Origin: a bacterium | GTDB taxonomy: Bacteria > Desulfobacterota > DSWW01 | Direction of reading: 5' to 3' | Assembly: GCA_028277985.1 (NCBI GenBank) | Contig: JANQFG010000265.1 | Span: 6,832-70,831, forward strand | DNA: 64,000 nt | Notes under the pieces: model-generated | Databases searched by the model: none | What the model was told of the DNA's origin: nothing | The model's input: only the letters and a program-made list of their open reading frames with translations | Shown: piece after piece, positions 1 through 64,000 of the stretch | How the letters are laid out: each line of letters opens with the position of its first letter | How positions within the stretch are numbered: the stretch's first letter is position 1 | Position numbers and translations under genes: made by a program

Positions 1-367
1 TGAGCAGGTCGTTGAACCACATCCCGAAGGCAAGGTCTCCCTCGAAAACGACCGTGCCGTTCATCATCGCCTCCATGAAGGCCTCATCCGTGCCCTTTGT
101 CATGACATCAATGGCGATGGGGATATCGCTGTAGACCATCGCATAGTCCGGGTTCGGGTGGGCGCCGCGGGCGATGCGGAGGGTGCCGTGAGCGATGTGA
201 AAACGCCAGGCAACAGCGTAATCCGAGGTCCTGATTTCCGCAATCCCGTTTCGCTCCCCGAGATCTTCCCTGAAGTCGCGATTCAGGGCCCTTACGAGAC
301 GCATGCTCACCGCGAGGCTCATCAGCATCGCTTCCAATCGTAATCTTTCTTTTAATCCGCTCAGCAT
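1..367 (-). CDS. SCP2 sterol-binding-domain-like protein, C-terminus cut by window edge
   Basis: Minus-strand frame starts at ATG 365-367 with GAGGAGAG about 7 nt upstream and runs off the left edge without a stop, so it is absent from the ORF track. Translation is MLSGLKERLRLEAML...TKGTDEAFMEAMMNGTVVFEGDLAFGMWFNDLL, which shows an SCP2-like terminal pattern. The listed ORF 108..476 is in a different frame and is Arg/Pro-rich. Confidence 0.5.
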   Translation of the reverse strand, partial: MLSGLKERLRLEAMLMSLAVSMRLVRALNRDFREDLGERNGIAEIRTSDYAVAWRFHIAHGTLRIARGAHPNPDYAMVYSDIPIAIDVMTKGTDEAFMEAMMNGTVVFEGDLAFGMWFNDLL

Positions 368-533
368 TCTTCAACTCTCCTCTAGGCAACGTGCGGTTAT
401 CGGTTCCGGAAGAAGCATAGGAAAAAGGTCTCTGTGCGTCAAGCGACCGGTTGTGTGAAGATGAAAGAGCCGGCACCGTTGAGGCACCGGCCCTTTTTGT
501 CTTTGAGGCTAGTTTACACCAGGGTATTCCGTC

Positions 534-1454
534 TTATTGCGCAACGGGTCCGCCCGCGCAAGATCCGCCGCAGGACTCGTCTCCGCCCACGCAGTCGTCG
601 TCCACTCCGTTTCCGCAGATCTCGGGAATGCCCGGATTCACCATCGGATTGTTGTCAACACAATCATCTCCGCCCGTGCACTGGACCCCGGTGTACCCAT
701 CCGCGTCATTGTCGCAGCACTGCGCACCACAGTCGATGGTGTCGTCCGTCCAAAGGATGGAGGTGCCAACACTGACTGCATTGTTCAGGCAGGGAACAAG
801 GGGGAGAGGACCGAAGTTGATGGAAGCACACACGACGGTGAAATAGGTTGCGGCTGCCGGGAGCTTGAGCCTGACCGACTCGAGATAGGCTTGTGAGTAT
901 GTGGCCGTGGCGCCGCAAACGAAATTCCCGCTGACGGGTGTGTCAGCGTCCAAGACCTTTCCATCGGTGGGGGTGGGAGGCATGGGGAGTGAGCCTCCGC
1001 CGGGCAGTGACATGAGGGTCTGCGAAGTCGCCTGGTAAACGCCCAGACCACAATTGTTCCCCGTGTTCGTTCCCGCAGGGTCCAGCTTGATTTTGACGGT
1101 GCCGGAACCGGGGATCGTCTCCGTCTGCGTCACATCGAGATAGGTCATGGTGAATCCGCCCGTGGGCTCTCCCATGCAGCGTACTTCCGATCCGAACAGG
1201 TACCCCACGGCCGGCGGACCGCATTGCGGGTCGGCGGGGTCCCATATGATGGATGTAATCGAATACGCTCCGGGCGTATTGTTCGCGTCCGGGGCATCAT
1301 CAGCGGTTCCCATGAGGAGATCGGCCCCCGGGCCATTTCCTGCATCCGCCGCGTAGGTGAAGTATTCCCATTCGACAGAATTGGCATTTGCCATGGTGAC
1401 CATTGCGAAGACGGTGATAACCGAAAGAAAGCTGAGAAGAAGTCCTCTTTTCAT
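534..1454 (-). CDS. Secreted protein with C-terminal Cys/Asp-rich putative metal-binding (MopE-like) repeats
   Basis: Start trimmed to MKRGLLLSFLSVITVFAMVTMANA, a clear signal peptide with a G-rich SD upstream. The C-terminus reads CCDNDADGYTGVQCTGGDDCVDNNPMVNPGIPEICGNGVDDDCVGGDESC, matching the DCDD..P.A.E.C.NG.DDDC type motif. Confidence 0.7.
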   Translation of the reverse strand: MKRGLLLSFLSVITVFAMVTMANANSVEWEYFTYAADAGNGPGADLLMGTADDAPDANNTPGAYSITSIIWDPADPQCGPPAVGYLFGSEVRCMGEPTGGFTMTYLDVTQTETIPGSGTVKIKLDPAGTNTGNNCGLGVYQATSQTLMSLPGGGSLPMPPTPTDGKVLDADTPVSGNFVCGATATYSQAYLESVRLKLPAAATYFTVVCASINFGPLPLVPCLNNAVSVGTSILWTDDTIDCGAQCCDNDADGYTGVQCTGGDDCVDNNPMVNPGIPEICGNGVDDDCVGGDESCGGSCAGGPVAQ

Positions 1455-1684
1455 GTGTACCCCCCTTTTTGGATGTTCAGCCTGTTCGAAAATCGAGTTG
1501 GTTGGTGTTGCAGTCTCTTCAATGCGGTTGGATTCGCCTGTGATCACCTCCTTTCGGACCGTGGAAAGATGGATTCTGTATAAGGGTCATCCTCCAAGTC
1601 GGAACCGGAGCCCTTTGACGATCGAATTTTATGTATTCGTATTAAAACTATGACTTGGCAGATGAACCTGTGTCAAGAACAATT

Positions 1685-1700
1685 TATTGACCAGTCAATA
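1685..1700. promoter_or_regulatory. 16-bp palindrome TATTGACCAGTCAATA (core TGAC-N2-GTCA), candidate operator
   Basis: Perfect 7-bp arms, read directly in the 450-bp AT-richer leader upstream of the FAD-protein gene at 2002. A third half-site, ATTGACCGG, follows at 1706-1714. Confidence 0.45.
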
Positions 1701-1900
1701 TAGAAATTGACCGGACGGTGGCTTATGGATTTCTTTAATGGAAATAGGTGAATAGGGGGGAGCGTTCGACGGAACCGAAGAGGAAGAACTGGGAGAAATC
1801 CCGTTTTGTTGAGACAGCTTCCTCCGTGGTTGTCGGTTCTCTTCTTGGTGGGCCGGAAAGGAGGGCAGGCTGAATATTGGCCGGCTAACAAGTTTTTTGG

Positions 1901-1911
1901 TTGACCGGTCA
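1901..1911. promoter_or_regulatory. TTGACCGGTCA: perfect 10-bp palindrome TGACCGGTCA overlapping a -35-like TTGACC
   Basis: Read directly, about 90 nt upstream of start codon 2002. It has the same TGAC-N2-GTCA core as 1688-1697, 56134-56143 and 59661-59670. Confidence 0.4.
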
Positions 1912-2001
1912 CTCAATATGGTGTAACTGTAGCATGAGGGCAAGGTCCGTCCGGAAGAGACAACGGGAGAATTGCAGGCTCACTCGAGAGAGGGGGTAAA
2001 C

Positions 2002-4917
2002 ATGCAAGGGGTAAAGCTGGATCTCCTGAAATCCATCGTAGGGGAGCAGAACGTTTCTCTCGGGTGCGATGGGGGGCGCAAGTTTCTTCGACCTGGACAA
2101 GCGGCCCCGCATCTGATTGTCGTGAGCCCATCGGATGACGAAGAGGTGCAGAGGATAGTCAATCTGGCGCGCGAGGAGAAGACCGCGATCGTTACGGTCA
2201 ACGACCGCTATCTGCTGGAAGAGGACCTGGAAAAGGAGGGGATTCTTCTCGATTTCTCACGGATGGACAAGATCGAGAGAATCGACGCGCCGAACCTGAT
2301 CGCCCACGTCCAGCGAGGCGTGACCTGGGAGCAACTCAACGCGGAGTTGGGTAAGCAGGGCCTGAGAGCGGTCGCGCCGGTTGCAGCCAACTCGGAATCG
2401 GTTGCCGAATCCTGTGCCGCTAGAGCGGTCGGGAAGGCCGCAGCGAAGTACTGGGATTATTCCGTCACCAACTTGAGGGTCGTCCTTTCGAACGGAAGGA
2501 TTCACAAAACAGGAACCCACGGTTTCAATGAAGAAGCGAGTGACGGGAGGAGCGAGGGGGGGCCGAACCTTTCGAACTGGTTCACCTGCTCGGACGATAT
2601 TTTCGGTGTGATGACCCGGGCCACGATCATGCTCTGGCCCGCCTACGAGACCCGTACCTGCCTTGTTGTATCTTTCGAAGATCAGGATGAATTGCTCAGG
2701 GCCATGAGGGACCTTCCCCGCACGGAGCTCGGTGTAGAATACGTGGGACTCAACGGCGCCTACCTGAAGAACCTCCTGGGAGAAAATGCGGAGGCGTCTC
2801 CTTCCTGGGCCCTGGTAATAGGTCTCGAAGGGCGTTCCAGGCTGGTAGAGCATCATCGGGATAGACTTCTGAGCCGTCTGAAGGAATACAACTGCAGCGA
2901 GATAGAGAATCTGGTCGGCCCGATGACCGAGAAACTGGACCTCCCGTGGATGGAGGCGAGCGAGAATCACACCGCCTTCTTCACCTTGTTCTCCAGGTTG
3001 AAGAAAATGGATGCAGCGGTGGACAAGGCAGCCTCCTCTGCGGATGTCTCCTCGGGGAAAGTGGGCAAGGTCTTCGTGTCCTTTGACTGCGGAAGGGCGG
3101 TGTACGCTGTCTATGATTGGTTCGTGGACCCGCACCGGGGTGAAGAGATCAAGACCCTGAACCTGGCACTGTCAGATCTGGGGGCGTGTTTCGAGCGGCC
3201 CCACGGGAAGCTTGGGCGAAAGATCTATACGAGTATCCAGAATCACCTGCCGGTGCTGAAGCAGATCAAGGGGGTCCTGGACCCGGAGAACATCATGAAT
3301 CCCGGCCGCATTCTCACGGAGGAGGACGCGGGTTGGGAACCGCTTCAGGTGGGTAAGGGGGATACGGAACTTACCGTATCGAAGGTCCATGAAGTCAAAG
3401 AAAGACTGTCCGAGGCGGTTGGCGAGGAGTGGGTGAGCGACAATCCCGCCGACTTGAGCTCTTACGGCCGCGATTTCACTATCTTCTCCGGAGAGCGGCC
3501 GAACATCGTGGCGATGCCTGCATCCACCGAAGAAGTGCAGAAGATCGTTCGTATCGCATACGAATACGGGATTCCCGTGGTCCCGCAGTGCAGCGGCTTC
3601 AATCACGGAGGCCTATCGATCCCCCGAAAGGGCGGGATCCTGGTGGACCTTCGTCGCATGGACCAGGTGTGCGAGATCGACGAAGAATCGATGACGGTTA
3701 CAGTGAGTCCGGGCCTGCGCATGCGATACGTCTGGTGGGAGGCGGTCAAACACAGGGCAACGGACGGATTTCACTTGAAGCCGATCCTGCCCATGACATT
3801 CGGCAGCGTCTCCCTGCTCTCCAACTATGTTTCCCGCGGCGGTGCGGGCATGGCGGTCAAGTACGGAATCAACGCGGATCTCTCGTCGGACATGACCTGG
3901 GTGCTCCCGAACGGAGAGATCCTCAAGGTGGGTGCGAGCGCGATCCCGAAGGTGGGCAAGGTTCCTCTCCATTACTCCCCGGGTCCCGACCTGTTCGGCA
4001 TGTTTTTCAATGCGGACGGAATGTTCGGCATCTGCACGGAACTGACGGCCAAGCTCTACCCGGAACGGGACGAAACCGAGGGGCTCGAGGAGATCATCAC
4101 CTGCGCCAATTTCGGGGACGACCACCATCGTGCATTCTGCCTGGCCGTCGAGGCGATCCGAGACATCGCACAAGAGAACCTGGCGGACTTCATGTACAAG
4201 GCCCATCCCGGCATGGTTGCCCTGACGATCGTCAACAACCTCGAGGGCTTCACGGTCCCGGGTGTTATCGGCATGTCACCTCAGCACCCCCTTTCGATCC
4301 TGGTCTGCGGATACGACGCGGAGGAGACGGCGATCAAGAAGGAGATCGTGAGCGAGATCGTGGCGAAGCATGAGCTCATGGTGATGGATCCGGCCATGTT
4401 CGGCCAGGAAATGCAGGATGCTGCGGGAAGCATGGATCCCCTGAAGAAGAGCCTGGGCATCAAGGACAATTTCCTCGGAACCTATCAAGGGGCGTTCCAG
4501 TGGACCGCCTGCTTCATGAAGCTGGAGAAGATTCCGCAATATGCTGTCGAATATGACGCGTTGGTGAAGAAGTACTGGAAGACATCGGACCCGAAGATCG
4601 CCACCGAACACGCCATGACGGGCACCGACATCCAGGGGCCACTGCCCTTCGGCCGCTTCAGCGGCGTGGAGATAGACTTCTGGTGGGATCAGGGGAACCC
4701 GGAATCGGTGAAGCGCGCCACCGTCATCATGCACAAGGCGCACAAGCTGATGTTGAAGCACGGGGGGTTTCTGTATCGGAACATGTTCGGTTCGGGAGAG
4801 TATCATCTTCCTCTATGGGGAGAGTATTACGATATGCTGAAGAAGACGAAGCAGACCTTCGATCCTGCGAACCTGATGCATCCTGATGTCCTGCCGCTCA
4901 CGGATGATTATGTCTGA
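2002..4917 (+). CDS. Internally duplicated VAO/PCMH-type FAD-binding oxidoreductase (paralog 1 of 3, 971 aa)
   Basis: Start set at ATG 2002 (SD GAGAGGGGG). There are two tandem FAD_binding_4-like units. The C-terminal half is canonical (PNIVAMPASTEEVQKIVRIAYEYGIPVVPQCSGFNHGG...GSVSLLSNYVSRGGAG). The N-terminal half aligns to it but is degenerate. Strong paralogy to 47846-50770 and 56418-59339. Confidence 0.85.
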   Translation: MQGVKLDLLKSIVGEQNVSLGCDGGRKFLRPGQAAPHLIVVSPSDDEEVQRIVNLAREEKTAIVTVNDRYLLEEDLEKEGILLDFSRMDKIERIDAPNLIAHVQRGVTWEQLNAELGKQGLRAVAPVAANSESVAESCAARAVGKAAAKYWDYSVTNLRVVLSNGRIHKTGTHGFNEEASDGRSEGGPNLSNWFTCSDDIFGVMTRATIMLWPAYETRTCLVVSFEDQDELLRAMRDLPRTELGVEYVGLNGAYLKNLLGENAEASPSWALVIGLEGRSRLVEHHRDRLLSRLKEYNCSEIENLVGPMTEKLDLPWMEASENHTAFFTLFSRLKKMDAAVDKAASSADVSSGKVGKVFVSFDCGRAVYAVYDWFVDPHRGEEIKTLNLALSDLGACFERPHGKLGRKIYTSIQNHLPVLKQIKGVLDPENIMNPGRILTEEDAGWEPLQVGKGDTELTVSKVHEVKERLSEAVGEEWVSDNPADLSSYGRDFTIFSGERPNIVAMPASTEEVQKIVRIAYEYGIPVVPQCSGFNHGGLSIPRKGGILVDLRRMDQVCEIDEESMTVTVSPGLRMRYVWWEAVKHRATDGFHLKPILPMTFGSVSLLSNYVSRGGAGMAVKYGINADLSSDMTWVLPNGEILKVGASAIPKVGKVPLHYSPGPDLFGMFFNADGMFGICTELTAKLYPERDETEGLEEIITCANFGDDHHRAFCLAVEAIRDIAQENLADFMYKAHPGMVALTIVNNLEGFTVPGVIGMSPQHPLSILVCGYDAEETAIKKEIVSEIVAKHELMVMDPAMFGQEMQDAAGSMDPLKKSLGIKDNFLGTYQGAFQWTACFMKLEKIPQYAVEYDALVKKYWKTSDPKIATEHAMTGTDIQGPLPFGRFSGVEIDFWWDQGNPESVKRATVIMHKAHKLMLKHGGFLYRNMFGSGEYHLPLWGEYYDMLKKTKQTFDPANLMHPDVLPLTDDYV

Positions 4918-4961
4918 ATATGCATGAAGTAGATCTGATCCATAAGGGAGGAGGCGTCGAC

Positions 4962-5411
4962 GTGGAGAAAAGACCCAAGGGTTTGTTTGCAGTGGACAAG
5001 TTTTTTGACCGTACGCCGGATGGCCCGGTTCTGGTGGGCTCCCGGTGTACCGAGTGCGGGAAGGTCGCATTTCCCCGGAAGAAAGTGTGCATCAAGTGTT
5101 TTCGAAACGACTGCATGGAGGTGCACCCTCTGTCGAAACGCGGGGAGATCGTGACTTATTCGATCGCTCACATGAGCCACATCGGCATGGCCACGCCGTA
5201 CGCGTTCGGATATGTCTATCTACCTGAAGACAACATAACGATCTACAGCCTGTTCGAAGACTGGGACCCCCCGGAGGAGAAACTGTTCATCGGGCAGCAG
5301 GTCGAACAGTGCGTGGATGTGTTCCGAGAGGATCCATGGGGGAATTCGATTGTCACCTATCTCTATCGGTGTATCGGTACAAAACCGGATTCTCAAGCTG
5401 CCGCGAAGTGA
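4962..5411 (+). CDS. DUF35-type Zn-ribbon/OB-fold protein (thiolase partner)
   Basis: Contains CTECGKVAFPRKKVCIKC, a four-Cys zinc ribbon, followed by an OB-fold-like region, and sits directly upstream of an SCPx-type thiolase. Start placed at GTG 4962, 7 nt after a strong SD AAGGGAGGAGG. ATG 4920 is the alternative start. Confidence 0.75.
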   Translation: MEKRPKGLFAVDKFFDRTPDGPVLVGSRCTECGKVAFPRKKVCIKCFRNDCMEVHPLSKRGEIVTYSIAHMSHIGMATPYAFGYVYLPEDNITIYSLFEDWDPPEEKLFIGQQVEQCVDVFREDPWGNSIVTYLYRCIGTKPDSQAAAK

Positions 5412-5450
5412 AGTCCCGGGAAAAGGACGCGTATCACAGGAGGAGCTGTA

Positions 5451-6638
5451 ATGGGAAGACCAGGAACCGATGTGTACGTCGCGGGCGTCGGGATGACCCG
5501 TTTTGGTATACACATGGACAGGGATATCCGTGATTTGTGCGAAGAGGCGTTCTTCGAGGCGATGGAGGACGCAGGGGCGTATCCGGACGATATCGAGGCC
5601 GGCTACATCGGAACGGTGGGATTTGCGTGGGATGCGCCTATCATGGCGGGACAGATCGCCTTTGAGCAGGTCGGTGTGACAGGGATTCCGATCACACGGA
5701 TCGAGAACGCGTGCGGGAGCGGCTCGAACGCGATCCGTGAGGCATGGCTGGCGGTCAAATCCGGGGAATACGACGTGGCCATGGCAAGCGGAGTGGAGAC
5801 GATGAATCGTCCGCTCCAGGACCAGATTCCTCGGTTCGCCATGTTCGGGGGGGGAGATGCCATGATGGAGGGAACCATGGGCCTGTTCCCGCCCGGGATC
5901 TTTGCGATGGTGGCGCAGCGTTACCTGAACGAAGGGTGGATCACACGGGAGGACATGGGGATCATAGCGGTAAAGAACGCCTATCACGGATCGATGAACC
6001 CGAAAGCCCATTATCAACGGACGTTGACCATGGAGAAGGTGCTGGATGCCCGCATGATTTGCTACCCTCTCGGGCTCCTCGACTGTTGCCCCACCACCGA
6101 CGGCGCAGCCGCTGTCGTCATGTGCTCGGAAGAAGCTTTGCCTCGTTTCCGGAAGCATGCGCCGGTGAGGATACGGGCCCTCACCCAGACTTCGGGCACC
6201 TACTGCGAGGACAATCCGCGGGAATTCACTGCTGACAGCGTGGTGCGAGCAGCAAGGATGGCGTATGAAAAGGCGGAGGTTTCGCCGGAAGACATCGACT
6301 TTGTGGAATGTCACGATTGTTTCACCATGGCCGAAATCGTGCACACCATCGATCTGGGCTTCTGCGAGAGAGAAGAGGTGGGCAGGTTCATTCGGGATGG
6401 AAACACCCAACTAGACGGGAAGATACCTTTCAGCGTGTCCGGCGGCCTGATGAGCAAGGGACATCCACTGGGGGCGACCGGTCCGGGTCAGTATCACGAG
6501 GTGGTCACACAGTTGCGTGGCGAGGCAGGAAAGAGGCAGGTGAAGGATGCTCGGCTCGCTCTGCACGAAAACGGAGGTGGTTTTCGGCACGGCGATACGG
6601 GAATCGTCTGTGTATCCATCCTCGAAAGGGCTGATTGA
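5451..6638 (+). CDS. SCPx/nonspecific-lipid-transfer-type thiolase
   Basis: Motifs DVYVAGVGMTRFG, NACGSGSNAIREAW (nucleophilic Cys), ECHDCFTMAEI and GGLMSKGHPLGATG. SD AGGAGGAG upstream. Confidence 0.9.
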   Translation: MGRPGTDVYVAGVGMTRFGIHMDRDIRDLCEEAFFEAMEDAGAYPDDIEAGYIGTVGFAWDAPIMAGQIAFEQVGVTGIPITRIENACGSGSNAIREAWLAVKSGEYDVAMASGVETMNRPLQDQIPRFAMFGGGDAMMEGTMGLFPPGIFAMVAQRYLNEGWITREDMGIIAVKNAYHGSMNPKAHYQRTLTMEKVLDARMICYPLGLLDCCPTTDGAAAVVMCSEEALPRFRKHAPVRIRALTQTSGTYCEDNPREFTADSVVRAARMAYEKAEVSPEDIDFVECHDCFTMAEIVHTIDLGFCEREEVGRFIRDGNTQLDGKIPFSVSGGLMSKGHPLGATGPGQYHEVVTQLRGEAGKRQVKDARLALHENGGGFRHGDTGIVCVSILERAD

Positions 6639-6662
6639 AGAACCGGGAAGGGGATCGTTCAG

Positions 6663-7088
6663 ATGAACAAAAAGGGCTTTCAGAAGAAGAGCGAGGCGTT
6701 TTTCAAGCGGAACAAGAAGGCGATGGCCAGAGTCGTGCACATGCTGCCGGCCCCGCCCATGATCTACCTGATGTTCGATGTGACCCTGCCTCGGATCGTC
6801 AAGAAGAAAGAGTACAAGAAGTTCAAGGGAACCAAGATGGATTTCCAGTTCACCTTCACCGAGATGCCCGGCAGGAAATCCTGGGTGGTGGACATCGACG
6901 ACGGCAGGGTGCGGGTCTTTCGGGGTGAGAAGGACTATCCCCAGATGGTGATCAACGCCTCGGCCCGCGATTTCGTGGACATGACCACGGGCTACCTTCC
7001 CGAAACCAAGGCAATGCAGTCCGGACGATTGGCCGTGAACGGAGGGCCCGTAACCAAGATGAAGACGGTCATGGGCCTTTTCGGTTGA
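6663..7088 (+). CDS. SCP2 sterol-binding domain protein
   Basis: Contains WVVDIDDGRVRVFRG...INASARDFVDMTTGYL...AMQSGRLAVNGGPVTKMKTVMGLF, a typical SCP2 topology. Confidence 0.7.
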   Translation: MNKKGFQKKSEAFFKRNKKAMARVVHMLPAPPMIYLMFDVTLPRIVKKKEYKKFKGTKMDFQFTFTEMPGRKSWVVDIDDGRVRVFRGEKDYPQMVINASARDFVDMTTGYLPETKAMQSGRLAVNGGPVTKMKTVMGLFG

Positions 7089-7103
7089 ATACAGGGGTCA
7101 GGG

Positions 7104-8213
7104 CTATTTCGATCCTTCCGTAGCCCCCTGGAGCGACTCCATGATGGCCGCGTCGAGGGCCTTGTGATCCCACGGCGGGGAAGGGGCGTCTTCCCGCGGC
7201 TCCATGGAGAGGGCCTCGGACGGGCATGCCGAATTGCAGAGCCCGCATCCGATGCAGCGTTTGAGGTCCACTCGGACGAGCTCGTCTTCAACGGCGAGGG
7301 CGTTCGTCGGGCAGCGTTCCACGCAATCCTCACAGCCGATACATGCCTCTTCGTCAATCTTGAGCCGGTAACTGGACACGGCCCCTATGGACGGCATGTC
7401 CAAATCCTGTAGGCTCTTCACGATCCCGCAGTGGCAGGCGCAGCAGTTGCATATGAAGTCGATGTACTTGGATGTGTTGGAAGACATGTGAACCAGACCA
7501 GCCTCCTCCGCCTCCTCGAGGACCTTGAGCGCCTCCTCCCTGGAAACGAGTTGGCCGTAGCCTCTCTCATCGGCAAACTTGGCGTTGGGTCCGAAGGCCA
7601 TGCAATTCTGCTTCGGCTTTTCGCATGGCTCTCCCAACAATTCGCCATAGTGACGGCAGTAGCAAGTGGACAGGGATATGTACTCCGAGTTCCGGACATA
7701 CTCGGATAGGGCCTGGTAAGGGAGAATCTCGCTTCCGCCTGCAACTTCCTTCTCCACCGGGATCACTCTGGAGAAGGGAGTGATCTTTCGCATGAACTCG
7801 AGGTTTGCGCCCACGGTGAACTCCGACATCTTGTCGAAGTATGCCTTGAACAGGCGGGCCATCTTCTGGTCGTGTTCGGTGGTTCCGCCCTTCATGAACT
7901 GGAACTCGAAGAAACCGGGCAGGACCGCCATCAACTTGTAATGGGGCTTCTCCTTTCGTACCTGGTGGAAGACCAGCCCATTGTCTGCCATGCTCTCCAG
8001 CAAAGGCACGATTTCATCGACAGGCCGATCCGTGTGTTCGCTGATCGCCTCAACGGTCTGCATGCCCAGAGGCATTGCTGCAGCCAGTTCCGCTTCCTCA
8101 GGGTTGAAGAGTGCGCGGATCAGTGCGGTGAACTCATCGCACTTGAAGATCGGGATTGCTCCACCAATCAGCATGAGGTTCTCGATGAGTCTGTCGTATA
8201 CGGTGTCGCTCAT
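7104..8213 (-). CDS. 4Fe-4S dicluster domain protein with extra CNCCACHC cysteine motif
   Basis: Start trimmed to MSDTVYDRL (SD GAGGAG). The C-terminus has CIGCEDCVERCP and CIGCGLCNSACP. Upstream cysteines are STCYCRHYG..PCEKPKQNC and FICNCCACHCG. Confidence 0.75.
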   Translation of the reverse strand: MSDTVYDRLIENLMLIGGAIPIFKCDEFTALIRALFNPEEAELAAAMPLGMQTVEAISEHTDRPVDEIVPLLESMADNGLVFHQVRKEKPHYKLMAVLPGFFEFQFMKGGTTEHDQKMARLFKAYFDKMSEFTVGANLEFMRKITPFSRVIPVEKEVAGGSEILPYQALSEYVRNSEYISLSTCYCRHYGELLGEPCEKPKQNCMAFGPNAKFADERGYGQLVSREEALKVLEEAEEAGLVHMSSNTSKYIDFICNCCACHCGIVKSLQDLDMPSIGAVSSYRLKIDEEACIGCEDCVERCPTNALAVEDELVRVDLKRCIGCGLCNSACPSEALSMEPREDAPSPPWDHKALDAAIMESLQGATEGSK

Positions 8214-8601
8214 GGCGTTCTCCTCGGGGCCTATGGGATTCAAAGGACGATTGAAACAGGCTAGCAACGTCCTCATTGGCGTGTCAAGGGAGCAGCATCT
8301 GACACGTTCCCCGAATGCATACAAAATGTCCAGTGACCTTTCTTTCTTGACACACTATTCTTCATGACCTAACCTGATTCCGTCCGAACAGATTTCCTGT
8401 CTCACGGACGACGTGACCTTCCTGAAACACGAAAGGGATCAAGTCGTTCTCAGCAACCTGTTCGGGGACGAGGTGAAGGGGAAGAAGGAAGAGATCCGGT
8501 TCATGGATCAGAAGATTCTGCTCAGTGAAGCCATCTAGCGGGAAGACTCGTATTCCCAGCGTGGCCGTAGAGCTGCGAAGCCCATTCCGCGGTACCGAGC
8601 C

Positions 8602-10302
8602 ATGAAGTTCTTGACCAGCCAGATCCTGTCTCTCGTCTCGCGGGGCGAGGCGCGACGTAACGCCCAGACCCTGGCGAAGTACATGCTTCTGCTGCTCGGC
8701 ACCATCTCCCTCTACGCCACCGGGTTCCGCTTCGTCATGCGCTACGCCGAGGGCCAGGAGCACTCCTGGGTCACCGGATTCTACTGGACCCTGACGGTGA
8801 TGACCACCCTGGGCTTCGGCGACATAACGTTCCACACCGACATCGGACGGCTGTTCAGCATCTTGGTGCTCCTGACCGGGGTGGTCCTCCTCCTCATCAT
8901 GCTCCCCTTTGTCTTCATCCGTTTCTTCTACGCACCCTGGCTCGAGGCGCGCACGCGTCTTCAGGCGCCCCGTAGCGTCCCTCCTGGAACCCGCGACCAC
9001 GTGATCCTGTGCAGCCTCGACAGCATGGCCACGGCCCTCATGACCCGGCTCAAGCTCCAGGGGATCCCCCACTACCTCATTGAGCCCGACCCGGTACGTG
9101 CGTCCCAACTCCATTTGGACGGCCTTCCGGTGCTGGTCGGTACGGTGGAGAACCTGACCACCTACGAGGCGCTCCAGGCGGAACATGCACGTATGGTGGT
9201 CGCCAACTGCGGGGACACGATCAACACGAACATCACGCTAACACTCCGGGAATTGACCCCGGACGTACCCATCGCCTCTGTGGCGGAAAACGAGGAATCC
9301 GAGGACCTCCTGGAACTCAGTGGAAGCACCCACGTGATGCCCCTCAAGCGACGCCTTGGGGACCACCTGGCCAACCGGATCAACGCCGGTCACCTCCAGG
9401 GCAACGTCATCGGCAGGTTGGGCGATCTCTTCATTTCCGAGTTCCCGATTCACAATACTCCCCTGGCAGGACGGACCCTCCGGGAGGCGCACATGCGCCA
9501 AAACTTCGGGCTCAACGTGTTGGCCGTGTGGCAGCGCGGCCGTCTCGCTCCGGCGACCCCGGACACCCTGCTGGAGGACAGCAGCGTGCCGGTCGTGATG
9601 GGCACCGGCGAGAAGATGGAAGAACTGAACACCTACCTGGTCATCTACAACACCAACTTCAACCCGGTCCTGGTCATCGGCGGAGGCAAGGTGGGGTGCG
9701 CTTCCATCAGAGCCCTCAAGTCCCGGGGCGTAGAGGTACATTTGATCGAGCGCGACGAGGCCCTGCGCGGCCGCCTAGAAGGCGTTGCGGACCGCCTCTT
9801 CATCGGCGACGCCGCAGACCGAGACCTGATCATGGGTGCGGGACTGGACAAGACACCCACCGTGCTTCTGACCACCAACGACGACGCCATGAACATCTAC
9901 CTGACGGTGTACTGCCGACGCCTGAATCCGGGCCTGCGCATCGTCAGCCGCATCACCCACGAACGGAACATCGAGGCCATTCACAGGGCCGGGGCGGACT
10001 TCGTTCTGAGCTACGCCTCACTGGGCGCCGGTGCGGTGCTCTCTCTCCTCCAGGGCCGGGAGTCGGTAATCCTTGGAGAGGGATTCGACCTCTTCTACTA
10101 CCCCCTGCCCGCGAGTCTCGAGGGCCGGACGCTGGCCCAGAGCGAGATTCGCGTCCGGAGCGGGCTCAATGTGGTGGCCGTCCGCTCCCCGGACGGTGAG
10201 GTCGCCGCAGCCGCGGCCGGCACGATTCTGGAGCCCGGGAGCGAACTGGTATTGCTGGGAAGCGAGACCCAGTTCCGGACCTTCACCGCGACGTTCCGAT
10301 GA
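8602..10302 (+). CDS. Potassium channel with two RCK (TrkA-N/TrkA-C) modules
   Basis: Two TM helices flank the selectivity filter TTLGFGD. Two Rossmann-like RCK units follow (VILCSLDSM..., VLVIGGGKVGCA...). Confidence 0.85.
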   Translation: MKFLTSQILSLVSRGEARRNAQTLAKYMLLLLGTISLYATGFRFVMRYAEGQEHSWVTGFYWTLTVMTTLGFGDITFHTDIGRLFSILVLLTGVVLLLIMLPFVFIRFFYAPWLEARTRLQAPRSVPPGTRDHVILCSLDSMATALMTRLKLQGIPHYLIEPDPVRASQLHLDGLPVLVGTVENLTTYEALQAEHARMVVANCGDTINTNITLTLRELTPDVPIASVAENEESEDLLELSGSTHVMPLKRRLGDHLANRINAGHLQGNVIGRLGDLFISEFPIHNTPLAGRTLREAHMRQNFGLNVLAVWQRGRLAPATPDTLLEDSSVPVVMGTGEKMEELNTYLVIYNTNFNPVLVIGGGKVGCASIRALKSRGVEVHLIERDEALRGRLEGVADRLFIGDAADRDLIMGAGLDKTPTVLLTTNDDAMNIYLTVYCRRLNPGLRIVSRITHERNIEAIHRAGADFVLSYASLGAGAVLSLLQGRESVILGEGFDLFYYPLPASLEGRTLAQSEIRVRSGLNVVAVRSPDGEVAAAAAGTILEPGSELVLLGSETQFRTFTATFR

Positions 10303-10381
10303 ACTCAGATAGTCAAGACCCGGGCCCCCGCACAATCGATCGCAGAGAGGGCCTCCTCAAGCGGGATTTGATGCAGATCCG

Positions 10382-10906
10382 TCATTCGAGCTCTGATCGC
10401 AGCTTGTCACACACGAACTGAAAGACATCGACGATCCTGAGGATTCCTACGGGGTCGCGTCCTCGCATGACAATGAGGGACAGGAAACGGTTGTCGAGGA
10501 GCCGAGAAACAGCTTCATCCAAGCTAGCGTCTTCGCCGATATACTCGCCTATGTTGAGAGCTCTTATAATGTCTTTGGCTCTCAGGTTTTGAGCTTTGGA
10601 TGCGAGATGCGCCAGTGGCCCTGCCCAGGCGTCGTAACGCTCAACCATGGCGAGAGGATCTACCCTTTTCATTGATTGGGGTTTGAGGGCCAGCAGAACG
10701 TCCCAAGCTGCAAGTCTGCCGACCACCCGCCCATCCTTGTCAAAGACGAGCACCGCAAAGTCACGTGCTTCTTCGGGATCCGCTTTTTCGCGCCCTTTGA
10801 GAGCCCCTTCGAGGGCCAAGAAGACCTCCTCGAGCGTCGCTTCTTCCGAAACACTGGTGTATTTCTCGAGCGGAAGCATGATGTCTTTGACTTTGAGATT
10901 GCTCAT
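10382..10906 (-). CDS. CBS domain-containing protein
   Basis: 174 aa with paired CBS-like repeats (VKDIMLPLEKY...; AKDIIRALNIGEYIGEDASLDEAVSRLLDNRFLSLIVM). Confidence 0.65.
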   Translation of the reverse strand: MSNLKVKDIMLPLEKYTSVSEEATLEEVFLALEGALKGREKADPEEARDFAVLVFDKDGRVVGRLAAWDVLLALKPQSMKRVDPLAMVERYDAWAGPLAHLASKAQNLRAKDIIRALNIGEYIGEDASLDEAVSRLLDNRFLSLIVMRGRDPVGILRIVDVFQFVCDKLRSELE

Positions 10907-10934
10907 GGTCCGTTCAACCTTGGGCGCGCACGCC

Positions 10935-12515
10935 TCACAAGAAATGCCCTGCTACCCCCGCGATGACTCCATACAGAATCATCGGCAGTATCGTTCTCTT
11001 CAGAATGAATCCTTCCTGATTCGCAATGCCCAGAATAGAGCAAACGGCAACAATATTGTTTATGCATACCATGTTTCCCAGGGCCCCGCCAACGGACTGC
11101 AGGGTCAGGACGACGATTCGATCGAGTGCAAGGTCTGTCGCAATGGAGTACTGGATGCCGCCGAAGGTCAGATTCGAAATCGTCGCCGAGCCTGAAAAGA
11201 AAGAGCCAAGCGCTCCGAGGAAAGAGGCAACGTATACCCAGGAGTTGCCCGCCACACCAGCGAAGCCGTGCCCGATAGTGAGCACCATGGAGCGATCTCC
11301 ACCTACCATCAGGAGCTTCACCATCACCAATGCGCCGAGTAGGGCGATGATTGTGTAGACCATGCGCGTATAGGATTCTGATGTGATGCGTATCATGACA
11401 GGTGTTTTCAGTCGGTACACAACGAAGGACAGCCCCGAGACAAGAAAGAAAGGGATGAATGCGGGAACATAGAGGGCTTGGAACACCCAGGTGCTTTGTG
11501 CCTGAAAGATATCTTTGAGAACCAGAACAAGTGAGAGGCTCGCGGTGAAGTTCCCCAGGGAGCCCAAGCCGATTTCCATGGCGGGCGTAGCGTCATTGAG
11601 AAAGCTTTTGATCCCCAGTTGTTCGATCCGCGTAACGAGAAGCACCAGGACGGTTGCCCACAGGGGAAAGAGTGCCCTGATCAACTGACCATAAGAGGTG
11701 CGTGCCGCGCTCTCGCGTCTTTCGCTGCTCGAGGAGAGCCCGATCCCTGAGCGTGCCAGAGCAACTGAAATCAGAAAGCCGATCATTCCCGCAAGAAGCG
11801 CAGGGAACTCGTAGTTGTAACGCGCCACGAGCACATAAGGGGCGACACAGCTCAGGATAGAGAGGTAAACGAATACCAGATTCGACCGGAGCTCTCGCCA
11901 ATCGACCACAGCCAACAAGGCAATGACCGGGATAACGAGCGCAGCAAAGGCATGGACCACGGCAGAGTTGAAACCGATCCGCAACATCTCGGCTTCGCTG
12001 AGACCCAGCTGCCCCATCCCAAACCAGGTTGGTGTGCCGACGGCACCGAATGAGACCGGGACAGAGTTCATGATGAGTGCGAGCACCGCTACCCGTACGG
12101 CGGGGAAACCCAAACCGACCAGGATCGGCGCGGCAAGAGCCGCAGGCGTTCCAAAACCGCTTGCTCCTTCAATCATGAAGGAGAAGGCCCAGCCAATGAT
12201 CATGAGCTGTGCAATCCGATTGCTGCTGACACCATTGAGCCAGTCCCGGACAATCGTCATGGCCCCGGAATGTTCCATGGTCTTGAACATGAAGATGGCG
12301 CCCCAGATGATAAGAATGGGCGTCAAGGCGGTGAGCAGTCCGTTCAGAACCGTTGCGTTGATCAGGTTGGCATTATCGCCGAAGTACACGAGCTTTATGA
12401 GGTAAACAAGCACTGCAACGGCTGGAAGCGCGATGTGGGACGGTGTTCCGTTCTTCTTGGTCATCAAGAAGATGAGAATGGCAATCGGAGCAATGGAGAC
12501 GAGAAGGTCGGCCAT
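10935..12515 (-). CDS. L-lactate/glycolate permease family (LctP) transporter
   Basis: 526-aa polytopic membrane protein whose N-terminus and length are typical of the LctP family. Confidence 0.7.
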   Translation of the reverse strand: MADLLVSIAPIAILIFLMTKKNGTPSHIALPAVAVLVYLIKLVYFGDNANLINATVLNGLLTALTPILIIWGAIFMFKTMEHSGAMTIVRDWLNGVSSNRIAQLMIIGWAFSFMIEGASGFGTPAALAAPILVGLGFPAVRVAVLALIMNSVPVSFGAVGTPTWFGMGQLGLSEAEMLRIGFNSAVVHAFAALVIPVIALLAVVDWRELRSNLVFVYLSILSCVAPYVLVARYNYEFPALLAGMIGFLISVALARSGIGLSSSSERRESAARTSYGQLIRALFPLWATVLVLLVTRIEQLGIKSFLNDATPAMEIGLGSLGNFTASLSLVLVLKDIFQAQSTWVFQALYVPAFIPFFLVSGLSFVVYRLKTPVMIRITSESYTRMVYTIIALLGALVMVKLLMVGGDRSMVLTIGHGFAGVAGNSWVYVASFLGALGSFFSGSATISNLTFGGIQYSIATDLALDRIVVLTLQSVGGALGNMVCINNIVAVCSILGIANQEGFILKRTILPMILYGVIAGVAGHFL

Positions 12516-12824
12516 GACGGTGATTTATGCCTCAGCTTTCGGAAGAGCGGCGTAGATCCTGTTCAACGTCTGCCCTGATGGCTGTCTAGAGATGGGACGA
12601 GCAGAGAGGCAACTAAGACCTTGGATGAAGCTGTTGGCCGAGAAGTTCCAATGGTTTCCCATGTCCGGCTTCCTCGGCGCAACCGTCCTGAGTGTGCTCG
12701 GATGAAATCTCGGGCTTTTCGTCAGCAGGTTGAATTTGCAGGGATATCAACTATCATCGTAGAGGCTTGCATCGTGGAGTGCTCGTCCCAGGCCGTGAGG
12801 TTGGGCAAACAGGAGGTATCGGTC

Positions 12825-14273
12825 ATGAAGAAAGTCATTGTCATTGGAACCGGCGTCGGCGGAGCCGCGGTCTCCGCGCTTCTTGCTCAGAAGGGTTTCT
12901 CGGTGACTGTCTTCGAAAGGAGCGACTTTGAAGGGGGAAAGGCCGCGAGCTATGAGAGGGACGGGTTCGTCTGCGACATGGGGGTGCACTTCACGGCACG
13001 GGGGTCAAACGGCCCCCTGGGGGAAGTAGCGCGCCTCGTGGATGCGGACCTAAGGTTCTGCGAACCGGACCCGGTCATGCGGATCGTGACGCCGTCCCGG
13101 AGCTACGATTTCTCCCCGCACCTTCTCAGGCCTCTCTCCCTCGTCAAGCAGGCGCTTATTGCGGGTGTGAAGGCGTGGAACCTCCCCGGTGCGCTCCGGT
13201 TGTTCCGGCAGATTGTCAACATCAGCCGGGAACGGGACGCGACTGTCCACGACTCGGTTTCCATGCGGGACTTTCTTCTCCGGTACACGGGCGACGAGGG
13301 TATCCACCGACTCGTGAACATCTTCTCCGGGCTCATGTTCGTCATTCCCCTTGAGGACGCCTCGGCTGGTGAGTACCTCTGGTCCTTTGTGGGTATGGCC
13401 AGAACCGGGTCCCTGGGGTACCCAATCGGCGGCTTCGGCCAGATCGCAAGATCGTACCTGCGGGCCTGCGAACGCAACGGCGGTGAGGTTCATTTGAAGG
13501 AGGGCGCCCGATCGATCCGGGTGGAGAATGGAAAGGTTGTGGGGGTCGAGACCGAGAAGGGGTTCTACGAAGCGGACCTGGTGGTGAGCAACGTTGGGAT
13601 CCGGAAGACGATCGCCATGGCTGGGGAGGATTGTTTTCCCGCGTCCTACACGGCGGACGCAAAGAAACTCAGGGATTCCCTCGGGGCCGTAACCGTCAAG
13701 TATGCACTGGATCGCCGGCCTTTCGATATCCCCATTCTCGTATACATGCCTGAGGACATGGACTGGAGCCGGAACATGGAGATGATGTCAAGGGGCGAGG
13801 CACCGGAGGATATCCCGATCTTCCTTCCTTGCCCTACCAACTGCGACCCTTCACTGGCACCCCCGGGCAAGCACGTTCTTCTGGCCGGTACAGCGGTCCC
13901 GGCAGACCTGTCGGCCTCGGACATGGCCGACACGATCCTGGACCGGATGGAACGGAGAATCCCCAAGCTACTTCCGGGAATCGAGAAACACATCCTCTGG
14001 AAGCACCGCACGAACCTCTCCTACATCGACGGGATGGGAGGCCGCGGAGCGGGTGAGGTGATTGGCCTTGCCCAGTCGTACGACCAGGTGGGGGAGAACA
14101 AGCCGGACCCGCGCACGCCGGTGGAGGGGCTCTACCTGGTAGGCTGCGACGCGGGGGGACGCGGCATCGGCACCGAACAGGCCGCCGACAGCGCACTCAA
14201 GGTAAGAGAGATGATCCTGTCGGAAACGCAGACCCCTGAAATGGTCGTGGCAGAAGCGCAGGTCCCCCGGTAA
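12825..14273 (+). CDS. CrtI/phytoene-desaturase-family NAD(P)/FAD-dependent oxidoreductase
   Basis: Start trimmed to ATG 12825 (SD AGGAGG). Reads MKKVIVIGTGVGGAAVSALLAQKGFSVTVFERSDFEGGKA, with C-terminal LYLVGCDAGGRGIGTEQAADSA. Confidence 0.8.
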   Translation: MKKVIVIGTGVGGAAVSALLAQKGFSVTVFERSDFEGGKAASYERDGFVCDMGVHFTARGSNGPLGEVARLVDADLRFCEPDPVMRIVTPSRSYDFSPHLLRPLSLVKQALIAGVKAWNLPGALRLFRQIVNISRERDATVHDSVSMRDFLLRYTGDEGIHRLVNIFSGLMFVIPLEDASAGEYLWSFVGMARTGSLGYPIGGFGQIARSYLRACERNGGEVHLKEGARSIRVENGKVVGVETEKGFYEADLVVSNVGIRKTIAMAGEDCFPASYTADAKKLRDSLGAVTVKYALDRRPFDIPILVYMPEDMDWSRNMEMMSRGEAPEDIPIFLPCPTNCDPSLAPPGKHVLLAGTAVPADLSASDMADTILDRMERRIPKLLPGIEKHILWKHRTNLSYIDGMGGRGAGEVIGLAQSYDQVGENKPDPRTPVEGLYLVGCDAGGRGIGTEQAADSALKVREMILSETQTPEMVVAEAQVPR

Positions 14274-14348
14274 CAGGGTGCCGAGATCGGCAACAAGCGT
14301 AGTTTCACCTAGCTGTGAGAGTGCGGAATCCTTGGTCCAACACGCGAG

Positions 14349-15554
14349 CTAATCGGCTGCCGGGATCCTGTAGCGGCGAAAGACGAGCCGGTGCAGCATG
14401 TTCTTGAGCACCGTGTCTCCCATGCCCTGGACCTCGAATTCGTTCCGAAGGAAGTCAGCGGTGTCCCGGATGGCCTTTGCCTTGTCGGCGAGGCTCAATC
14501 CATGAAGCATGCCGGGTTGCTTTGCCATGGATGAAGCGCTCGAAGCCTTCATCCGCAGAGGATTGAACTGGTCAAGGGCTGTTACCATTTCCGGTTTGAC
14601 GAGTTGCTTGTAGAGAGTCAGGGCATCGACACCCTTGTGGACAGCCTGGATCACGGCCTCCCCGGCATAGCCGCCGCTTGCGAGCGCACAGGAGATTCCT
14701 TCTCCGCCCTGGTGCATGAGCCCCATGGCATCCCCTACCATCAGCACGTTGCCACGGCCCGGGAAGAAGCGGTTCAGAGGGGTCATCGTGTTGGAGGGGC
14801 AGGCCTCCATGGCCAGTTCGCGTTTGATCTGGAGGCCGAGGTTCTTCTTGAGGAAATCGACAAAGAGCTGGAACCGGCTCTGGAAGTTGTGGCCCTTTAC
14901 CAGGGCCAGGCCGATGATGATCTGGTCGTCCTTCAGGTTCATCCACGGGAAAGGTCCCATGTTCCGGGTGAGGAACCAGTGCAGATAACGGTCGTCGGCG
15001 TCGATCTTCCCCTCGAAGTACTTCTGACATGCGTAGGCCCATGGCAGGCCCTGGTAGACATCTGGGGCAAAGGTGCGGATCACGCGGGAGTTGCCTCCGT
15101 CGGCACCGATGAGGTATCGGGCCCTGACCTTCGTGATCTTTTCGTTCCGTTTGAGATGGGCGACGACTTCCGCGCCGTCGTGTTCCAGGTGTAGAAACCT
15201 CGTACGGTCCCGAAGCACCGCCCCGGATGACTTGGCCAGGAAGTGATCGAACTTGTCTCTCCAGACGTAGAGGTTGTAGCAATCCACGTCCGTGTAGACC
15301 ATACCGACCGTTGGGAAGTAGAAACCCATTCCCCTCGAGATGTTCGGCCTGCTGAAGGCCTTCTCCGGTATGGGTCCGAAGTTCTCGAACACGTAATTCT
15401 GTGAAACGTTCGAGATAATCCCGGAACAGGCTTTTCTCCTGGGCAGTTTGTGCTTGTCGATCAAGAGGGTCTTCAAACCCCCGTCTACGCACTTCCTTGC
15501 TGTGGCCGAACCTCCGGGTCCTGCGCCTACAACGAGAACGTCGAACTTCTGCAT
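14349..15554 (-). CDS. Geranylgeranyl-reductase-family FAD-dependent oxidoreductase
   Basis: Contains MQKFDVLVVGAGPGGSATARKC...LLIDKHKLPRRKACSGIIS and ...VLMVGDAMGLMHQGGEGI. Confidence 0.75.
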   Translation of the reverse strand: MQKFDVLVVGAGPGGSATARKCVDGGLKTLLIDKHKLPRRKACSGIISNVSQNYVFENFGPIPEKAFSRPNISRGMGFYFPTVGMVYTDVDCYNLYVWRDKFDHFLAKSSGAVLRDRTRFLHLEHDGAEVVAHLKRNEKITKVRARYLIGADGGNSRVIRTFAPDVYQGLPWAYACQKYFEGKIDADDRYLHWFLTRNMGPFPWMNLKDDQIIIGLALVKGHNFQSRFQLFVDFLKKNLGLQIKRELAMEACPSNTMTPLNRFFPGRGNVLMVGDAMGLMHQGGEGISCALASGGYAGEAVIQAVHKGVDALTLYKQLVKPEMVTALDQFNPLRMKASSASSMAKQPGMLHGLSLADKAKAIRDTADFLRNEFEVQGMGDTVLKNMLHRLVFRRYRIPAAD

Positions 15555-15621
15555 GCTGCCTCCTTCAAGAGCTGTCGAGCATCGACTGGGTTCACGGAAC
15601 GGCGGAACAAGAAATTACTAT

Positions 15622-15646
15622 AATCGAATAATACATAATTCGAAAT
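15622..15646. promoter_or_regulatory. AT-rich direct repeat TAATCGAAT-N7-TAATTCGAAA (TAWTCGNAA boxes 16 bp apart)
   Basis: Read directly in the divergent intergenic region. Related boxes lie at 56011-56035, 59540-59564 and 1620-1641. Confidence 0.4.
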
Positions 15647-15735
15647 AAAAGATATGGATAGCAATGTCGGCCGCTTATGTCAAGGCATTTGTCGCACAGG
15701 GAGGCCGAAAGGAGGCTCCTGAGGCGCGTGACAAA

Positions 15736-15778
15736 AGGAAATTTCCTGTTGACAATTTTGCTACGAAATTGGTATTTT
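15736..15778 (+). promoter_or_regulatory. Sigma70-like promoter of the CrtI-GltD operon with abutting 12-bp perfect palindrome
   Basis: AGGAAATTTCCT (15736-15747) sits next to TTGACA (15749-15754), followed by a 17/18-nt spacer containing TACGAAATTGG and then TATTTT (15773-15778). An imperfect inverted repeat GATATTAG/CCAATATC lies at 15781-15804. Confidence 0.55.
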
Positions 15779-15844
15779 TTGATATTAGAAATTTTACCAA
15801 TATCGAAAGACAGGCGAGAACGCACCCATGCGGAGAGGGTGAGC

Positions 15845-18745
15845 GTGCGCATTCTGGAAGATGCGACCCTGCGGGATCGCTATCAAGTGGTCGTGGTCGG
15901 TTCGGGCATCGGGGGCCTGACGGCCGGGGCCCTGCTGGCCAAGAGGGGGCTCGAACCGCTCGTGATCGAGCAGCACTATCTGCCGGGTGGTGCCTGCACC
16001 ACCATGCGGCGCAGGGGCATAACCTTCGACGTGGGCGTGGGCATGATGTTCGGTTTCGGGGAAAGAGGGTTCAACCCCCATCGTTTCGTGATGAACGAGA
16101 TCGAGGAAGAAATCGATGTGATCCCCCACGAGTGCCTGTACCAGATGAAGATCATGGGGCGGGACCTCACCTTCTGGCGGGATTTCGAACGGTACTTTTC
16201 GGAGTTGGCGGCCCTGTTCCCCCAACAGGAGAAGGAGTTGCGGGATCTGTACGACTACTTCTACGAGCTGTACGAAGAGATGATCCTCAAGAATGAAGTG
16301 GTCGTGCCCCCAACGGAAATACCGGTGAGGGAGAGCCTCAAGAGCTTCCTGAAGAACCCCCTGGGCATGGTTCGGATCATCCCCCTCATGTTCAAGAACA
16401 CGGAAAGCCTCGTCAAGAGATTCATCACGGATCCGGACGTCATCGCCTTCTTCAACATGCTCACCTGTACCTACTGCTACTGCGACGCCAGAGAGACCCC
16501 GGCGATGCTTTCCGGCGCCCTGTTCTGCGACAACCACGAGGGGGGAGCCTTCTATCCGGCCGGTTCGCCCCAGATGCTCTCGAACAAGCTGGAGAGGGCC
16601 ATTGAGAAGCACGGCGGCCGGGTGCTCTATCGCCGCCTGGTGGATGAGATCCTGATCGAGAGCGGAGAAGCCTACGGGGTGAGGCTCGACGACGGCACCG
16701 AGATCCTGGCCGACCGGGTAGTGGCGAACGCCACGATCTGGAATCTGTACGGAAAACTGGTGAAGCCGCGACACATCGAACCGGAACGAATGGCCTGGGC
16801 TCAGGGCTTCGTACCGACCTTCGGAAGCCTTGTCCTGTATCTGGGAGTGGATGCGGAAGCGGTCCCGGAGGGGACTCCGCCGATCCTGATGTTCGTCGAA
16901 GATATGTACAATATCACGGGGAATGACATTACCGTCTACATATCCTCGGTCGACGATCCAACCTTGTGCGCACCCGGCATGCATTCGATCACCGTTGTCC
17001 AGCCCTCCATGGTCGAATGGCCTCGCCCCTCTGACCCGGAATACGCGTCAGAGAAGTATCAACGCTTGAAACGTGAAGAGGCCGACAAGCTGCTCGATCA
17101 GGTGGAAGAGCATTTTCCGGCTCTACGGAAGCATATCCGGGTCATGGAGGTAGGCACGCCGACCACCATAGAGCGCTTCACCCTCAAGAACTGGGGAGCG
17201 GTCGGTGGGCCGAAGATGATGATGGGGCAGGACATGATGAAACGCCTCCATGCCCGCAGCGACTGGAAGAACCTCTACGTTTGTGGTGATTCCACGGTCA
17301 TGGGCATCGGAATCCCTGCTACGACCGTGTCGGGCGTGGGTGCCGCCAACAGGGTCCTGCGTGACTTGGGGCAAGAGGAATATGCTCCCCGCTCTTTTGT
17401 CCGGGAGTATATCCACTATGTGAAAGGACAACCCTGGACCCCGGCGCCGGACGCCTCGGCACCGATCACAGAGGATTCGGCCGGACGAATTGCCCGGGAA
17501 TGCCAGCATTGCGAAGAGCCTTCCTGCCGGAACGCCTGCCCGGCAGGCATCGAAACGAGCTATTTCGCGCGCCGTGTGGAAGCCGGCAACTTCGAGGGCG
17601 CGGCCCGTGCCCTGAGAGAGGTGAATCCCTTTTCCGAGGTCTGCGGTGTCATCTGTCCGGCCGAACGATTCTGTGAAAAGAGCTGCAGTCGTCTGGATTT
17701 CGATGAGAAGCCGGTAAGGATCAGAGATCTGCACGGCTGGGTCTGCAGTCACGTTTCAAGATCACGCGGATGGGACCGCTGGATTCCGGCACAGAAGAAC
17801 CTCAAGGTGGCGGTCGTCGGTGCCGGTCCCGCCGGCCTCACCTGTGCCCATTATCTGGCCCGGCTCGGCTATCGGGTGGATATGATGGACAAGGCATCGA
17901 AGCCCGGGGGGATGCTGAACCATGCGATCCCCGTCTTCCGACTGGGGGACGACGTCGTGGCGAGGGAAGTCGAGGGATTGACCATTCCCGGAATGAGGTT
18001 TCATGGCGGCAGGGCTCTGGGAGAAGACTTCACCGTTGAAGAACTGGAATCGGACTATCGTGCAGTGTTCCTGGCGCCGGGGTTGTGGTCCGGGCAGCAA
18101 CTGGACATACGGGGTGCAGACAAAGTCAATACGACGGATGCCCTGGATTTTCTGAAGAACTGTCGGACATCCGGAACAACAACGGTCGGGAAGAGGGTGC
18201 TGGTCATCGGGGGAGGCAGTGTGGCATCGGACGCGGCTCTGTCGGCCGGTCGTGTCGGCGCTGCAGAGGTTGCGTTGGTCTGCCTCGAGACCCGGGAAGA
18301 CATGCCCTGTCTCGAGAGTGAAGTGGATGAGATGAACCGCAGGGGAATCCGGATCGAAGACGGATGGGGCCCCCGGGAAATCCTCTCCGGATCGGAGATG
18401 TCCTTTGTCCGTTGCACTTCCGTGTTCGATGATCACGGGGGATTCGATCCCGTGTTCGACGAGTCCGAGGCGATGGAAATGGAATTCGACCAGGTGATTC
18501 TCGCGGTGGGTCAGCGCGTAGAGCCCGGCCTGGCCGGGTACCTGGAAGAGGCCTTTGGCCGGGGCGATCGGCTGGAGGTGGATCGGGAGTCCATGCAGGT
18601 GGTCGGCCGAAGCCGGGTATTTGCCGGTGGAGACATCGTTCGTGGCGCGGGCACCGTGGTGGAGGCGGTGGGGGACGGCAGGCGCGCGGCCATGGGAATT
18701 GACAGGCGGCTGGGCGGTAGCGAGACGCTACAGGTCACGGAGTGA
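15845..18745 (+). CDS. CrtI-like flavoenzyme fused to GltD-like 2x[4Fe-4S]/FAD/NAD(P)H module (paralog 1, 966 aa)
   Basis: GTG start at 15845 aligns exactly with the paralog N-termini (V/M-RILEDATLRDRYQVVVVGSGIGGLTAGALLAKRG), with SD GGAGAGGG upstream. The CrtI part ends at GDSTVMGIGIPATTVSGVGAAN. It is followed by CQHCEEPSCRNACPAG, NPFSEVCGVICPAERFCEKSC, VVGAGPAGLTCAHYL, VIGGGSVASDAA and VFAGGDIVRGAGTVVEAVGDGRRAA. Confidence 0.85.
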   Translation: MRILEDATLRDRYQVVVVGSGIGGLTAGALLAKRGLEPLVIEQHYLPGGACTTMRRRGITFDVGVGMMFGFGERGFNPHRFVMNEIEEEIDVIPHECLYQMKIMGRDLTFWRDFERYFSELAALFPQQEKELRDLYDYFYELYEEMILKNEVVVPPTEIPVRESLKSFLKNPLGMVRIIPLMFKNTESLVKRFITDPDVIAFFNMLTCTYCYCDARETPAMLSGALFCDNHEGGAFYPAGSPQMLSNKLERAIEKHGGRVLYRRLVDEILIESGEAYGVRLDDGTEILADRVVANATIWNLYGKLVKPRHIEPERMAWAQGFVPTFGSLVLYLGVDAEAVPEGTPPILMFVEDMYNITGNDITVYISSVDDPTLCAPGMHSITVVQPSMVEWPRPSDPEYASEKYQRLKREEADKLLDQVEEHFPALRKHIRVMEVGTPTTIERFTLKNWGAVGGPKMMMGQDMMKRLHARSDWKNLYVCGDSTVMGIGIPATTVSGVGAANRVLRDLGQEEYAPRSFVREYIHYVKGQPWTPAPDASAPITEDSAGRIARECQHCEEPSCRNACPAGIETSYFARRVEAGNFEGAARALREVNPFSEVCGVICPAERFCEKSCSRLDFDEKPVRIRDLHGWVCSHVSRSRGWDRWIPAQKNLKVAVVGAGPAGLTCAHYLARLGYRVDMMDKASKPGGMLNHAIPVFRLGDDVVAREVEGLTIPGMRFHGGRALGEDFTVEELESDYRAVFLAPGLWSGQQLDIRGADKVNTTDALDFLKNCRTSGTTTVGKRVLVIGGGSVASDAALSAGRVGAAEVALVCLETREDMPCLESEVDEMNRRGIRIEDGWGPREILSGSEMSFVRCTSVFDDHGGFDPVFDESEAMEMEFDQVILAVGQRVEPGLAGYLEEAFGRGDRLEVDRESMQVVGRSRVFAGGDIVRGAGTVVEAVGDGRRAAMGIDRRLGGSETLQVTE

Positions 18746-18806
18746 GGGGAGGGATGAGGGGGCAGGCCCTGGTACGCCATCTCCCATTGTCCTCGTCCCC
18801 GATTTC

Positions 18807-18826
18807 GGGCACAGGCACGGGCACGG
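18807..18826. repeat. Hexamer micro-repeat (GGCACR)3
   Basis: GGGCACAGGCACGGGCACGG lies 23 nt upstream of start 18849. The same family occurs at 37831, 38736 and, inverted, at 46676. Confidence 0.6.
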
Positions 18827-18848
18827 ACAAAAGAGAAAAGAGGAGCCC

Positions 18849-21737
18849 ATGAAACTACTGAATGATGCAGTGATCAGGGATCGATATGACGTTGTGGTCG
18901 TGGGAGCCGGGATTGGCGGGCTGACCGCTGCCGCTCTGCTGGCGAAGAGGGGACAGAGGGTTCTCGTTCTCGAGCAACACTATATCCCCGGGGGGTGCTG
19001 CACGGCGATCCGGCGCAACGATGTGGCCATCGACGTGGGTGCGGCCCTGCTGTTCGGATGGAACGACGAGACGAGCGCGCACCCCTTCGTGATGAACGAG
19101 CTCGAAGAAGAAATCGACCTGATTCCACACGATTCGACATACCGCATTCACCTCGGGAAGAAGACGGTCACGTTCTGGCGGGACCTGGACCGGTATCTCG
19201 ACGAATTGACGGCGGTGTTTCCGAACCAGGACAGGGAGATTCGTGCCCTCTACCGGGAGTGCAGCGAGTTGTACGAGATCATGATGGGAATGGCCAAGTT
19301 CCCCGTGCCCCCCACGGAGATACCCCCCCTGGACGGGCTCAAGATGGCGCTCAAGGATCCCATCGGGATGATGAAGATGCAGAAGCTCATGTCCATGTCC
19401 GGTGAGGATCTGCTCAAGAAGCACATCACCGATCCGAAAACGACCGATTTCTTCGACTTTCTCGTTGCCTCGTGCACGACCTGTACCGTCAAGGAGAGCC
19501 CTGCGAGCATGGTGGTCGGTATCTTCATGAACATCCATCTCGGTGGGACCTGCTACCCTTCGGGTTCCCCCCAGATGTTTCCGAACAAGCTCGAAAGGGC
19601 CCTGGAGAGATTCGGCGGCCAGATCGTTTACCGGAAGATGGTGGACGAGATCCTGATCTGGCAGGGGAAGGCCTACGGGGTTCGCTTGTCCGACGGAACC
19701 GAGATCCTGGCGGACACCGTGGTTTCCAATGCGGACGTCTGGACCCTCTACGGCACGTTGGTCAACCCGAAGCACATCAAGCCCGACCGGATGGAGTGGG
19801 CGCAGGGGTTCGATCCGACCCCGGCCATCCTGGTGCTCTATATAAGTGTGAAGGAGGAAGCCATTCCGGGAGGAACGCATCCGATCGAATTCTATGTACG
19901 AAGTCTCCACGATGTGCAGGGGGATAACTTCATGGTCTATATCCCCTCCCTCGAAGACCCGACCATTGCTCCGACGGGTACCCATTCCATCACGATCATG
20001 GGATCGAGCAAGATCGATTGGCCCCGTCCTCAGGATCGGTCCTATCGGTCGGACGAGTACAACCGGATGAAAGAAGAGGAGGCGGAGAGGGTCCTTGATC
20101 TGCTCCAGGCGAACTATCTGCCGAACCTGAAGGAAAACATCATCAGCATGGACGTCGGAACCGCATCGACCATCGAACGGTACACACGGAAGTACAAGGG
20201 GAACATCGGTGGGCCGAAAGTCACGACGGAACAGTTCTTCTTCAACCGGCTGAAGGCCCGCAGCGAATGGAAGAATCTCTACTGTGTGGGCGACTCGACC
20301 GCCATGGGCGAAGGGGTTGTTTCCGTGACCATGTCGGGTGTGGGGGCGGCCAACCAGATCTTGAAGGACAAGGGGCTCTTGCCGTACCGGCCTCGTGCGT
20401 TCTCCAAGCATTTCGTCAACATGATCGAGGGCAAGCCCTGGGTCGCGAGCCCGGATCCGGCAGATCCGATTACCGAAGAGGCGGCCATAAGAATCGGCAG
20501 GGACTGCCAGCACTGCGAAGATCCTGAATGTCAGAATGCGTGTCCGGCAGACATCGAGACGAGCCTTTTCGCCCGGCGCATAGAATCCGGGAATTTCGTG
20601 GGTGCCGCGAGGGTGTTGCGGGAGGTGAACCCCCTTTCGGAAGTCTGTGGATACATCTGTCCGGCAGAGCAATTCTGCGAAAAGAAATGCAGCCGGCTGG
20701 ACTTCGACGACCGACCCGTGCGAATCCGCGAGCTCCATGGGTGGGTCTGCGGTCACGCGTCCCGATTCGAGGGGTGGGATCGCTCCGTTCCAGGCCTTAA
20801 CGGCCATAAGGTGGCCGTTGTGGGCGCCGGACCGGCAGGCCTCACCTGTGCCCATTATCTGGCACGACTTGGTTACCGGGTGGACATCATGGAGAAAGCG
20901 AAGGCGTCCGGAGGGATGCTGACACATGCGGTTCCGGCCTTCCGTCTGCCGGACGAGGTCGTGGAGCGCGAGATAGAGGGTTTGAGCCTTCCGGGGATGG
21001 CATTCCAGTACGCAAAGGCCCTTGGCAAGGACTTCAGGATTGCGGAACTGGAGGCGGATTATGATGCCGTCTTCCTGGCACCCGGGTTGTGGTCGGGCCG
21101 AACGCTCGACATCCCCGGCCTGGAGAAGGCGAAGATGACGGACGGGCTGAGGTTCCTCCAATCCTGCCGGGGAAAGAAGAAGGGGAAAGTCGGAAAGAAT
21201 GTGGTGGTTGTAGGAGGGGGGAGCGTGGCGTCGGATGCAGCTGTTTCCGCCGTTGAATGCGGAGCAGAGAAGGTGACACTGGTGTGCCTCGAAGGTCCGG
21301 AGGAGATGCCGTGCCTCAAGAGTGAAATCGTTGAAATGAAGAATCACGGGATCGAGGTGCAGAACGGGTGGGGCCCGAAAGAAGTCACATCCGAATCGAA
21401 GATTTCCTTTGTATGCTGTACCTCGGTGTTCGATGAGACCGGAGCCTTTCGCCCTGTTTTCGATGAATCGAAAACCATGGAGTTGGATTTCGATCAGCTG
21501 ATTCTGGCCGTGGGGCAGCGAACGGAACCGGCTCTTGCCAAATACTTGAAGAAGGAATTCGGGCGGGATGACGGGCTGGATGTGGATCCGCAGACCATGG
21601 AGGTGATCGGCCGAAGCGGGGTATTTGCCGGCGGAGACATCGTGCGTGGAGCCGGAACCGTCGTGGAGGCAGTAGGGGACGGACGTCGTGCCGCCATGGC
21701 CATCGACGAGCAGGTGAGGGATGACCCGGGGTTCTGA
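18849..21737 (+). CDS. CrtI-like::GltD-like fusion flavoprotein (paralog 2, 962 aa)
   Basis: ATG 18849 (SD AAGAGGAG). Reads MKLLNDAVIRDRYDVVVVGAGIGGLTAAALLAKRG and has the same motif series as paralog 1, including CQHCEDPECQNACPAD and NPLSEVCGYICPAEQFCEKKC. The listed ORF start 18555 is an upstream open-frame extension. Confidence 0.85.
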   Translation: MKLLNDAVIRDRYDVVVVGAGIGGLTAAALLAKRGQRVLVLEQHYIPGGCCTAIRRNDVAIDVGAALLFGWNDETSAHPFVMNELEEEIDLIPHDSTYRIHLGKKTVTFWRDLDRYLDELTAVFPNQDREIRALYRECSELYEIMMGMAKFPVPPTEIPPLDGLKMALKDPIGMMKMQKLMSMSGEDLLKKHITDPKTTDFFDFLVASCTTCTVKESPASMVVGIFMNIHLGGTCYPSGSPQMFPNKLERALERFGGQIVYRKMVDEILIWQGKAYGVRLSDGTEILADTVVSNADVWTLYGTLVNPKHIKPDRMEWAQGFDPTPAILVLYISVKEEAIPGGTHPIEFYVRSLHDVQGDNFMVYIPSLEDPTIAPTGTHSITIMGSSKIDWPRPQDRSYRSDEYNRMKEEEAERVLDLLQANYLPNLKENIISMDVGTASTIERYTRKYKGNIGGPKVTTEQFFFNRLKARSEWKNLYCVGDSTAMGEGVVSVTMSGVGAANQILKDKGLLPYRPRAFSKHFVNMIEGKPWVASPDPADPITEEAAIRIGRDCQHCEDPECQNACPADIETSLFARRIESGNFVGAARVLREVNPLSEVCGYICPAEQFCEKKCSRLDFDDRPVRIRELHGWVCGHASRFEGWDRSVPGLNGHKVAVVGAGPAGLTCAHYLARLGYRVDIMEKAKASGGMLTHAVPAFRLPDEVVEREIEGLSLPGMAFQYAKALGKDFRIAELEADYDAVFLAPGLWSGRTLDIPGLEKAKMTDGLRFLQSCRGKKKGKVGKNVVVVGGGSVASDAAVSAVECGAEKVTLVCLEGPEEMPCLKSEIVEMKNHGIEVQNGWGPKEVTSESKISFVCCTSVFDETGAFRPVFDESKTMELDFDQLILAVGQRTEPALAKYLKKEFGRDDGLDVDPQTMEVIGRSGVFAGGDIVRGAGTVVEAVGDGRRAAMAIDEQVRDDPGF

Positions 21738-21773
21738 GACGAGGACGAGGATGAGGACGACGACGAGGACGAT
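21738..21773. repeat. Codon-periodic (GAC/GAG/GAT)12 tract immediately after the TGA stop
   Basis: GACGAGGACGAGGATGAGGACGACGACGAGGACGAT is in frame with the preceding gene and would read DEDEDEDDDEDD. Confidence 0.6.
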
Positions 21774-21796
21774 AGCTTGGGAAAGGAAAGCAACAA

Positions 21797-24691
21797 GTGC
21801 AGCTACTTGACAATGCAGTGATCAGAGATCGTTACGATGTGATTGTTGTAGGAGCCGGTATCGGGGGGCTGACTGCCGCCGCCCTGTTGGCCAAGAAGGG
21901 GATTCGCGTTCTGGTCATCGAGCAGCATTACATGCCGGGTGGTGTCTGCGGCGGTATCCGGCGCCGGGGCGTCACGATGGACGTGGGAGCGACGGTCCTC
22001 TATGGGTTCGGGGAAAGAGGATACAACACCCACCGGTTCGTGATGAACGAGCTGGAAGAAGACATCGACATGATTCCCCGGGAAGCGATCTATCACATGC
22101 ACGTCGAGGACTACAGCATCATCTTCTGGCTGGAGTTCGAGCCCTTTTTCAAGCAGCTGGTGGAGCTGTTTCCTGACCAGGAGAAGGAACTCAGGCATTT
22201 CTATGACTATCTTTTCGACCTCTATGAAGGGACGATCCTGAAGAACGAAACGATTGTTCCGCCCACAGAGATGTCGCCGAAAGACAACCTGAAGCTCTTT
22301 GTGAAGAACCCCTTGGGCACGATCAAGATGGTTTCGATGATGTCCAAGAGTGCGGAAAGCGTCTTCGAGAAATTCTTCACAGACCGAAAGGTCATAGACT
22401 TCTTCGACATGCTGACCCGCACTTTTTCTTACGTGGATGCGGATGAGTGCCCTGCGATTCTCTCTGTCACCATGTTTGCAGACAACCACATCGGCGGCGC
22501 CTATTATCCGTCAGGCTCTCCGCAGATGCTTTCCAACAAACTGGAAAGGGCGATCGAACGGCATGGAGGCCAGATCCTTTACCGCCACCTGGTGGATGAG
22601 ATTCTCATCACGGACGGAAAGGCCCATGGTGTTCGGCTGGCAGACGGCACCGAGATCCATGCCGACCGGGTCGTCTCGGATGCGGCGATCTGGAACCTCT
22701 ATGGAAAACTGGTGCGACCCGAGCACATCGAACCGAAACGCATGAAATGGGCGCAGGACTTCATTCCGTGTCACAGCAACGTGATCCTTTACATCGGTGC
22801 GGACGCAAAGGGGATCCCGGAGGACGCTCGCCCGATGGAAATCATCATCGAGGATCCGAACAAGGTGGACGGCCACGGGATCACCGTATACATCCCCACC
22901 CTCGTGGACCCGACCGTGAGCCCTCCGGATACCTGCTCGATAACGATCACTGCTGTTTCCACCCTGGAATGGCCCCGTCCGGGTGACCCTGGTTACCAAT
23001 CTGAAGCATACCGGCAGATGAAGGAGGAGGAGGCAGAGAAGATCCTGGACAGGCTGAAACCTCGGTTTCCGAGCTTGAGAAAACACATCAACACAATGGA
23101 TATCGCTACGCCGAGCACCATAGAGCGATACACCCTCAAGAGCTGGGGGAATGTGGGTGGCCCGAAACAGATGCTCGGCCAGGACATGATGAAACGGCTC
23201 AAGGCTCGGAGCGATTGGAAGAACCTGTACCTCGTGGGGGACTCCACGGTCATGGGGTTGGGGGTCCTGCCGGCCACAACGTCCGGGGTCGGTGCAGCCA
23301 ACATGATCTTGAAGGATGTGGGGCTCAAAGAGTACGCACCTCGCACGTTTGCGCGACAGTTCGTCCATTTCACGGAAGGAAAGCCCTGGACCCCCGAGCC
23401 GGACGATTCGGAGCCGATCACGGAAGACTCGGCCATGCGTATGGCCCGTGCCTGTGATCACTGCGAAGAAGCGGGCTGTATCGGGGCCTGTCCGGCAGGG
23501 ATCGATCTCGTGGGGTTTCACCGGCGGGTCGAGTCCGGCAATTTCGCCGGGGCGGCCCGGTCCATGCGGGATATGAACCCGCTTGCAGAGATCTGCGGCC
23601 ACGTCTGCCCGGCGGAGCGGTTCTGTCAAAAGCAATGCAACCGCCTGGACTATACCGACAAGCCGGTGCGTATAGCGGATCTTCATGGATGGGTGTGCGG
23701 GCATGTCCCGCAGGACGAGGGCTGGGAACAGTATGTCCTCCCCTTGAACGGTCGGCGGATTGCTGTTGTGGGATCGGGCCCGGCCGGCTTGACCTGCGCC
23801 CACTACCTGGGCCGTCTTGGATGCAGGGTGGATGTGCTGGAGAAAGCGGAGAAGCCCGGCGGGATGCTGGCAATGGCCCTTCCTCCGTTCCGCATTTCCG
23901 ATGACGTGCTTGCGCGGGAAATCGATGGGATGACCCTTTCAACCATGCGTTTCGAGTACGGAAAGACACTGGGCAAGGACTATTCGGTCTCCGATCTGGA
24001 GGATGACTACGATGCCGTCTTCCTGGCCCCGGGATTGTGGTCCGGCCGGGAGGTGGAGGTGCCGGGTGCGGACAAGGCGGAAACGATCGACGCCCTCGGT
24101 CTCCTCTGTTCCTACCGGTGCGAGGGTCGGGTGGAAATGGGGAAGAGGGCTGTCATCATCGGAGGGGGGAGCGTGGCTGCGGACGCAGCCCTTGCAGCAA
24201 AAGACTCGGGAGCCGAGAAGGTTTCGCTGGTCTGTCTGGAGGGGGAGGGCGAGATGCCGGCGCTTTCCGGAGAGCTGTCCGAGTTGAGGAGATTGGGAGT
24301 CGAGATTCTTCACGGATGGGGTCCCCGGGCCTTTCTTGACTCGAAGAAAATCTCTTTCAAGGCGTGTGAGCGCGTTTTTGACGAACAGAACCGGTTTCAG
24401 CCGACCTACGATGAATCGAGATCGATGGAGATGGACTTTGACACCTTGATCTGGGCGGTCGGGCAGGAGGTGGAGCCATCGCTGGCGGATTACCTGAAGA
24501 GCGAGTTCGGATGCGTTGGCTTGATCCCGGTTGAACAGGACACGATGCAGGTCACGGGCCGCCCCGGCGTCTTTGCCGGTGGCGACATCGTTCGAGGAGC
24601 AGGGACGGTCGTGGAGGCTGTCCGCGACGGTCGTCTCGCAGCAATGGGTATCGAGGCCTGGCTGACCGAACAGGTCAAAGATCAAAGGTGA
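21797..24691 (+). CDS. CrtI-like::GltD-like fusion flavoprotein (paralog 3, 964 aa)
   Basis: GTG start. Reads (M)QLLDNAVIRDRYDVIVVGAGIGGLTAAALLAKKG, with CDHCEEAGCIGACPAG, NPLAEICGHVCPAERFCQKQC, VVGSGPAGLTCAHYL and VFAGGDIVRGAGTVVEAVRDGRLAA. Confidence 0.85.
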   Translation: MQLLDNAVIRDRYDVIVVGAGIGGLTAAALLAKKGIRVLVIEQHYMPGGVCGGIRRRGVTMDVGATVLYGFGERGYNTHRFVMNELEEDIDMIPREAIYHMHVEDYSIIFWLEFEPFFKQLVELFPDQEKELRHFYDYLFDLYEGTILKNETIVPPTEMSPKDNLKLFVKNPLGTIKMVSMMSKSAESVFEKFFTDRKVIDFFDMLTRTFSYVDADECPAILSVTMFADNHIGGAYYPSGSPQMLSNKLERAIERHGGQILYRHLVDEILITDGKAHGVRLADGTEIHADRVVSDAAIWNLYGKLVRPEHIEPKRMKWAQDFIPCHSNVILYIGADAKGIPEDARPMEIIIEDPNKVDGHGITVYIPTLVDPTVSPPDTCSITITAVSTLEWPRPGDPGYQSEAYRQMKEEEAEKILDRLKPRFPSLRKHINTMDIATPSTIERYTLKSWGNVGGPKQMLGQDMMKRLKARSDWKNLYLVGDSTVMGLGVLPATTSGVGAANMILKDVGLKEYAPRTFARQFVHFTEGKPWTPEPDDSEPITEDSAMRMARACDHCEEAGCIGACPAGIDLVGFHRRVESGNFAGAARSMRDMNPLAEICGHVCPAERFCQKQCNRLDYTDKPVRIADLHGWVCGHVPQDEGWEQYVLPLNGRRIAVVGSGPAGLTCAHYLGRLGCRVDVLEKAEKPGGMLAMALPPFRISDDVLAREIDGMTLSTMRFEYGKTLGKDYSVSDLEDDYDAVFLAPGLWSGREVEVPGADKAETIDALGLLCSYRCEGRVEMGKRAVIIGGGSVAADAALAAKDSGAEKVSLVCLEGEGEMPALSGELSELRRLGVEILHGWGPRAFLDSKKISFKACERVFDEQNRFQPTYDESRSMEMDFDTLIWAVGQEVEPSLADYLKSEFGCVGLIPVEQDTMQVTGRPGVFAGGDIVRGAGTVVEAVRDGRLAAMGIEAWLTEQVKDQR

Positions 24692-24776
24692 AAGATCAAT
24701 AAAGACCCCGGGACGGAGTGGTCACCCGTGGTCCTTCTGTTTCTTGTCACCTCGACATGGCAAAGGGGGGAGGCAT

Positions 24777-26333
24777 ATGACCGACAAGGTCGACGTCGTG
24801 ATCATCGGGGGAGGGATCGCCGGCCTTTGTACCGGGCTCTACCTGCAGAAGATGGGCAAGCGGTCCATCATCCTGGAGCACGGCAAGCAGGTGGGCGGCA
24901 ACATGTCCGGCATCTGGCGGAAGGGCTTCTACTTTGATTGCGGCGACCAGTCCACCGAGGAGGTCGGGATCCTGTTCCCCGTTCTGAAGGAGTTGGATCT
25001 CTATGACCCTGATGACTGGGTCCGGGCGAGATTTCGTTACGTGACGCCCGATTGCGATGTCATGATGTACGACTATGACGAGATGCGGGAAGGGTTCAAG
25101 AAGGCCTTTCCGGGATCCAAGGCGGAACTGGACAGGTGGTTCGACTTCATCAAGCCCCAGTGCGAGAGCATGCGGCGAATGATGGGAGAGGGAGCCTTCA
25201 ACCTGCTTCTCGAGGGCAAGGAGAAAGTGCGGGCAAACCTCAGGATGTTGATCAACTCCGCCTCCATGGGCACCACGGGGATGAAGATGATGTCCATGAC
25301 CGGGGAAGAAAAGGCCCTCGAGTATTTCCCGGACGAGCCGCGTCTGTCGTACCTCTTCGGAGTGGGCGGAGCCGAGAACATGCTCCTCATGATGCATATG
25401 ACCTTCTGGTACAGCTTCGTCCAGGACTACTGGTACCCGAGCGCGGGCCTGCAGGGGTTCATGTACAAGCTGGCTGACGCCTACCAGGAGCGGGGAGGGG
25501 TGATCCACCTGAAGTCGACTGTGGACAAGGTGATTACCTCGGGTCCCTGGGTGACCGGGGTAGAGACCTCAGGGGGGGAGCGATTCCGTGCGGATCATTA
25601 CGTCAACACGGGAAACCCCAAACGCCTCATCAACGAGATGCTGGACGACAACAGGGTGTGGCCCTACAGGGACCGACAGATAACCACGGCGGCACCCGTG
25701 TCCCAGTCGATCTGTTCCGCCTTCCTCGGGGTCGATATGGATGCGGAGGAGCTGAAGAAACACATGAAAGACCACCATACCCTGTACTGGCGCAGCTATG
25801 AATCCGTCGGCTTGGACATGTACGACCCGGAAGCCCACAACAAGGGCTGGGCCATGCTTAGCGCCCCTTCTCTTCATTTACCGCACCTGGCTCCTGAAGG
25901 GAAGAGCTCTTTGAATATCCAGGTGAACACCTCTTACCACTGGCAGAACGGCTGGGCGACCGGCACGGACGACCCCTTTTCCCGTACGCCCCAGTACCGA
26001 AAACTCAAGAAGAAGGTGCTGGACGATATCATCCGTGAGAGCGAATACATCATTCCAGGGCTGTCGGAGAAGATCGTCTACAAGGAGATGGCCACGCCCC
26101 GGTCCTTTTCCCGATGGACCTTGAATCCGGAGGGGGCGATCATGGGGTGGACCTATGACTCCCTCAAGGCCCACATGGCAAAGACGTATGCGCGGTTCCG
26201 CACGCCTTACAAGAATCTGTTCATGGCGGGGCAGTACGCGACGTGGCCGGCGGGCGTCGTCTTTTCGGCAATGTCCGGGAAGATCGTGTCCAAGGGGATC
26301 TACGGGGGGTTCTGGCGTCAGCTTCTCTACTAG
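24777..26333 (+). CDS. CrtI-family NAD(P)/FAD-dependent oxidoreductase
   Basis: ATG 24777 (SD GGGGGGAGG). Reads MTDKVDVVIIGGGIAGLCTGLYLQKMGKRSIILEHGKQVGGN, with C-terminal NLFMAGQYATWPAGVVFSAMSG. Confidence 0.75.
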   Translation: MTDKVDVVIIGGGIAGLCTGLYLQKMGKRSIILEHGKQVGGNMSGIWRKGFYFDCGDQSTEEVGILFPVLKELDLYDPDDWVRARFRYVTPDCDVMMYDYDEMREGFKKAFPGSKAELDRWFDFIKPQCESMRRMMGEGAFNLLLEGKEKVRANLRMLINSASMGTTGMKMMSMTGEEKALEYFPDEPRLSYLFGVGGAENMLLMMHMTFWYSFVQDYWYPSAGLQGFMYKLADAYQERGGVIHLKSTVDKVITSGPWVTGVETSGGERFRADHYVNTGNPKRLINEMLDDNRVWPYRDRQITTAAPVSQSICSAFLGVDMDAEELKKHMKDHHTLYWRSYESVGLDMYDPEAHNKGWAMLSAPSLHLPHLAPEGKSSLNIQVNTSYHWQNGWATGTDDPFSRTPQYRKLKKKVLDDIIRESEYIIPGLSEKIVYKEMATPRSFSRWTLNPEGAIMGWTYDSLKAHMAKTYARFRTPYKNLFMAGQYATWPAGVVFSAMSGKIVSKGIYGGFWRQLLY

Positions 26334-26423
26334 TGGAAAACCGGATCGAGAGCTGGCTGGGCGATGGTAGATATTGCGAAGGCGTGTGCGGAAGCGAATG
26401 TTCTGATCAGGGAGTGAGCTGCT

Positions 26424-27935
26424 ATGGGAACGACGGACTACGACGCCATCGTGATCGGGGCAGGGTGCGGCGGCATTACCTGCGCGTCCATTCTGGCCAA
26501 AAGGGGAATGAAAACCCTTCTGCTCGAGCAGAACGACATCATCGGGGGGTGCTGCTCCACCTTTGAAGCGGAGGGGTTCCACTTTGATACGGGAGCGTCC
26601 ATCGTGGAGATGCCGGAAGGCATTGACGTCATCTTCGAGCGCCTTGGGAGGAAGCGGCAGGATTACATCGATCTTCGGCCTTGCGACCCGATGTACTCGT
26701 TCCGGACGCCGGAGGGCGAGTATCTGGATATCCCCACCGATTTCGATGCCATGTACGAGCTGATCAAATCTTACTCGCCCGAGGACGCGGAAGGGTGGCG
26801 TGACTATTGCGCATATTGGAAGGTGAGCATAGAGGAAGGGATGAAGACTTACCTTCACAGCGACATGCAGTCCTGGAAGAGCATGCTCAAGATGTCCATG
26901 CGCTCGCCCAAGATGCTCAAGTACATGTCCAACTTCTACCTGACCTATGAGATCCTCATAAAGAAATGGTTCAAACATCAGACGACCCTGGACTCCCTGG
27001 GATTCCAGTCGTTCTGGATCGGGTTGCCGCCGCGGCTCTGCCCGGGTCTGTATGCGGGGATCACATACTCGGAGCACGAGGGGATCTACTACCCCATGGG
27101 CGGGATGATCTCCGTACCCCAGGGGATCCTGACCGTGGGGCAGGAGTTCGGGTTGGAGGTGCGGCTCGATACCGAGGTCACCAAGGTGATCGTTCGGAAC
27201 GGGAAGGCCCGAGGAGTGGAGCTCAAGGACGGGACCAAGCTGGGTGCCAAGGTGGTGGTCTCCAATATCAACGCGAAGGTTCTGTACTTGAAGTTGATCG
27301 GAGAAGATCATCTCCCCGCACGGGTCAAGAAAGGGGTTGAGAGCTACAAGCTCTCGTTGTGCATGCCGATGATCTACCTCGGGATCAAGGGAGAGGTGCC
27401 CCTGCGAGCCCATCACAACCTGCAACTGGGCCGCTTTCAGACCATGAACGAGATGTGGGAGAAGTACTTCCTGGCCGGACGCTTCCCGGAAGACCCGGTC
27501 AGTCTTCTGGCCTGGCCTACGGAAACGGATCCGTCCCTGGCGCCGGAGGGCCACCATGTCGTCAATGTGGGGGCCATGGGGTCCTATCACCTGGACCACG
27601 GGACCTGGGACGAGCGCGGGGAAGAATACACCGACCTGATTCTGGGGTACGTGGACCAGACCCTCTGGCCGGGAATCCGTGATCAGATTGTCTACCAGAA
27701 CCTATCGACCCCCCTGGATTTTGAACGGAGGCTCTTGAGTCCTGAGGGCGCCGTGTACGCCCTTCAGAATGACATCCCCTCGACCATGATCTTTCGGCCC
27801 TCCAACCGGTCCAAGAGCATAGAGGGGCTCTATCTGACCGGCGCCTCCACACATCCGGGCGGAGGGGTCGTGATGACGATCGCCAGTGGCGGCATTTCCG
27901 CGGACCTGATCGAGAGGGACCTGCCCCATTTATAA
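26424..27935 (+). CDS. CrtI/phytoene-desaturase-family oxidoreductase
   Basis: Reads MGTTDYDAIVIGAGCGGITCASILAKRGMKTLLLEQNDIIGGCCSTFE, with C-terminal LYLTGASTHPGGGVVMTIASG. Confidence 0.8.
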   Translation: MGTTDYDAIVIGAGCGGITCASILAKRGMKTLLLEQNDIIGGCCSTFEAEGFHFDTGASIVEMPEGIDVIFERLGRKRQDYIDLRPCDPMYSFRTPEGEYLDIPTDFDAMYELIKSYSPEDAEGWRDYCAYWKVSIEEGMKTYLHSDMQSWKSMLKMSMRSPKMLKYMSNFYLTYEILIKKWFKHQTTLDSLGFQSFWIGLPPRLCPGLYAGITYSEHEGIYYPMGGMISVPQGILTVGQEFGLEVRLDTEVTKVIVRNGKARGVELKDGTKLGAKVVVSNINAKVLYLKLIGEDHLPARVKKGVESYKLSLCMPMIYLGIKGEVPLRAHHNLQLGRFQTMNEMWEKYFLAGRFPEDPVSLLAWPTETDPSLAPEGHHVVNVGAMGSYHLDHGTWDERGEEYTDLILGYVDQTLWPGIRDQIVYQNLSTPLDFERRLLSPEGAVYALQNDIPSTMIFRPSNRSKSIEGLYLTGASTHPGGGVVMTIASGGISADLIERDLPHL

Positions 27936-27984
27936 TGAAGCGTGAGGAACCGAAAGCCGACGGAGGCCGGAAGAGGAGAGTGAC

Positions 27985-28146
27985 ATGGGTTTCATTCTAG
28001 CCGTGTTCAAGTGGGTGGTTCTCATTGCGGTGGCTTACTACACCTTCAAGATCGTTCGAGCGTTGATCCGGGAACCGAATCTGCGGCTCTATCTGGTGAA
28101 GACGGCGAAGGAGGCGAAGAACATGTACTATCGATATCATGTATGA
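27985..28146 (+). CDS. Small (53 aa) single-TM protein, hypothetical
   Basis: Below the ORF-track cutoff. ATG 27985 lies 4 nt after SD AAGAGGAGAG. Reads MGFILAVFKWVVLIAVAYYTFKIVRALIREPNLRLYLVKTAKEAKNMYYRYHV, a hydrophobic helix followed by a basic tail. It closes the CrtI operon. Confidence 0.45.
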   Translation: MGFILAVFKWVVLIAVAYYTFKIVRALIREPNLRLYLVKTAKEAKNMYYRYHV

Positions 28147-28164
28147 GGCGGGGCGAATCACTGG

Positions 28165-28193
28165 TTGACAATATATTACGAAAATGGTAGTTT
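28165..28193 (+). promoter_or_regulatory. Sigma70-like promoter upstream of marR-family gene
   Basis: TTGACA, then the 17-nt spacer ATATATTACGAAAATGG, then TAGTTT. It is nearly superimposable on the 15749-15778 promoter (TTGACAAT...TACGAAAWTGGTA.TTTT). Confidence 0.55.
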
Positions 28194-28286
28194 TGGAAAA
28201 CGGTAGTAACAAGCGTATGCCTGGAGGGCTTGCTGGGTTTGTTTTATTATTAAATAGTTACAGACTAAATGTAAGGAGTAGCTTGA

Positions 28287-28802
28287 ATGAAAGGAAGCGA
28301 TCGAGTGAAGGTGATTCAAGACTATTTCAACCTGATGGGAAAGACCTACATCATCCTCCTGAGCAGCCTCGATGAATTCCTCGGGTCTCCTCTCTCCACG
28401 AACGAGAAGGTGGTCCTGCAGATCCTTGATGAGGAACCGATCTCGATCAAGGAGGTCTCTCTCAGGACTGGGCTGGCCTTGTCCACCCTCACGAATGTCT
28501 TCGACAAGATGGAGGACAAGCGTCTGGTGAAGAGGCGGCACTCTCGCACGGATCGCCGCATGGTGAAGATCGAGCTGGACGTGGCCGGCCGTCGCCTTCA
28601 GTCCAGGTTCAACGATCTGATCAAGCAGATCTCTTCCACCTGGCTGGAAAGAGTTCCGGAGGAAGATGGCCGGAATTTCACTTCCGCCCTGGAGAAGACG
28701 GGGTTCTTCCTCTCTGTGGACAGTGAAGATTTTCAGGATGGATTGAGCTCTCTGATCGAGCCCCTGCAGATCACGCTGGCAAAGCAGTTCAAGAAAAGGT
28801 GA
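28287..28802 (+). CDS. MarR-family transcriptional regulator
   Basis: Winged-helix region: TNEKVVLQILDEEPISIKEVSLRTGLALSTLTNVFDKMEDKRLVKRRHSRTDRRMVKIELD. Confidence 0.85.
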   Translation: MKGSDRVKVIQDYFNLMGKTYIILLSSLDEFLGSPLSTNEKVVLQILDEEPISIKEVSLRTGLALSTLTNVFDKMEDKRLVKRRHSRTDRRMVKIELDVAGRRLQSRFNDLIKQISSTWLERVPEEDGRNFTSALEKTGFFLSVDSEDFQDGLSSLIEPLQITLAKQFKKR

Positions 28803-28856
28803 TGAAGGTTCTCTTAGTGAGAAGAAGTCTATTGTGAACAGCACCTTTGGAGAGAA

Positions 28857-30917
28857 ATGACGATGCAGAAGAAACCAACGAAGCTGTTTGAACCGATCAT
28901 GGTCGGGAACATGCAACTGAGGAACCGGATCAAGATGCCTGCCATGGCCATCGCCATGGGAGAGGACGGAGGCATGTCCGAGGCGGCCAAGGCCTTCTAC
29001 GTCGAGCGGGCCAAGGGTGGCGTTTCGCTGATGGGTGTGAGTTGTACGGCGACCCCGTTGATCGAAGACCCGATGCTGGGTTTGTACGACGACCGGTTCC
29101 TTCCCGGCTTGAAGGACCTGGTGGATTCGGTTCGCCCTTACGGGGCGAGACTCTACACCCAGATGGGTGTGGGTTACAGCTGGGCCTTTGGGGACGGGCC
29201 GGTCGAACTGGTGAGCCCTTCGGGCCTGACCTGCTGGGGACGCCCCGGGACCCCTTTCCGCATGGGAGGGCCTTTCGAACCGACCATGCCGAAAGAACTC
29301 ACCGTGGAGGAGATTCAGCAGATCGTGGAGGCTTACGGTGACGGGGCCCGTCGAACCCAGGAGGCGGGCTTCGATGCGGTGGAGGTCATCGCTTCCGTGG
29401 GATACGTGACTGCCCAGTTCATCTCGCCCAAAACGAACAAACGCCAGGACCAGTACGGTGGTAGCCTGGAGAACCGGATGCGTCTCTTCCTCGAGATCAT
29501 CGAGAACATCAAGAAGAAGACGGGCGGCGATTTCCCGATCCTGGTGCGCATCAGCGGGGCCGATCTGCTGAACGATGGGGGATATGACCTGGAAGACACC
29601 AAGAAGATGGCGCCCATGCTGGAAAAGGCAGGGGTGAATCAGATCGATGTGATGGCGGGTTGGCACAATGCGCCCGTTGCCATGATCCAGACGCAAGTGG
29701 CCCAGGGGTCCTGGGTACACCTGGCGGAAGGGGTGAAGAGCGTCGTGAACATCCCCGTTGCCGCAGGGACACAGATCCAGGACATCGACGTGGCGGAACG
29801 GGTGGTGGCGGAGGGGCGCGTGGACATGGTCTACATGGCACGCGGCCTGGTGGCGGATCCTGAACTGCCTCGCAAGGCCCAGCAAGGCCGGCTCAAGGAC
29901 ATCCGACCCTGCATGAACTGCTGCCGTTGCATGTCCGCGTCCGACAATCCGCCGGTCCACTGCACGGTGAACGGACGCATGGGCAGGGAGTGGAAGTACC
30001 CGGAGGAACGGCCCGCCAAAGAGAACAAACGAGTGCTGGTTGTCGGGGGCGGTCCGGGCGGCATGGAGGCTGCCCGCGTTGCGACGCTGAGGGGCCATCG
30101 TGTGACCCTTTGCGAGAAGAATCCGAAATTGGGCGGAGCCATGCTCCTGAGCTCGATCACCAACCCACGGATCGGGCCTGTACTGAAGTACATGACGAGA
30201 CAGATCAAGGAGCTTTCCATCGATGTCAGGTTGAATACCGAAGTGACTCCGGCAGTCGTGAGGGAGGTAAACCCGGACGTGCTCGTGGTGGCACAAGGGG
30301 GCAAGGCTGCGCCGATGAACGTACCCGGTATCGATAAGGACATCGTGTTGAGTCGCAGCGACGCAGAGTCGATCCTTGGGGGAGGCCTGCCGCAGAAGGG
30401 AGGGCTGGTCCGCAGACTGCTTTCCCTGGGCGCTGCCCTGTTCGTCCGGCTCTTCTACAATCCGAAGGTGTTGCGGAAGCTCCTTCGGTTCCCCTTCCCC
30501 TTCAAGAAGCGGGTGGCCATCCTGGGAGGCGGGTTTGCGGGTGTGGAACTGGGAGAAACCCTGGTGGAGAATGGAAAGAAGGTTGCCATCGTTGAACCCT
30601 CCAAACGGATGGGCAGCGACATCGAGATCATCCACCGATGGGTCTTTCTGAAGCACTTGAGGGACGCGGGCGCGAATCTTCTCACCGAAGCGGAAGTCGT
30701 GGAGATTACAGACCAAGGGGTGAAGATCACGCAGGAAGGTTCACCTCAATTCATCGAGGCGGATACCGTGGTGCCGATCAACATCACCGCCAACAAGGAG
30801 CTGGCCGACACCTTCGAAGGCAGGGGGCCGCAGGTATTCGTCGTTGGGGATTGTGCGGAACCTGCGAAGCTCCAGGAGGCGATTACCGCGGGCTTTGTGG
30901 CGGGGCATGAGATGTAA
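28857..30917 (+). CDS. OYE-like FMN / [4Fe-4S] / FAD-NAD(P) oxidoreductase (2,4-dienoyl-CoA reductase FadH family)
   Basis: N-terminus LFEPIMVGNMQLRNRIKMPAM. Cys cluster PCMNCCRCM...VHC. Then VLVVGGGPGGMEAA and VAILGGGFAGVELG. ATG 28863 is the likelier start given the SD spacing. Confidence 0.85.
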   Translation: MTMQKKPTKLFEPIMVGNMQLRNRIKMPAMAIAMGEDGGMSEAAKAFYVERAKGGVSLMGVSCTATPLIEDPMLGLYDDRFLPGLKDLVDSVRPYGARLYTQMGVGYSWAFGDGPVELVSPSGLTCWGRPGTPFRMGGPFEPTMPKELTVEEIQQIVEAYGDGARRTQEAGFDAVEVIASVGYVTAQFISPKTNKRQDQYGGSLENRMRLFLEIIENIKKKTGGDFPILVRISGADLLNDGGYDLEDTKKMAPMLEKAGVNQIDVMAGWHNAPVAMIQTQVAQGSWVHLAEGVKSVVNIPVAAGTQIQDIDVAERVVAEGRVDMVYMARGLVADPELPRKAQQGRLKDIRPCMNCCRCMSASDNPPVHCTVNGRMGREWKYPEERPAKENKRVLVVGGGPGGMEAARVATLRGHRVTLCEKNPKLGGAMLLSSITNPRIGPVLKYMTRQIKELSIDVRLNTEVTPAVVREVNPDVLVVAQGGKAAPMNVPGIDKDIVLSRSDAESILGGGLPQKGGLVRRLLSLGAALFVRLFYNPKVLRKLLRFPFPFKKRVAILGGGFAGVELGETLVENGKKVAIVEPSKRMGSDIEIIHRWVFLKHLRDAGANLLTEAEVVEITDQGVKITQEGSPQFIEADTVVPINITANKELADTFEGRGPQVFVVGDCAEPAKLQEAITAGFVAGHEM

Positions 30918-31006
30918 GCCCAAGGGATTGCTGCGAGGCTTTTCCCCGGAGTACATATCCTTGCTTCTCGGTATCAATCGCTTCTACGCACACGGGAGGC
31001 TACGGC

Positions 31007-32083
31007 ATGTCCAGAGTGATCGTGAGGAATTCGGACTTCGAGAGCCTGCGGGGAGCGATCGATCGTATCTTTCAAGACCTGGAGGTGGATCTGAAGGGAA
31101 AGAGCGTCCTGATCAAGCCGAATTTCGGCGCGGCCGTTGGGCCGGAGAAATCGGCGCTGACAGACGCTAGGGTGGTCAAGGCGGTGCTGGACGCCTGCCT
31201 CGAGCAGACCGGTGAGGTCATCATCGGGGACAACCCGGGAAATCTTGACACCAGAGCCATGCACACGATCGGGATGTCCGGGATTCTGGAACTGGCGAGC
31301 GACTTCTATTGCAACATCAGCCAGGGGGGGCAGTTTGTCGACATCGGCTCCGAGATCATCCCCAGGGTCTTCCTGTCCAGTCAGGTCACGGATGTGGACT
31401 ATGTGATCAACGTGCCGAAGATGAAGACCCACGTGCTCTGCGGACTATCCTGTTGTATCAAGAACCTCTACGGGTACGTGGTAGGCGCGCAGAAGGCGAG
31501 ATACCACCTGGAGTCGGGGAGCCTGAAGCGTCTCACCCAGTTGTGGCTCGACCTCTACAAATACCGAGCACCGAACCTGAACATCGTGGATGCGATCGTG
31601 GCCATGGAGGGTGGCGGCCCCACACACGGCAAACCGAGGCCCGTCGGAAAGATCGTGGCCGGAACGAACGGGTTTGAAGTGGATGTGGTGCTCACGACCA
31701 TGATGGGGTGGGACCCGAGGACGATGAAGATGCTGGAAATGGCCTGCGAACAGGGGTTGGGTGAGATCGATGTGGAGAGAATCGAGGTAGAGGGTGACTT
31801 CGAGATCCTCCCCGAGTTCGAGAAACCGCCTACCTTTGCAGCCATCGATCCGAAGTTCAACCCATACGAGGAAATCGTTCGTATTCGACCGAGCCTGGAC
31901 GAAGAGAAATGCGTCCTCTGCAGGCTCTGCGGGGACGAATCCTGTCCCGCAGAGGCGATATCCTTTGAAGAGTATCCAATCATCGATCCGGAGAAATGCA
32001 TCTCCTGCTACTGTTGTGTCGAATTCTGTCCCGAGGGGGCCCTGTTCGTCGAGTATGACAAGGAAATATTCGAGATTGCATAG
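31007..32083 (+). CDS. DUF362 domain protein with C-terminal 2x[4Fe-4S] ferredoxin domain
   Basis: Contains VLIKPNFG...PKMKTHVLCGLSCCIKNLYG...IVDAIVAMEGGGP, then CVLCRLCGDESCP and CISCYCCVEFCP. Confidence 0.7.
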   Translation: MSRVIVRNSDFESLRGAIDRIFQDLEVDLKGKSVLIKPNFGAAVGPEKSALTDARVVKAVLDACLEQTGEVIIGDNPGNLDTRAMHTIGMSGILELASDFYCNISQGGQFVDIGSEIIPRVFLSSQVTDVDYVINVPKMKTHVLCGLSCCIKNLYGYVVGAQKARYHLESGSLKRLTQLWLDLYKYRAPNLNIVDAIVAMEGGGPTHGKPRPVGKIVAGTNGFEVDVVLTTMMGWDPRTMKMLEMACEQGLGEIDVERIEVEGDFEILPEFEKPPTFAAIDPKFNPYEEIVRIRPSLDEEKCVLCRLCGDESCPAEAISFEEYPIIDPEKCISCYCCVEFCPEGALFVEYDKEIFEIA

Positions 32084-32100
32084 TGTGAGGGATGTTCGTC

Positions 32101-33417
32101 ATGCCTAAAAGCAAAGTGGATGCGCTCGTCATCGGGTCCGGTGTTGGAGGTCTCTGTGTGGCCGCCAGGCTGGTCGAGCAGGGGCTGAGTGTTTCGGTCA
32201 TTGAGAAGCTGCCTTATCTGGGAGGGCGGTTTTCTACCCGGGACATCAAGGGATTCAAGATCACGACCGGCGCCATCATGGTCCCCTTCGGCGAACGAAG
32301 CGCCTTCCATGAGACCTACCGTCTGATGGAGGCCCCGTTCAACGTGAGGGAAGGGAAGGGAGGATTCAGATACCGACTGAGTCACGGAGAGTACGATCCT
32401 CCTGCCGAAGGTGGAGGGGGGCTTCTCGGCATGCTCGAGTTCGCCACGGGGGATGAAGCAGCCGCCAAGGCGCTCTTTCGGCACTTCAGGCGTGCTCTCG
32501 GCTGGTGGGAACCCTCGGACACGATTTCTTTCGAAGAATGGCTGTCTCAGCATACGAGTCATCCGGAAGTCCATAACCTGCTTCAGGGGTTCTGCGCGGC
32601 CTTTATCGGTACCAGCATCAACGAGGTCCCGGCGGGCGAGTACTTCCGTTTCCTGAAGGCCATGGGAAGAAACAACCGGTATGGCATCGCGGTGAACGGG
32701 AACATCGAGCTCATGGAGTCCCTGGCCGAGTCCGTGGCGAACAGAGGGTCATCAGTCGTCACCAATGCCGCATGCAAGGGAATCCTGGTGGAAAAGGGCA
32801 GGGTTCGAGGGGCCCTGGTCGTTCGGGATGCAGTGGAGGAGCGTGTGGACGCGGATTTCGTGATCAGCAATGCCGGTCCGAATCGGACCATCCGGTTGGC
32901 GGGCGAGGAGAACTTCGAGAAGAGTTATCTGGCCCTTCTCAGGGAGCACCCGCATGCCACTCCGGTCTTTCACGTCTGTATTCGGAGCCCGGAGCCGCTG
33001 GATCCGTATCCCGGGATCATCAACTTCGGAAACACCCGGAGGCTCATCTTCCTCGAATGCCCGACCCTGACCTGTCCGGAGCTGGCGCCGGAAGGAATGC
33101 ATATCACCACCACCTTCAGCGTGCCGGAATCCTCAACCCCGCCCATCAAACGAAGGCAGACGATCGAGGAGATCATGGTCGATCTGGAGGAGAACTTCCC
33201 GTCCTTCCACAGAAAGAAAGCAGACGTGATGGTCACTGCCCATCACGCGGAGTGGCCATCCATGCGCAGGTGGCCGGGGCATCCGATGCCGACGAAGACA
33301 CCGGTCGAGAATCTATACAATGTGGGCGATGGATGCATGCCGCCGGGCACAGTGGGAATCGAGGCGTGTGCCTTGTCCGCAAAAGACGTGGCCCGACAGA
33401 TTTCGTCGGGCAGGTAG
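32101..33417 (+). CDS. CrtI-family FAD-dependent oxidoreductase
   Basis: Reads MPKSKVDALVIGSGVGGLCVAARLVEQGLSVSVIEKLPYLGGR, with C-terminal NLYNVGDGCMPPGTVGIEACALSA. ATG 32092 is the alternative start. Confidence 0.75.
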   Translation: MPKSKVDALVIGSGVGGLCVAARLVEQGLSVSVIEKLPYLGGRFSTRDIKGFKITTGAIMVPFGERSAFHETYRLMEAPFNVREGKGGFRYRLSHGEYDPPAEGGGGLLGMLEFATGDEAAAKALFRHFRRALGWWEPSDTISFEEWLSQHTSHPEVHNLLQGFCAAFIGTSINEVPAGEYFRFLKAMGRNNRYGIAVNGNIELMESLAESVANRGSSVVTNAACKGILVEKGRVRGALVVRDAVEERVDADFVISNAGPNRTIRLAGEENFEKSYLALLREHPHATPVFHVCIRSPEPLDPYPGIINFGNTRRLIFLECPTLTCPELAPEGMHITTTFSVPESSTPPIKRRQTIEEIMVDLEENFPSFHRKKADVMVTAHHAEWPSMRRWPGHPMPTKTPVENLYNVGDGCMPPGTVGIEACALSAKDVARQISSGR

Positions 33418-33458
33418 TCCGTTGGAACGAGGTTTCGAGAAAGAGAGAGGGGAGCGAG

Positions 33459-34808
33459 ATGGGTAACTGGGATGTTGTGATTGTTGGAGCGGGATTCGGA
33501 GGGCTTTGTTCTGGGGCGCTGCTGGCCCATGCGGGAAAGAAGGTCCTGGTGCTGGAGAAGGACAGCGCCATCGGAGGGCGCGCCAAGAGCATCCTGTATT
33601 CGGGCCAGGTCCTCGATGACGGCGCCCACATCCCCTCGAGGGCAGGGCACCTTGAATCGATCTTTGAAGACCTGGGAATTCCCTATCCGGAATTGGCGCA
33701 CATGGGCAAGAGCGAAATCTACCACGATGGGAAGTGGTGGGGGCCGAAAGAGCTCTTCACCAAAGACATGTACAAGAAGGTCTTCGGTGAGATGCTGCGC
33801 CTGTCCAAGGAGGAGATCGTCCAACTCGACGATCTGCCGTTGAGTGAATGGGTCAAGAGCGTGTCCGACGACCCGGGCATCCAGAAGCTGTTCTTCTATC
33901 TGGCCTGCTCGACGAGTGTGGGAAATCGTTTCGAGACCTACTCTGCCGGAGAGATGATCTACATCCTTCGGGAGTTCATTGACGGCGGTCGCAGCCTCAC
34001 GGAAATCGGGGGCGTGATCAAAGGCGGGATGAACAACATCCTGCAGCCCCTCACCGACTACATCAACGCCCACGGGGGCGAAGTGAGGCTGAATACACGG
34101 GTGGACAGTGTAGAGACCCGGGACGGAGAAGCTGTAGGGGTGAATCTGGAAGTGGGGGAACGTCTCTTCCACAGCCAGGTCCTGGACGTTGAGACGGAGA
34201 AGGCTGATTTTGTTATCGTCACGCTTCCGCTCAATGATCTATTCACCGTAATGGACGAGGACGCCTTTCCTAACTGGTGGGTGGACTGGGTGAACTACAT
34301 CGGCACCAAGGTCAGCCACGCCTGGAGCATCATCTACGGCCTGGACGAACCTCTGTTCGACACACAGACCTTCCGGTGGGCTCCGAACCTTCCTGAATCC
34401 GGATTCTCCGGGATCTTCTATCCCATGCCCTCGTATGGAGACGACGTGAACCAGTACCAGTTCCACGTCTCCTACCAGGGGCACTACGACGAAATGCCGG
34501 ATCTGCTCAAGGGGAGCCGGGCGCGGGTCAGACGACAGATTCGAGATACGATTGCCATGCTGGAGCGGGAGTCGATTGCATTCTTCCCACAGTTGAAGGA
34601 CAAATACCGCTGGCGAGTTGCCCATGCGGGGGTCTACGGGATTGCACAGTCGCCCGGATTCGTGGGCACCAAACGGCCGTCCATGAAGGTGCCGGGATAC
34701 AGCAATCTCTACGTGGTGTCGAACACCGTGCAGGAAGCGAGAGGCATCAGCATGTCTGCCATTGGACGATGTGCGCGGATGGCAAGTGAGGCCATTGTAA
34801 ATACATAG
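33459..34808 (+). CDS. CrtI-family FAD-dependent oxidoreductase
   Basis: Reads MGNWDVVIVGAGFGGLCSGALLAHAGKKVLVLEKDSAIGGRA. The listed ORF 32772.. is an upstream open-frame extension that overlaps the previous gene. Confidence 0.75.
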   Translation: MGNWDVVIVGAGFGGLCSGALLAHAGKKVLVLEKDSAIGGRAKSILYSGQVLDDGAHIPSRAGHLESIFEDLGIPYPELAHMGKSEIYHDGKWWGPKELFTKDMYKKVFGEMLRLSKEEIVQLDDLPLSEWVKSVSDDPGIQKLFFYLACSTSVGNRFETYSAGEMIYILREFIDGGRSLTEIGGVIKGGMNNILQPLTDYINAHGGEVRLNTRVDSVETRDGEAVGVNLEVGERLFHSQVLDVETEKADFVIVTLPLNDLFTVMDEDAFPNWWVDWVNYIGTKVSHAWSIIYGLDEPLFDTQTFRWAPNLPESGFSGIFYPMPSYGDDVNQYQFHVSYQGHYDEMPDLLKGSRARVRRQIRDTIAMLERESIAFFPQLKDKYRWRVAHAGVYGIAQSPGFVGTKRPSMKVPGYSNLYVVSNTVQEARGISMSAIGRCARMASEAIVNT

Positions 34809-34832
34809 TTGGCGAGAAAGGTCACAAGGAAT

Positions 34833-35285
34833 ATGCCCAAGAAATTGCTCTCTAAACCGGCTCTGTGCGTGAATTGCAGGACGTGCGAGATGTCCTGCTC
34901 CCTCGAGAAGAGCGGCATGTTCAACCCGGTCAAGGCGAGAATCTGGATCCAGAAGAACAAGAAGGGCCTGGATGCGCCCATGATCTGTAGGCACTGTCTG
35001 GCTCCTCCCTGCGAAAAGGCATGCCCTGTCGAGGAGGAGAAGCCGATCTTGCGCGACAAGCAGACGGGCATCGTCCGTGTTTCACTGAAGACCTGCATTG
35101 GGTGCTATGAGTGCGTCTCGGCATGTCCCTTTGGTGCCATGCGAGTAGATCCCCACACGGGCCAGGTCTTCAAGTGCGATCTCTGCGACGGAGATCCGGA
35201 GTGTGTGAAGTGGTGCCCCACCGGGGCGATTCAGTATGTGGACACAAAAGCGATCGGCACGGTGAGTTCAGCCGACAAAGGGTAG
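34833..35285 (+). CDS. Polyferredoxin (multiple 4Fe-4S motifs), AOR electron-transfer subunit-like
   Basis: Contains CVNCRTCEMSC, CRHCLAPPCEKACP, CIGCYECVSACP and CDLCDGDPECVKWCP. It sits immediately upstream of the AOR gene. Confidence 0.8.
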   Translation: MPKKLLSKPALCVNCRTCEMSCSLEKSGMFNPVKARIWIQKNKKGLDAPMICRHCLAPPCEKACPVEEEKPILRDKQTGIVRVSLKTCIGCYECVSACPFGAMRVDPHTGQVFKCDLCDGDPECVKWCPTGAIQYVDTKAIGTVSSADKG

Positions 35286-35303
35286 GACAACGGAGGATTC
35301 GCA

Positions 35304-37211
35304 ATGTACGGCTGGGCCGGAAGCCTGTTACGCGTCAATCTGACGGATCGGAAGATACAGAAGGAGGAATACCCGGAGGCCCTGAGGCATCAATTCATCG
35401 GTGGGAGAGGCGTGAACTCGCGCCTGCTCTACAGTGAGGTCAAGCCCGGGATCGATCCGCTGGGGCCCGAAAACAAGCTCTTCTTCGGCACCTCGCCCCT
35501 GACGGGTACCGGCCTGATTACCTCGGGGAGGATCCACGTCACGGCCAAGTCGCCGCTCACGGGGATCCTGGGGGATTCGAACGCAGGGGGACATTTCGGT
35601 CCCGAGCTGAAGTGGGCGGGATATGACCACATCATCATCGAGGGAGCCGCAGACAAGCCTGTCTACTTGTGGATCGACGACGATCAGGTGGAGATCCGGG
35701 ACGCCGGCCATGTCTGGGGGAAGGTGGTTTCCGAGACCTATGCGACCCTCTGGGACGAACTGGGGGACCCTCGCATTCGGATTGCCACCATCGGACCGGG
35801 AGGAGAGAATCTCGTCCGGTTCGCATCCCTCATGACGGATTACGGAAACGCCTGCGGCAAGACCGGCATGGGCACGGTGATGGGGTCGAAGAATCTCAAG
35901 GCCGTCGCGGTTCGGGGGACGAAGGGCTTTCGGGTGGCGGACCCGGAGCGATTCAAAGAGATCGCCAGAGATTGGATCAGAAAGATCAAGAAAGGGCCTA
36001 CCTACGAGAGCTTCTCCAAGTTCGGCACCTTGTCGTACCTGACGCAGTATCATTCCCAGGGAAGGTCCGTCGCGAGGAATGCCCAGGTGACGGCCGATAT
36101 CGACTACATCGACAACTACGATGCGAAGAGCATGATGAAGCATATGACGAGGAGCGTCGCGTGCTTCGGCTGTCCGATACACTGCAAACACGAATTCAAG
36201 GTCAAGAAGGGCCCGTTTGGGGGAGAACACGGTCACGGCACCGAATTCTGCATCATGAGCGCACATGGACCTGCCTGTGGCAACACCGATGAGGCGGCCG
36301 TGCTGAAGATCAACAATATCTGCAACGAATACGGAATCTGCGGAGATACATCCGGGATCACCATGGCTGCGGCCTTTGAATGGTATCAGCGGGGGATCAT
36401 TTCCAAGGAAGACACGGACGGGATTCCTCTCGAATGGGGCAACGCAGAGGCCCAGATCGAGATGTTGATGAGGACGATCCGGAGAGAGGGGTTTGGGGAC
36501 CTCCTGGCGGATGGTTCGGCCCTGGCAGCGGAAAAGATAGGAAAGGGGGCTGAGAAGTACATATCCCACACCAAAGGGAGCGACATCGATCAGGTTGACA
36601 TTCGAACGCTCAAGGGATGCGCCCTGTCGGACGCTGTTTCGAGTCGCGGCGCGGACCCGCAGAGGGGATGGCCGGGGGTCGAGTTCTATCCCATGAAACC
36701 GGCAACCGCAATGAAGCTCTTCGGAAACGAAAACGCAGCGAACCCGAGGTCCTATGAAGGCAAGGGCTCGCTGGTAGATTTCTACACGTCCATCTGCACC
36801 ATGTGCGATGCCCTGGGGATCTGCAAGTTCTCCAGCGCATGGTTCAGTACGCCCATCTATCTGAAGCACATGGGGCAATTGGTCGAGGCTGCTACCGGCG
36901 TGGATTTCAACGAGAAGAAGATGACGGAGATCGCCGCGAGGATCAACAACGTGGAACGAGCCTACCTCGTCAGAGAAGGGATCACGCGCAAAGACGATAC
37001 GATCCACGGCAGGGCCATGGAGGAGCCGGTTCCGTCGGGCCCGTACGAGGGCGAGCGGTTGGATCAGGAAGGCTTGGACAGGATGTTGGACGACTACTAC
37101 AAGGTTGTCGGGTGGGACAAGAAGACAGGTGCACCCACCCGGAAGACACTCGAAAACCTGGGGTTGCAGGATGTCGCGGATGAGCTCGCGGACATGGGCA
37201 AGATCACATAG
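35304..37211 (+). CDS. Tungsten-type aldehyde:ferredoxin oxidoreductase (AOR family)
   Basis: Canonical N-terminus MYGWAGSLLRVNLTDRKIQKEEYP...FIGGRGVNSRLLY...GPENKLFFGTSPLTGT. Length is 635 aa. Confidence 0.9.
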   Translation: MYGWAGSLLRVNLTDRKIQKEEYPEALRHQFIGGRGVNSRLLYSEVKPGIDPLGPENKLFFGTSPLTGTGLITSGRIHVTAKSPLTGILGDSNAGGHFGPELKWAGYDHIIIEGAADKPVYLWIDDDQVEIRDAGHVWGKVVSETYATLWDELGDPRIRIATIGPGGENLVRFASLMTDYGNACGKTGMGTVMGSKNLKAVAVRGTKGFRVADPERFKEIARDWIRKIKKGPTYESFSKFGTLSYLTQYHSQGRSVARNAQVTADIDYIDNYDAKSMMKHMTRSVACFGCPIHCKHEFKVKKGPFGGEHGHGTEFCIMSAHGPACGNTDEAAVLKINNICNEYGICGDTSGITMAAAFEWYQRGIISKEDTDGIPLEWGNAEAQIEMLMRTIRREGFGDLLADGSALAAEKIGKGAEKYISHTKGSDIDQVDIRTLKGCALSDAVSSRGADPQRGWPGVEFYPMKPATAMKLFGNENAANPRSYEGKGSLVDFYTSICTMCDALGICKFSSAWFSTPIYLKHMGQLVEAATGVDFNEKKMTEIAARINNVERAYLVREGITRKDDTIHGRAMEEPVPSGPYEGERLDQEGLDRMLDDYYKVVGWDKKTGAPTRKTLENLGLQDVADELADMGKIT

Positions 37212-37237
37212 GGTTCTTCGTCGAAGAGGGGGGGCAT

Positions 37238-37627
37238 ATGGAAGACCAAGTTAGACAGACGATTGAGTCGTATTTTCGGCTGGTGAACGAGGAGAAGTTC
37301 GACGAGTTCTTCGATCTGTTCGACCCGGACGTGGAGTTCAAGGCACCCTTCAATTTCACCGCCCGGGGGCTCGAAAATGTGAAACCCTTCTATCTGCAGG
37401 TCCCGGTGAACTATCCCCATCACGTGGATACGCCTGAAGAGATCCTCGTCTCGGGGAACAGGGCAGCGGTCTTCATCGACTTCGTGGGCACCTCCAAAGA
37501 GGGGATTGCCATGGCCTTCAAGGCAACGGACTGGTTTCGCATCGAAGACGGGAAGATCAAATCGCTGAACATCTTTTACGACAGCCATCATCTCGCGAGG
37601 GTAGGATCGGGGAAGAAGAAAAGTTAG
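37238..37627 (+). CDS. NTF2/SnoaL-like (ketosteroid-isomerase-fold) protein
   Basis: 129 aa. Contains IESYFRLVNEEKFDEFFDLFDPDVEF...WFRIEDGKIKSLNIFYD. Confidence 0.65.
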   Translation: MEDQVRQTIESYFRLVNEEKFDEFFDLFDPDVEFKAPFNFTARGLENVKPFYLQVPVNYPHHVDTPEEILVSGNRAAVFIDFVGTSKEGIAMAFKATDWFRIEDGKIKSLNIFYDSHHLARVGSGKKKS

Positions 37628-37631
37628 TGTC

Positions 37632-37673
37632 AAGTGGCAAGTGGCAGGTGGCGAGTGGCAAGTGGCGGGCGGC
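37632..37673. repeat. Heptamer tandem array (RRGTGGC)x6
   Basis: AAGTGGC AAGTGGC AGGTGGC GAGTGGC AAGTGGC GGGCGGC begins 5 nt after the TAG stop of the NTF2 gene. Confidence 0.75.
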
Positions 37674-37703
37674 AAGATGTGAGCAAGGCACCTGGTGAGG
37701 GGG

Positions 37704-37775
37704 CAGGCCGAAACTATCAACCCTAGTCACACTCGGTTCGTCAGCCGTGCCACCAGGGTTGATAGTTTCGGCCTG
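37704..37775. repeat. 21-bp perfect inverted repeat with 30-nt loop
   Basis: CAGGCCGAAACTATCAACCCT (37704-37724) and AGGGTTGATAGTTTCGGCCTG (37755-37775), verified base by base. Confidence 0.8.
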
Positions 37776-37830
37776 ACCCCATTTTGGCTGCAGAGTCCCG
37801 GCAGGCCGTCATGACGGTTTGGGCGAAGTG

Positions 37831-37846
37831 GCGGGCACGGGCACGG
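37831..37846. repeat. Hexamer micro-repeat GCGGGCACGGGCACGG
   Basis: Preceded by another GAAGTGGC heptamer copy at 37824-37831. It lies 59 nt upstream of the SDR gene start. Confidence 0.55.
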
Positions 37847-37904
37847 ATGGGGAGGAATACCTGACAGGTTATTGAGTGGGAGGAAGAGAGGGGAAGGGTT
37901 CTCC

Positions 37905-38729
37905 ATGGGCTTGCTCGACGGCAAAGTGGCGGTTGTGACGAATTCCGGTACCGAGGTGGGGCAGGCCATCGCCCTCCTGATGGCCGACGAAGGCGCCCGC
38001 CTGGTGGTGCACGATTCCGAAACCCTTGCGCAGGAGATCCGGGAAAGGGGAAGTGAGGCTGTGGCCTTCATGGTACCCGTGTCCTCCTGGGAAGGAAGCC
38101 ACGATCTGGTCCAAACCGCAGTGGAGCATTTCGGTCGGCTGGATATGCTGGTCAACAACGCGGACCACACCACGGGCATCCGGGATCGGTTGCTATCCGA
38201 CATGAGCAAAGAGGAGTGGGAGGGAGTTGCGAAGGCTCAACTCAAGGCCTCGTTTCTCTGTGCCCGGGCCGCGGCTCCGCAGATGCGAAGCCAACGTCAG
38301 GGCCGCCTCATTCACTTTGCCCTTCCCGAAGCTCTCATCGGGGGCACGGGGCGTACCCATCAGGGGGCAGCCCAGATGGCTGTCGTAGGTCTAAGTCGCA
38401 ACGCAGCCATAGAACTGGAGCGATACCATGTAACCTCGAATTGTATCGTCCCCTGCGACGGGCCCGGAGGGGGGCCGGAGCCGACGGATGTGGCCCCGCT
38501 GGCCGTCTTCCTGGGCAGTGATGCTGCCGAGGGCATTTCCGGCCAGATCTTCGGTGTTAGGGCAAAGGAGATCTTCCTCTTCTCCCAGCCCCGTATCCAA
38601 CGTAGCATCCACAATTCACGGGGGTGGACGCCGGAGAGGCTTTCTGCGATATTCGAAACGACCATGGGGCCCCATTTCACTCCCTTGGAGTCCTCGGACG
38701 CTTATTTCTCGTGGGATTTGGACCTGTAG
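37905..38729 (+). CDS. SDR-fold protein lacking the catalytic and cofactor motifs (predicted pseudoenzyme subunit)
   Basis: Paralog of the next gene, but TGAGRGLG is replaced by TNSGTEVG, NNAG by NNAD, and NYGAAK by HQGAAQ. Confidence 0.75.
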   Translation: MGLLDGKVAVVTNSGTEVGQAIALLMADEGARLVVHDSETLAQEIRERGSEAVAFMVPVSSWEGSHDLVQTAVEHFGRLDMLVNNADHTTGIRDRLLSDMSKEEWEGVAKAQLKASFLCARAAAPQMRSQRQGRLIHFALPEALIGGTGRTHQGAAQMAVVGLSRNAAIELERYHVTSNCIVPCDGPGGGPEPTDVAPLAVFLGSDAAEGISGQIFGVRAKEIFLFSQPRIQRSIHNSRGWTPERLSAIFETTMGPHFTPLESSDAYFSWDLDL

Positions 38730-38735
38730 GGGGGT

Positions 38736-38765
38736 GGCATGGGCACGGGTACGCGTACGGGCAGG
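38736..38765. repeat. Hexamer micro-repeat GGCATG GGCACG GGTACG CGTACG GGCAGG
   Basis: Read directly in the spacer between the two SDR genes. Confidence 0.55.
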
Positions 38766-38834
38766 AGAGGGACATGACCGTCAAACGTCAACAAACCCTG
38801 TTTGAGAATCTGGAGCAAGGCAAAGGGGTGCCAA

Positions 38835-39752
38835 GTGGGCATACTCGATGGTAAGGTTGCTGTGGTCACGGGTGCCGGCAGGGGACTCGGCCGGGGCATG
38901 GCCCTTCATCTAGCCCGTGAAGGGGCAAGGGTCGTGGTGAATGATCTAGGGGGGTCCGTGCACGGAGAGGGCAAGGACGGATCGGTAGCCGAACAGGTGG
39001 TGGATGAGATCAGGGCAGACGGCGGCGAAGCCGCGGCAAATGCCGATACGGTGGCTTCCTGGGAGGGTGGACAGCGAATCGTGCAAACGGCCTTCGATCT
39101 GTATGGTCGTTTGGACATCCTGATCAACAATGCCGGCATTCTGCGGGATCAGCCCTTTTGGAGGATGACCGAAGAGGAATGGGATGCTGTTCTTGACGTA
39201 CATCTCATGGGTTCGTTCCACTGTACGCGTGCTGCGGTACCCTTCATGCAGCAACAGAAATGGGGGCGGGTCCTTTTCATCACTTCCACCGCCGGGTTCA
39301 TCGGGACCATAGGACAGTGCAATTACGGTGCAGCCAAGATGGGGGTGCTCGGGCTGAGCCGCAGCCTCGCTGTGGAAATGCAGGAATACAACATCACCTC
39401 CAACTGTATCGCCCCTTTTGCCTGGACGAGGATCCCGGCCTCCATTCCTGCGGTAACGGATGAGATCAAGGAAAGTGTGGATCGTCTGTTCAAGGACATG
39501 GAGCCGGAGGACGTGTCACCCCTGGCCGTCTTTCTCGCGGGGGAGGGCGCGGATGGGATATCGGGGCAGGTTTTCGGTGTTCGGGGCAAGGAGATCTACA
39601 CATTCAACCAGCCCCGGGTGGTACGCAGCATTCACAAGGCGGAAGGCTGGAGCGCACGGGATCTCGCCGATCTGATCGGGCCCACGTTCAAACAGCATTT
39701 GACACCTCTAGATAATTCGATCACCTTTTTCGATTGGGACGCTCTCTTGTAG
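38835..39752 (+). CDS. SDR-family dehydrogenase, MFE-2/hydroxyacyl-CoA-dehydrogenase-like (catalytically intact)
   Basis: GTG start. Motifs TGAGRGLGRGMA, NNAGILRD, ITSTAG and NYGAAKMGVLGLSRSLAVE are all present. Confidence 0.8.
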   Translation: MGILDGKVAVVTGAGRGLGRGMALHLAREGARVVVNDLGGSVHGEGKDGSVAEQVVDEIRADGGEAAANADTVASWEGGQRIVQTAFDLYGRLDILINNAGILRDQPFWRMTEEEWDAVLDVHLMGSFHCTRAAVPFMQQQKWGRVLFITSTAGFIGTIGQCNYGAAKMGVLGLSRSLAVEMQEYNITSNCIAPFAWTRIPASIPAVTDEIKESVDRLFKDMEPEDVSPLAVFLAGEGADGISGQVFGVRGKEIYTFNQPRVVRSIHKAEGWSARDLADLIGPTFKQHLTPLDNSITFFDWDALL

Positions 39753-39769
39753 CAAAGGATCGTCACGCA

Positions 39770-40960
39770 ATGAGCGAGGAAAGAGAGGAATCTGAGGGGC
39801 ATCTGGATATTCCGATTCCCTTTGAAGAGTTGCCTCCCCACAGACAGAAACGGATCCGACGGTACGTCTATCTCGGTGGTCTGGTGTTTCTGGTGCTGGT
39901 CGTTACCTTCGTGGCCGGACTGTTTGGCGTTACGGCGAAGAAGAAGCGGCAGGCGGTGGAGGAGTGGCAGTCTCCGGGCATACCGGTGAGGGTGCTCGAA
40001 ATGGCGGCTGTCGACCTGAACGAGGTCGTAGAGGCGACCGGTGTGATTCAGGCCCGACAGGAGGTCACCGTGTACCCGGAGGTCACGGCCAAGGTGACGC
40101 GAATCGAGGCGGACCTGGGCGACACGGTTGGGAAGGACTCGCCCCTGGTCATCCTGGACGACGAGTTGATGGGCCTGCGGGTAAAGCAGATTCGGGCCCA
40201 GATCACGAAGCTCACGGCCATGTGCGAGGACGCCGAGAAGAGCCTGAAACGAAAGGAGAAGCTCTTTCGGCGGAAGACCGTCTCCGAGTCGGATCTGGAT
40301 CAGGCGATTCTGGCCGATCAGACGAATCGAGGATTGCTCGAAGAGGCGAATGCACAACTCGAAATGGCACTCTACGATCTTCGACATGCGACGGTCCGGT
40401 GCCCGATTCAGGGGAACGTTACGGAACGATTCCTCGAAGTGGGCAGCCTCGCCTCGCCCAAAACGGCGGTAGCCAGAATCGTCAATATCGACCAGGTCAA
40501 GGTCGAGGTCGGGTTGGTCGACGATGAGGTGAAGCGGGTGCGGGTGGGCCAGGAAGTGGACCTCCGGGTGGACGCCTTTCCGGATCAAGTATTCATGGGA
40601 CACGTGACCGCCGTCGGGAGCCAGGCGGATGCCCAGACCCTGACATTCCCCGTCCGCGTAGAGTGGGAAAACAGAGAGCATCAGCTCCTGCCCGGTATGA
40701 TCGCGAGGGTTTCGATCCGGGTCGAGCGCCACAAGGGGGCTCTCGTTGTTCCAAGAGAGATTATTCGCGACGAGGGAGGTCGCCTCGCCGTGTTTGTTGT
40801 CGAGGATTCAACAGCCAGGAAGCGTTTCGTCACCCTGGGCCCCCGGGAAAAGGAGAATGTGGTTGTATCCTCCGGACTCGAGGAAGGGGACAGGGTGGTT
40901 TGGGTAGGGCACGAAATCCTCGACGATGGATTGAAAGTTCAGATCGACACGGGAGAATGA
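39770..40960 (+). CDS. RND efflux periplasmic adaptor (HlyD/MFP family)
   Basis: N-terminal TM helix, a coiled-coil hairpin region, and a barrel region (VRCPIQGNVTERFLEVGS...VFVVEDSTARKRFVTLG). Confidence 0.8.
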   Translation: MSEEREESEGHLDIPIPFEELPPHRQKRIRRYVYLGGLVFLVLVVTFVAGLFGVTAKKKRQAVEEWQSPGIPVRVLEMAAVDLNEVVEATGVIQARQEVTVYPEVTAKVTRIEADLGDTVGKDSPLVILDDELMGLRVKQIRAQITKLTAMCEDAEKSLKRKEKLFRRKTVSESDLDQAILADQTNRGLLEEANAQLEMALYDLRHATVRCPIQGNVTERFLEVGSLASPKTAVARIVNIDQVKVEVGLVDDEVKRVRVGQEVDLRVDAFPDQVFMGHVTAVGSQADAQTLTFPVRVEWENREHQLLPGMIARVSIRVERHKGALVVPREIIRDEGGRLAVFVVEDSTARKRFVTLGPREKENVVVSSGLEEGDRVVWVGHEILDDGLKVQIDTGE

Positions 40961-41005
40961 CCCGTTCATTTCACTGCTGTCTGAAGACCGGGAGTCCCTT
41001 TCCGC

Positions 41006-44000
41006 GTGAGCGTTGCCGAGTTCTCCGTAAGGAATACAGTGCTCGTGAACATCCTGATGATCGCCATCCTGGTCATCGGTGTGTTCTCTTTTATCCACCT
41101 TCCTCGTGAACTGCTCAGTGAAGTCTCCCTGAACTGGGCCATGGTCATCGCCCCGTATCGTGGAGCCTCGCCCAAGGAAATCGAACAGCTCGTTACGATT
41201 CCGATCGAAGACGAGATCAAGGACATCGACGGCATAGACTTCATCTCCTCCAAATCCACCGAAGGCTACACGGTCTTGGATGTCAAGTTCGAGGAGATGA
41301 GCAAAGCGGACTTCCGCTATGCCATCCAGGAACTCAAGAGCCGTGTGGACGGCATCGATGACCTGCCCGAGGATGTGGATGACATCGAGGTGAACGAGTT
41401 CGACACCTCGGATGTGCTTCCGGTCATCAACATCACGGTGAGCGGCAGCATTCCGGAAAGGCAGCTCAGGGACATTGCGGATCACCTTACCGATCAGATC
41501 AGGGACATCCCACACGTATCCCAGGTGGAGAAGATGGGGATGCGGGATCGAGAGATCTGGGTGGAGGTGGACCCGCAGCGGATGTACAACTTCGACCTGA
41601 CGTTTCCGGAAGTGATGCAGGCTGTGGCGGTCAAGAACCTGAATGTGCCGGGTGGGAAGCTGCGGTCCGGACGAAGCGAGTTTCTGCTTCGGACCGTGGG
41701 GGAGATCGACGCCGCCGAAGACCTGAGACAGGTGATCCTTCGCCAGACCCCGGGCGGCCGACAGGTGGCGGTCAGCGATGTGGCCGAAGTGAACGAGACA
41801 TACGACAGCGACATGGGGACGATCTCACGCATGGATGGGCGTCCGTCCATCACCCTGTCCGTTTCCAAGAAGTCGGCCGGGAATTCGTTAAGAATCATTG
41901 AAGAGGTCAAGCAGGTCGTCAGGGAGACGAGCGACCGACTCCATGGCGAGGTGAACCTCGGGGGAACGGTGGAGTTCGACGTAGACAGCCGTGAGCACTT
42001 TCTGAAGTTCACCTCCTCCTGGGACAGTTCGATCGATATCGAGGACAGCCTGGGTACGCTCGAGAACAATGCGATGGTGGGACTCGGTATCGTGCTGGTG
42101 CTGCTCTACTTCTTCCTCGGACTCAGGTATGCCTTCATCGCTGCACTCGGAATGACCCTCTCCTTTCTGGGTACCTTCATCTTCATGTCCTATACCGGCA
42201 TTTCGTTCAACGGGAATTCCCTTTTCGGGCTCGTCCTGGTCATGGGAATCGTAGTGGACGACGCAATCATCATCCTCGAGAACTGCTATCGGTACCTCGG
42301 GATGGGTTTCAGCTCCAGGGAAGCCGCCATACGGGGGGCGAACGAGGTGGTTGCCCCGGTAACCTCTGCGATCCTGACGACGATCTCCGCGTTCCTGCCC
42401 CTTATGTTGTTACCCGGCGTGATCGGCAGATTCATGCGGGTCATCCCCCTGGTGGTCTCTATGGCCCTGATCGCTTCGCTGATAGAGGCATTCGTCATTC
42501 TCCCCACGCATTTTGCCGAATGGACCGGGTCGAAACCGTCGGTCAAGAAGAATCGCCTTCTGGATTTGCTGAACCACTACTATCCTCGGATTCTGAGAGG
42601 GAGCCTGCGGTTTCGGTATGTCTTCGTCGGTGTGGGCCTTCTGACCTGTCTCGCTTCCGCTTTCCTGATTCCGTCTCTCGGAGTCGACCTGTTCCAGGGC
42701 GATGAGTTGCCGCGATTCATGGTGTACGTGGAGATGCCCACAGGTACGAGCCTCGAGGTCACAGACGGTGTGATTCGACGCATCGAGGAGGAAGCGCTGA
42801 CCCTGCCCAGGGACGACGTCACTTCCGTGGTGGCCGTCGCCGGACTCATGCAGGAGGAGGACTGGACGGTCACGTCCTCTGTGGGCCAGATCATCGTGGA
42901 TCTGAAGCCTGCCTCGGAACGAAAGCGCAGTGTCGAGGAATTGATGGACATGCTGCGCCGCAGGACAGCGCACATCAGCGGGCCGAAAAACGTTCGATTC
43001 AAGAAGATGATCAGCGGACCGCCGACCGGCAAGCCGGTGGAGATCAAGGTGAAGGGAAAGGACTTCGTCAAACTGAAGGAAATAGCGGATCTGCTCAAGG
43101 CGGAGCTGCGAAAGATGCCGGGCGTGTACGACGTGGGCGACAATTTCTCTCCGGGCAAGCAGGAAATCAAGATTCGGCTCGACGAGGACAAGGCGGGGCT
43201 CTTCGGCCTGAGTGTAGCCCAGGTGGCGGAGACGATCCAGGCCGCGTATCAGGGAGGGGAGGCCTCGATCTGGCGGGACAAGGATGAGGAGGTGAAGATC
43301 TACGTGAAGCTCGCAGAGCAATGGCGCAGACACCCGGAGGATCTCCTGCGCCTCAAGATCGGGACCCCCACCGGGTTTCACGTGCCTTTGAGCAAGATAG
43401 CCCATCTGGATATCGAACAGGGATACGCGGAGATCAGGCGCTTCAAGAACGAGAGGGCCATCACCGTACATGCGGAAATAGACAAGAAACAGACGAGCGC
43501 CATCGAGGTGAACAGCGAAATCGAGGAGAAGGGGGGAGATCTCCTGGCTCGCTTCCCCGGATACCAGATCGATTTCGAAGGGGAGTTCAGAGAGTTTCGA
43601 GAAACCTTCGACAACATCCTGCAGCTCTTCATGGTCGGTGTGTTCCTCATCTACCTGATCCTGTCCGGACAGTTCCGGAGTTTTGTCCAACCTCTGATCA
43701 TCCTGTTCACCGTTCCCTTCGCATTCCTGGGCGCCATGGTGGGGATTCTGATCATAGGGGCCAAGTTCTCGACGATCACCATGTACGGAATCGTGGCGCT
43801 GGCAGGGATCGCGGTGAACGATGCGATCGTGCTGATCACGTTCATCAACAATGCCAGGGCGCGAGGGGCGAGCCGGTATGCTTCGGTGGTGGAGGCGGGG
43901 ATGCTCAGGCTACGGCCGATCATTCTGACGAGTTTTACCACGATCGGCGGGCTGCTCCCCATGGCGGTCGGTCTGGGCGGACATTCGGAGAGTTGGGCGC

Positions 44001-44158
44001 CTCTGGCGAATACGATCATCTGGGGAATGATGTCGGCCACAACCCTGACCTTGTTGATCATACCTGCCGTGTACACGATCATTGTCGACGATATCGCTAC
44101 ACCGATCCGGCTGAGAATTCGATCGCTGTTGAACCTCCCGGAGGAAGCCCACCCATAA
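41006..44158 (+). CDS. RND efflux permease (AcrB/HAE family)
   Basis: 1050 aa with 12-TM RND topology. N-terminus reads FSVRNTVLVNILMIAILVIGVFSF. Conserved GIVVDDAIIILEN and GIAVNDAIVLI motifs are present. Confidence 0.9.
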   Translation: MSVAEFSVRNTVLVNILMIAILVIGVFSFIHLPRELLSEVSLNWAMVIAPYRGASPKEIEQLVTIPIEDEIKDIDGIDFISSKSTEGYTVLDVKFEEMSKADFRYAIQELKSRVDGIDDLPEDVDDIEVNEFDTSDVLPVINITVSGSIPERQLRDIADHLTDQIRDIPHVSQVEKMGMRDREIWVEVDPQRMYNFDLTFPEVMQAVAVKNLNVPGGKLRSGRSEFLLRTVGEIDAAEDLRQVILRQTPGGRQVAVSDVAEVNETYDSDMGTISRMDGRPSITLSVSKKSAGNSLRIIEEVKQVVRETSDRLHGEVNLGGTVEFDVDSREHFLKFTSSWDSSIDIEDSLGTLENNAMVGLGIVLVLLYFFLGLRYAFIAALGMTLSFLGTFIFMSYTGISFNGNSLFGLVLVMGIVVDDAIIILENCYRYLGMGFSSREAAIRGANEVVAPVTSAILTTISAFLPLMLLPGVIGRFMRVIPLVVSMALIASLIEAFVILPTHFAEWTGSKPSVKKNRLLDLLNHYYPRILRGSLRFRYVFVGVGLLTCLASAFLIPSLGVDLFQGDELPRFMVYVEMPTGTSLEVTDGVIRRIEEEALTLPRDDVTSVVAVAGLMQEEDWTVTSSVGQIIVDLKPASERKRSVEELMDMLRRRTAHISGPKNVRFKKMISGPPTGKPVEIKVKGKDFVKLKEIADLLKAELRKMPGVYDVGDNFSPGKQEIKIRLDEDKAGLFGLSVAQVAETIQAAYQGGEASIWRDKDEEVKIYVKLAEQWRRHPEDLLRLKIGTPTGFHVPLSKIAHLDIEQGYAEIRRFKNERAITVHAEIDKKQTSAIEVNSEIEEKGGDLLARFPGYQIDFEGEFREFRETFDNILQLFMVGVFLIYLILSGQFRSFVQPLIILFTVPFAFLGAMVGILIIGAKFSTITMYGIVALAGIAVNDAIVLITFINNARARGASRYASVVEAGMLRLRPIILTSFTTIGGLLPMAVGLGGHSESWAPLANTIIWGMMSATTLTLLIIPAVYTIIVDDIATPIRLRIRSLLNLPEEAHP

Positions 44159-44174
44159 CGAGAAAGAGGACACC

Positions 44175-44600
44175 ATGGACGAGAAGAAACTTCAGACGCT
44201 GCTGGACCGAATGGAGATCATCGACACACAGAATCGCTACGCAACCGGAGTCGACACCCGGGACCGGGATTTGTATCGTTCCTGCTTCACGGACGAAATG
44301 GAATTGGACATGTCCGGGATGGGCCTGGGTGAGCCGATGACCCTATCCGCGGACATGTGGGTTGACCAGGCCATATCGCTGGTCAGCGGGTTCGAATCTA
44401 CCCAGCATATCATCACCAACCACGTGATCAGCATCGAAGGGGATAGGGCGACCTGCGTCGCCTATCTGCAGGCTCAGCACTATAACCCTGAGAACATGTA
44501 CACGGTGGGAGGCTACTACAGCAACTCGCTTGTCAGAACCCCTGACGGCTGGAAAATCAGCAAACTCAAGCTGACCCCTGCCTGGACGCAAAACACATAG
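44175..44600 (+). CDS. NTF2/SnoaL-like domain protein
   Basis: 141 aa. Contains LLDRMEIIDTQNRYATGVDTRDRDLYRSCFTDE...GGYYSNSLVRTPDGWKISKLKL. Confidence 0.65.
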   Translation: MDEKKLQTLLDRMEIIDTQNRYATGVDTRDRDLYRSCFTDEMELDMSGMGLGEPMTLSADMWVDQAISLVSGFESTQHIITNHVISIEGDRATCVAYLQAQHYNPENMYTVGGYYSNSLVRTPDGWKISKLKLTPAWTQNT

Positions 44601-44714
44601 CAGAGTGATACGGAGTGCTCTTTCGGGCGCCGGCGTGGGTCCAGGCGGGAAAGATGGGCCGAAGAGCCTGCAAACGGAACGGGGGAAACGCGTTCGCAAG
44701 GGGAGAGGAGATCC

Positions 44715-46559
44715 ATGATGGCGTACAGAGTAGACATGAGAGATATCCACTTCAATCTGTTTGAGAAACTCGACATTGGGAACCTATGTGCCTTCGAGGC
44801 TTACAAGGACTTCTCCACGGACGACTACAAGATGATCTTGAACGAAGCTGAAAAGCTCGCCGTCAATGTGATTGCGCCCACCCTGGCACCTACGGACAAG
44901 GATGGGGCGAAGTTCGTGGAAGGGCAGGTCGTGGTTCCGGAGGAGGTGCGGGACACACTGCATAAGTTCAACGAGGGAGGCTGGGGAGCAGTGAGCGCCT
45001 CCCCTGAATTCGGAGGGCAGGGCCTGCCGGCGACCCTGGCCGTGGGTACAGGGGACATACTCGTTGCCGCCAATACGGGCTTCAGCGGCTATCAGGGGCT
45101 AACGAGTGCCACGGCCAATCTGATCGCGGAAGAAGGATCGGACTACCTGAAAGAGACCTATTGCGAAAAGATGCTCACAGGAGTCTGGGCCGGGGCCATG
45201 GTCCTCACCGAGGCCCAGGCGGGCAGCGCCGTAGGCGATATCAAGACCTCGGCCAAACGAGATGGAGACACCTATCTCCTGACAGGCAACAAGATATTCA
45301 TCTCCGGCGGGGATCACGACATGAACGAGAACATGGTCCATGTCCTTCTGGCCCGCGTGGAAGGGGCCCCGCCGGGTATCAAGGGTCTGAGCCTGTTCGT
45401 GGCGCCCAAATATCTTGTCAACCCGGATGGGACGATCGGCCAATTCAACCATCTGAAGGCTACAGGCGTAGAAGAGAAAATGGGGATGCACGCTTCTGCA
45501 ACCTGTTCGATCTCGTATGGAGAAGACGGCCCGTGCAGAGCCTGGATTATCGGTGAGGAGAACCAGGGTATCCAGATCATGTTCAAGCTGATGAACCATG
45601 CACGCCTTGGAGTCGGCATGCAGGGGGTTTCTCAGGCGGCGGCCGCGTATCAGCTTGCCCTTGACTACGCCAAAGAACGCATTCAAGGGACTCGCATTGA
45701 AGACGTGAGAGATGCTTCCGCGCCGAGCGTGCCCATTGTCGAGCATCCGGATGTTCGTCGCATGCTGTTGACCCAGAAGGCTGTCGTCGAAGCCACTCGG
45801 AGCCTGGTCTATTCTGTTTCCTATTGGCTCGATCGTGTGAACAACACCACCGATGATGAAGAAAGGCAACGTTACAGCGATCTCGTGGAGTTGCTCACGC
45901 CCATTTGCAAGGGTTATTCCACGGAGATGGCTTTCCATTCCATCACCCTCGCGTTACAGGTTCACGGCGGGTACGGATACTGCGAGGAATACGGAGTCTC
46001 CGTACTCCTGCGAGACGCAAAAATCGGTACCATCTATGAAGGCACCACCGGCATCCAGGCTATGGATCTCCTGGGACGCAAAGTGGCGATGCAGAAGGGT
46101 CGGCTGTTCCAGAATTTTGTAGGCCTGTTGAGTGATTTTGTGAAGAGCAACATCGCTCATCCGGAGCTGGAAAGGCATTTCAAGCTCCTGGGTGAGGCGA
46201 AGGACCAGCTGGTTGCTACCACGATTACGTTGGGAACAAAAGGAATGGGAGGCGATATCGCCTATCCATTGCAGTATGCCACCCCTTATCTGTTCATGTT
46301 CGGTCATGTGGCCTGCAGCTATTTCATCCTTGATCAGGCCCTGCTGGCGTATGAGAAGCTGCAAGCCATATACGAGGAAAAGGGGATTCGGGACGACGGG
46401 GGGAAAGCGCAGCTGGTGCAAGCACATGGCGACGCGAAATTCTATTTCAACAAGATCGAGACAGCCAAGTTCTTTGTTGCCAACATCCTGCCGGATGTGT
46501 ACGGGATCGCCAGGTCGGCGGAATCGGACGACAAGAGTCCGATGCATATCGTTTTTTAG
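44715..46559 (+). CDS. Long-form acyl-CoA dehydrogenase (~600 aa class)
   Basis: Contains GWGAVSASPEFGGQGLP, TEAQAGSAVGDIKTSA, KIFISGGDHD and MQGVSQAAAAYQLALDYAKERIQG. Confidence 0.85.
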   Translation: MMAYRVDMRDIHFNLFEKLDIGNLCAFEAYKDFSTDDYKMILNEAEKLAVNVIAPTLAPTDKDGAKFVEGQVVVPEEVRDTLHKFNEGGWGAVSASPEFGGQGLPATLAVGTGDILVAANTGFSGYQGLTSATANLIAEEGSDYLKETYCEKMLTGVWAGAMVLTEAQAGSAVGDIKTSAKRDGDTYLLTGNKIFISGGDHDMNENMVHVLLARVEGAPPGIKGLSLFVAPKYLVNPDGTIGQFNHLKATGVEEKMGMHASATCSISYGEDGPCRAWIIGEENQGIQIMFKLMNHARLGVGMQGVSQAAAAYQLALDYAKERIQGTRIEDVRDASAPSVPIVEHPDVRRMLLTQKAVVEATRSLVYSVSYWLDRVNNTTDDEERQRYSDLVELLTPICKGYSTEMAFHSITLALQVHGGYGYCEEYGVSVLLRDAKIGTIYEGTTGIQAMDLLGRKVAMQKGRLFQNFVGLLSDFVKSNIAHPELERHFKLLGEAKDQLVATTITLGTKGMGGDIAYPLQYATPYLFMFGHVACSYFILDQALLAYEKLQAIYEEKGIRDDGGKAQLVQAHGDAKFYFNKIETAKFFVANILPDVYGIARSAESDDKSPMHIVF

Positions 46560-46590
46560 TGGCCGTGGCGAGTGACGAGTGACAAGTGGT
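46557..46590. repeat. Heptamer array TAGTGGC CGTGGC GAGTGAC GAGTGAC AAGTGGT starting on the TAG stop
   Basis: Same RAGTGRC unit as at 37632, again anchored at a TAG stop codon. Confidence 0.65.
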
Positions 46591-46659
46591 TCGGGGAAAA
46601 ACGCGATGTTTAGGGGCTTCTTACGCGAGTTAGGAGGCGGGGAGGGCCTGTTGACACCG

Positions 46660-46691
46660 GCCACTTGCCACTCTCGTGGTGCCTGTGCCTG
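46660..46691. repeat. Inverted copy of the heptamer (GCCACTT GCCACTC) plus inverted hexamer repeat (GTGCCTGTGCCT)
   Basis: Read directly in the convergent intergenic region. Confidence 0.55.
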
Positions 46692-46739
46692 AAATCGAGA
46701 TCCTGAGCGGTAATCGGTCTGTGGAGAGAAGCAGAGAGA

Positions 46740-47792
46740 TCAATCCCGGGTGAACTCCTCCATCCAGTCGCGCGGGTACCCCGGAATACCGCGGCCCATC
46801 CGGCCGAAGAGGACTTTCGAGTATTTGTAGTAGGCCGGCATGGAGGTGAGCATCTTCAGTTTGACCATGGGCGGGAGCCGGGTGATCGCCTCGAAAACGC
46901 GATAGAGATACATATGGTTGCGGTTCATCCGGTCGAACAGGACCTGGGCGCCGTCCCGATCCCGGAGGGCCAGCGCAGAGACCTTGCCGGATGTAAGGGC
47001 CCCGACGATACCGTAGCCGCAGTAAGGGTCGTAGCTGCCCGAGGCTGACCCGGTCATGATGTACCTGTTTCCCGGCCCGAAGAAGAGACGAGTGCCGATC
47101 ATCGTTTCGCAGTAGAAGGGCTTCCAGCCCTCGATTTCAATGCCTGCCCGCTCTCGAAATTGCCGGTCGATGGTCTTCAAGGCCTTCTCCTCGATCCGTG
47201 TTCGCCGGCCGAAGACAAGCCCGTAGAGGATGCCGTTCATGGCCACCGCGTAGAAATAGTCGGGCGAGTAGGTATCCGCGAACTGCCAGTTGGCAGGCCC
47301 AAGCTTGGTGTCCATGACAAAAGCGTAGCCGTATCCGTCTATGAGTTTGTGTACGGAAAAATCCTCCACCGTACACATCGTGCCGGTCGCCACGATACTG
47401 CCGGGTGGAATGTCCTTCAGCCTGTTGACCGGATGACCGAACTCGAACGCAACCCCGTGATCGAGGCAGATCTTGTACAGAAACGTGTCGATGGCCGTCT
47501 CCCGATCGCCTCGCTCCACGCCGTAGTGGTTCAGGTTCGGGAAGAGCCGCTTGTCCCGGATCCACAGTTGGGTCTCCGACAAGAGCTGGAAACAGCTCGA
47601 GACGTCGATACCGATGAGGTCCGACGTATACTGGAGGTCGATTGGTGTTGCATGAAGGGACGGATGATATGCCGGCGATCCGCCTATGGCCTTCTCCTTC
47701 TCCAGGACGAGAACCTCATCCCCCTGTCGCGCCAGATCGATGGCAGCAACCATCCCGGAAAGGCCCGCACCCACAACGGTTCTCTTCGGCAT
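46740..47792 (-). CDS. NAD(P)/FAD-dependent oxidoreductase (Rossmann GxGxxG, subfamily unassigned)
   Basis: Start set at ATG 47792, 7 nt after GGAGGA. Reads MPKRTVVGAGLSGMVAAIDLARQGDEVLVLEKEKAIGGS. Confidence 0.65.
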   Translation of the reverse strand: MPKRTVVGAGLSGMVAAIDLARQGDEVLVLEKEKAIGGSPAYHPSLHATPIDLQYTSDLIGIDVSSCFQLLSETQLWIRDKRLFPNLNHYGVERGDRETAIDTFLYKICLDHGVAFEFGHPVNRLKDIPPGSIVATGTMCTVEDFSVHKLIDGYGYAFVMDTKLGPANWQFADTYSPDYFYAVAMNGILYGLVFGRRTRIEEKALKTIDRQFRERAGIEIEGWKPFYCETMIGTRLFFGPGNRYIMTGSASGSYDPYCGYGIVGALTSGKVSALALRDRDGAQVLFDRMNRNHMYLYRVFEAITRLPPMVKLKMLTSMPAYYKYSKVLFGRMGRGIPGYPRDWMEEFTRD

Positions 47793-47845
47793 AGCCATAT
47801 CCTCCACAGTGTCTAGGGTCTTCTGATCATCACGTCCTGGAACAC

Positions 47846-50770
47846 CTACACGTAATCATCGGTGACCGGAAGCACGTCCGGGTGCATCAGGTTGGCCGGA
47901 TCGAATGCCTTCTTCGTGTCCTTCAGAATCGTTAGATACTCCCCATGTTCGGCATACAGGGGGATGTGATACTCGCCGGCGCCGAACATGTTCCGGAAGA
48001 GAGAGCCTCCAAGCTCGAGCATGAGCTTCTGCGTCTTGTGCATCATGGTCGTAGCACGCTTCACATCCTCCGGGTTGCCCTGATCCCACCAGAAGTCGAC
48101 CTCGACGCCGCCCATGCGACCGTACGGCAGCGGTCCCTGGATGTCCGTGCCGGTCATGGCATGCTCCACGGAGACGGTCGGGTCCGAGGTCTTCCAGTAC
48201 TTCTGGACCAGCGCATCATATTTCACTGCAAACTCGGGGATCTTGTCCATCTTCATGTTGCACGCGGTCCACTGGAAGGCTCCCTTGTAGGTCCCGGCAA
48301 AGTTCTCTCTCACTCCGAGACTCATCTTGGTGGGGCCGGTGGTCTGCATTTCCGCCATCTCGTCTCCGAACATGCTACGATCGATGACCAGGAGACCGTA
48401 TTTCTGGACGATCTCGGTTACGATCTCCTTCTTGATCTCCAGTTCCTCGGCATCATACCCGCTGACAAGAGTCGCCAGAGGGTGTTGAGGGCTCATTCCG
48501 ATGACCCCCGGTACGGTGAGGCCTTCGAAGGCACTAACCATGGCCAGTGCAAAGAGCCCGGGATGTGCCTTGTAGATGAAGTCGGTGACGTTCTCCTGGG
48601 CAAGGTCGTGAATTGCTTCCAGGGTCTGGCAGAATGCATGATGAGAATCCGAGTCATAGTTGGCCGATACGACGTAATCCTCGAGGCCGTCTATCTTGTC
48701 GTTCTCCGGGTAGAGCTTTGCCGTCAACTCGGTGCAGACACCGAACATGCCGTCGGCGTTGAAGAACATCCCGAAAAGGTCGGGACCGGGCGTAAAATGC
48801 AGGGGAAGATTCCCTACATTCGGGATGGCGCTGGCGCCGGCCCGGTAGACTTCACCATTCGGCAGCACCCAGGTCATTGCGGAAGTCAATTCACAATTCG
48901 CGCCATACTTGAAGAGGGTCCCTGCGCCCCCCCGGGACACGTAGTTGGAGAGCAGAGAGACGCTCCCGAAGGTCAAGGGAAGAATCGGTTTCAGATGGAA
49001 CCCGTCCCTTGCCCTTCGCTCGACAGACTCCCACCATATGGAACGCATGCGGATGCCTGGATTCACGGATACGGTCATGGACTCTTCGTCGATCGACAGG
49101 AGGGAGTTGGCTCGCTTCAGATCGATCAGGATGCCGCCCTTGCGCGTGATCGCCAGGCCGCCATGATTGAACCCGGTGGACAGGGGTACGACCGGAACGC
49201 CATGTTCATAGGCGATCCGGATGACACGCTGCACCTCTTCGGTTGTCTCGGGGAGGACCGCGATGTTCGGACGTTCCCCGGAAAAGATGGTGAAGTCTCT
49301 GCCGTAGCTGCTCAAATCCACGGGGTTGTCGCTCACCCAGTTCGATCCAACCGCATCCCTGAGTTTCTCCTTTACGGCCTTCAAGTTGGATTCCGTCAGG
49401 CCGGTCTCGCCGCTCCCGACCCCGAGGGGCTGCCATTCCGGATCCCCGTCCTTGAGAATGCGGCCGGGATTCATGATGTTGTCCGGATCCAGGAACCCCT
49501 TGATCCGCTTGAGGAGTTTCAGGTGGTTCGGGATGCTCGTGTAGATCTTTCTTCCCAGTTCACCATGGGGGCGGTTGAAGAATGCCCCCAGGTCGGCCAG
49601 CTTTAGATTCAATGCGTCAACGGGTACGACCGGCTCCTGTCCGTCGGAGAACCAGTCGTACACGGCATGGACGCACCGGCCATGATCATAGGCGGTGTAG
49701 ATCTTGCCGGTCTGATCTTCAGGCAATCCGGCGGCGGACGCGGTCCTGGCTGTCTGGGCATCCAATGCCCCAAGTTTCGTAAACAGGGCATAGAACCCTG
49801 TGTGGCTCTCCCCGGCCTCCATCCAGGGTTGGTCGAGTTGTGGGGTCATGACGTCTACTAGATCTTTCTCAGGCCGGCACCTGTACGCCTGCAGATGCTT
49901 CTCGACCCTGTCCACGTTGTGCGCCACGTGCTTGGCCCTCCCCTCGAACCCGACGACCAGCACCCAGGGAGGATAGTCTTCTGCCGCACCTCGGAGCAGA
50001 TTCTTCAGGGACACATCGTTCATTCCCAGATACTCCCGGCCGAGCTCGGTGCGGGGCACCTCCTTCAACGCCCTGAGCAGCTCTTCCGAGTCGTCGAAAC
50101 CATATACGAGACAGGTTCGGACTTCACACACCGGCCACAGCAGGATCGTGGCGCGGGTCATGATGCCGAAGATATCATCGGACCCGAAGAACCAGTTCGA
50201 AAGGTGGGGGCCTCCGTCGCTCCTTCCATCCGACGGGTCTTTGGAAAAGCCGTGGGTCCCGGTCCTGTGAATGCGACCGTTCGGCATGATGAGCCGAAGA
50301 TTGCTCAGCGGATAATCCCAGAACTTGGACGCAGCCTTCGAGACCATGCGTGCCGTGTGGCATTCGGCAACCGAATCCGAGTTCGCTGCCAGAGGAGCGG
50401 CAGCTTTGACGCCCTGTCCCCGCAACTCAGCGTTCAGTTGCTCCCATGTGACGCCCCTCTGGACGTGGGCCATGAGGTTGCGGGCGTCGACCTGTTCGAT
50501 CCTGTTCATGCGGGAGAATTCGAGAAGAATCCCTTTCTTCTCCAGGTCTTCGGGAAGTAGATACCGATCGTTGGCGGTAATGATCGGCGTGGCGTTCTCA
50601 TGGGCCAGGTTCACGATCTGTTGGACCTGTTCATCGCAGGAAGGTGAGGCCACGACCATGTTGGGTGCCTGTTGTCCGGCTGCGAGGAGCTTCTTTGCAG
50701 CGAGAGGTCCCGACGATACGTTCTCTTGCCCAAGGATCGACCCTAGGCCTTCCAGGAGTGTCTGTTCCAT
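47846..50770 (-). CDS. Internally duplicated VAO/PCMH-type FAD-binding oxidoreductase (paralog 2, 974 aa)
   Basis: Start trimmed to MEQTLLEGLGSILGQENVSSG (G-rich SD). Collinear with paralogs 1 and 3 throughout. C-terminus reads HPDVLPVTDDYV. Confidence 0.85.
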   Translation of the reverse strand: MEQTLLEGLGSILGQENVSSGPLAAKKLLAAGQQAPNMVVASPSCDEQVQQIVNLAHENATPIITANDRYLLPEDLEKKGILLEFSRMNRIEQVDARNLMAHVQRGVTWEQLNAELRGQGVKAAAPLAANSDSVAECHTARMVSKAASKFWDYPLSNLRLIMPNGRIHRTGTHGFSKDPSDGRSDGGPHLSNWFFGSDDIFGIMTRATILLWPVCEVRTCLVYGFDDSEELLRALKEVPRTELGREYLGMNDVSLKNLLRGAAEDYPPWVLVVGFEGRAKHVAHNVDRVEKHLQAYRCRPEKDLVDVMTPQLDQPWMEAGESHTGFYALFTKLGALDAQTARTASAAGLPEDQTGKIYTAYDHGRCVHAVYDWFSDGQEPVVPVDALNLKLADLGAFFNRPHGELGRKIYTSIPNHLKLLKRIKGFLDPDNIMNPGRILKDGDPEWQPLGVGSGETGLTESNLKAVKEKLRDAVGSNWVSDNPVDLSSYGRDFTIFSGERPNIAVLPETTEEVQRVIRIAYEHGVPVVPLSTGFNHGGLAITRKGGILIDLKRANSLLSIDEESMTVSVNPGIRMRSIWWESVERRARDGFHLKPILPLTFGSVSLLSNYVSRGGAGTLFKYGANCELTSAMTWVLPNGEVYRAGASAIPNVGNLPLHFTPGPDLFGMFFNADGMFGVCTELTAKLYPENDKIDGLEDYVVSANYDSDSHHAFCQTLEAIHDLAQENVTDFIYKAHPGLFALAMVSAFEGLTVPGVIGMSPQHPLATLVSGYDAEELEIKKEIVTEIVQKYGLLVIDRSMFGDEMAEMQTTGPTKMSLGVRENFAGTYKGAFQWTACNMKMDKIPEFAVKYDALVQKYWKTSDPTVSVEHAMTGTDIQGPLPYGRMGGVEVDFWWDQGNPEDVKRATTMMHKTQKLMLELGGSLFRNMFGAGEYHIPLYAEHGEYLTILKDTKKAFDPANLMHPDVLPVTDDYV

Positions 50771-50887
50771 GATCCGTCCCCCCTTTTTGATGAGGTGATC
50801 AAGCGGCAATCATGGTAAGCATCCAGATCCATATCCGGTCGTCAGGAACTACGTTCCGTCCGCACATCTCAACACAGGATTCGTGTC

Positions 50888-53047
50888 CTAGCAAGAAGCA
50901 GACGGTCCGGGATGAATATTGACAGGAATCGCCGTCATCTGGGCAAGCCCGGTCACCGGATCGTATCGAACATCGTCGGGAATGAGGCGTTGCACATTGC
51001 TTCCCTTTTCCCGCACGTTCCGTTGGTCGGAAGGGTCTCCCCAGCCGAACGCGAGTCCGACCACATCCGGCTTCAGGTCCTCGGTCGATTCGACAACAGC
51101 CTCGACCGTGCCGAAGCCGCTGTCAACCACCACGATGTCATCGTCCTCGAGGCCGAGGGACTCCATGGCTGTCGGATGCATCAGTAAGGGGTTGAAAGAG
51201 CGCTTCTGCCGGAGAGACGGCAAATTCTGCCCCTGCGTGCAATACGCCTCTGGCATACGATAAGCGATCAAACGGAATCTGCATTCCTCTTCCGGCTCGT
51301 AGCCTCCGCCGGCGATCACCGGCTCGGCGCGGAGCACGCGCAGGTCTTTCAGAATCGCCGGGTGCCCGACCGCCATCTTCTTGTCTTCGTGCCCGATCAT
51401 GCTCGGGATGAGACCGCCGGCCTTGAGCTCTCGTTCGCCCCACACGTGGCCCCCCGGGTGCTGCTTGATTTCCCCCAGCGGTATACGCTTCATCGGCTGG
51501 AGAGCATCCATGAGTGCGTCGGCCGTCGGTCGGGAATCCATGCTCGTATTCGGAATATTCAGGTCGAGATCGAGCCGCCCGGCAAGACCCCAGAACACTT
51601 CCCAGTCCTCCAGAACACCTTCAGGGGGATCTACGAGCGGCGGTGAATACTGGCCGAAGGGGAAAGGGAAAGCGATATCGCCGAGCCTCGTCACATCCGG
51701 TCGCTCAAAAGGATGCCTCACCGGGAAGACATAGTCGGCAAACTTCGCCGTAGCAGACAGGAAGAGATCGTTGACCACGAGTAGATCAAGATCCTTCAAG
51801 GCTTGGACCGTGGACGCCTCATCCGGAAGTACAAGGGCGGGATTGCCGCCAAGCACGAAGAGGGCCCGGATCTTGCCCTCACCCGGGGTGAGCATCTCGT
51901 CCGTAAGGGTGTTACTCGGCAACTCGGCAAAACCACCCAGGACATTGAATATCCCCTTTACTTCCCTGATGCGGGATGTTTCGCCGCTTTCGAGGGCCAG
52001 GGGAAGCGGGCCCATACCATCCGGAAGCTCGAACCCGAGGGCGCCTTCGTTCCGGCCCATGCCTCCGGGGCGATCGAAGCGCCCGCACAGGGCGTTCAGG
52101 GTCATGACGAGGTGTACCGCGAGGTTCTGGTGACGCGCCATGTGCACTCCCTGACCGCTCAGAGCGCCGCCTTTCTTCGCAGCGGCAAACGCCCGAGCCG
52201 CTTCGAGAATCAGCTGCTCCGGCACTTGTGAACGTCTGGAAACATAGGGAAGGTCGAAGTCCTCGAGGGATGCACGGAGTTCGTTCACGCCGCCCACATT
52301 GTCGAGAACGTACTGCCTGTCGTAAAGCTCCTCTTCCAGGATGACCCTGACCATTCCGGCCAGGAGGGCAGGGTCCTCCCCCGGTTTCACCTGCAGGTGG
52401 ATATCCGCCAGCTTGGCGATGGAACTTCGCCTGGGATCGACGACGATGACCTTCATGCCTCTCTTGCGGCCGTCCGTCAGTCGTTTGAGGGGATTCGACT
52501 GGGGCATGATCAACTGTTTCGAATCGACCGGATTCGTGCCCACGAACATGGCAACATCGGCCCTGTGCACATCGAACAGGCTCACAGGGACGGGACCGCC
52601 GAACAAACGGAACAAGGCAACCGAATAAGCGGGCGAGTCGATGGTGAAGCAGGTATAGAAGCTCGGCGATCCGAGGGCCTCGATGAACTTGGAGGCGAAC
52701 CAGGGACCCGCGGCTGAGTTGCGATACCCCCCGCACCCGACGTATGCGGCAACGGATCGGGGGCCGTATTGGTCTACGATTTCTTCCAGTTTTTGAGCGA
52801 TCTCGTCCAGGGCCTGCTCAGAGGGGAGTTCGCTTCTGTGGCCGTCCGCGAGCTTCCGGGTAGACAGGAGTCGGTCCGGATGGTAGATGCGTTCAAGCTC
52901 CGATCTGCCTTTGATACACGTATAGCCTTCTGAAACGGGATTGTCCGGATCTCCGCGAACCGCCACGGCACGGTTGTCGTCTACGTCCACCTCGATTCCA
53001 CAGGAGGCGTGGCAGAACCGACAGAATGACTTCTTCGTTTCAACCAT
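50888..53047 (-). CDS. Cytoplasmic Mo/W-bis-pyranopterin (MopB superfamily) oxidoreductase, catalytic subunit only
   Basis: Start trimmed to MVETKKSFCRFCHASCGIEV...GYTCIKG, giving an N-terminal CxxCxxxC...C [4Fe-4S] motif. There is no twin-arginine signal. The C-terminus has a molybdopterin dinucleotide-binding barrel (DDDIVVVDSGFGTVEAVV). Confidence 0.8.
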   Translation of the reverse strand: MVETKKSFCRFCHASCGIEVDVDDNRAVAVRGDPDNPVSEGYTCIKGRSELERIYHPDRLLSTRKLADGHRSELPSEQALDEIAQKLEEIVDQYGPRSVAAYVGCGGYRNSAAGPWFASKFIEALGSPSFYTCFTIDSPAYSVALFRLFGGPVPVSLFDVHRADVAMFVGTNPVDSKQLIMPQSNPLKRLTDGRKRGMKVIVVDPRRSSIAKLADIHLQVKPGEDPALLAGMVRVILEEELYDRQYVLDNVGGVNELRASLEDFDLPYVSRRSQVPEQLILEAARAFAAAKKGGALSGQGVHMARHQNLAVHLVMTLNALCGRFDRPGGMGRNEGALGFELPDGMGPLPLALESGETSRIREVKGIFNVLGGFAELPSNTLTDEMLTPGEGKIRALFVLGGNPALVLPDEASTVQALKDLDLLVVNDLFLSATAKFADYVFPVRHPFERPDVTRLGDIAFPFPFGQYSPPLVDPPEGVLEDWEVFWGLAGRLDLDLNIPNTSMDSRPTADALMDALQPMKRIPLGEIKQHPGGHVWGERELKAGGLIPSMIGHEDKKMAVGHPAILKDLRVLRAEPVIAGGGYEPEEECRFRLIAYRMPEAYCTQGQNLPSLRQKRSFNPLLMHPTAMESLGLEDDDIVVVDSGFGTVEAVVESTEDLKPDVVGLAFGWGDPSDQRNVREKGSNVQRLIPDDVRYDPVTGLAQMTAIPVNIHPGPSASC

Positions 53048-53069
53048 ACAGAAGACCCCACTCTGAAGA

Positions 53070-55028
53070 TCATATCTCCCGACCGATCGCCGCGGCGTCT
53101 GCAGTGGCCTGGAGTGCAGTGGCAGGGTGCCGGGCATCGCCGATCACATGGACTTCGGGCACCTTGTCCTTGATCGCTGCAGAGAGGTTGTCGCCCGACT
53201 TCGCGCCTGTAGCCAGAATGATATACTCTGCACCCTGAACGGACACCTCCTGGCCGTCTTTCGTGTATACCACGCCCCCATCCACGATTTCCTTGGCTTT
53301 TGCCCCGAGCAGAATCTCCACTCGCTTTTCGTGCAGCCTCTCCATGAGCAGGTGCCTCGCCTCTGAGTTGCCGTCCAGAGCGAGCCTGTCCTGCATCTCC
53401 AGGATGGTCACGTGGGTGGCCGCCACCCCCATATTGTCCGTGGTTTGTGCCAGGAAGTCCGCCGTTTCGCAACCAACAAGGCCGCCCCCGATGATGACGA
53501 CGTTGCCGGCCAAAGAAGCCTCGTGGCCGGCCAGGACCTCCCAGGCCGTGACGACATTGTCCTTGTCGGTCCCCTCAAGACCTTCCGGAACCAGGGGTGT
53601 GGCCCCTGTGGCTACGACGAGCACATCCGGCTTGCGTTCGTCGATGAGTTCCGGGGTCACCTCCCTGCCCAGCTCCACCTGTACGCCCGCCTTCTCTGCC
53701 TGTGTGGATAGGTACTGGATGAGCTGGCTGATCTCCTGCATGAAGGGGGGTACGCTGGCGATGTTGATCTGACCGCCCAGCTTCTCTTCCTTCTCACAGA
53801 CCGTCACCTTGTGGCCCCTCAGGGCCGCCACCCGAGCTGTTTCGAGCCCGGCCGGGCCTCCGCCCACAACCAGGACCTGCTTAGGTTCGTCCGCGGGGAC
53901 GAGGGCCATCTCCTTCTCCCTTCCCGCCGCCGGATTCACGATGCAGGTGGCGAGTTGACCCTGTACAACCGTGCCGATACATCCGATGTTGCAGGCAATG
54001 CATGGGGCGATGTCATCCAGGTTACCTTGAGCCGCCTTGTTCGGCAGCTCAGGGTCTGCGTGGAGCGCGCGTCCCATGGACACCATATCCGTCTTTCCGG
54101 TTTCCAGAACGAACTCCGCCACCCGGGGGGTGTTGATCCTTCCTACGCAGATGACCGGTATGTCGACAACCTCTTTGATGCCATGGGCGAAGTCTGCATT
54201 GAGTGCGAGAGGGGTTCCCGAAGGGGCAACAACGGCCCAGAAGACGTTGGGGATGGTGCCGCCGGATACCTCGATGGCGTCTACACCTGCGTCGACGAGA
54301 ATGCGGGCGACGAACTGGCTCTCCTGGAGGGTTCGACCACCGGTCCGCCGCTCGTCACCGGCGATGCGAACGATGATGGGGAAGTCGGGTCCGACCTTGT
54401 CCCGGGCCGATTGGATGATGTCCAACAGGATCTTCGCTCTCCGTTCCAGGGAACCACCATAGGCGTCCGTTCGCTTGTTGAAGAAGGGGGACATGAAGGA
54501 CCCGACCAGGGCATAACCGTGCGCGGCATGGATCTCCACCGCGTCGACGCCGGCTTGCTGGGCCCGCCGGACCGCCTGGCCGAAGTCCTCTACAATGGCC
54601 TCGATTTCGCTGCTGCTGAGCTCTCTGGGCATACTTCGAAAGATGCCCCGGCTGGCAACGGGCGACGGGCCGAGAGGATCCGCCCCGGTCAGGACCTTCA
54701 TCGCCTCGGGCCCGGGGTCCATGAGTTGCGCCGCCAGCTTGCCGCCCTGGCGATGTACCGCATCCGCCAACTCCTTCCAGCTCGGGATCACGTCATCATC
54801 GAACAAAGCGAGCGGGACCACCCCGTACTTGCGTCCGGGATGCACGGCGCAAGCCTCGGTGATGATGAGACCCACACCACCCTTTGCGCGAGCTTCGTAG
54901 TAGTCGCGGTATCTCTCCGTGACGCTTCCGTCCATGGCACCATAGCCCATGTGCATGGGAGGCATGACGATTCTGTTTCGTACGACCATGCTTCCGATTT
55001 CGATGGGGGTGAACAAGTGTTTGAACAT
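53070..55028 (-). CDS. OYE-like FMN / [4Fe-4S] / FAD-NAD(P) oxidoreductase (FadH family), second copy
   Basis: N-terminus MFKHLFTPIEIGSMVVRNRIVMPPM. Cys cluster CIACNIGCIG...ATC. Then VLVVGGGPAGLETA and VVIIGGGLVGCETA. Confidence 0.85.
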   Translation of the reverse strand: MFKHLFTPIEIGSMVVRNRIVMPPMHMGYGAMDGSVTERYRDYYEARAKGGVGLIITEACAVHPGRKYGVVPLALFDDDVIPSWKELADAVHRQGGKLAAQLMDPGPEAMKVLTGADPLGPSPVASRGIFRSMPRELSSSEIEAIVEDFGQAVRRAQQAGVDAVEIHAAHGYALVGSFMSPFFNKRTDAYGGSLERRAKILLDIIQSARDKVGPDFPIIVRIAGDERRTGGRTLQESQFVARILVDAGVDAIEVSGGTIPNVFWAVVAPSGTPLALNADFAHGIKEVVDIPVICVGRINTPRVAEFVLETGKTDMVSMGRALHADPELPNKAAQGNLDDIAPCIACNIGCIGTVVQGQLATCIVNPAAGREKEMALVPADEPKQVLVVGGGPAGLETARVAALRGHKVTVCEKEEKLGGQINIASVPPFMQEISQLIQYLSTQAEKAGVQVELGREVTPELIDERKPDVLVVATGATPLVPEGLEGTDKDNVVTAWEVLAGHEASLAGNVVIIGGGLVGCETADFLAQTTDNMGVAATHVTILEMQDRLALDGNSEARHLLMERLHEKRVEILLGAKAKEIVDGGVVYTKDGQEVSVQGAEYIILATGAKSGDNLSAAIKDKVPEVHVIGDARHPATALQATADAAAIGREI

Positions 55029-55070
55029 GGTGGCTCCTTTCTGACGAAGAGTACCTCGACTGTGGGTCCT

Positions 55071-55892
55071 CTAGTCGCGACGAATCTTTCGGAAGGCCTT
55101 TATCGCTTCTCTGTTCATGAGGTCCATGGCGTTCGGATGGATGCGCTGGAGCCACCACATGAACCGGGCATGGAACGGGAACACCATGATTCCCTTGTTG
55201 CGTTCCACCCCTTTCAGGATCTCCCCTGCCGCCTTGGTTACGTCCATCCGTTTGAAGGGTACCTGAGCGTAGAACTCATCATTGTCCGCCTTGCGTATGG
55301 TGGCGGCATCGTAGAGGCCGGTCTGCACGAATCCCGGGCAGACTACGCTGACCTTGACTCCCAGGGCGGCTCCTTCGGCCCGCAGAGAGGTGGAGAGACC
55401 CACAATGGCGTGTTTGGTGGTGACATAGAGGCAGTTGGTCGGGATCGAGACGAGGCCCAGGACCGAGGCCGTGTTCACGATGTGACCGAAACCCTGTTCG
55501 ACCATGAGTGCGTAGGCAGCGACGGTACCATGGAGGGCCCCCAGAAGGTTGATACGGATAATGCGGTCCCAGTGTTCCTTTTCCATGTCTCGCGCCTCGC
55601 CCTGGATGGCGATGCCCGCGTTGTTGAACATGTAGTCCAGCCGTCCGTGTTCGGCCGCGGTCTGTTCGATCAACTTCTTGATATCCTCTTCCGAGGTCAC
55701 GTCCAGGTGCGTCGGCTGGGCCTTGCCCCCGTTTTCCAGAATCCCCTCGGCAACCTTGTTCGCCCCCTCAACGTCGATGTCGGACACGACGACCGTTGTT
55801 CCGCGTCTGCCCAGGGCCTGGGAGACGGCACGTCCGATACCTGACGATCCTCCCGTGACGATCGCTACTTTTCTTTCGAAGGGATTCTTCAT
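55071..55892 (-). CDS. Classical SDR-family oxidoreductase
   Basis: Contains KVAIVTGGSSGIGRA, NNAGI and YVTTKHAIVGLS (YxxxK). Confidence 0.85.
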   Translation of the reverse strand: MKNPFERKVAIVTGGSSGIGRAVSQALGRRGTTVVVSDIDVEGANKVAEGILENGGKAQPTHLDVTSEEDIKKLIEQTAAEHGRLDYMFNNAGIAIQGEARDMEKEHWDRIIRINLLGALHGTVAAYALMVEQGFGHIVNTASVLGLVSIPTNCLYVTTKHAIVGLSTSLRAEGAALGVKVSVVCPGFVQTGLYDAATIRKADNDEFYAQVPFKRMDVTKAAGEILKGVERNKGIMVFPFHARFMWWLQRIHPNAMDLMNREAIKAFRKIRRD

Positions 55893-56003
55893 CTCGAGTC
55901 ACTCCGCCCGACTTGGTTTGCCGGCACGTCCCTCAAGGGAATTGATCCGCCGAGCCATTTCTATCAAGAAACCGAGCAGGAAACGACCGGGATCCTAGCT
56001 TGT

Positions 56004-56148
56004 CCTTCGGTATTCGGAATTTATACTATTCGTAACATAGCAGGGGCGGCCTGTCAACAAAAACTATTCATTTTGCAATTTCTTTGATTAAGTAATATAT
56101 TGACATATATATATAAATACACGGTCTTGAGAATGACATGTCATTCTC
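56004..56148. promoter_or_regulatory. Regulatory module copy A: TATTCGGAA/TATTCGTAA boxes, ATATATTGACATATA box, perfect 20-bp palindrome GAGAATGACATGTCATTCTC
   Basis: Blocks lie at 56004-56038, 56094-56108 and 56129-56148. The same blocks, in the same order and with the same spacing, recur at 59533-59675. Confidence 0.7.
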
Positions 56149-56245
56149 ACGACCAACCGAACAGAGGGGGGCTCTGAGACCGAAAATCGGGTGAGATCGG
56201 TTGATTCCGCTCAGGGGCCTTGGATTCCCTTCCCGTGGACCTCTA

Positions 56246-56274
56246 TTGACAGACGGGACAGAAGGCTCTACAAA
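56246..56274 (+). promoter_or_regulatory. Sigma70-like promoter (TTGACA-17-TACAAA)
   Basis: TTGACA (56246-56251), a 17-nt spacer, then TACAAA (56269-56274), about 145 nt upstream of start 56418. Confidence 0.45.
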
Positions 56275-56417
56275 TAGAGCATAGGAAACTTGACCGATGG
56301 GACAATTTTTTCGTTGACCCCCCAATGAAACGGCATGCCGGGGCAAGGGGGTTGGCGAATCATTCGGGGTCCGAGGGTTTCAAATCCCCAATGAGCAGCC
56401 AGGAAGGAGTCGTCACC

Positions 56418-59339
56418 ATGGAAGGACAGATCTTGAACGAGCTGAAGGCGATCGTTGGAGAGGAGAACGTTTCAGAGGGGACCGCCGGAACCCAGCGATT
56501 CCTGCGCCCGGGCTGGGAAACGCCTTTCCTGGTGAGCGTGCGTCCGAAGAAAGACGAAGAAGTGCAAAAGATCGTGGATCTGGCTCGGGAGAATCGAACA
56601 CCGATCGTGACGACGAATGATCGTTATCTCCTTGAAGAAGACCTGGAGAAGGAAGGCATCTTCCTGGATTTTGAATGCATGAATGAGATCGAGGTCATAG
56701 ACGGCTACACGTTGATGGCCCACGTTCAAAGGGGTGTAACCTGGCATCAGCTCAATGAAGCTCTGAGGACCCATGGAATGAAAGCGGCCGCCCCTGTTGC
56801 GGCCAATTCCAATTCCGTGGCGGAATCGCATGCGGCCCGGGTCGTCGGCAAGGCGTCGTCAAAATACTGGGACTATCCTGCCACTAACCTGAGATTGGTG
56901 CTGGCCAATGGTCGGGTTCATCGGACCGGGACCCATGGGTTCAGCGACGAGTCGGACGGCAGAAACGAGGGGGGGCCGAACCTGTCCAACTGGTTCTTCG
57001 GCGCCGATGATGTTCTTGGAGTCATGACCAGGGCCTCCATCATGCTCTGGCCTGTACGTGAGAGTCGTACTTGCCTGGTGTACGGATTCGAAGATGTCGA
57101 TGAAATGCGAAGTGCCATGAAGAATGTTCCCCGCACGGAGCTGGGGGTAGAGTTTGTGGGCATGAACCGGGTCTCCATGGCGAACCTGCTGGGCGGAGAC
57201 CCCCAAGATTATCCTGCCTGGAGCCTGACGATCGGTTTTGACGGACGGGCCAAGCGAGTCGAACACAATACGGATCGAGTGGGCAAGCTCATGCAGAAGT
57301 TCGAGTGCCGGCAGGAAGACCGGCTCGTCGCGCCCATGACCGAGCAGCTGGATCTGCCCTGGATGGAAGCGAGTGACTACCACACGGGTTTCTATGCCCT
57401 CTTCTCCAAGATGAAGGCGCTTGACGCCGAGGTTGACAAGTCATCGGCTGCGGCGGGCCTTTCACCCGAGAAGGTAGGGAAGATCTATTCTTCTTTCGAC
57501 CACGGAAGAGCCGTGTACGCCGTTTATGACTGGTTTTCCGATGATCCGGCCCATGGTTCTGCCATGGACGCTATGAATATGTCCCTGGCAGATCTGGGCG
57601 CTTTCTTTGATCGTTCCCATGGAGAGCTCGGGCGTAAGATCTATACGAGCATTCCGAATCACTTGCCGGTGCTGAAACACATAAAGAAGATGCTCGATCC
57701 CGAAAATGTGATGAATCCGGGTCGCATCATGAAGGAGGAAGATCCGGAGTGGCAGCCCCTCGAGACCGGAAACGGCGAAATCGGATTGACGGTCTCCAAT
57801 ATAGAAGAGGTCAAGAACAAGCTGGCTGAATGTGTCGGCCAGGAGTGGGTGAGCAACAACCCGGTCGACCTGAGCGCCTACGGCCGGGATTTCACCATCT
57901 TCTCCGGTGAGCGACCGAACATTGCGGTTCTACCCCGGACCACCGAAGAGGTCCAGGCCGTTATCCGGACGGCTTATGAACATGGCATCCCGGTGGTTCC
58001 CCTGACTTCGGGATTCAATCATGGAGGCCTGGCCATTACCCGCAAGGGCGGCATCCTCATCGATCTCAAGCGTATGGCTGACCTGATGTCCTTTGACGAG
58101 GAGGCCATGTCCGTCTCGATAGGCCCTGGGATCCGGATGCGCTCGCTCTGGTGGGAATCGGTACGACGCAGAGCGTACGAAGATTTTCATTTGAAACCGA
58201 TTCTGCCGCTGACGCTGGGCAGTGTATCGCTCCTGTCGAACTATGTCTCCCGTGGAGGAGCCGGCTCCCTGTTCAAGTACGGGTTGAACCCCGAGTTGAC
58301 GGCCGGCATGACCTGGGTGCTGCCGAATGGCGAGGTGTTGAAGGTCGGTCCGAGCGCTGTGCCGAATGTGGGGAACCTTCCCCTCCACTTCACGCCGGGT
58401 CCGGATTTGTGCGGTATGTTCTTCAATGCGGACGGCATGTTGGGTGTTTGCACCGAGTTGACGGCAAAGCTCTATCCGGAGAAGGACAATGCCGCGGATT
58501 TCGAGGATTACGTGACTGCAGCCAACTATGATCCGGATTTTCATCATGCCTTCAGCCAGACAGTCAAGGCCATTCATGAAATCGGCCAGGAGAACATAAC
58601 CGACTTCATCTACAAGGCCCATCCCGGCCTCTTCGCCCTGGCAATGGCTGAAATGTTTGAAGAGGTGACCGTCTCGAGCGCTATCAACGTGGCCCCGCAA
58701 CATCCTGTCTCGTCGGTGGTCAGCGGGTATGATGAAGAAGAGCTGGAAATCAAGAAGGAGATCGTGGCCGAGATCGTCCAGAAATATGGGCTCATGGTGA
58801 TTGATCCCGCCATGTTCGGCGAAGGATTGGCGGAAGCGCAATCAACCGATACCACGAAGATGAGTCTCGGAATCAAGGACAACTATGTGGGAGCTTACAA
58901 GGGGGCGTTCCAGTGGACCGCCTGCAACCTGAGGATGGACAAGATTCCGGAATTCGCGCGGAGGTATGATCAGCTGGTGCAGAAATACTGGAAGACCTCT
59001 GATCCGAAGATTTCCGTGGAGCACGCCATGACCGGAACGGACATTCAGGGACCCCTTCCATTTGCACGGGCGGGAGGTATCGAGGTGGACTTCTGGTGGG
59101 ACCAGGGCAACCCGGAAGAGGTGAAAAGAGCAACCACCATGATGCACAAGACCCAGAAGCTCATGCTGGAATTCGGAGGGGCCCTCTTTCGAAACATGTT
59201 CGGCGCAGGTGAATACCATATGCCGCTCTGGGGCAAAGTAAGTGAGTACTACAATATCTTGAAGGACACGAGAAAGGCCTTTGATCCGGCCAACCTCATG
59301 CACCCGGACGTGTTGCCGTCTACGGACGACTATATCTAG
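56418..59339 (+). CDS. Internally duplicated VAO/PCMH-type FAD-binding oxidoreductase (paralog 3, 973 aa)
   Basis: ATG 56418 (SD AGGAAGGAG). Reads MEGQILNELKAIVGEENVSEG and is very similar to paralog 2 across long blocks. C-terminus reads HPDVLPSTDDYI. Confidence 0.85.
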   Translation: MEGQILNELKAIVGEENVSEGTAGTQRFLRPGWETPFLVSVRPKKDEEVQKIVDLARENRTPIVTTNDRYLLEEDLEKEGIFLDFECMNEIEVIDGYTLMAHVQRGVTWHQLNEALRTHGMKAAAPVAANSNSVAESHAARVVGKASSKYWDYPATNLRLVLANGRVHRTGTHGFSDESDGRNEGGPNLSNWFFGADDVLGVMTRASIMLWPVRESRTCLVYGFEDVDEMRSAMKNVPRTELGVEFVGMNRVSMANLLGGDPQDYPAWSLTIGFDGRAKRVEHNTDRVGKLMQKFECRQEDRLVAPMTEQLDLPWMEASDYHTGFYALFSKMKALDAEVDKSSAAAGLSPEKVGKIYSSFDHGRAVYAVYDWFSDDPAHGSAMDAMNMSLADLGAFFDRSHGELGRKIYTSIPNHLPVLKHIKKMLDPENVMNPGRIMKEEDPEWQPLETGNGEIGLTVSNIEEVKNKLAECVGQEWVSNNPVDLSAYGRDFTIFSGERPNIAVLPRTTEEVQAVIRTAYEHGIPVVPLTSGFNHGGLAITRKGGILIDLKRMADLMSFDEEAMSVSIGPGIRMRSLWWESVRRRAYEDFHLKPILPLTLGSVSLLSNYVSRGGAGSLFKYGLNPELTAGMTWVLPNGEVLKVGPSAVPNVGNLPLHFTPGPDLCGMFFNADGMLGVCTELTAKLYPEKDNAADFEDYVTAANYDPDFHHAFSQTVKAIHEIGQENITDFIYKAHPGLFALAMAEMFEEVTVSSAINVAPQHPVSSVVSGYDEEELEIKKEIVAEIVQKYGLMVIDPAMFGEGLAEAQSTDTTKMSLGIKDNYVGAYKGAFQWTACNLRMDKIPEFARRYDQLVQKYWKTSDPKISVEHAMTGTDIQGPLPFARAGGIEVDFWWDQGNPEEVKRATTMMHKTQKLMLEFGGALFRNMFGAGEYHMPLWGKVSEYYNILKDTRKAFDPANLMHPDVLPSTDDYI

Positions 59340-59532
59340 GGATCATCTTTGCGGTGGACGGCGTGCCTGAATACATCTGCTCGGTGCGTTCATCGTGACT
59401 CAGTGGTTTCACGGCCCCTGGGTCTCCAAAGACTCCCTGGCCGCGATTCGCTGAACCATCTCGAACAGAATCGGTGGACGGCAGGCTCTCGGTGCCGAAA
59501 AGCCATGGAAATCGAGCACCTACCTTCCTTTT

Positions 59533-59675
59533 CCTTCGGTATTCGGAAATTATAGGTTCCGTAACATGTGCGTGATCCCTGCCTACAGAATCCGTATATC
59601 TGATTCTATTGAGTTTAATTAATATATTGACATATAAAAGAAAATGGACCATCATGAGAATGACATGTCATTCTC
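59533..59675. promoter_or_regulatory. Regulatory module copy B, ending in the identical 20-bp palindrome (59656-59675)
   Basis: CCTTCGGTATTCGGAAATTATAGGTTCCGTAACAT at 59533-59567, AATATATTGACATATA around 59621-59636, and GAGAATGACATGTCATTCTC at 59656-59675, directly upstream of the TetR gene. Confidence 0.7.
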
Positions 59676-59699
59676 ATGAGCGTGAAAGGGATGGATAGG

Positions 59700-60335
59700 A
59701 TGAAGCCGGAATACAGACGAAAACAGATCATGGAGGTCGCAAAGAAGGTCTTTGCGGCGAACGGGTACCACAAGACGAATATCGAGATGATCTGCAAGAA
59801 GGCAGGGACCGGCAGGGGAACGATCTATCGTTATTTCAAGAACAAGGAAGCGATCTTCGCCGTAATCCTGGAAGAGAACCTCGAGGACATGAACCGGCAG
59901 ATGATCGATGGATATGAATTCAGATCGCTCCTCTTTGACACCAAGGAGGAACTGGTGAACGCCTATGTGGAGAGCCTGGAACGGCTCCTGACCTTCATAC
60001 TCGCAGATCGTGACTTCGCAAGGATCGCGCTGGATGTGTCATCCGGTGAAAGCAAACGATTTACACAGATCCGTCAAGAGTATGAACGGAAGAATATTTC
60101 CCTGATCAAGACGATGATGGACCAGTGGAAATGCAACGAGTTCGTGAGAGAGGACCTGGATACGGAGCTGGCGGCCATCCGGCTGAGTGGGGCCATGGAA
60201 AAGATCGCCAGGACCTATCTGTTCGAGAAGAAGAAGAAGTTTGACAAGCAGGAGATCCGGGCCCTGGCGGAGAAGAACGCGGAAATCGACCTTCACGGGA
60301 TGCTCGTGCCCGAGTGCCGGGCCTCCCACGGCTGA
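59700..60335 (+). CDS. TetR/AcrR-family transcriptional regulator
   Basis: Reads MKPEYRRKQIMEVAKKVFAANGYHKTNIEMICKKAGTGRGTIYRYFKNKEAIF, an HTH region. ATG 59676 abuts the palindrome, so I prefer ATG 59700, which lies 9 nt after GAAAGGG. Confidence 0.85.
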   Translation: MKPEYRRKQIMEVAKKVFAANGYHKTNIEMICKKAGTGRGTIYRYFKNKEAIFAVILEENLEDMNRQMIDGYEFRSLLFDTKEELVNAYVESLERLLTFILADRDFARIALDVSSGESKRFTQIRQEYERKNISLIKTMMDQWKCNEFVREDLDTELAAIRLSGAMEKIARTYLFEKKKKFDKQEIRALAEKNAEIDLHGMLVPECRASHG

Positions 60336-60368
60336 TCTCGACTCTCCAATCTTCAAGGAGACGGAACC

Positions 60369-61283
60369 ATGAGTTCAGATCCTCTCGATCAGCGCCCAAG
60401 AAGAACGCAAGCCAAACCGCCTCCGCCCAGGATCAAGCAGGACCTATGTACCGGCTGCGGGCTCTGCTCCTCTGTTTGTGTGGTGATGGAAAAACGGAAC
60501 CGGAAGGTGGTCATCACGAGGCCCGAACTCTGCATCCGTTGTGGCCATTGTGGATCGATCTGTCCGTCGCGTGCGATCGTTGGGCCGTCGGTGGAGCCAA
60601 AGCGACTGACGGATCGGGCCCGCGCCGTCGCACCCTCTGCTGCTTCCCTTCAGTTTCTTCTTCGATCCCGAAGGTCTGTCCGGCGATACAAGCGGAAACC
60701 GATCAGCAGGAAGGATATGGACAAGATACTCGAGGCCGGCAGGTATACGCCCACGGGCACGAACACCCAGGGCATCGAGTACATAGTGATCACGGACCCG
60801 AACAAGATAGCGGAGCTGCGAGAGATGACCATGCCGGCCGTGATCCGGCTGTTCGGTATGGCGGTGCGCGTCTCCAAGATCCCGGTCCTGTCCGATTTTC
60901 TCCTGGGCGACCAAGCAGCGGACAACTTCCAGAAGATCTACACGCCTGCACTCAAGGCGATTGATGCATATACCCAGCGAGGTGACGACAGGCTCTTCTA
61001 TCACGCGCCGGCCATCATGCTGGTGCACGGTGAGAAGCTGGATGATATGGCCTTTTCCTGCTCGGCGGCCCTGTTCAGCTGCTACCTGATGGCCCATACG
61101 CTGGGTGTCGGGTGTTGCCTGAACGGGTTTCTGGTTCTGGCGGCCAACCGCGACCCGAAGGTGAAGAAATGGCTGGGTATACCCAGACAGCACAAGTGCC
61201 ACGCTGCCATGACCCTGGGTTACCAGGATGTGAAGTACAACCACCTGGTCAAGCGAAACCCGGCCAGGGTCAGATGGATATGA
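60369..61283 (+). CDS. Ferredoxin (2x[4Fe-4S]) fused to nitroreductase-family flavoprotein
   Basis: Contains CTGCGLCSSVCV...CIRCGHCGSICP, then LLRSRRSVRRYKRKPISRKDMDKILEAGRYTPTGTNTQG. Confidence 0.8.
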   Translation: MSSDPLDQRPRRTQAKPPPPRIKQDLCTGCGLCSSVCVVMEKRNRKVVITRPELCIRCGHCGSICPSRAIVGPSVEPKRLTDRARAVAPSAASLQFLLRSRRSVRRYKRKPISRKDMDKILEAGRYTPTGTNTQGIEYIVITDPNKIAELREMTMPAVIRLFGMAVRVSKIPVLSDFLLGDQAADNFQKIYTPALKAIDAYTQRGDDRLFYHAPAIMLVHGEKLDDMAFSCSAALFSCYLMAHTLGVGCCLNGFLVLAANRDPKVKKWLGIPRQHKCHAAMTLGYQDVKYNHLVKRNPARVRWI

Positions 61284-61317
61284 AGGTTCTCGTATGACCC
61301 ATTGGGGGGCATGAGTC

Positions 61318-62655
61318 ATGGAAGAAGACAAAGATCTCGGGCGGGTGTTGGAGATTCACGAGGCACTGAGGGAAATATCCCGGCTCTGGGTCCAGGGCGA
61401 GGACTGGGAAGAGGCGGCGGCGGAGCGTCTGAGGGAGGAAGCCGTACTGCTGAACCACAGACGGTACTTCAGGAGCATTCCCGCCTATCGCGCGGTGGCG
61501 GAGGATGCGGGGTTGGGGGAGGATATTCCGGACACAGAGGTCATCAAGACCGATCTCATGTTCGCTACGGACATTTTCAAATCTTATGATCCGGTGCTCA
61601 TAGACAACGCAGAGTGGCAGGAGATGACAAGTTGGCTGAAAACCGTCTTCACCGGGGACCTGCCGGGCGATTATTCAGACGTGAAGAATCTCGAGGAATG
61701 GATTGAAAGGCTCACGGCAGCGGAACTCAATATCATGACCAGCAGCGGAACCTCGGGTCAGTACTCGTTCGTCCCACGGGACAACAACACCCGGATGGGC
61801 CTCATGATGAATTCCGCGCTCGTGTTTCAACCTTTTTTCGGGAAGGTTCTCGAGAACATATCCGAATACGACGCAGCGATCATGAATTTCAAGGGCGGTT
61901 CCGCCGGCGTCCAGGCTGCCAGCAACAGCATCGCCAACATCGTGCAGCACTCTTACTGTCTTTACGACATGGTCATGCCCGCTGACGCGGTGCGGATTCT
62001 TCAAAGAGGACCGAGAAACGACGAGGAAAGGACCTTCATCGACGAATTCGACCGGGTGATGACCAGGGAAAAGGATCAAAGGTACGAGGTGATGCTGGAC
62101 AACATCCGTGCCTCTCTGAAGAACGGGCAGAAGATCCTGATGCAGAGCGCCTGCTATCAGCTGAAGGAGCTCTGCAAGAAGGCGGTGGAGCAGGGGGGGC
62201 TGATCTTGCCTGAAGGAAGCATCCTCCTGTTTGGGGGAGGGTGGAAGACCTTCGAGGGCGAGAAGATGGAGAAGTCGGAGTTGATCGATTTGATCGAAGC
62301 GGCCTTCGGCTTGAAGGGAGAGAGTGCGGTCGAGGGCTACTCCATGATCGAGATGAACACGATGATGACCTGCTGCAGCCAGGCCAGATTTCACATCCCT
62401 CCGTTGATGGAGCCGATCGTTTTCGATGAAGATCTGACGCCCATAGACGGAACCGGTACGGCAGGGATATTCGGCTTTCTGGATCCCTTTGCCCTGTCCT
62501 ACCCGGGATTTCTCGTCTCCGGAGATGAAATCCGTCTCTGGCATGGGGACTGCCCGTGCGGGAGAAAGGGATATGCCATCGACGGGGAGATCCGGAGGGT
62601 GGCCGGGAAGGAAGTGAAAGGATGTGGAGGCATTATGGCTTCGGTGAAGGCATAG
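61318..62655 (+). CDS. LuxE/PaaK-like adenylate-forming acyl-protein/acyl-CoA synthetase
   Basis: Contains TSSGTSGQYSFVPRD, a P-loop-like AMP motif, and a C-terminal CPCGRKGYAIDGEIRRVAGKEVKGCG. It sits next to a LuxC-like gene. Confidence 0.55.
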   Translation: MEEDKDLGRVLEIHEALREISRLWVQGEDWEEAAAERLREEAVLLNHRRYFRSIPAYRAVAEDAGLGEDIPDTEVIKTDLMFATDIFKSYDPVLIDNAEWQEMTSWLKTVFTGDLPGDYSDVKNLEEWIERLTAAELNIMTSSGTSGQYSFVPRDNNTRMGLMMNSALVFQPFFGKVLENISEYDAAIMNFKGGSAGVQAASNSIANIVQHSYCLYDMVMPADAVRILQRGPRNDEERTFIDEFDRVMTREKDQRYEVMLDNIRASLKNGQKILMQSACYQLKELCKKAVEQGGLILPEGSILLFGGGWKTFEGEKMEKSELIDLIEAAFGLKGESAVEGYSMIEMNTMMTCCSQARFHIPPLMEPIVFDEDLTPIDGTGTAGIFGFLDPFALSYPGFLVSGDEIRLWHGDCPCGRKGYAIDGEIRRVAGKEVKGCGGIMASVKA

Positions 62656-62664
62656 CCGGGAGAC

Positions 62665-64000
62665 ATGACATTGTCCACCATTGAGGATCTTTGCCGGGAG
62701 CATGATCTCCTCGTTTTGGGGCAGGACGGTATCGTAAGGATCCCTTTCCTGGTGAAAGGGACCCTGCGGGTGCCCCCGGTGGTGGGAATGAGCAGAATCC
62801 AGGAGGCTTTTTCAGCCAAGGAAGGTGCGACCGGAAGACCTGCGAATGCAGTGACCACGGTCCGCCTGGAAGACGCACAGGTGCTCAGGGAGCCCGTGAT
62901 CGACCGGGACACCATGAGAGTGACGGACGAGTTCATCTATCAGGTTCTCCCGGTATTTGATCCGGAGGAGCTGATCGAACAGGATCTCGACCGCGTAGTA
63001 AACGAGCTCTATAATCTGCCCTTCGAGCATGTCTTGGACTTTCTGGGCAGGGTTTCCTCCGCCCTGTCATCTTGCCCGGAACGCCTGGAGGCCCTGCAGC
63101 AACTGTTCAGGCACACAGCGACCGTAGCAGACCTCTACATAGATTTCTCCTTTGCGAGCCTCGGGGTTCTGCTGAATCCGGAATCCGCCAGGGAGATGGT
63201 AGATCGTGAGCTCTCGAGTTTCGGCATCCAGGGCTCTCGTTTCATGGATTCCTGGGTAGAGGTTTCGGACAACAGCATGGGGGGGCTGTCTGAGGAGTTG
63301 TCGCCCACGGAAGCGCAGGAGACTTCCGGGGATTGCACGAGCCCGGAGAAGATGTATCTCAGAGCCATGCCGACCCGACAGCTGCATCTCACTGCAGGGA
63401 ACGCTCCGGCGATCCCCATTATCTCCACGGCAAGAGCCATCAGTCTCAAATCCCCTGCGGTCATTAAATCCCCTTACGGAGCCACGTTGGGGGGAGCGTT
63501 GGTGAGCCTGGCTGCTTGTGCCGTTGCGCCCGATCATCCGAGCGTCCGGAACCTTTCCATCGTCTACTGGCCGGGGGGAGACGAGAGAGTGGAAGACGTC
63601 TTTTTTCGTCCGAACGCCTTTGACAGGATCGTGGTATGGGGAGCCCCCGACGCAGTCGAAAGCGTGAAATCCCGTGCCATGTTCACGAAGCTCATCACCC
63701 TGAACCCCCGGTACGGAATGAGCTGGATCGGCAGGGAAGCGTTCGAGAGCGACGACTTCATGGAAGCTGCCAGACGTGGCGCCGTGGACACGATGATCTG
63801 GAATCAGAAGGCCTGCATCGCTTCCTCGGTGCACTACGTGGAAGGGGATGAAAATCAGGTCAGGGCGTATGCGCAGGCCCTTCAGAAGGAGCTCGCCGAA
63901 TGGGACCGGATTGCTCCGAATTTTCTCGACCCTGCGGCCCAGGGTCAGATCCGCAGGCTGCGTCGCGGGAAACTGCTCAATGCCGAATGGATGGTCAACA
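62665..64000 (+). CDS. LuxC-like acyl-CoA/acyl-protein reductase (aldehyde-forming), 3' end cut by window edge
   Basis: I translated by hand 445 codons from ATG 62665 and found no stop. The gene is absent from the ORF track because it has no stop in the window. Contains RQLHLTAGNAPAIPIISTARAISLKSPAVIKSPYG and NQKACIASSVHYVEG. Confidence 0.6.
   Translation, partial: MTLSTIEDLCREHDLLVLGQDGIVRIPFLVKGTLRVPPVVGMSRIQEAFSAKEGATGRPANAVTTVRLEDAQVLREPVIDRDTMRVTDEFIYQVLPVFDPEELIEQDLDRVVNELYNLPFEHVLDFLGRVSSALSSCPERLEALQQLFRHTATVADLYIDFSFASLGVLLNPESAREMVDRELSSFGIQGSRFMDSWVEVSDNSMGGLSEELSPTEAQETSGDCTSPEKMYLRAMPTRQLHLTAGNAPAIPIISTARAISLKSPAVIKSPYGATLGGALVSLAACAVAPDHPSVRNLSIVYWPGGDERVEDVFFRPNAFDRIVVWGAPDAVESVKSRAMFTKLITLNPRYGMSWIGREAFESDDFMEAARRGAVDTMIWNQKACIASSVHYVEGDENQVRAYAQALQKELAEWDRIAPNFLDPAAQGQIRRLRRGKLLNAEWMVN

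Follow-up and report, generated by a model that had tools for sequence, protein, structure and literature searches.

A candidate anaerobic gene island for a hydrophobic polyunsaturated compound in a member of the Thermodesulfobacteriota

Gene content of the locus

The window, that is, the whole 64,000-nt stretch of DNA analyzed, was annotated by GC3-guided gene calling, with families assigned by Pfam and NCBIfam profiles (Table 1). Of its ~41 genes, 33 are of redox, lipid-carrier, or beta-oxidation type, in line with the approximately 30 redox or beta-oxidation-type genes proposed in the initial annotation, and the families listed there (VAO, CrtI, GGR, FadH/OYE, NTF2, SCP2, DUF35-thiolase, SDR, and long ACAD) were all reproduced. 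True starts lie downstream of the longest open reading frame for g10 (12825), g12 (15845), g33 (53047), and g36 (56418). No window protein reached an equivalog-level cut-off in NCBIfam-type profile searches, so every activity named below is an extrapolation from superfamily membership.

Table 1. Positions of genes and regulatory features in the window
Feature	Position	Strand	Remark
g1, SCP2-like, ~145 aa, truncated	2..367	-	weak SCP2 match, E 0.009
Two copies of TTGACCAGTCAA / TTGACCGGTCAC ahead of g3	1683..1912	+	candidate operator
g3, tandem-VAO flavoprotein, 971 aa	2002..4917	+	two FAD_binding_4 matches
g4-g6, DUF35/ChsH2-type OB protein, SCPx-type thiolase, SCP2 carrier	4920..7088	+	
g7, Fe-S protein	7104..8324	-	C-terminal 2x[4Fe-4S], winged-helix-like N-terminus
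TrkA-type K+ channel, CBS protein (10382-10906, -), lactate permease	8602..12515		passengers; domain profiles
g10, CrtI-like flavoprotein	12825..14273	+	crtI_fam 109 bits, under cut-off
g11, geranylgeranyl-reductase-like (GGR-like) flavoprotein	14349..15554	-	GG-red-SF 128 bits, cut-off 159
Fusion-operon promoter and MarR-type operator	15740..15810	+	TTGACAAT, then TACGAAATTGGTA, inverted partner 15795-15807
g12-g14, three tandem fusions: CrtISO-like, 2x[4Fe-4S] (Fer4_20), FAD/NAD(P)H (GltD/NfnB-like, Pyr_redox_2)	15845..24691	+	
g15 (CrtI-like, 529 aa), g16 (CrtI-type, 503 aa), 53-aa ORF (27985-28146)	24744..28146	+	
MarR promoter/operator and MarR gene g17	28160..28802	+	TTGACAAT...TACGAAAATGGTA at 28177
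g18, OYE + Pyr_redox_2 Fe-S flavoenzyme (FadH/BaiCD class); g19, DUF362 + 2x[4Fe-4S]	28857..32083	+	
g20 and g21, adjoining divergent CrtI-like flavoproteins	32092..34808	+	domain profiles
g22, polyferredoxin (Fer4_11); g23, tungsten-type aldehyde:ferredoxin oxidoreductase (AOR)	34809..37211	+	
g24 (SnoaL_2), g25 and g26 (paralogous SDRs)	37238..39752	+	
g27 and g28, RND efflux pump	39734..44158	+	membrane-fusion protein, AcrB-type transporter
g29 (SnoaL_4) and g30 (long acyl-CoA dehydrogenase)	44175..46559	+	g30 with Acyl-CoA_dh_C tail
g31-g35: SDR, OYE Fe-S flavoenzyme, Mo/W-bisPGD enzyme, tandem-VAO, 355-aa FAD protein	46740..55892	-	leftward string
g31, 355-aa protein	46740..47807	-	only Rossmann FAD motif and weak Amino_oxidase match
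Tandem-VAO protein of the leftward string	47846..50809	-	~970 aa
g33, Mo/W-bisPGD enzyme	50888..53047	-	Asp at Sec/Cys position
Divergent promoter region, TetR-type operator	56000..56152	+	palindrome 56129-56148
g36, third tandem-VAO paralogue	56418..59339	+	~270-nt leader in front
TetR g37, Fer4 + nitroreductase g38, LuxE-like g39, LuxC-like g40	59530..63999	+	after second promoter copy
LuxE-like adenylating enzyme	61318..62655	+	
LuxC-like acyl-CoA reductase	62665 to window end	+	truncated

The three fusion proteins have eight invariant cysteines and three dinucleotide motifs. In their C-terminal half, the 8 cluster cysteines and both dinucleotide motifs of that half are intact, and it matches NfnB, DPD, and GltD with E values of 1e-66 to 1e-44. 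The N-terminal half matches CrtD and CrtI at 1e-17 and has a carotenoid isomerase as its best match (286 bits). Orthologues in different genomes are 70–84% identical, compared with 55–58% among g12-g14; these anciently diverged paralogues suggest three double-bond positions. Two MAGs, one of Deltaproteobacteria and one of Actinomycetota, have the fusion gene by itself, and the protein is therefore taken to be self-sufficient. Five stand-alone CrtI-like genes accompany the fusions. Among them, g16 exceeds the crtI_fam cut-off (339 vs 238 bits), matches Pantoea CrtI (4dgk) at E 4e-64, and is a genuine CrtI homologue. The 53-aa ORF beside it has a hydrophobic stretch, apparently a single transmembrane segment as judged by eye. 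The CtmAB-type covalent-flavin motif was not found in the sequences of g20 and g21.

The three tandem-VAO proteins are ~970 aa long. In g3, the N-half is degenerate and the C-half of catalytic type; the halves share 24% identity, and the GFNHGG loop is confined to the C-half. The AF2 model of g3 (pTM 0.87) has single VAO/PCMH-fold proteins as its top Foldseek matches. The C-half is as similar to 4-alkylphenol oxidases as to D-2-hydroxyacid dehydrogenases, a hint of a phenolic or hydroxy-acid intermediate outside the model proposed below. The Asp at the Sec/Cys position of g33 is invariant in 19 relatives and is the predicted metal ligand; no Tat motif was seen in the sequence, and g33 is predicted to be a cytoplasmic Mo/W enzyme.

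The claimed tungsten-type AOR was borne out by g23, which homology identifies as a true member of that family (1aor, E 6e-120); BamB gave only a weaker match over part of the length (1e-77). The window encodes two OYE + Pyr_redox_2 Fe-S flavoenzymes, g18 with its cysteine motif at residues 352-369 and the BaiCD-like enzyme of the leftward string (546 bits), together with three SDRs and two SnoaL/NTF2 proteins. A strong hairpin lies at 37700-37781 in the g24-g26 stretch (dG -57 kcal/mol, z -7.4). In the g4-g6 group, the BbsA-like (75 bits) and thiolase PRK06064 (374 bits) matches are both under cut-offs. The SCPx-type thiolase/DUF35/SCP2 genes and long ACADs fit bulky or branched acyl-CoAs, and the LuxE-like and LuxC-like genes may act as a pair in activation or aldehyde formation.

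Shared operators and related loci

A perfect 20-nt palindrome, GAGAATGACATGTCATTCTC, occurs at 56129-56148 and 59656-59675 (none expected by chance), and the ~150-nt promoter region at 56000-56152 is duplicated at 59530-59679, beside the TetR gene. The MarR-type motif TACGAAATTGGTA, at 15762 and 28177, is kept upstream of the fusion genes in related loci L081, L084, L085, and L086 and upstream of MarR in L081/L082, and at orthologous promoters in five assemblies overall, with 8 matches in 159 kb of related loci vs 4 in 1.25 Mb of unrelated loci. In L086, a pair identical to TTGACCAGTCAA / TTGACCGGTCAC precedes the orthologous tandem-VAO gene. The shared operators of the initial annotation are thus present, one of them at orthologous promoters as well.

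Orthologues of g1, g3/g32/g36, g7, g11-g19, g21-g23, g29, and g33 are found again, differently arranged, in at least seven other assemblies (L081, L084, L085, L086, L087, L088, and L089), mostly at 63–93% identity, the L087 DUF362 gene reaching only 36%. The recurring core comprises the fusions, two CrtI-like proteins, the GGR-like protein with its Fe-S partner, MarR, OYE/Fe-S flavoenzyme, DUF362, AOR, SnoaL_4, SCP2-like, and tandem-VAO proteins, and the cytoplasmic Mo/W enzyme. The trio of g15, g16, and the 53-aa ORF is kept in L081, L082, and L084, g18/g19 orthologues occur in L081, L084, and L087, and the g22-g23 pair is kept in L085 at 78–82%. Elsewhere, g21 shares 71% identity with a gene adjoining the AOR in L088, g29 74% with its L085 counterpart, and g38 45% with a gene in L088; in L086 the gene after a tandem-VAO gene encodes a 353-aa FAD protein that shares 33% identity with g31. 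Related loci with long ACADs are L085, L086, L088, and L089 (~41–44% identity) and, by its gene table, L087. The Mo/W gene co-occurs on contigs with fusion or VAO genes, and fusion, tandem-VAO, and Mo/W matches fall on contigs of equal length in ~10 assemblies. The thiolase/DUF35/SCP2 trio, RND pump, TetR, and LuxE/LuxC were not seen within the sampled ±10 kb of related loci. Synteny in these assemblies and the conserved promoter motif support a functional unit over a chance neighborhood; the genes are co-conserved, contrary to the outcome that the initial annotation named as refuting its proposal.

That the whole window is one island holds for this core but not throughout. The genes at 8602-12515 have no orthologue in any related locus compared and are unrelated passengers outside the conserved set. 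They separate the GGR-like gene g11 (77–85% identity to orthologues in L081, L085, and L086) from g7, which is 75–85% identical to a 367-aa gene adjoining the GGR-like gene in the same three loci and on this evidence is its usual partner. The system also exceeds both window ends, where g1 and the LuxC-like gene are truncated. To the left, g1 has a ~145-aa counterpart in five related loci (66–79% identity), which in four of them (L085, L086, L088, and L089) adjoins a long ACAD + Fer4-268 pair; the island extends leftward beyond g1.

Substrate and proposed route

An anaerobic setting, as first claimed, is supported by the nearest genome being a Thermodesulfobacteriota MAG, the true tungsten-type AOR, the many Fe-S modules, and the lack of any oxygenase in the window or any related locus. 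A lipophilic substrate is likewise indicated by two SCP2-type proteins, the RND pump, and the outer-membrane proteins FadL/TodX and DUF1302/DUF1329 encoded in related loci. The initial annotation left the substrate as unsaturated or polycyclic. An acyclic polyprenyl or polyene chain is what each of the most island-specific families suggests, namely g16, the CrtISO-like fusions, and the GGR-like protein. The OYE/Fe-S flavoenzymes, NTF2 proteins, and SDRs fit steroid-ring chemistry equally well. No polycyclic- or steroid-ring-specific feature was found, the window has no S25DH-type three-subunit Mo enzyme, and similarity to KstD is confined to the Rossmann motif.

At about even chances, we hold that the window carries most of an inducible multi-operon module, in an anaerobic, uncultured Thermodesulfobacteriota member related to sulfate reducers, for a hydrophobic polyunsaturated compound, most probably one with an acyclic isoprenoid or polyene chain. 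In outline, reduction or desaturation of C=C bonds, driven by NAD(P)H or ferredoxin, would precede oxidation of an aldehyde and a beta-oxidation-like chain shortening. We infer from the operator sequences that, without ligand, the MarR and TetR repressors would occupy the main-operon promoters. Substrate would enter, in related genomes, through FadL/TodX or DUF1302/DUF1329 proteins and be held by SCP2-type carriers, the RND pump expelling excess. In the fusions, whose cofactor motifs are present, electrons would pass from NAD(P)H through the FAD of the GltD/NfnB-like half and two [4Fe-4S] clusters to the CrtISO/RetSat-like half, where the FAD would receive them and a C=C bond would be saturated or isomerized. 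Further double bonds, isolated or conjugated, may be reduced by the GGR-like enzyme together with its Fe-S partner and by the two OYE/Fe-S flavoenzymes, and CrtI-type proteins may desaturate or isomerize. The tandem-VAO and predicted-Asp-ligand Mo/W enzymes might catalyze a water-dependent hydroxylation or hydration, and with SDRs would yield an alcohol, then an aldehyde. The AOR would convert this to an acid, activated by the LuxE-like enzyme or by a ligase encoded outside the window and shortened by the long ACAD, SDRs, and SCPx-type thiolase with DUF35, possibly with NTF2-type or FAD-type hydratases.

Domain profiles across the window showed no crotonase/MaoC, AMP-binding (classical CoA) ligase, CoA-transferase, BCR, GRE, or carboxylase. 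The lack of an enoyl-CoA hydratase, a classical CoA ligase or transferase, and a carboxylase for beta-methyl branches precludes drawing a full route of degradation. The initial list of missing components was accurate for these families, but is weakened because it overlooked the LuxE-like adenylating enzyme and the window cuts the island on either side. The island may instead be a purely reductive "biohydrogenation" system, and the fusion flavin may merely be kept reduced for isomerization, as opposed to net reduction. Relatives of CrtI, CrtISO, and GGR are mostly biosynthetic, which counts against a catabolic reading; no prenyl, phytoene, or squalene synthase was encoded in the window or any related locus.

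Relation to known systems

With no equivalog-level match and no paper found describing the island or a matching pathway, the claim that it is undescribed is supported. The fusion (~1000 clusters), fused tandem-VAO (~65 clusters, with split two-subunit relatives), and Asp-ligand Mo/W families so far bear only generic names. CrtI-like flavoenzymes are known to work anaerobically on isoprenoids, as in CtmAB and the delta-24 steroid desaturase (PMC11061730). Dihydropyrimidine dehydrogenase serves as our working model for the electron path of the three fusions, and the putative isoprene reductase IsrA, like them, couples an alkene-reducing site with a GltD/NfnB-like module (PMC10134865).

Gene content and its recurrence in related loci

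The window has a G+C content of ~58% and carries ~41 genes, for which ORFs were chosen by third-position G+C and assigned with Pfam and NCBIfam. No tRNA genes lie within it, and Rfam at the gathering threshold gave no match in the window, including the leader of g36. Every family named in the initial annotation was recovered by Pfam and NCBIfam, and its list of absent domains is correct within the window, where no hydratase, ligase or carboxylase domain was found; it overlooked the LuxE/LuxC pair, the passenger genes at 8.6-12.5 kb and the truncation at both ends. The missing hydratase and activation steps might be supplied by hydratases of the FAD or NTF2 type and by the LuxE-like enzyme, which are candidates and no more; no gene for handling methyl branches was identified.

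Genes and intergenic elements of the window (positions are those of the window)
Feature	Assignment	Position	Strand
g1	truncated SCP2-like protein (Pfam/NCBIfam)	2-367	(-)
g2	secreted Cys-rich protein	534-1547	(-)
g3	tandem-VAO flavoprotein	2002-4917	
g4-g6	DUF35, SCPx-type thiolase, SCP2	4920-7088	
g7	Fe-S protein	7104-8324	(-)
g8, g9	K+ channel (g8), CBS protein, lactate permease (g9)	8602-12515	
inverted repeat	exact 16-nt copies flanking permease gene	10508-10523, 12620-12635	
g10	CrtI-like	12825-14273	
g11	GGR-like	14349-15554	(-)
MarR-type motif	at fusion operon; at MarR gene	15762; 28177	
MarR-type motif	inverted partner	15795	
g12-g14	three CrtISO-like + Fer4_20 + Pyr_redox_2 fusions	15845-24691	
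g12/g13 intergenic	repeat of hairpin flanks	18753-18830	
g15, g16	CrtI-like, with 53-aa small ORF	24744-28146	
small ORF	53 aa, 3' of g16	27985-28146	
g17	MarR	28287-28802	
g18	OYE + Pyr_redox_2	28857-30917	
g19	DUF362 + Fer4	31007-32083	
g20, g21	CrtI-like pair	32092-34808	
g22, g23	Fer4_11, AOR	34809-37211	
g24	SnoaL_2	37238-37627	
GGC/AGT-rich repeat	3' of g24; inverted after g30	37633-37659; 46646-46672	
hairpin	g24/g25	37700-37781	
g25, g26	SDRs (g25 37872-38729, g26 38802-39752)	37872-39752	
g27, g28	RND pump	39734-44158	
g29	SnoaL_4	44175-44600	
g30	long ACAD	44715-46559	
g31-g35	FAD protein, tandem-VAO, Mo/W-bisPGD, OYE + Pyr_redox_2, SDR	46740-55892	(-)
palindrome	g35/g36 divergent promoter region; abutting TetR gene	56129; 59656	
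g36 leader	~270 nt, between TetR-type operator and likely g36 start	56150-56417	
g36	tandem-VAO	56418-59339	
g37-g40	TetR, Fer4-nitroreductase, LuxE-like, LuxC-like (cut by window end)	59676-63999	

The N-terminal hydrophobic segment of g2 suggests secretion, and its Cys/Asp-rich C-terminus carries a MopE-type metal-binding motif; no orthologue was seen in the related loci, and the gene is probably unrelated to the island. The SDR gene g25 is a paralogue of g26 (138 nt at 72% identity), and its SDR match ends at about residue 195 of 285, so that its C-terminus may have diverged or decayed.

Among species-representative genomes, the nearest is that of an uncultured member of the Thermodesulfobacteriota, a MAG (locus L001) whose fusion protein is 82% identical. 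Synteny was assessed from the gene tables of eight related loci, with flanks sampled over +/-10 kb, and from a tblastn matrix. About 15 orthologous groups recur, in varied order and orientation, in at least seven assemblies, and matches to the fusion, tandem-VAO and Mo/W proteins apparently share contigs in ~10 assemblies. Because membership recurs despite reshuffling, these genes form a functionally linked set, and the co-conservation expected of the single island proposed in the initial annotation held in both the gene tables and the matrix. One locus (L087) comes from a Chocolate Pots hot-spring core metagenome (PMC6137239).

Gene order in related loci
Locus	Genes	Identity
L081/L082	upstream: Fe-S partner of GGR, SDR, further CrtI-like gene; then GGR-like (-), fusion, fusion, CrtI-518, CrtI-503, small ORF, MarR, OYE, DUF362	78-93%
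L084	three fusions, CrtI-518, CrtI-503, small ORF, MarR, OYE	
L085	DUF1329, DUF1302, long ACAD, Fe-S, SCP2-like, CrtI, Fe-S, GGR, fusion, CrtI-518, MarR, Fer4_11, AOR, SnoaL_4, SCP2	
L086	long ACAD, Fe-S, two ACADs, SCP2-like, tandem-VAO, 353-aa FAD protein, BKACE, Fe-S, GGR, two fusions	
L087	DUF362, CrtI-518, tandem-VAO, two FadL/TodX, CrtI-like, OYE, CrtI-503-like, long ACAD	
L088, L089	long ACAD, DUF1302, DUF1329, fusion; divergent from Mo/W enzyme + SnoaL_4	
L088, continued	g38-like nitroreductase, SDR, g21-like CrtI, AOR, SDR, SnoaL_4	

Within the +/-10 kb sampled around the related loci, the thiolase trio (g4-g6), g24-g28, the TetR gene and the LuxE/LuxC pair did not appear, which makes their membership of the island less certain. 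Beside the island genes, L088 carries a protein of the HpaB/4-hydroxybutyryl-CoA-dehydratase family (13197-14687 of that locus), and L089 a prismane-like Fe-S protein of 911 aa together with a MoxR-type AAA/VWA/CbiA set (15448-22157); these may be further components or maturation factors.

Flavin, Fe-S and Mo/W enzymes

The N-terminal half of the fusion proteins (g12-g14) is a CrtI-fold FAD domain. Its best model, in a set with none for RetSat, is the carotenoid isomerase TIGR02730, aligned over positions 1-492 of 493 and scoring 285.8 bits, short of the equivalog cut-off of 586.9. The C-terminal half has the features of the GltD/NfnB/DPD electron-input module: a Fer4_20 domain in which 13 sequences share eight invariant Cys (C553, 556, 561, 565, 600, 604, 610 and 614), predicted ligands for two [4Fe-4S] clusters, and dinucleotide motifs for FAD and NAD(P)H (GAGPAG and GGGSVA). 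Against the PDB it matches NfnB, DPD and GltD with E values of 1e-66 to 1e-44. By analogy with DPD and the putative isoprene reductase IsrA, electrons would pass from NAD(P)H through FAD and the two [4Fe-4S] clusters to the second FAD and on to a C=C bond; alternatively, the module might merely keep the flavin reduced for an isomerisation of the CrtISO type.

The fusion family comprises at least 998 clusters (~1000) from several phyla, and the few names given to its members by their sources are generic ("phytoene dehydrogenase-like", "FAD-dependent oxidoreductase"). The literature search found no description of the architecture and no characterised member. A scan of genome contigs with two patterns, one of them a GltD motif, drew mainly ordinary GltD genes and added only two full-length fusion loci. 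The gene stands alone in a Deltaproteobacteria MAG (CP070770, locus L083) and an Actinomycetota MAG (L002), for which reason we consider the fusion a self-sufficient enzyme. As sources of functional clues these two neighborhoods were set aside, the fusion gene being isolated there. The three paralogues of the window are 70-84% identical to orthologues elsewhere and 55-58% identical to each other; each being nearer its orthologues than its sisters, the triplication is old and maintained.

The tandem-VAO proteins (g3, g32 and g36) consist of two homologous halves (24% identity, E 4e-15), both of which match FAD_binding_4, as expected of the VAO/PCMH family. The predicted structure (pTM 0.87) has as its top Foldseek matches single VAO/PCMH-fold proteins, with target-normalized TM scores of 0.65-0.76 at 16-20% identity; this search did not tell the 4-alkylphenol oxidase and D-2-hydroxyacid dehydrogenase subgroups apart. 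The Gly-rich FAD loop, with an invariant GFNHGG, occurs in the C-terminal half only, the N-terminal half having the fold without the loop; the prediction is a single FAD for each polypeptide. In its fused form the protein is rare (~65 clusters at 90% identity, four at 50%). A sensitive search recovered separate ~440-aa proteins resembling the N-terminal half and ~515-aa proteins resembling the C-terminal half (P0322-P0339 and others), from whose existence we infer that the tandem-VAO protein is a fusion of a two-subunit enzyme. These split relatives outnumber the fused form.

The Mo/W enzyme g33 (719 aa) has the Fe4S4, Molybdopterin and Molydop_binding domains of the DMSO-reductase family and an N-terminal CxxCxxxC...C motif, and falls in the Fdh/Psr/acetylene-hydratase clade. 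D137 aligns to the metal-ligand position, occupied by Cys in PsrA and Sec in Fdh, and Asp at this position is invariant in 19 relatives. Judged by this alignment, Asp would be the metal ligand, which would be unusual for this Mo/W-bisPGD clade. Asp ligation is typical of enzymes of the NarG and ethylbenzene dehydrogenase types. Anaerobic steroid C25/C26 dehydrogenases have a ~950-aa Tat-exported alpha subunit with a four-cluster beta subunit and a haem b gamma subunit. No Tat motif was seen in the sequence of g33, no beta or gamma subunit genes were found, and its match to EbdA was local, at only 32 bits, setting it apart from these dehydrogenases.

The AOR g23 matches AFOR_N and AFOR_C over its full length (275 and 347 bits) and aligns with 1aor at E 6e-120, with AorB (8c0z) at 3e-98 and, over part of its length, with BamB (4z3w) at 1e-77. 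By its sequence it is a true AOR of the tungsten type. Assignment to the BamB-type benzoyl-CoA reductases was rejected on these structure-sequence matches, and no partners of a class II benzoyl-CoA reductase (Hdr-like or Nuo-like genes) are present in the window.

Among the CrtI-like proteins, g16 exceeds the crtI_fam cut-off (TIGR02734, 338.6 vs 238.1 bits, full length) and aligns with Pantoea CrtI (4dgk) over residues 9-500 at E 4.4e-64; on these matches it is a true CrtI relative. A carotenoid-biosynthesis context is lacking, with no CrtB, CrtE, SQS_PSY or polyprenyl synthase in the window or the gene tables of related loci. The genes g15/g16 and g20/g21 form adjacent pairs of diverged CrtI-like proteins in the manner of the two-subunit CtmAB, and the former pair is kept in L081, L082 and L084. 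The covalent-flavin motif G-F-[LR]-x-[NS]-[TL]-H-A is absent from the N-termini of g10, g12-g16, g20, g21 and g31; a search of the complete sequences with the relaxed pattern G-[FYW]-x3-4-H-A gave one off-position match, in the GltD half of g13. Covalent flavinylation of the CtmAB type was rejected, its defining motif missing from all CrtI-like proteins. A small ORF (MGFILAVFKWVVLIAVAYYTFKIV...) directly 3' of g16 encodes a hydrophobic stretch that by eye resembles a single TM segment, is kept at the same position in L081, L082 and L084, and may anchor the CrtI-like pair in the membrane.

The GGR-like protein g11 falls below the GG-red-SF cut-off (TIGR02032, 128.3 vs 158.8 bits) and aligns over the full length of the model (1-297). 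Both Old-Yellow-type enzymes (g18 and g34) have the FadH/BaiCD architecture of Oxidored_FMN, an inter-domain four-Cys motif (CxxCxxxC...C at 343-362 in g34, CxxCCxC...C at 352-369 in g18) and Pyr_redox_2. They score 546 bits (g34) and ~394 bits (g18) with the BaiCD model, under its cut-off of 825 bits. A bai system was not recovered, there being no AMP-binding (BaiB) or CoA-transferase (BaiF) domain in the window.

Promoter motifs and intergenic elements

The window contains exactly two copies of a perfect 20-nt palindrome, GAGAATGACATGTCATTCTC, whereas none of 100 shuffled sequences contained any match. The ~150 nt around it are duplicated, including a TTGACATATA -35 box. The palindrome lies at the regulator's own promoter and at that of a target, the arrangement of a TetR operon, and TetR would be expected to bind it. 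A second motif, TACGAA(A/T)TTGGTA, lies just 3' of a TTGACAAT box at both the fusion operon and the MarR gene. The operators that the initial annotation had described as shared are thus present as sequences; their recognition by the repressors is a prediction from these sites.

Within the window alone, the sharing of the MarR-type motif is only suggestive. It recurs at orthologous promoters in L081/L082 (fusion and MarR), in L084, L085 and L086 (fusion, and also the ACAD promoter with three mismatches) and at the divergent CrtI/ACAD promoter of L087, with eight matches in 159 kb of related loci vs four in 1.25 Mb of unrelated loci. In L088 and L089, where the fusion and Mo/W genes are transcribed divergently, the motif was not found at their promoters, and the Mo/W gene is therefore not assigned to the MarR regulon. 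A third motif (TTGACCAGTCAA / TTGACCGGTCAC) occurs twice 5' of g3 and again 5' of its orthologue in L086.

A consensus scan of 27.9-47.8 kb gave 12 promoter-like sites vs 6.6 +/- 2.5 in shuffled sequence and 19 terminator-like sites vs 13.8 +/- 3.7, modest excesses that yielded no operon boundaries. The g24/g25 hairpin has 34-nt arms (RNA dG -57 kcal/mol, z -7.4), is followed by a short U run and is flanked by TGAGGGGGCAGGCC ... GGCACGGGCACGGA; termination, attenuation or a REP-like nature are all possible for it. Its flanks are repeated, without the hairpin core, between g12 and g13. The GGC/AGT-rich repeat is AGTGGCAAGTGGCAGGTGGCGAGTGGC. The inverted copies of AACAGCTTCATCCAAG may mark an insertion or inversion, since the GGR-like gene and that for its Fe-S partner are adjacent elsewhere, and such an event may have brought in the genes for the K+ channel, the CBS protein and the permease.

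Proposed function and comparison with known systems

The island would be of a type that catabolizes or transforms hydrophobic compounds anaerobically, built from known superfamilies and including three families for which no characterised member was found. The CrtI, CrtISO/RetSat and GGR families, with characterised members that use acyclic polyprenyl or polyene chains as substrates, dominate its conserved core and are coupled to low-potential electron-input modules. Alongside them, and under ligand-type repressors, are lipid carriers, proteins for uptake and efflux, an aldehyde oxidoreductase and enzymes for long-chain or bulky acyl-CoA. The most economical reading is an inducible module by which an anaerobe would saturate or isomerise a hydrophobic polyunsaturated compound of isoprenoid type, add functional groups to it and degrade it at least in part. 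Chance adjacency of unrelated oxidoreductase genes is highly improbable: the passenger genes would fit it, as would the thiolase trio, RND pump and TetR operon unseen in the sampled flanks, but it is contradicted by the recurrence of the reordered orthologous groups and by promoter motifs common to, and kept across, the loci. The classical role of the CrtI, CrtISO and GGR families is in biosynthesis, g16 is closely homologous to CrtI, the LuxC/LuxE-type pair could yield fatty aldehydes, and stand-alone fusion genes lie among housekeeping genes in other lineages, all of which would suit synthesis or remodelling of the organism's own isoprenoid lipids (saturated quinone side chains, hydrocarbons or membrane isoprenoids). 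We consider this quite improbable, however, as neither the window nor the eight related loci hold a phytoene/squalene synthase, prenyltransferase, cyclase, or glycosyl- or acyl-transferase, and the ligand-type repressors, efflux pump and uptake porins (FadL/TodX, DUF1302/1329), like the ACADs, thiolase and AOR, point to an exogenous substrate.

An exogenous substrate might instead be only reduced, unsaturated lipids serving as an electron sink or being detoxified without assimilation of carbon, with reduction by the saturases as the last step and with other roles for ACAD, thiolase and AOR. The predicted C=C reducers (three fusions, the GGR-like protein and two OYE) do make up the conserved core, the fusion occurs alone in other genomes, an efflux pump under MarR/TetR control is typical of detoxification, hydratase, ligase and carboxylase were not found, and isoprene reduction of the IsrA type has been proposed as an electron-accepting process (PMC10134865). 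We nevertheless regard this as unlikely: the long ACAD (~41-44% identity) with its Fe-S partner, the SCP2-like protein and AOR recur in related loci, which suggests processing of a carbon chain, and cytoplasmic NADPH-driven reduction by itself saves no energy. Transformation of a steroid, hopanoid or other polycyclic compound in the manner of Bai is unlikely. In such a pathway the OYEs would reduce ring enones, the SDRs oxidize or epimerize hydroxyls and the NTF2 proteins catalyse isomerisation or dehydration, with thiolase, DUF35, SCP2 and ACAD removing the side chain; the complement of two SnoaL proteins, three SDRs, DUF35 with SCPx-type thiolase and SCP2, and long ACAD accords with this, as do the BaiCD scores of the OYEs. 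Furthermore, the sterol 5-beta-reductase IsmB belongs to the same Fe-S flavoenzyme superfamily (bioRxiv 10.64898/2025.12.29.696961), and in Sterolibacterium the side chains of sterols are substrates of a CrtI-like desaturase and of a Mo hydroxylase (PMC11061730). Those scores are sub-threshold, however, and BaiB/BaiF, a three-subunit Mo enzyme of the S25DH/S26DH type and a MaoC-type ChsH hydratase are lacking; similarity to KstD is confined to the Rossmann motif, none of the CrtI-like proteins bears the covalent-flavin motif known from CtmAB and the delta-24 desaturase, and the most conserved genes (fusions, CrtI-type pair and GGR-like) belong to acyclic-polyprenyl families.

The island bears on a long-standing question, namely which organisms hydrogenate unsaturated lipids where sediments are anoxic. 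Denitrifiers have known anaerobic routes for monoterpenes and sterols. To our knowledge, and in line with our literature search, no enzymes are known that determine what becomes of carotenoids, squalene, phytol-type chains or other polyunsaturated isoprenoids where sediments are sulfidic or methanogenic. That such lipids are quickly hydrogenated in young anoxic sediments has long been observed by geochemists, according to a passage of PMC12179283 that cites Gaskell and Eglinton (1975). Literature searched on the fusion architecture, on anaerobic breakdown of squalene or carotenoids and on bacterial enzymes resembling RetSat contained no description of this gene set, and NCBIfam offers no equivalog-level annotation for the set. 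It is possible, and we suggest it tentatively, that the island provides a first genetic handle on enzymatic O2-independent hydrogenation and breakdown of polyunsaturated isoprenoids, with three new enzyme types. If so, the actors would be relatives of sulfate reducers in sediments and microbial mats, acting on carotenoids, squalene, polyprenyl chains or possibly sterol side chains, and early-diagenetic hydrogenation would have a biological cause. The fusions would be NADPH-driven, conceivably electron-bifurcating, polyene saturases, the fused two-subunit VAO-type protein a new type of enzyme, and the cytoplasmic Asp-ligand Mo/W enzyme a water-dependent hydroxylase or hydratase.

Whatever the substrate, the fusion proteins make up an oxidoreductase class that is widespread and for which no characterised member was found. 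Co-conservation and operators make the island, with its putative substrate and predicted activities, a well-defined experimental target. Testable candidates are the self-sufficient "saturase" family with its NAD(P)H, Fe-S and flavin modules, the rare VAO-type enzyme in fused form and a distinct Mo/W family, and the island's repressors and operators could be used as biosensors for the inducing compound.

Several known systems resemble parts of the island. The tandem-VAO proteins share their fold and C-terminal FAD loops with the VAO/PCMH family (PCMH, eugenol oxidase, D-lactate dehydrogenase and GlcDE), but consist of two diverged fused copies, share under 20% sequence identity with any solved member and have no cytochrome or CCG Fe-S partner. 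The bai system and its relatives (FadH, BaiCD, BaiH, IsmB and BilR) likewise combine two OYE + Pyr_redox_2 enzymes bearing a Cys motif with two NTF2-fold proteins, SDRs and a transporter; the island differs in having no BaiB ligase or BaiF transferase and in its fusions, CrtI, GGR and VAO proteins, which are absent from bai. CtmAB and the delta-24 steroid desaturase are also adjacent pairs of diverged CrtI-like proteins and attack isoprenoid carbon independently of O2, in routes that proceed through alcohol, aldehyde, acid and CoA ester to beta-oxidation, with a Mo enzyme in the sterol pathway (PMC11061730). The island, in contrast, is without the covalent-flavin motif, and g33 is a monomeric cytoplasmic enzyme of the Fdh/Psr clade rather than a type II alpha-beta-gamma enzyme.

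With the carotenoid enzymes CrtI, CrtISO and RetSat the island shares g16, above the crtI_fam cut-off, and the fusion N-terminal half, whose alignment spans the carotenoid isomerase model from one end to the other; in contrast, its host is an anaerobe, CrtB, CrtE and CrtY are absent and the fusions reach 286 vs 587 bits. The putative isoprene reductase IsrA of Acetobacterium wieringae, whose homologues often adjoin TetR genes, is, like the fusion, one large polypeptide uniting a GltD/NfnB-like module with a separate domain for which anaerobic reduction of an unactivated or conjugated alkene has been proposed (PMC10134865). The additional domain of IsrA is uncharacterised (~270 aa), with more Fe-S sites and a link to the Ni chaperones HypA/HypB, whereas the fusion has a CrtISO-like flavin domain and no Hyp genes. 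In DPD and the fusion alike, a module for two [4Fe-4S] clusters, FAD and NAD(P)H shares its polypeptide with a further flavin domain, which reduces a C=C bond in DPD and is predicted to do so in the fusion; the two differ in that the catalytic domain of DPD is DHODH-like and binds FMN, while that of the fusion is a CrtISO/CrtI-fold FAD domain placed N-terminally, so that the order of the domains is reversed.

Follow-up and report, generated by a model that had tools for sequence, protein, structure and literature searches.

Described relatives of the fused flavoprotein

The described enzymes that come closest to the protein studied here are flavoproteins of the VAO/PCMH type, and the profile of its catalytic, C-terminal half (C-half) finds its best match in the PDB in the PCMH flavoprotein (PchF, PDB 1DII/1WVE; 116 bits with 1dii). 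The 4-phenol-oxidising VAO/PCMH subgroup (vanillyl-alcohol dehydrogenase 8S7x, eugenol oxidase, 4-ethylphenol oxidase) is placed with PCMH as nearest known. A first-pass annotation had named PCMH, cholesterol oxidase, DHCR24 and alkyl-DHAP synthase as relatives; kinship with PCMH, and with vanillyl-alcohol dehydrogenase, is borne out for the catalytic half, but the other three are not its closest relatives. The likeness to PCMH consists of an insertion in the FAD domain, a cap motif, an invariant Arg at the Arg474 position and the scheme of a dehydrogenase that works independently of O2 and passes electrons to a separate carrier subunit. Unlike PCMH, the family has no equivalent of Tyr95/Tyr108, has W, F, I or Y at the Tyr473 position, possesses a cap domain most of which is unalignable by HMMER, uses a CCG iron-sulfur protein as partner instead of a c-type cytochrome, and carries a second VAO-fold module that is fused and free of flavin motifs. 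Distinct alpha and alpha' flavoprotein subunits are attributed to the PCMH of Geobacter metallireducens in a passage of bioRxiv 10.64898/2026.01.30.702948 (citing Johannes et al. 2008).

The GlcDEF system of E. coli resembles the family in its architecture, which joins a canonical VAO-type subunit, a divergent VAO-type subunit and an HdrD-like subunit (2x[4Fe-4S], 2xCCG). These three parts are present in the split operons of loci L027, L029 and L033 and in the loci with a fused gene and a CCG gene, but not together in the window (the whole 64-kb stretch of DNA that was analysed), where the CCG gene was not found. GlcE of E. coli likewise has a weakened first glycine loop ('QGSNSKAF'), and GlcD-then-GlcE fusion proteins exist in databases (P0167, P0180, P0225); the order is reversed in our family, with the degenerate module first. 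In sequence, the BLASTP relation to the E. coli proteins is weak: GlcD is limited to the FAD domains (44 and 77 bits), GlcE to the 20-residue C-terminal tail (E 0.01-0.03), and GlcF comes out with an E-value of 3e-6. The protein stays far below the NCBIfam cut-offs for GlcD (TIGR00387, 155.7 vs 567.9) and GlcE (NF008439, 15 vs 284), as does the CCG partner for GlcF (64 vs 333). In contrast to GlcDEF, the catalytic half is PCMH-like rather than 2-hydroxyacid-dehydrogenase-like, and the neighbours are beta-oxidation-type genes.

A comparable operon belongs to the 'Magic' cluster of the benzene-degrading Desulfobacterota ORM2a (proteins #24-26; Toth et al., bioRxiv 10.1101/2024.12.15.628547), in which an Hdr/GlcF-like Fe-S protein lies between two VAO-type proteins. 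In that work, FAD binding in Protein #24 is supported by AF3 models and DeepFRI, and #24-26, encoded beside an AMP-forming CoA synthetase and CoA-ester enzymes, are predicted to form a GlcDEF-like heterotrimer and proposed for anaerobic benzene activation. The same flavoprotein-FeS-flavoprotein order is found in L033, #24 and #26 being compared by description only. In ORM2a, by contrast, the subunits are separate, and most Cys of the second CCG motif are gone from the Fe-S protein; in our family the CCG proteins retain 'CCG' and 'CPFC'. For protein #25, a 157-aa fragment shares 33-35% identity with these family proteins; since an unrelated 261-aa CCG protein scores equally, this indicates no specific kinship. 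Lastly, enzymes of the LDHD type (mouse LDHD 8JDx, LctD 7QH2) are aligned over their whole length by the profile of the N-terminal half (N-half), but the FAD loop and catalytic segments are replaced in this half, and the C-half matches LDHD in the FAD domain only.

Two VAO/PCMH-type modules in one chain

The gene and the parts of its product discussed below are as follows.

2002..4917, + strand, gene of the fused alpha'-alpha flavoprotein (VAO/PCMH type, 971 aa); the window has three copies, this being copy 1
2002..3315, + strand, N-half (aa 1-438), alpha'-like module with degenerate flavin motifs, FAD_binding_4 fold and cap
2194..2238, + strand, degenerate pyrophosphate loop T65-VNDRYLLEEDLEK-E79 of the N-half
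3316..3375, + strand, linker between the modules (aa 439-458)
3376..4914, + strand, C-half (aa 459-971), PCMH-like FAD-binding catalytic module
3589..3615, + strand, canonical pyrophosphate loop C530-SGFNHGG-L538 of the C-half
3805..3867, + strand, second glycine-rich FAD motif S602-VSLLSNYVSRGGAGMAVKY-G622 of the C-half
4774..4782, + strand, Y925-R926-N927, aligned with the Tyr473-Arg474 phenolate-binding pair of PCMH

The reading frame runs from ATG 2002, about 7 nt after a GAGGGGG Shine-Dalgarno sequence, to the stop at 4917, and its translation is identical (100%) to the 971-aa database protein P0001. This single chain contains two collinear VAO/PCMH-type modules, as the first-pass annotation had recognised. 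Pfam FAD_binding_4 matches aa 39-171 (74.1 bits, E 1.2e-20) and aa 500-643 (85.1 bits, E 4.7e-24), both above the gathering score of 26.4 bits, so that the N-half is homologous to this family. Compared by BLASTP, aa 1-454 and aa 455-971 are collinear along their full lengths with 24% identity (E 5e-15), which places the internal repeat far above chance. Each half ends with a weak Pfam match to the FAD-oxidase_C tail, and both are closed by the motif 'DP.N(I/L)(M/L)(N/H)P'. The cofactor-free AF2 model has a pLDDT of 84 and a pTM of 0.88, the latter meaning only that the relative arrangement of the two modules is predicted with confidence. In Foldseek, complete two-domain VAO-type enzymes (LDHD, vanillyl-alcohol dehydrogenase, PCMH) are matched with a probability of 1.00 and a target-normalised TM of ~0.75, LDHD ranking top. 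The linker region contains no invariant column between aa 440 and 470 in the homologue alignment and no regular secondary structure at aa 433-458 in the AF2 model; its counterpart in split gene pairs, e.g. L025, is the stretch made up of one protein's C-terminus, the gap between the genes and the other protein's N-terminus.

In the N-half, T65-VNDRYLLEEDLEKE-G80 occupies the place of C530-SGFNHGGL in the C-half, and 'SCAARAVGKAAAKYW' that of 'NYVSRGGAGMAVKYG'. Among 75 full-length homologues, the pyrophosphate loop has on average 0.25 Gly and 3.53 Asp+Glu in the N-halves, against 2.97 Gly and 0.01 Asp+Glu in the C-halves, and this loss of Gly with gain of acidic residues is seen in the N-type modules of 75 fused and 30 standalone sequences. 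The second glycine-rich segment averages 3.65 Gly in C-halves vs 0.93 at the N-half equivalent. The degenerate loop is itself conserved (consensus T-x-NDRYLL-x-EDL). LDHD 8jdc is the best PDB sequence match of the N-half (E 8e-14); aligned to LDHD, the N-half has 'VNDRYLLEED' for the FAD loop 'FGTGTGVEGG', and 'VSVDRGRAVY' and 'RPHG' for 'GHVGDGNFH' and 'GEHG', which form the His-His-Glu metal/substrate site. By alignment, none of the three glycine-rich FAD-contact motifs survives in the N-half, whose fold is homologous to that of the C-half, and the LDHD-type catalytic His/Glu residues are also gone at the LDHD-aligned positions. The N-half has 33 invariant columns out of 445, vs 96 out of 502 in the C-half, diverges faster than the C-half in every paralogue pair, and has an AF2 pLDDT mostly >90. 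Since polar residues of its cap are invariant (R240, E246, D313, W316, H323, R365, D372, R399), the N-half may bind some ligand and not be inert. The degeneracy reported in the first-pass annotation, whose quoted motif replacements are exact, extends in both motif loss and faster evolution across the homologues. Its view that the halves are unequal in FAD-binding residues holds for the glycine motifs, lost in the N-half only, but not for the whole-domain Pfam scores, which are similar (74 vs 85 bits).

The C-half keeps its glycine-rich FAD-contact motifs, with G532, F533, N534, G537, R612, G613, G622, G673 and G676 invariant among homologues, and its description as canonical is upheld. H535 in the first loop is His in 74 of the 75 homologues, and residues 531-541 have the lowest pLDDT of the cofactor-free AF2 model. 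In the second motif the invariant residues are S602, S604, L606, S607, N608, Y609, R612, G613, K620 and G622. Shared with PCMH are the FAD-domain insertion 'G..VPG......GxGP' and the cap motif 'D.(W/L)(W/Y)D.(G/T)NPE..KRA'. When the C-like profile is searched with hmmsearch against PCMH (residues 439-510), R926 falls at the Arg474 position; R926 and N927 are invariant, and position 925 (PCMH Tyr473) differs between paralogues (W22, F20, I18, Y14). The phenolate triad Tyr95/Tyr473/Arg474 (Tyr108/Tyr503/Arg504 in VAO) is incomplete in the C-half, only the Arg being invariant; the equivalent of PCMH Tyr95 is absent, 'GYG' aligning with 'G-G'. The flavin is covalently attached to Tyr384 in PCMH and to His422 in VAO. 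In a region unaligned by HMMER, setting 'GTYQGAFQWTA' by hand against 'NWRGGGGSMWFAPV', the motif published for PCMH, suggests that Gly826 occupies the Tyr384 position. The C-half cap is unaligned to LDHD, and only 'GEYH' (E933 invariant) resembles its 'GEHG'.

Homologues and origin of the fusion

We found 75 full-length fused homologues (964-1002 aa, 46-85% identity) with the same architecture and linker length, in many independent assemblies from NCBI, ENA, JGI and Logan. The fused form is seen only in uncultured Thermodesulfobacteriota MAGs, with 3-4 paralogues per genome, and tblastn detects three copies within the 64-kb window, the two others being:

47846..50770, - strand, paralogue 2 (P0018, 974 aa), 65% identical to copy 1
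56418..59339, + strand, paralogue 3, 64% identical to copy 1 and 70% to copy 2

Paralogue 2 belongs to a same-strand run encoding an SDR, an OYE, a Mo-enzyme, paralogue 2 and a 355-aa flavoprotein (Pfam), a neighbourhood that recurs in L031, L004 and L013. Paralogue 3 has the degenerate N motifs and canonical C motifs of the other copies. Given the variable residue at the PCMH-Tyr473 position, the paralogues probably handle different substrates.

The halves also have standalone counterparts. Aligned along its whole length with standalone proteins of 430-470 aa, which are already without glycine motifs, the N-half shows 34-38% identity, and the C-half shares 38-45% with standalone C-like proteins of 515-540 aa (the standalone C-like proteins as a whole span 515-545 aa). 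Between the two halves identity is no more than 23-24%, each half being much nearer its standalone counterpart than the other half. Standalone N-like and C-like genes are adjacent in other Desulfobacterota (L025, L027/28, L029, L033/34), with a gap of only 24 nt in L025. This adjacency indicates that the protein arose by gene fusion of an old alpha'/alpha heteromer, and since the standalone N-like proteins lack the glycine motifs and adjoin C-like genes, duplication and degeneration predate the fusion. As far as sequence comparison goes, the 971-aa protein is shown to be a fusion of two long-diverged VAO/PCMH-fold modules that are elsewhere separate adjacent genes.

The first-pass annotation had instead described a domain duplicated in tandem, in which one copy decayed later. 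Such a head-to-tail duplication of a single VAO-type gene in this lineage would explain why the halves are collinear homologues over their full length with the same C-terminal tail, but we regard it as very improbable, because the identities above put the standalone relatives nearer to each half than the halves are to one another, and because N-like proteins already devoid of glycine motifs stand next to C-like genes. Heteromeric systems such as GlcD/GlcE/GlcF are a better precedent than a homodimer made single-chain, and the family is accompanied by a conserved CCG iron-sulfur protein as third subunit. The very short intergenic gaps of the split versions might also evoke an artefact, two adjacent genes having been joined through a frameshift in sequencing or assembly or through the loss of a stop codon; this can practically be dismissed, since the same architecture and conserved linker length are found in 75 fused homologues from many assemblies and in three copies within the window. 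The fused protein is a conserved variant of a known enzyme architecture, and not a new kind of system.

Gene context and proposed function

The genes around copy 1, and a recurrent neighbour found near paralogue 2, are the following.

4920..5411, + strand, DUF35 gene (ChsH2/BbsA-like zinc-ribbon and OB-fold; Pfam zf-ChsH2, OB_ChsH2_C), 3 nt past the flavoprotein stop
5451..6638, + strand, SCPx/BbsB-type thiolase gene (Pfam Thiolase_N, Thiolase_C_1)
6663..7088, + strand, SCP2 lipid-carrier-domain gene (Pfam SCP2), last of the apparent operon
46740..47807, - strand, gene of a 355-aa NAD_binding_8 flavoprotein (Pfam), recurrent family neighbour

The flavoprotein, DUF35, thiolase and SCP2 genes form an apparent operon with gaps of 3-40 nt. 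The DUF35 product scores 74.7 bits with NCBIfam BbsA, under the model cut-off, and its gene recurs beside fused and split family members. The thiolase matches NCBIfam 'thiolase domain-containing protein' (374 bits) and BbsB (245 bits), with homologues near family members in nine loci (L002, L011, L014, L016, L017, L019, L027, L029, L033); the SCP2 gene adjoins the split pair in L027, L029 and L033 and the fused gene in L001. Homologues of the 355-aa flavoprotein (33-38% identical) lie beside family members in ten loci (L001, L002, L004, L007, L013, L017, L019, L023, L027, L031). A lactate-permease gene is located at 10935-12515, 6 kb from the fused gene.

A 410-aa HdrD/GlcF-like CCG protein (two [4Fe-4S] motifs, two CCG domains), grouped by NCBIfam with TfrB, LdhH, GlpC, GlcF and DsrK, recurs with the family. 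Its gene immediately follows the fused gene in L002/3/19, L014-L017 and L021-L024, is at most 7 kb away in L004 and L011, and belongs to every split operon seen. Split pairs are further accompanied by SCP2, a BbsAB-like DUF35-thiolase pair and a PaaK-like CoA ligase; an AOR-type gene is nearby in three split operons and one fused locus, and directly follows the fused homologue in L010. The CCG gene was not found by tblastn in the 64-kb window, nor up to 10 kb from the fused homologues of L001, L007, L010, L013, L018 and L031. For the window, this leaves as partner either a CCG protein whose gene lies elsewhere or another protein of the ferredoxin type.

We consider it reasonably probable that the gene product is a single-chain version of a two-subunit flavoprotein. 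It is best read as the alpha'-alpha flavoprotein, in one chain, of an O2-independent dehydrogenase similar to GlcDEF, whose substrate would be a lipophilic acid or a CoA ester. The N-module would act as an alpha' pseudo-subunit devoid of flavin and would stabilise or complete the catalytic alpha module, dock the redox partner, or do both, so the chain should carry one FAD and not two. A two-flavin enzyme, in which the N-half would bind FAD through a non-canonical loop, is suggested by its Pfam score well above the cut-off (74 vs 26.4 bits), its confidently predicted fold and the conservation of the replaced motifs; we nevertheless judge it unlikely, as all three glycine-rich FAD-contact segments are replaced, the loop is shortened with 3-4 acidic residues that would repel the diphosphate, and constraint is weaker than on the C-half. 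Somewhat less unlikely, but still doubtful, is a fused D-2-hydroxyacid (D-lactate or glycolate) dehydrogenase of the GlcD/GlcE/GlcF or Dld-II type, with which the lactate permease, the GlcDEF-like CCG partner, the top Foldseek rank of LDHD and the GlcD model as best NCBIfam match (TIGR00387) would agree. The GlcD score is however far under its cut-off and comes mainly from the FAD-binding domain of each half, the GlcE match is confined to the C-terminal tail and that of GlcF has an E-value of 3e-6, family profiles put the catalytic half nearest PCMH with PCMH-specific insertions and cap motifs, the conserved neighbours are thiolase, DUF35, SCP2 and CoA ligase and not lactate or glycolate genes, and the 3-4 paralogues per genome vary in a pocket residue.

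In the preferred reading of a GlcDEF-like dehydrogenase with a flavin-free alpha' module, the substrate would be oxidised by hydride transfer to the C-half FAD and electrons would leave via an iron-sulfur partner, which in split systems and one fused clade would be the conserved 410-aa CCG protein. The conserved neighbours (DUF35 and SCPx/BbsB-type thiolase, SCP2, PaaK-like CoA ligase, SDR, acyl-CoA dehydrogenases, AOR-type and OYE-type) suggest that the enzyme serves anaerobic degradation of a lipophilic carboxylate or CoA ester, and the lipophilic substrate of the first-pass annotation is plausible from this context. From the neighbour genes, the most likely step would resemble that of PCMH, an alkyl or alcohol group being oxidised to an aldehyde independently of O2; the aldehyde would then be converted to the acid and the CoA ester and enter a beta-oxidation-like cleavage.

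More speculatively, and with rather low probability, fused and split relatives may together constitute a so far overlooked class of PCMH-like hydroxylases/dehydrogenases that work independently of O2 and are wired to HdrD-type Fe-S subunits, of the same architectural class as 'Magic' #24-26. In uncultured relatives of sulfate reducers, their targets would be lipophilic but not phenolic (isoprenoid, alicyclic or aromatic acids), and the flavin-free half would in that case provide a second ligand/CoA pocket or an Fe-S docking site. The family itself consists of uncharacterised PCMH-like dehydrogenases that are kept beside fatty-acid-type degradation genes in these uncultured relatives of sulfate reducers.

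The fused flavoprotein and its two halves

Three fused flavoproteins are encoded in the window, as follows, and the same 156.5-kb contig carries a fourth copy (P0033) outside the window.

2002-4914, + strand: copy 1, fused flavoprotein
47849-50770, - strand: copy 2, fused flavoprotein
56418-59336, + strand: copy 3, fused flavoprotein

Copy 1 is the product of an ORF of 971 codons (2002-4917, +) whose ATG start is preceded, about 7 nt upstream, by a GAGGGGG ribosome-binding site, and it corresponds to a database protein of the same length and identical sequence. Promoter and terminator scans of window 1500-8500 gave counts at chance level. The 450-nt leader upstream of copy 1 contains two exact copies of a TTGACCnGTCA palindrome (1687-1697 and 1901-1911, +), the only exact ones in the window (one-mismatch matches are overall at chance level), which is a possible operator for a TetR/MarR-type regulator.

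FAD_binding_4 was found twice in copy 1 by Pfam (aa 39-171, 74.1 bits; aa 500-643, 85.1 bits), each time followed by a weak FAD-oxidase_C tail, and the N-half (aa 1-438) and C-half (aa 459-971) give a collinear full-length alignment (24% identity, E 5e-15). These two results bear out the two VAO-type units in one chain proposed by the first-pass annotation. The motif replacements which it had reported in the N-half are exact in copy 1 and hold throughout the family (75 full-length homologues), and it was right about a degenerate half paired with the other in a single chain. Indeed, the pyrophosphate loop has on average 2.97 Gly and 0.01 acidic residues in the C-halves of these 75 proteins and 0.25 Gly and 3.53 acidic residues in the N-halves, where glycine motifs two and three are likewise depleted. 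G532, F533, N534, G537, R612, G613, G622, G673 and G676 of the C-half are invariant. Considering whole halves, 33 of 445 columns are invariant in the N-half versus 96 of 502 in the C-half, and the N-half is the more divergent one in every paralogue pair (36% identity against 56% for the C-half in the comparison with P0072); the N-half is the less constrained of the two. No position is invariant in the 20-residue linker (aa 439-458).

The AlphaFold2 model of copy 1, computed from the 75-sequence alignment, has a pLDDT of 84 and a pTM of 0.88, with most of the N-half above 90. Confidence is lowest in the C-half loops that contact FAD (531-541 and 598-601), as would be anticipated for a model built without the cofactor. 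Foldseek matched complete two-domain VAO-type enzymes (LDHD, vanillyl-alcohol dehydrogenase, PCMH, EUGO and LctD) with target-normalised TM scores of 0.70-0.79.

Relatives of each half and origin of the fusion

Used as a single sequence, the C-half has its best PDB matches in vanillyl-alcohol dehydrogenase (8S7x), LctD, PCMH and eugenol oxidase, and searches of the PDB with the family profiles placed PCMH (1DII) first (106.6 bits with profile A1, 116 bits with A2). The alignment of the FAD domain with PCMH includes a subgroup-typical insertion (PCMH 'GMGGVPGSNTWQIFKWGYGPTLDG' vs 'GASAIPKVGKVPLHYSPGPDLFG') and is continued by a second stretch in the cap (PCMH 439-510 'IDVLYDRTNPEETKRA...GYAVYRVN' vs C-half 'IDFWWDQGNPESVKRA...GGFLYRNM'). 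According to this cap alignment, two of PCMH's three phenolate-binding residues, Tyr473 and Arg474, have their equivalents in Y925 and R926; the latter is invariant, but position 925 differs between paralogues (W22, F20, I18, Y14). The third residue, Tyr95 in 'GYG', has no counterpart in the C-half. We therefore regard the enzyme, on the basis of these alignments, as PCMH-like and, the phenolate triad being incomplete, as falling outside the definition of the 4-phenol oxidisers. The N-half aligns best with LDHD and alkyl-DHAP synthase, but the LDHD catalytic segments 'GHVGDGNFH' and 'GEHG' are lost, and its residues mark it as a predicted pseudo-enzyme. The relatives named in the first-pass annotation (alkyl-DHAP synthase, cholesterol oxidase and DHCR24) are not the closest ones in the PDB match lists: AGPS was rejected as closest relative as it matches the FAD domain of the N-half only (70.8 bits), and cholesterol oxidase and DHCR24 are absent from all PDB match lists returned for the halves and the family. 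A reference set intended as GlcD-type for the catalytic residues of the C-half was also discarded, being a non-GlcD family only 17-21% identical to E. coli GlcD.

The 75 independent full-length homologues and the three copies in the window rule out an assembly artefact as the source of the 971-aa protein. The tandem duplication suggested by the first-pass annotation does account for two homologous units in one chain, but was not borne out, since standalone genes for both units exist next to each other and each half is nearer to these than to the other half. In a HMMER scan with the N-half, fused proteins rank first and are followed by numerous standalone proteins of 430-470 aa matching over the whole length (30-38% identity), all of which already lack the glycine loop; a profile search with the C-half similarly returned many standalone proteins of 515-545 aa (35-46% identity). 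BLASTP gave E-values of 1e-87 to 1e-99 for the N-half against standalone N-like proteins and of 1e-118 to 1e-159 for the C-half against standalone C-like ones, versus just 1e-12 to 1e-14 for the N-half against its own C-half. At locus L025, the C-like gene starts 24 nt after the N-like gene and the first 123 residues of its product align closely with aa 455-575 of copy 1; both genes are also carried by L027/L028, L029 and L033/L034. As each half is closer to its standalone counterpart and the standalone N-like proteins are already without the motifs, the duplication and the loss of the flavin motifs are old, and the sequence comparisons indicate that the 971-aa protein arose later through fusion of two genes in the order alpha'-alpha. 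Other fusions of two VAO domains exist: the N-half search also returned three single-chain proteins of 890-990 aa (P0167, P0180 and P0225) in which the order is reversed, a canonical GlcD-like module ('GAGTGLSGG') preceding a GlcE-like one, so that VAO-type heteromers have been fused more than once.

In a survey of one genome per species (GTDB), the fused form was confined to MAGs of uncultured Thermodesulfobacteriota (labelled Syntrophobacteria or Desulfatiglandales) and to MAGs whose label says no more than 'bacterium', with three or four fused paralogues per genome. Databases name the family just 'FAD-binding oxidoreductase' or 'FAD/FMN-containing dehydrogenase', and 'glycolate oxidase' in a few JGI entries.

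The iron-sulfur component and possible electron outlets

The family has a companion, a 409-415-aa CCG protein (HdrD/GlcF-like) with two CxxCxxC...CP [4Fe-4S] motifs and two CCG domains. Its gene immediately follows the fused gene in L002/L003/L019, L014-L017 and L021-L024, lies within 7 kb of it in L004 and L011, and is found beside or between both flavoprotein genes in every split operon seen. The CCG protein of L002, the sole one compared from a fused system, is 51-54% identical to those of the split systems L027 and L029. NCBIfam groups these proteins with TfrB, LdhH, GlpC, TmcB, GlcF and DsrK, all below cut-off. Given this companion of the flavoprotein pair, the family is a GlcD/GlcE/GlcF-type system with three components, namely a canonical flavoprotein, a divergent one and an HdrD-like Fe-S subunit; this third component and the affinity to PCMH had escaped the earlier interpretation. 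The family resembles GlcDEF and heteromeric PCMH in its way of working; membership in GlcDEF was rejected, as NCBIfam scores are far below cut-off and BLASTP matches to the E. coli subunits are weak. Nothing decisive was found in the literature on FAD binding by GlcE, whose role in GlcDEF-like enzymes has been described as unknown (10.1101/2024.12.15.628547).

The same 2025 preprint describes a split trio in benzene-degrading Desulfobacterota, the ORM2a 'Magic' complex proposed for benzene activation, composed of two VAO-type proteins and an Hdr/GlcF-like protein and modelled as a GlcDEF-like heterotrimer, with FAD binding by protein #24 supported by AF3 and DeepFRI (10.1101/2024.12.15.628547). 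Judging from neighbouring accession numbers, protein #24 is probably WAC08368.1. This trio is architecturally similar to our family, but split. A 157-aa fragment of its protein #25, taken from a supplementary figure, is 33-35% identical to the family CCG proteins; specific kinship was rejected because an unrelated 261-aa CCG protein matches the fragment equally well.

No CCG gene was detected in the 64-kb window by tblastn with two CCG proteins (1e-5), and the fused homologues of L001, L007, L010, L013, L018 and L031 likewise lack one within 10 kb. The electron outlet of the window copies could be a CCG protein encoded elsewhere, for which genome CAYLMK01 offers a parallel, its three fused copies having at most two nearby CCG genes in common. 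A different ferredoxin-type protein may serve instead, for example the following candidate alternative redox partner where a CCG gene is not nearby, of which an 85% identical counterpart lies near the orthologous fused gene in L001.

7104-8324, - strand: 406-aa Fer4 protein; 2x[4Fe-4S] ferredoxin domain at the C-terminus, further Cys-rich motifs ('FICNCCACHCG')

Two split operons have possible membrane- or quinone-linked outlets for the dehydrogenase encoded next to them: in L027 (1713-6261) a membrane protein of the NarI type, subunits of the Rieske and cytochrome b kinds and a fusion of Fer4, CCG and cytochrome c, and in L033 (12660-14710) NarI-like, Fer4 and 261-aa CCG proteins.

Gene neighbourhoods, proposed pathway and significance

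Copy 1 heads a tight operon (flavoprotein, 3-nt gap, BbsA/ChsH2-like DUF35, SCPx/BbsB-type thiolase, SCP2). Copy 2 belongs to a same-strand run (SDR, BaiCD-like OYE, Mo-oxidoreductase, flavoprotein, 355-aa NAD_binding_8 flavoprotein) whose arrangement recurs in L031, L004 and L013, where the Mo-enzyme is conserved beside copy-2-type genes. The split systems are surrounded by the same gene set as the fused ones, and an AOR homologue directly follows the fused gene in L010.

L029 (split): DUF35, thiolase, PaaK-like ligase, ACAD, CCG, N-like, C-like, SCP2, enoyl-CoA hydratase, ACAD, SDR, OYE
L033 (split): SDR, DUF35, thiolase, PaaK-like ligase, SCP2, N-like, CCG, C-like, Fer4, AOR-type
L027 (split): C-like, N-like, CCG, 356-aa flavoprotein, SCP2, DUF35, thiolase, ..., AOR-type
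50888-53137, - strand: Mo-oxidoreductase (Fdh-alpha/PhsA-like, 749 aa)
28857-30917, + strand: OYE + Pyr_redox_2 Fe-S flavoenzyme
53070-55028, - strand: OYE + Pyr_redox_2 Fe-S flavoenzyme

In the mechanical ORF listing, the Mo-oxidoreductase gene shares 68 nt with the OYE gene upstream of it (53070-55028), but the Mo-oxidoreductase probably starts further downstream. The scores of this OYE, 546 bits for BaiCD and 523 bits for bilirubin reductase, do not reach the cut-offs. Homologues of the two window OYE enzymes, whose domain make-up recalls that of 2-naphthoyl-CoA reductase, adjoin family members in L004, L011, L013, L029, L031 and L033. Cys-rich proteins with an N-terminal hydrophobic segment resembling a signal peptide (judged by eye) adjoin family members on three contigs (window 534-1547, -; L001 6263-7498; L004 16588-18365); those of the window and L004 have MopE-type metal-binding motifs and that of L001 has no Pfam match.

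From these neighbours we infer a route in which the flavoprotein, working without O2 in the manner of PCMH, would oxidise an alkyl or alcohol group of a lipophilic substrate to the aldehyde, which AOR would turn into the acid; a PaaK-like ligase would then form the CoA ester, to be cleaved by Bbs-like beta-oxidation with SCP2.

Seven flavoproteins of the CrtI/CrtISO type, of which three are fusions with GltD-like modules, are also encoded in the window, together with two SnoaL-like genes, an AcrB pump and TetR and MarR regulators.

15677-18745, ~18843-21737 and 21797-24691, + strand: three tandem CrtISO/CrtD-GltD fusion genes (~960-1020 aa each)
12621-14273, 24744-26333, 26424-27935 and 32092-33417, + strand: four single-domain CrtI-like flavoprotein genes
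14349-15554, - strand: geranylgeranyl-reductase-family gene (TIGR02032, 128 bits, below cut-off)

Each tandem fusion combines a carotenoid-isomerase/CrtD-like flavoprotein (Amino_oxidase) with a GltD-like Fer4_20 + Pyr_redox_2 NAD(P)H module, an unusual combination which also follows the homologous locus L001 and suggests that an isoprenoid-like chain is saturated or desaturated in an NAD(P)H-linked reaction. The CrtI-like and geranylgeranyl-reductase-family genes, with the Caroten_synth genes adjoining a homologue in L002, hint at isoprenoid substrates for the whole gene island; taken with the CrtISO-like, SnoaL-like, AcrB and TetR/MarR genes, the hint is of isoprenoid-like or polycyclic substrates.

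Established concepts are unchanged, heteromeric and fused VAO-type enzymes being already known: the kind of enzyme is known, the family as a whole is uncharacterised, and what is new is the alpha'-alpha fusion. This natural fusion holds a catalytic subunit and its predicted flavin-free partner at a 1:1 ratio in a single chain, so that expression, stoichiometry and structure work should be easier than with split systems, and provides a tractable model for the role of the 'dead' VAO-type subunit in GlcDEF-like enzymes. Few catalysts can functionalise C-H bonds with water in place of O2, and the VAO/PCMH flavoenzymes belong to them. The combination of a conserved multi-paralogue VAO/PCMH family, HdrD-like Fe-S coupling and beta-oxidation-type operons marks an unexplored anaerobic degradation route, probably for lipophilic substrates, in uncultured Thermodesulfobacteriota (Syntrophobacteria, Desulfatiglandales).
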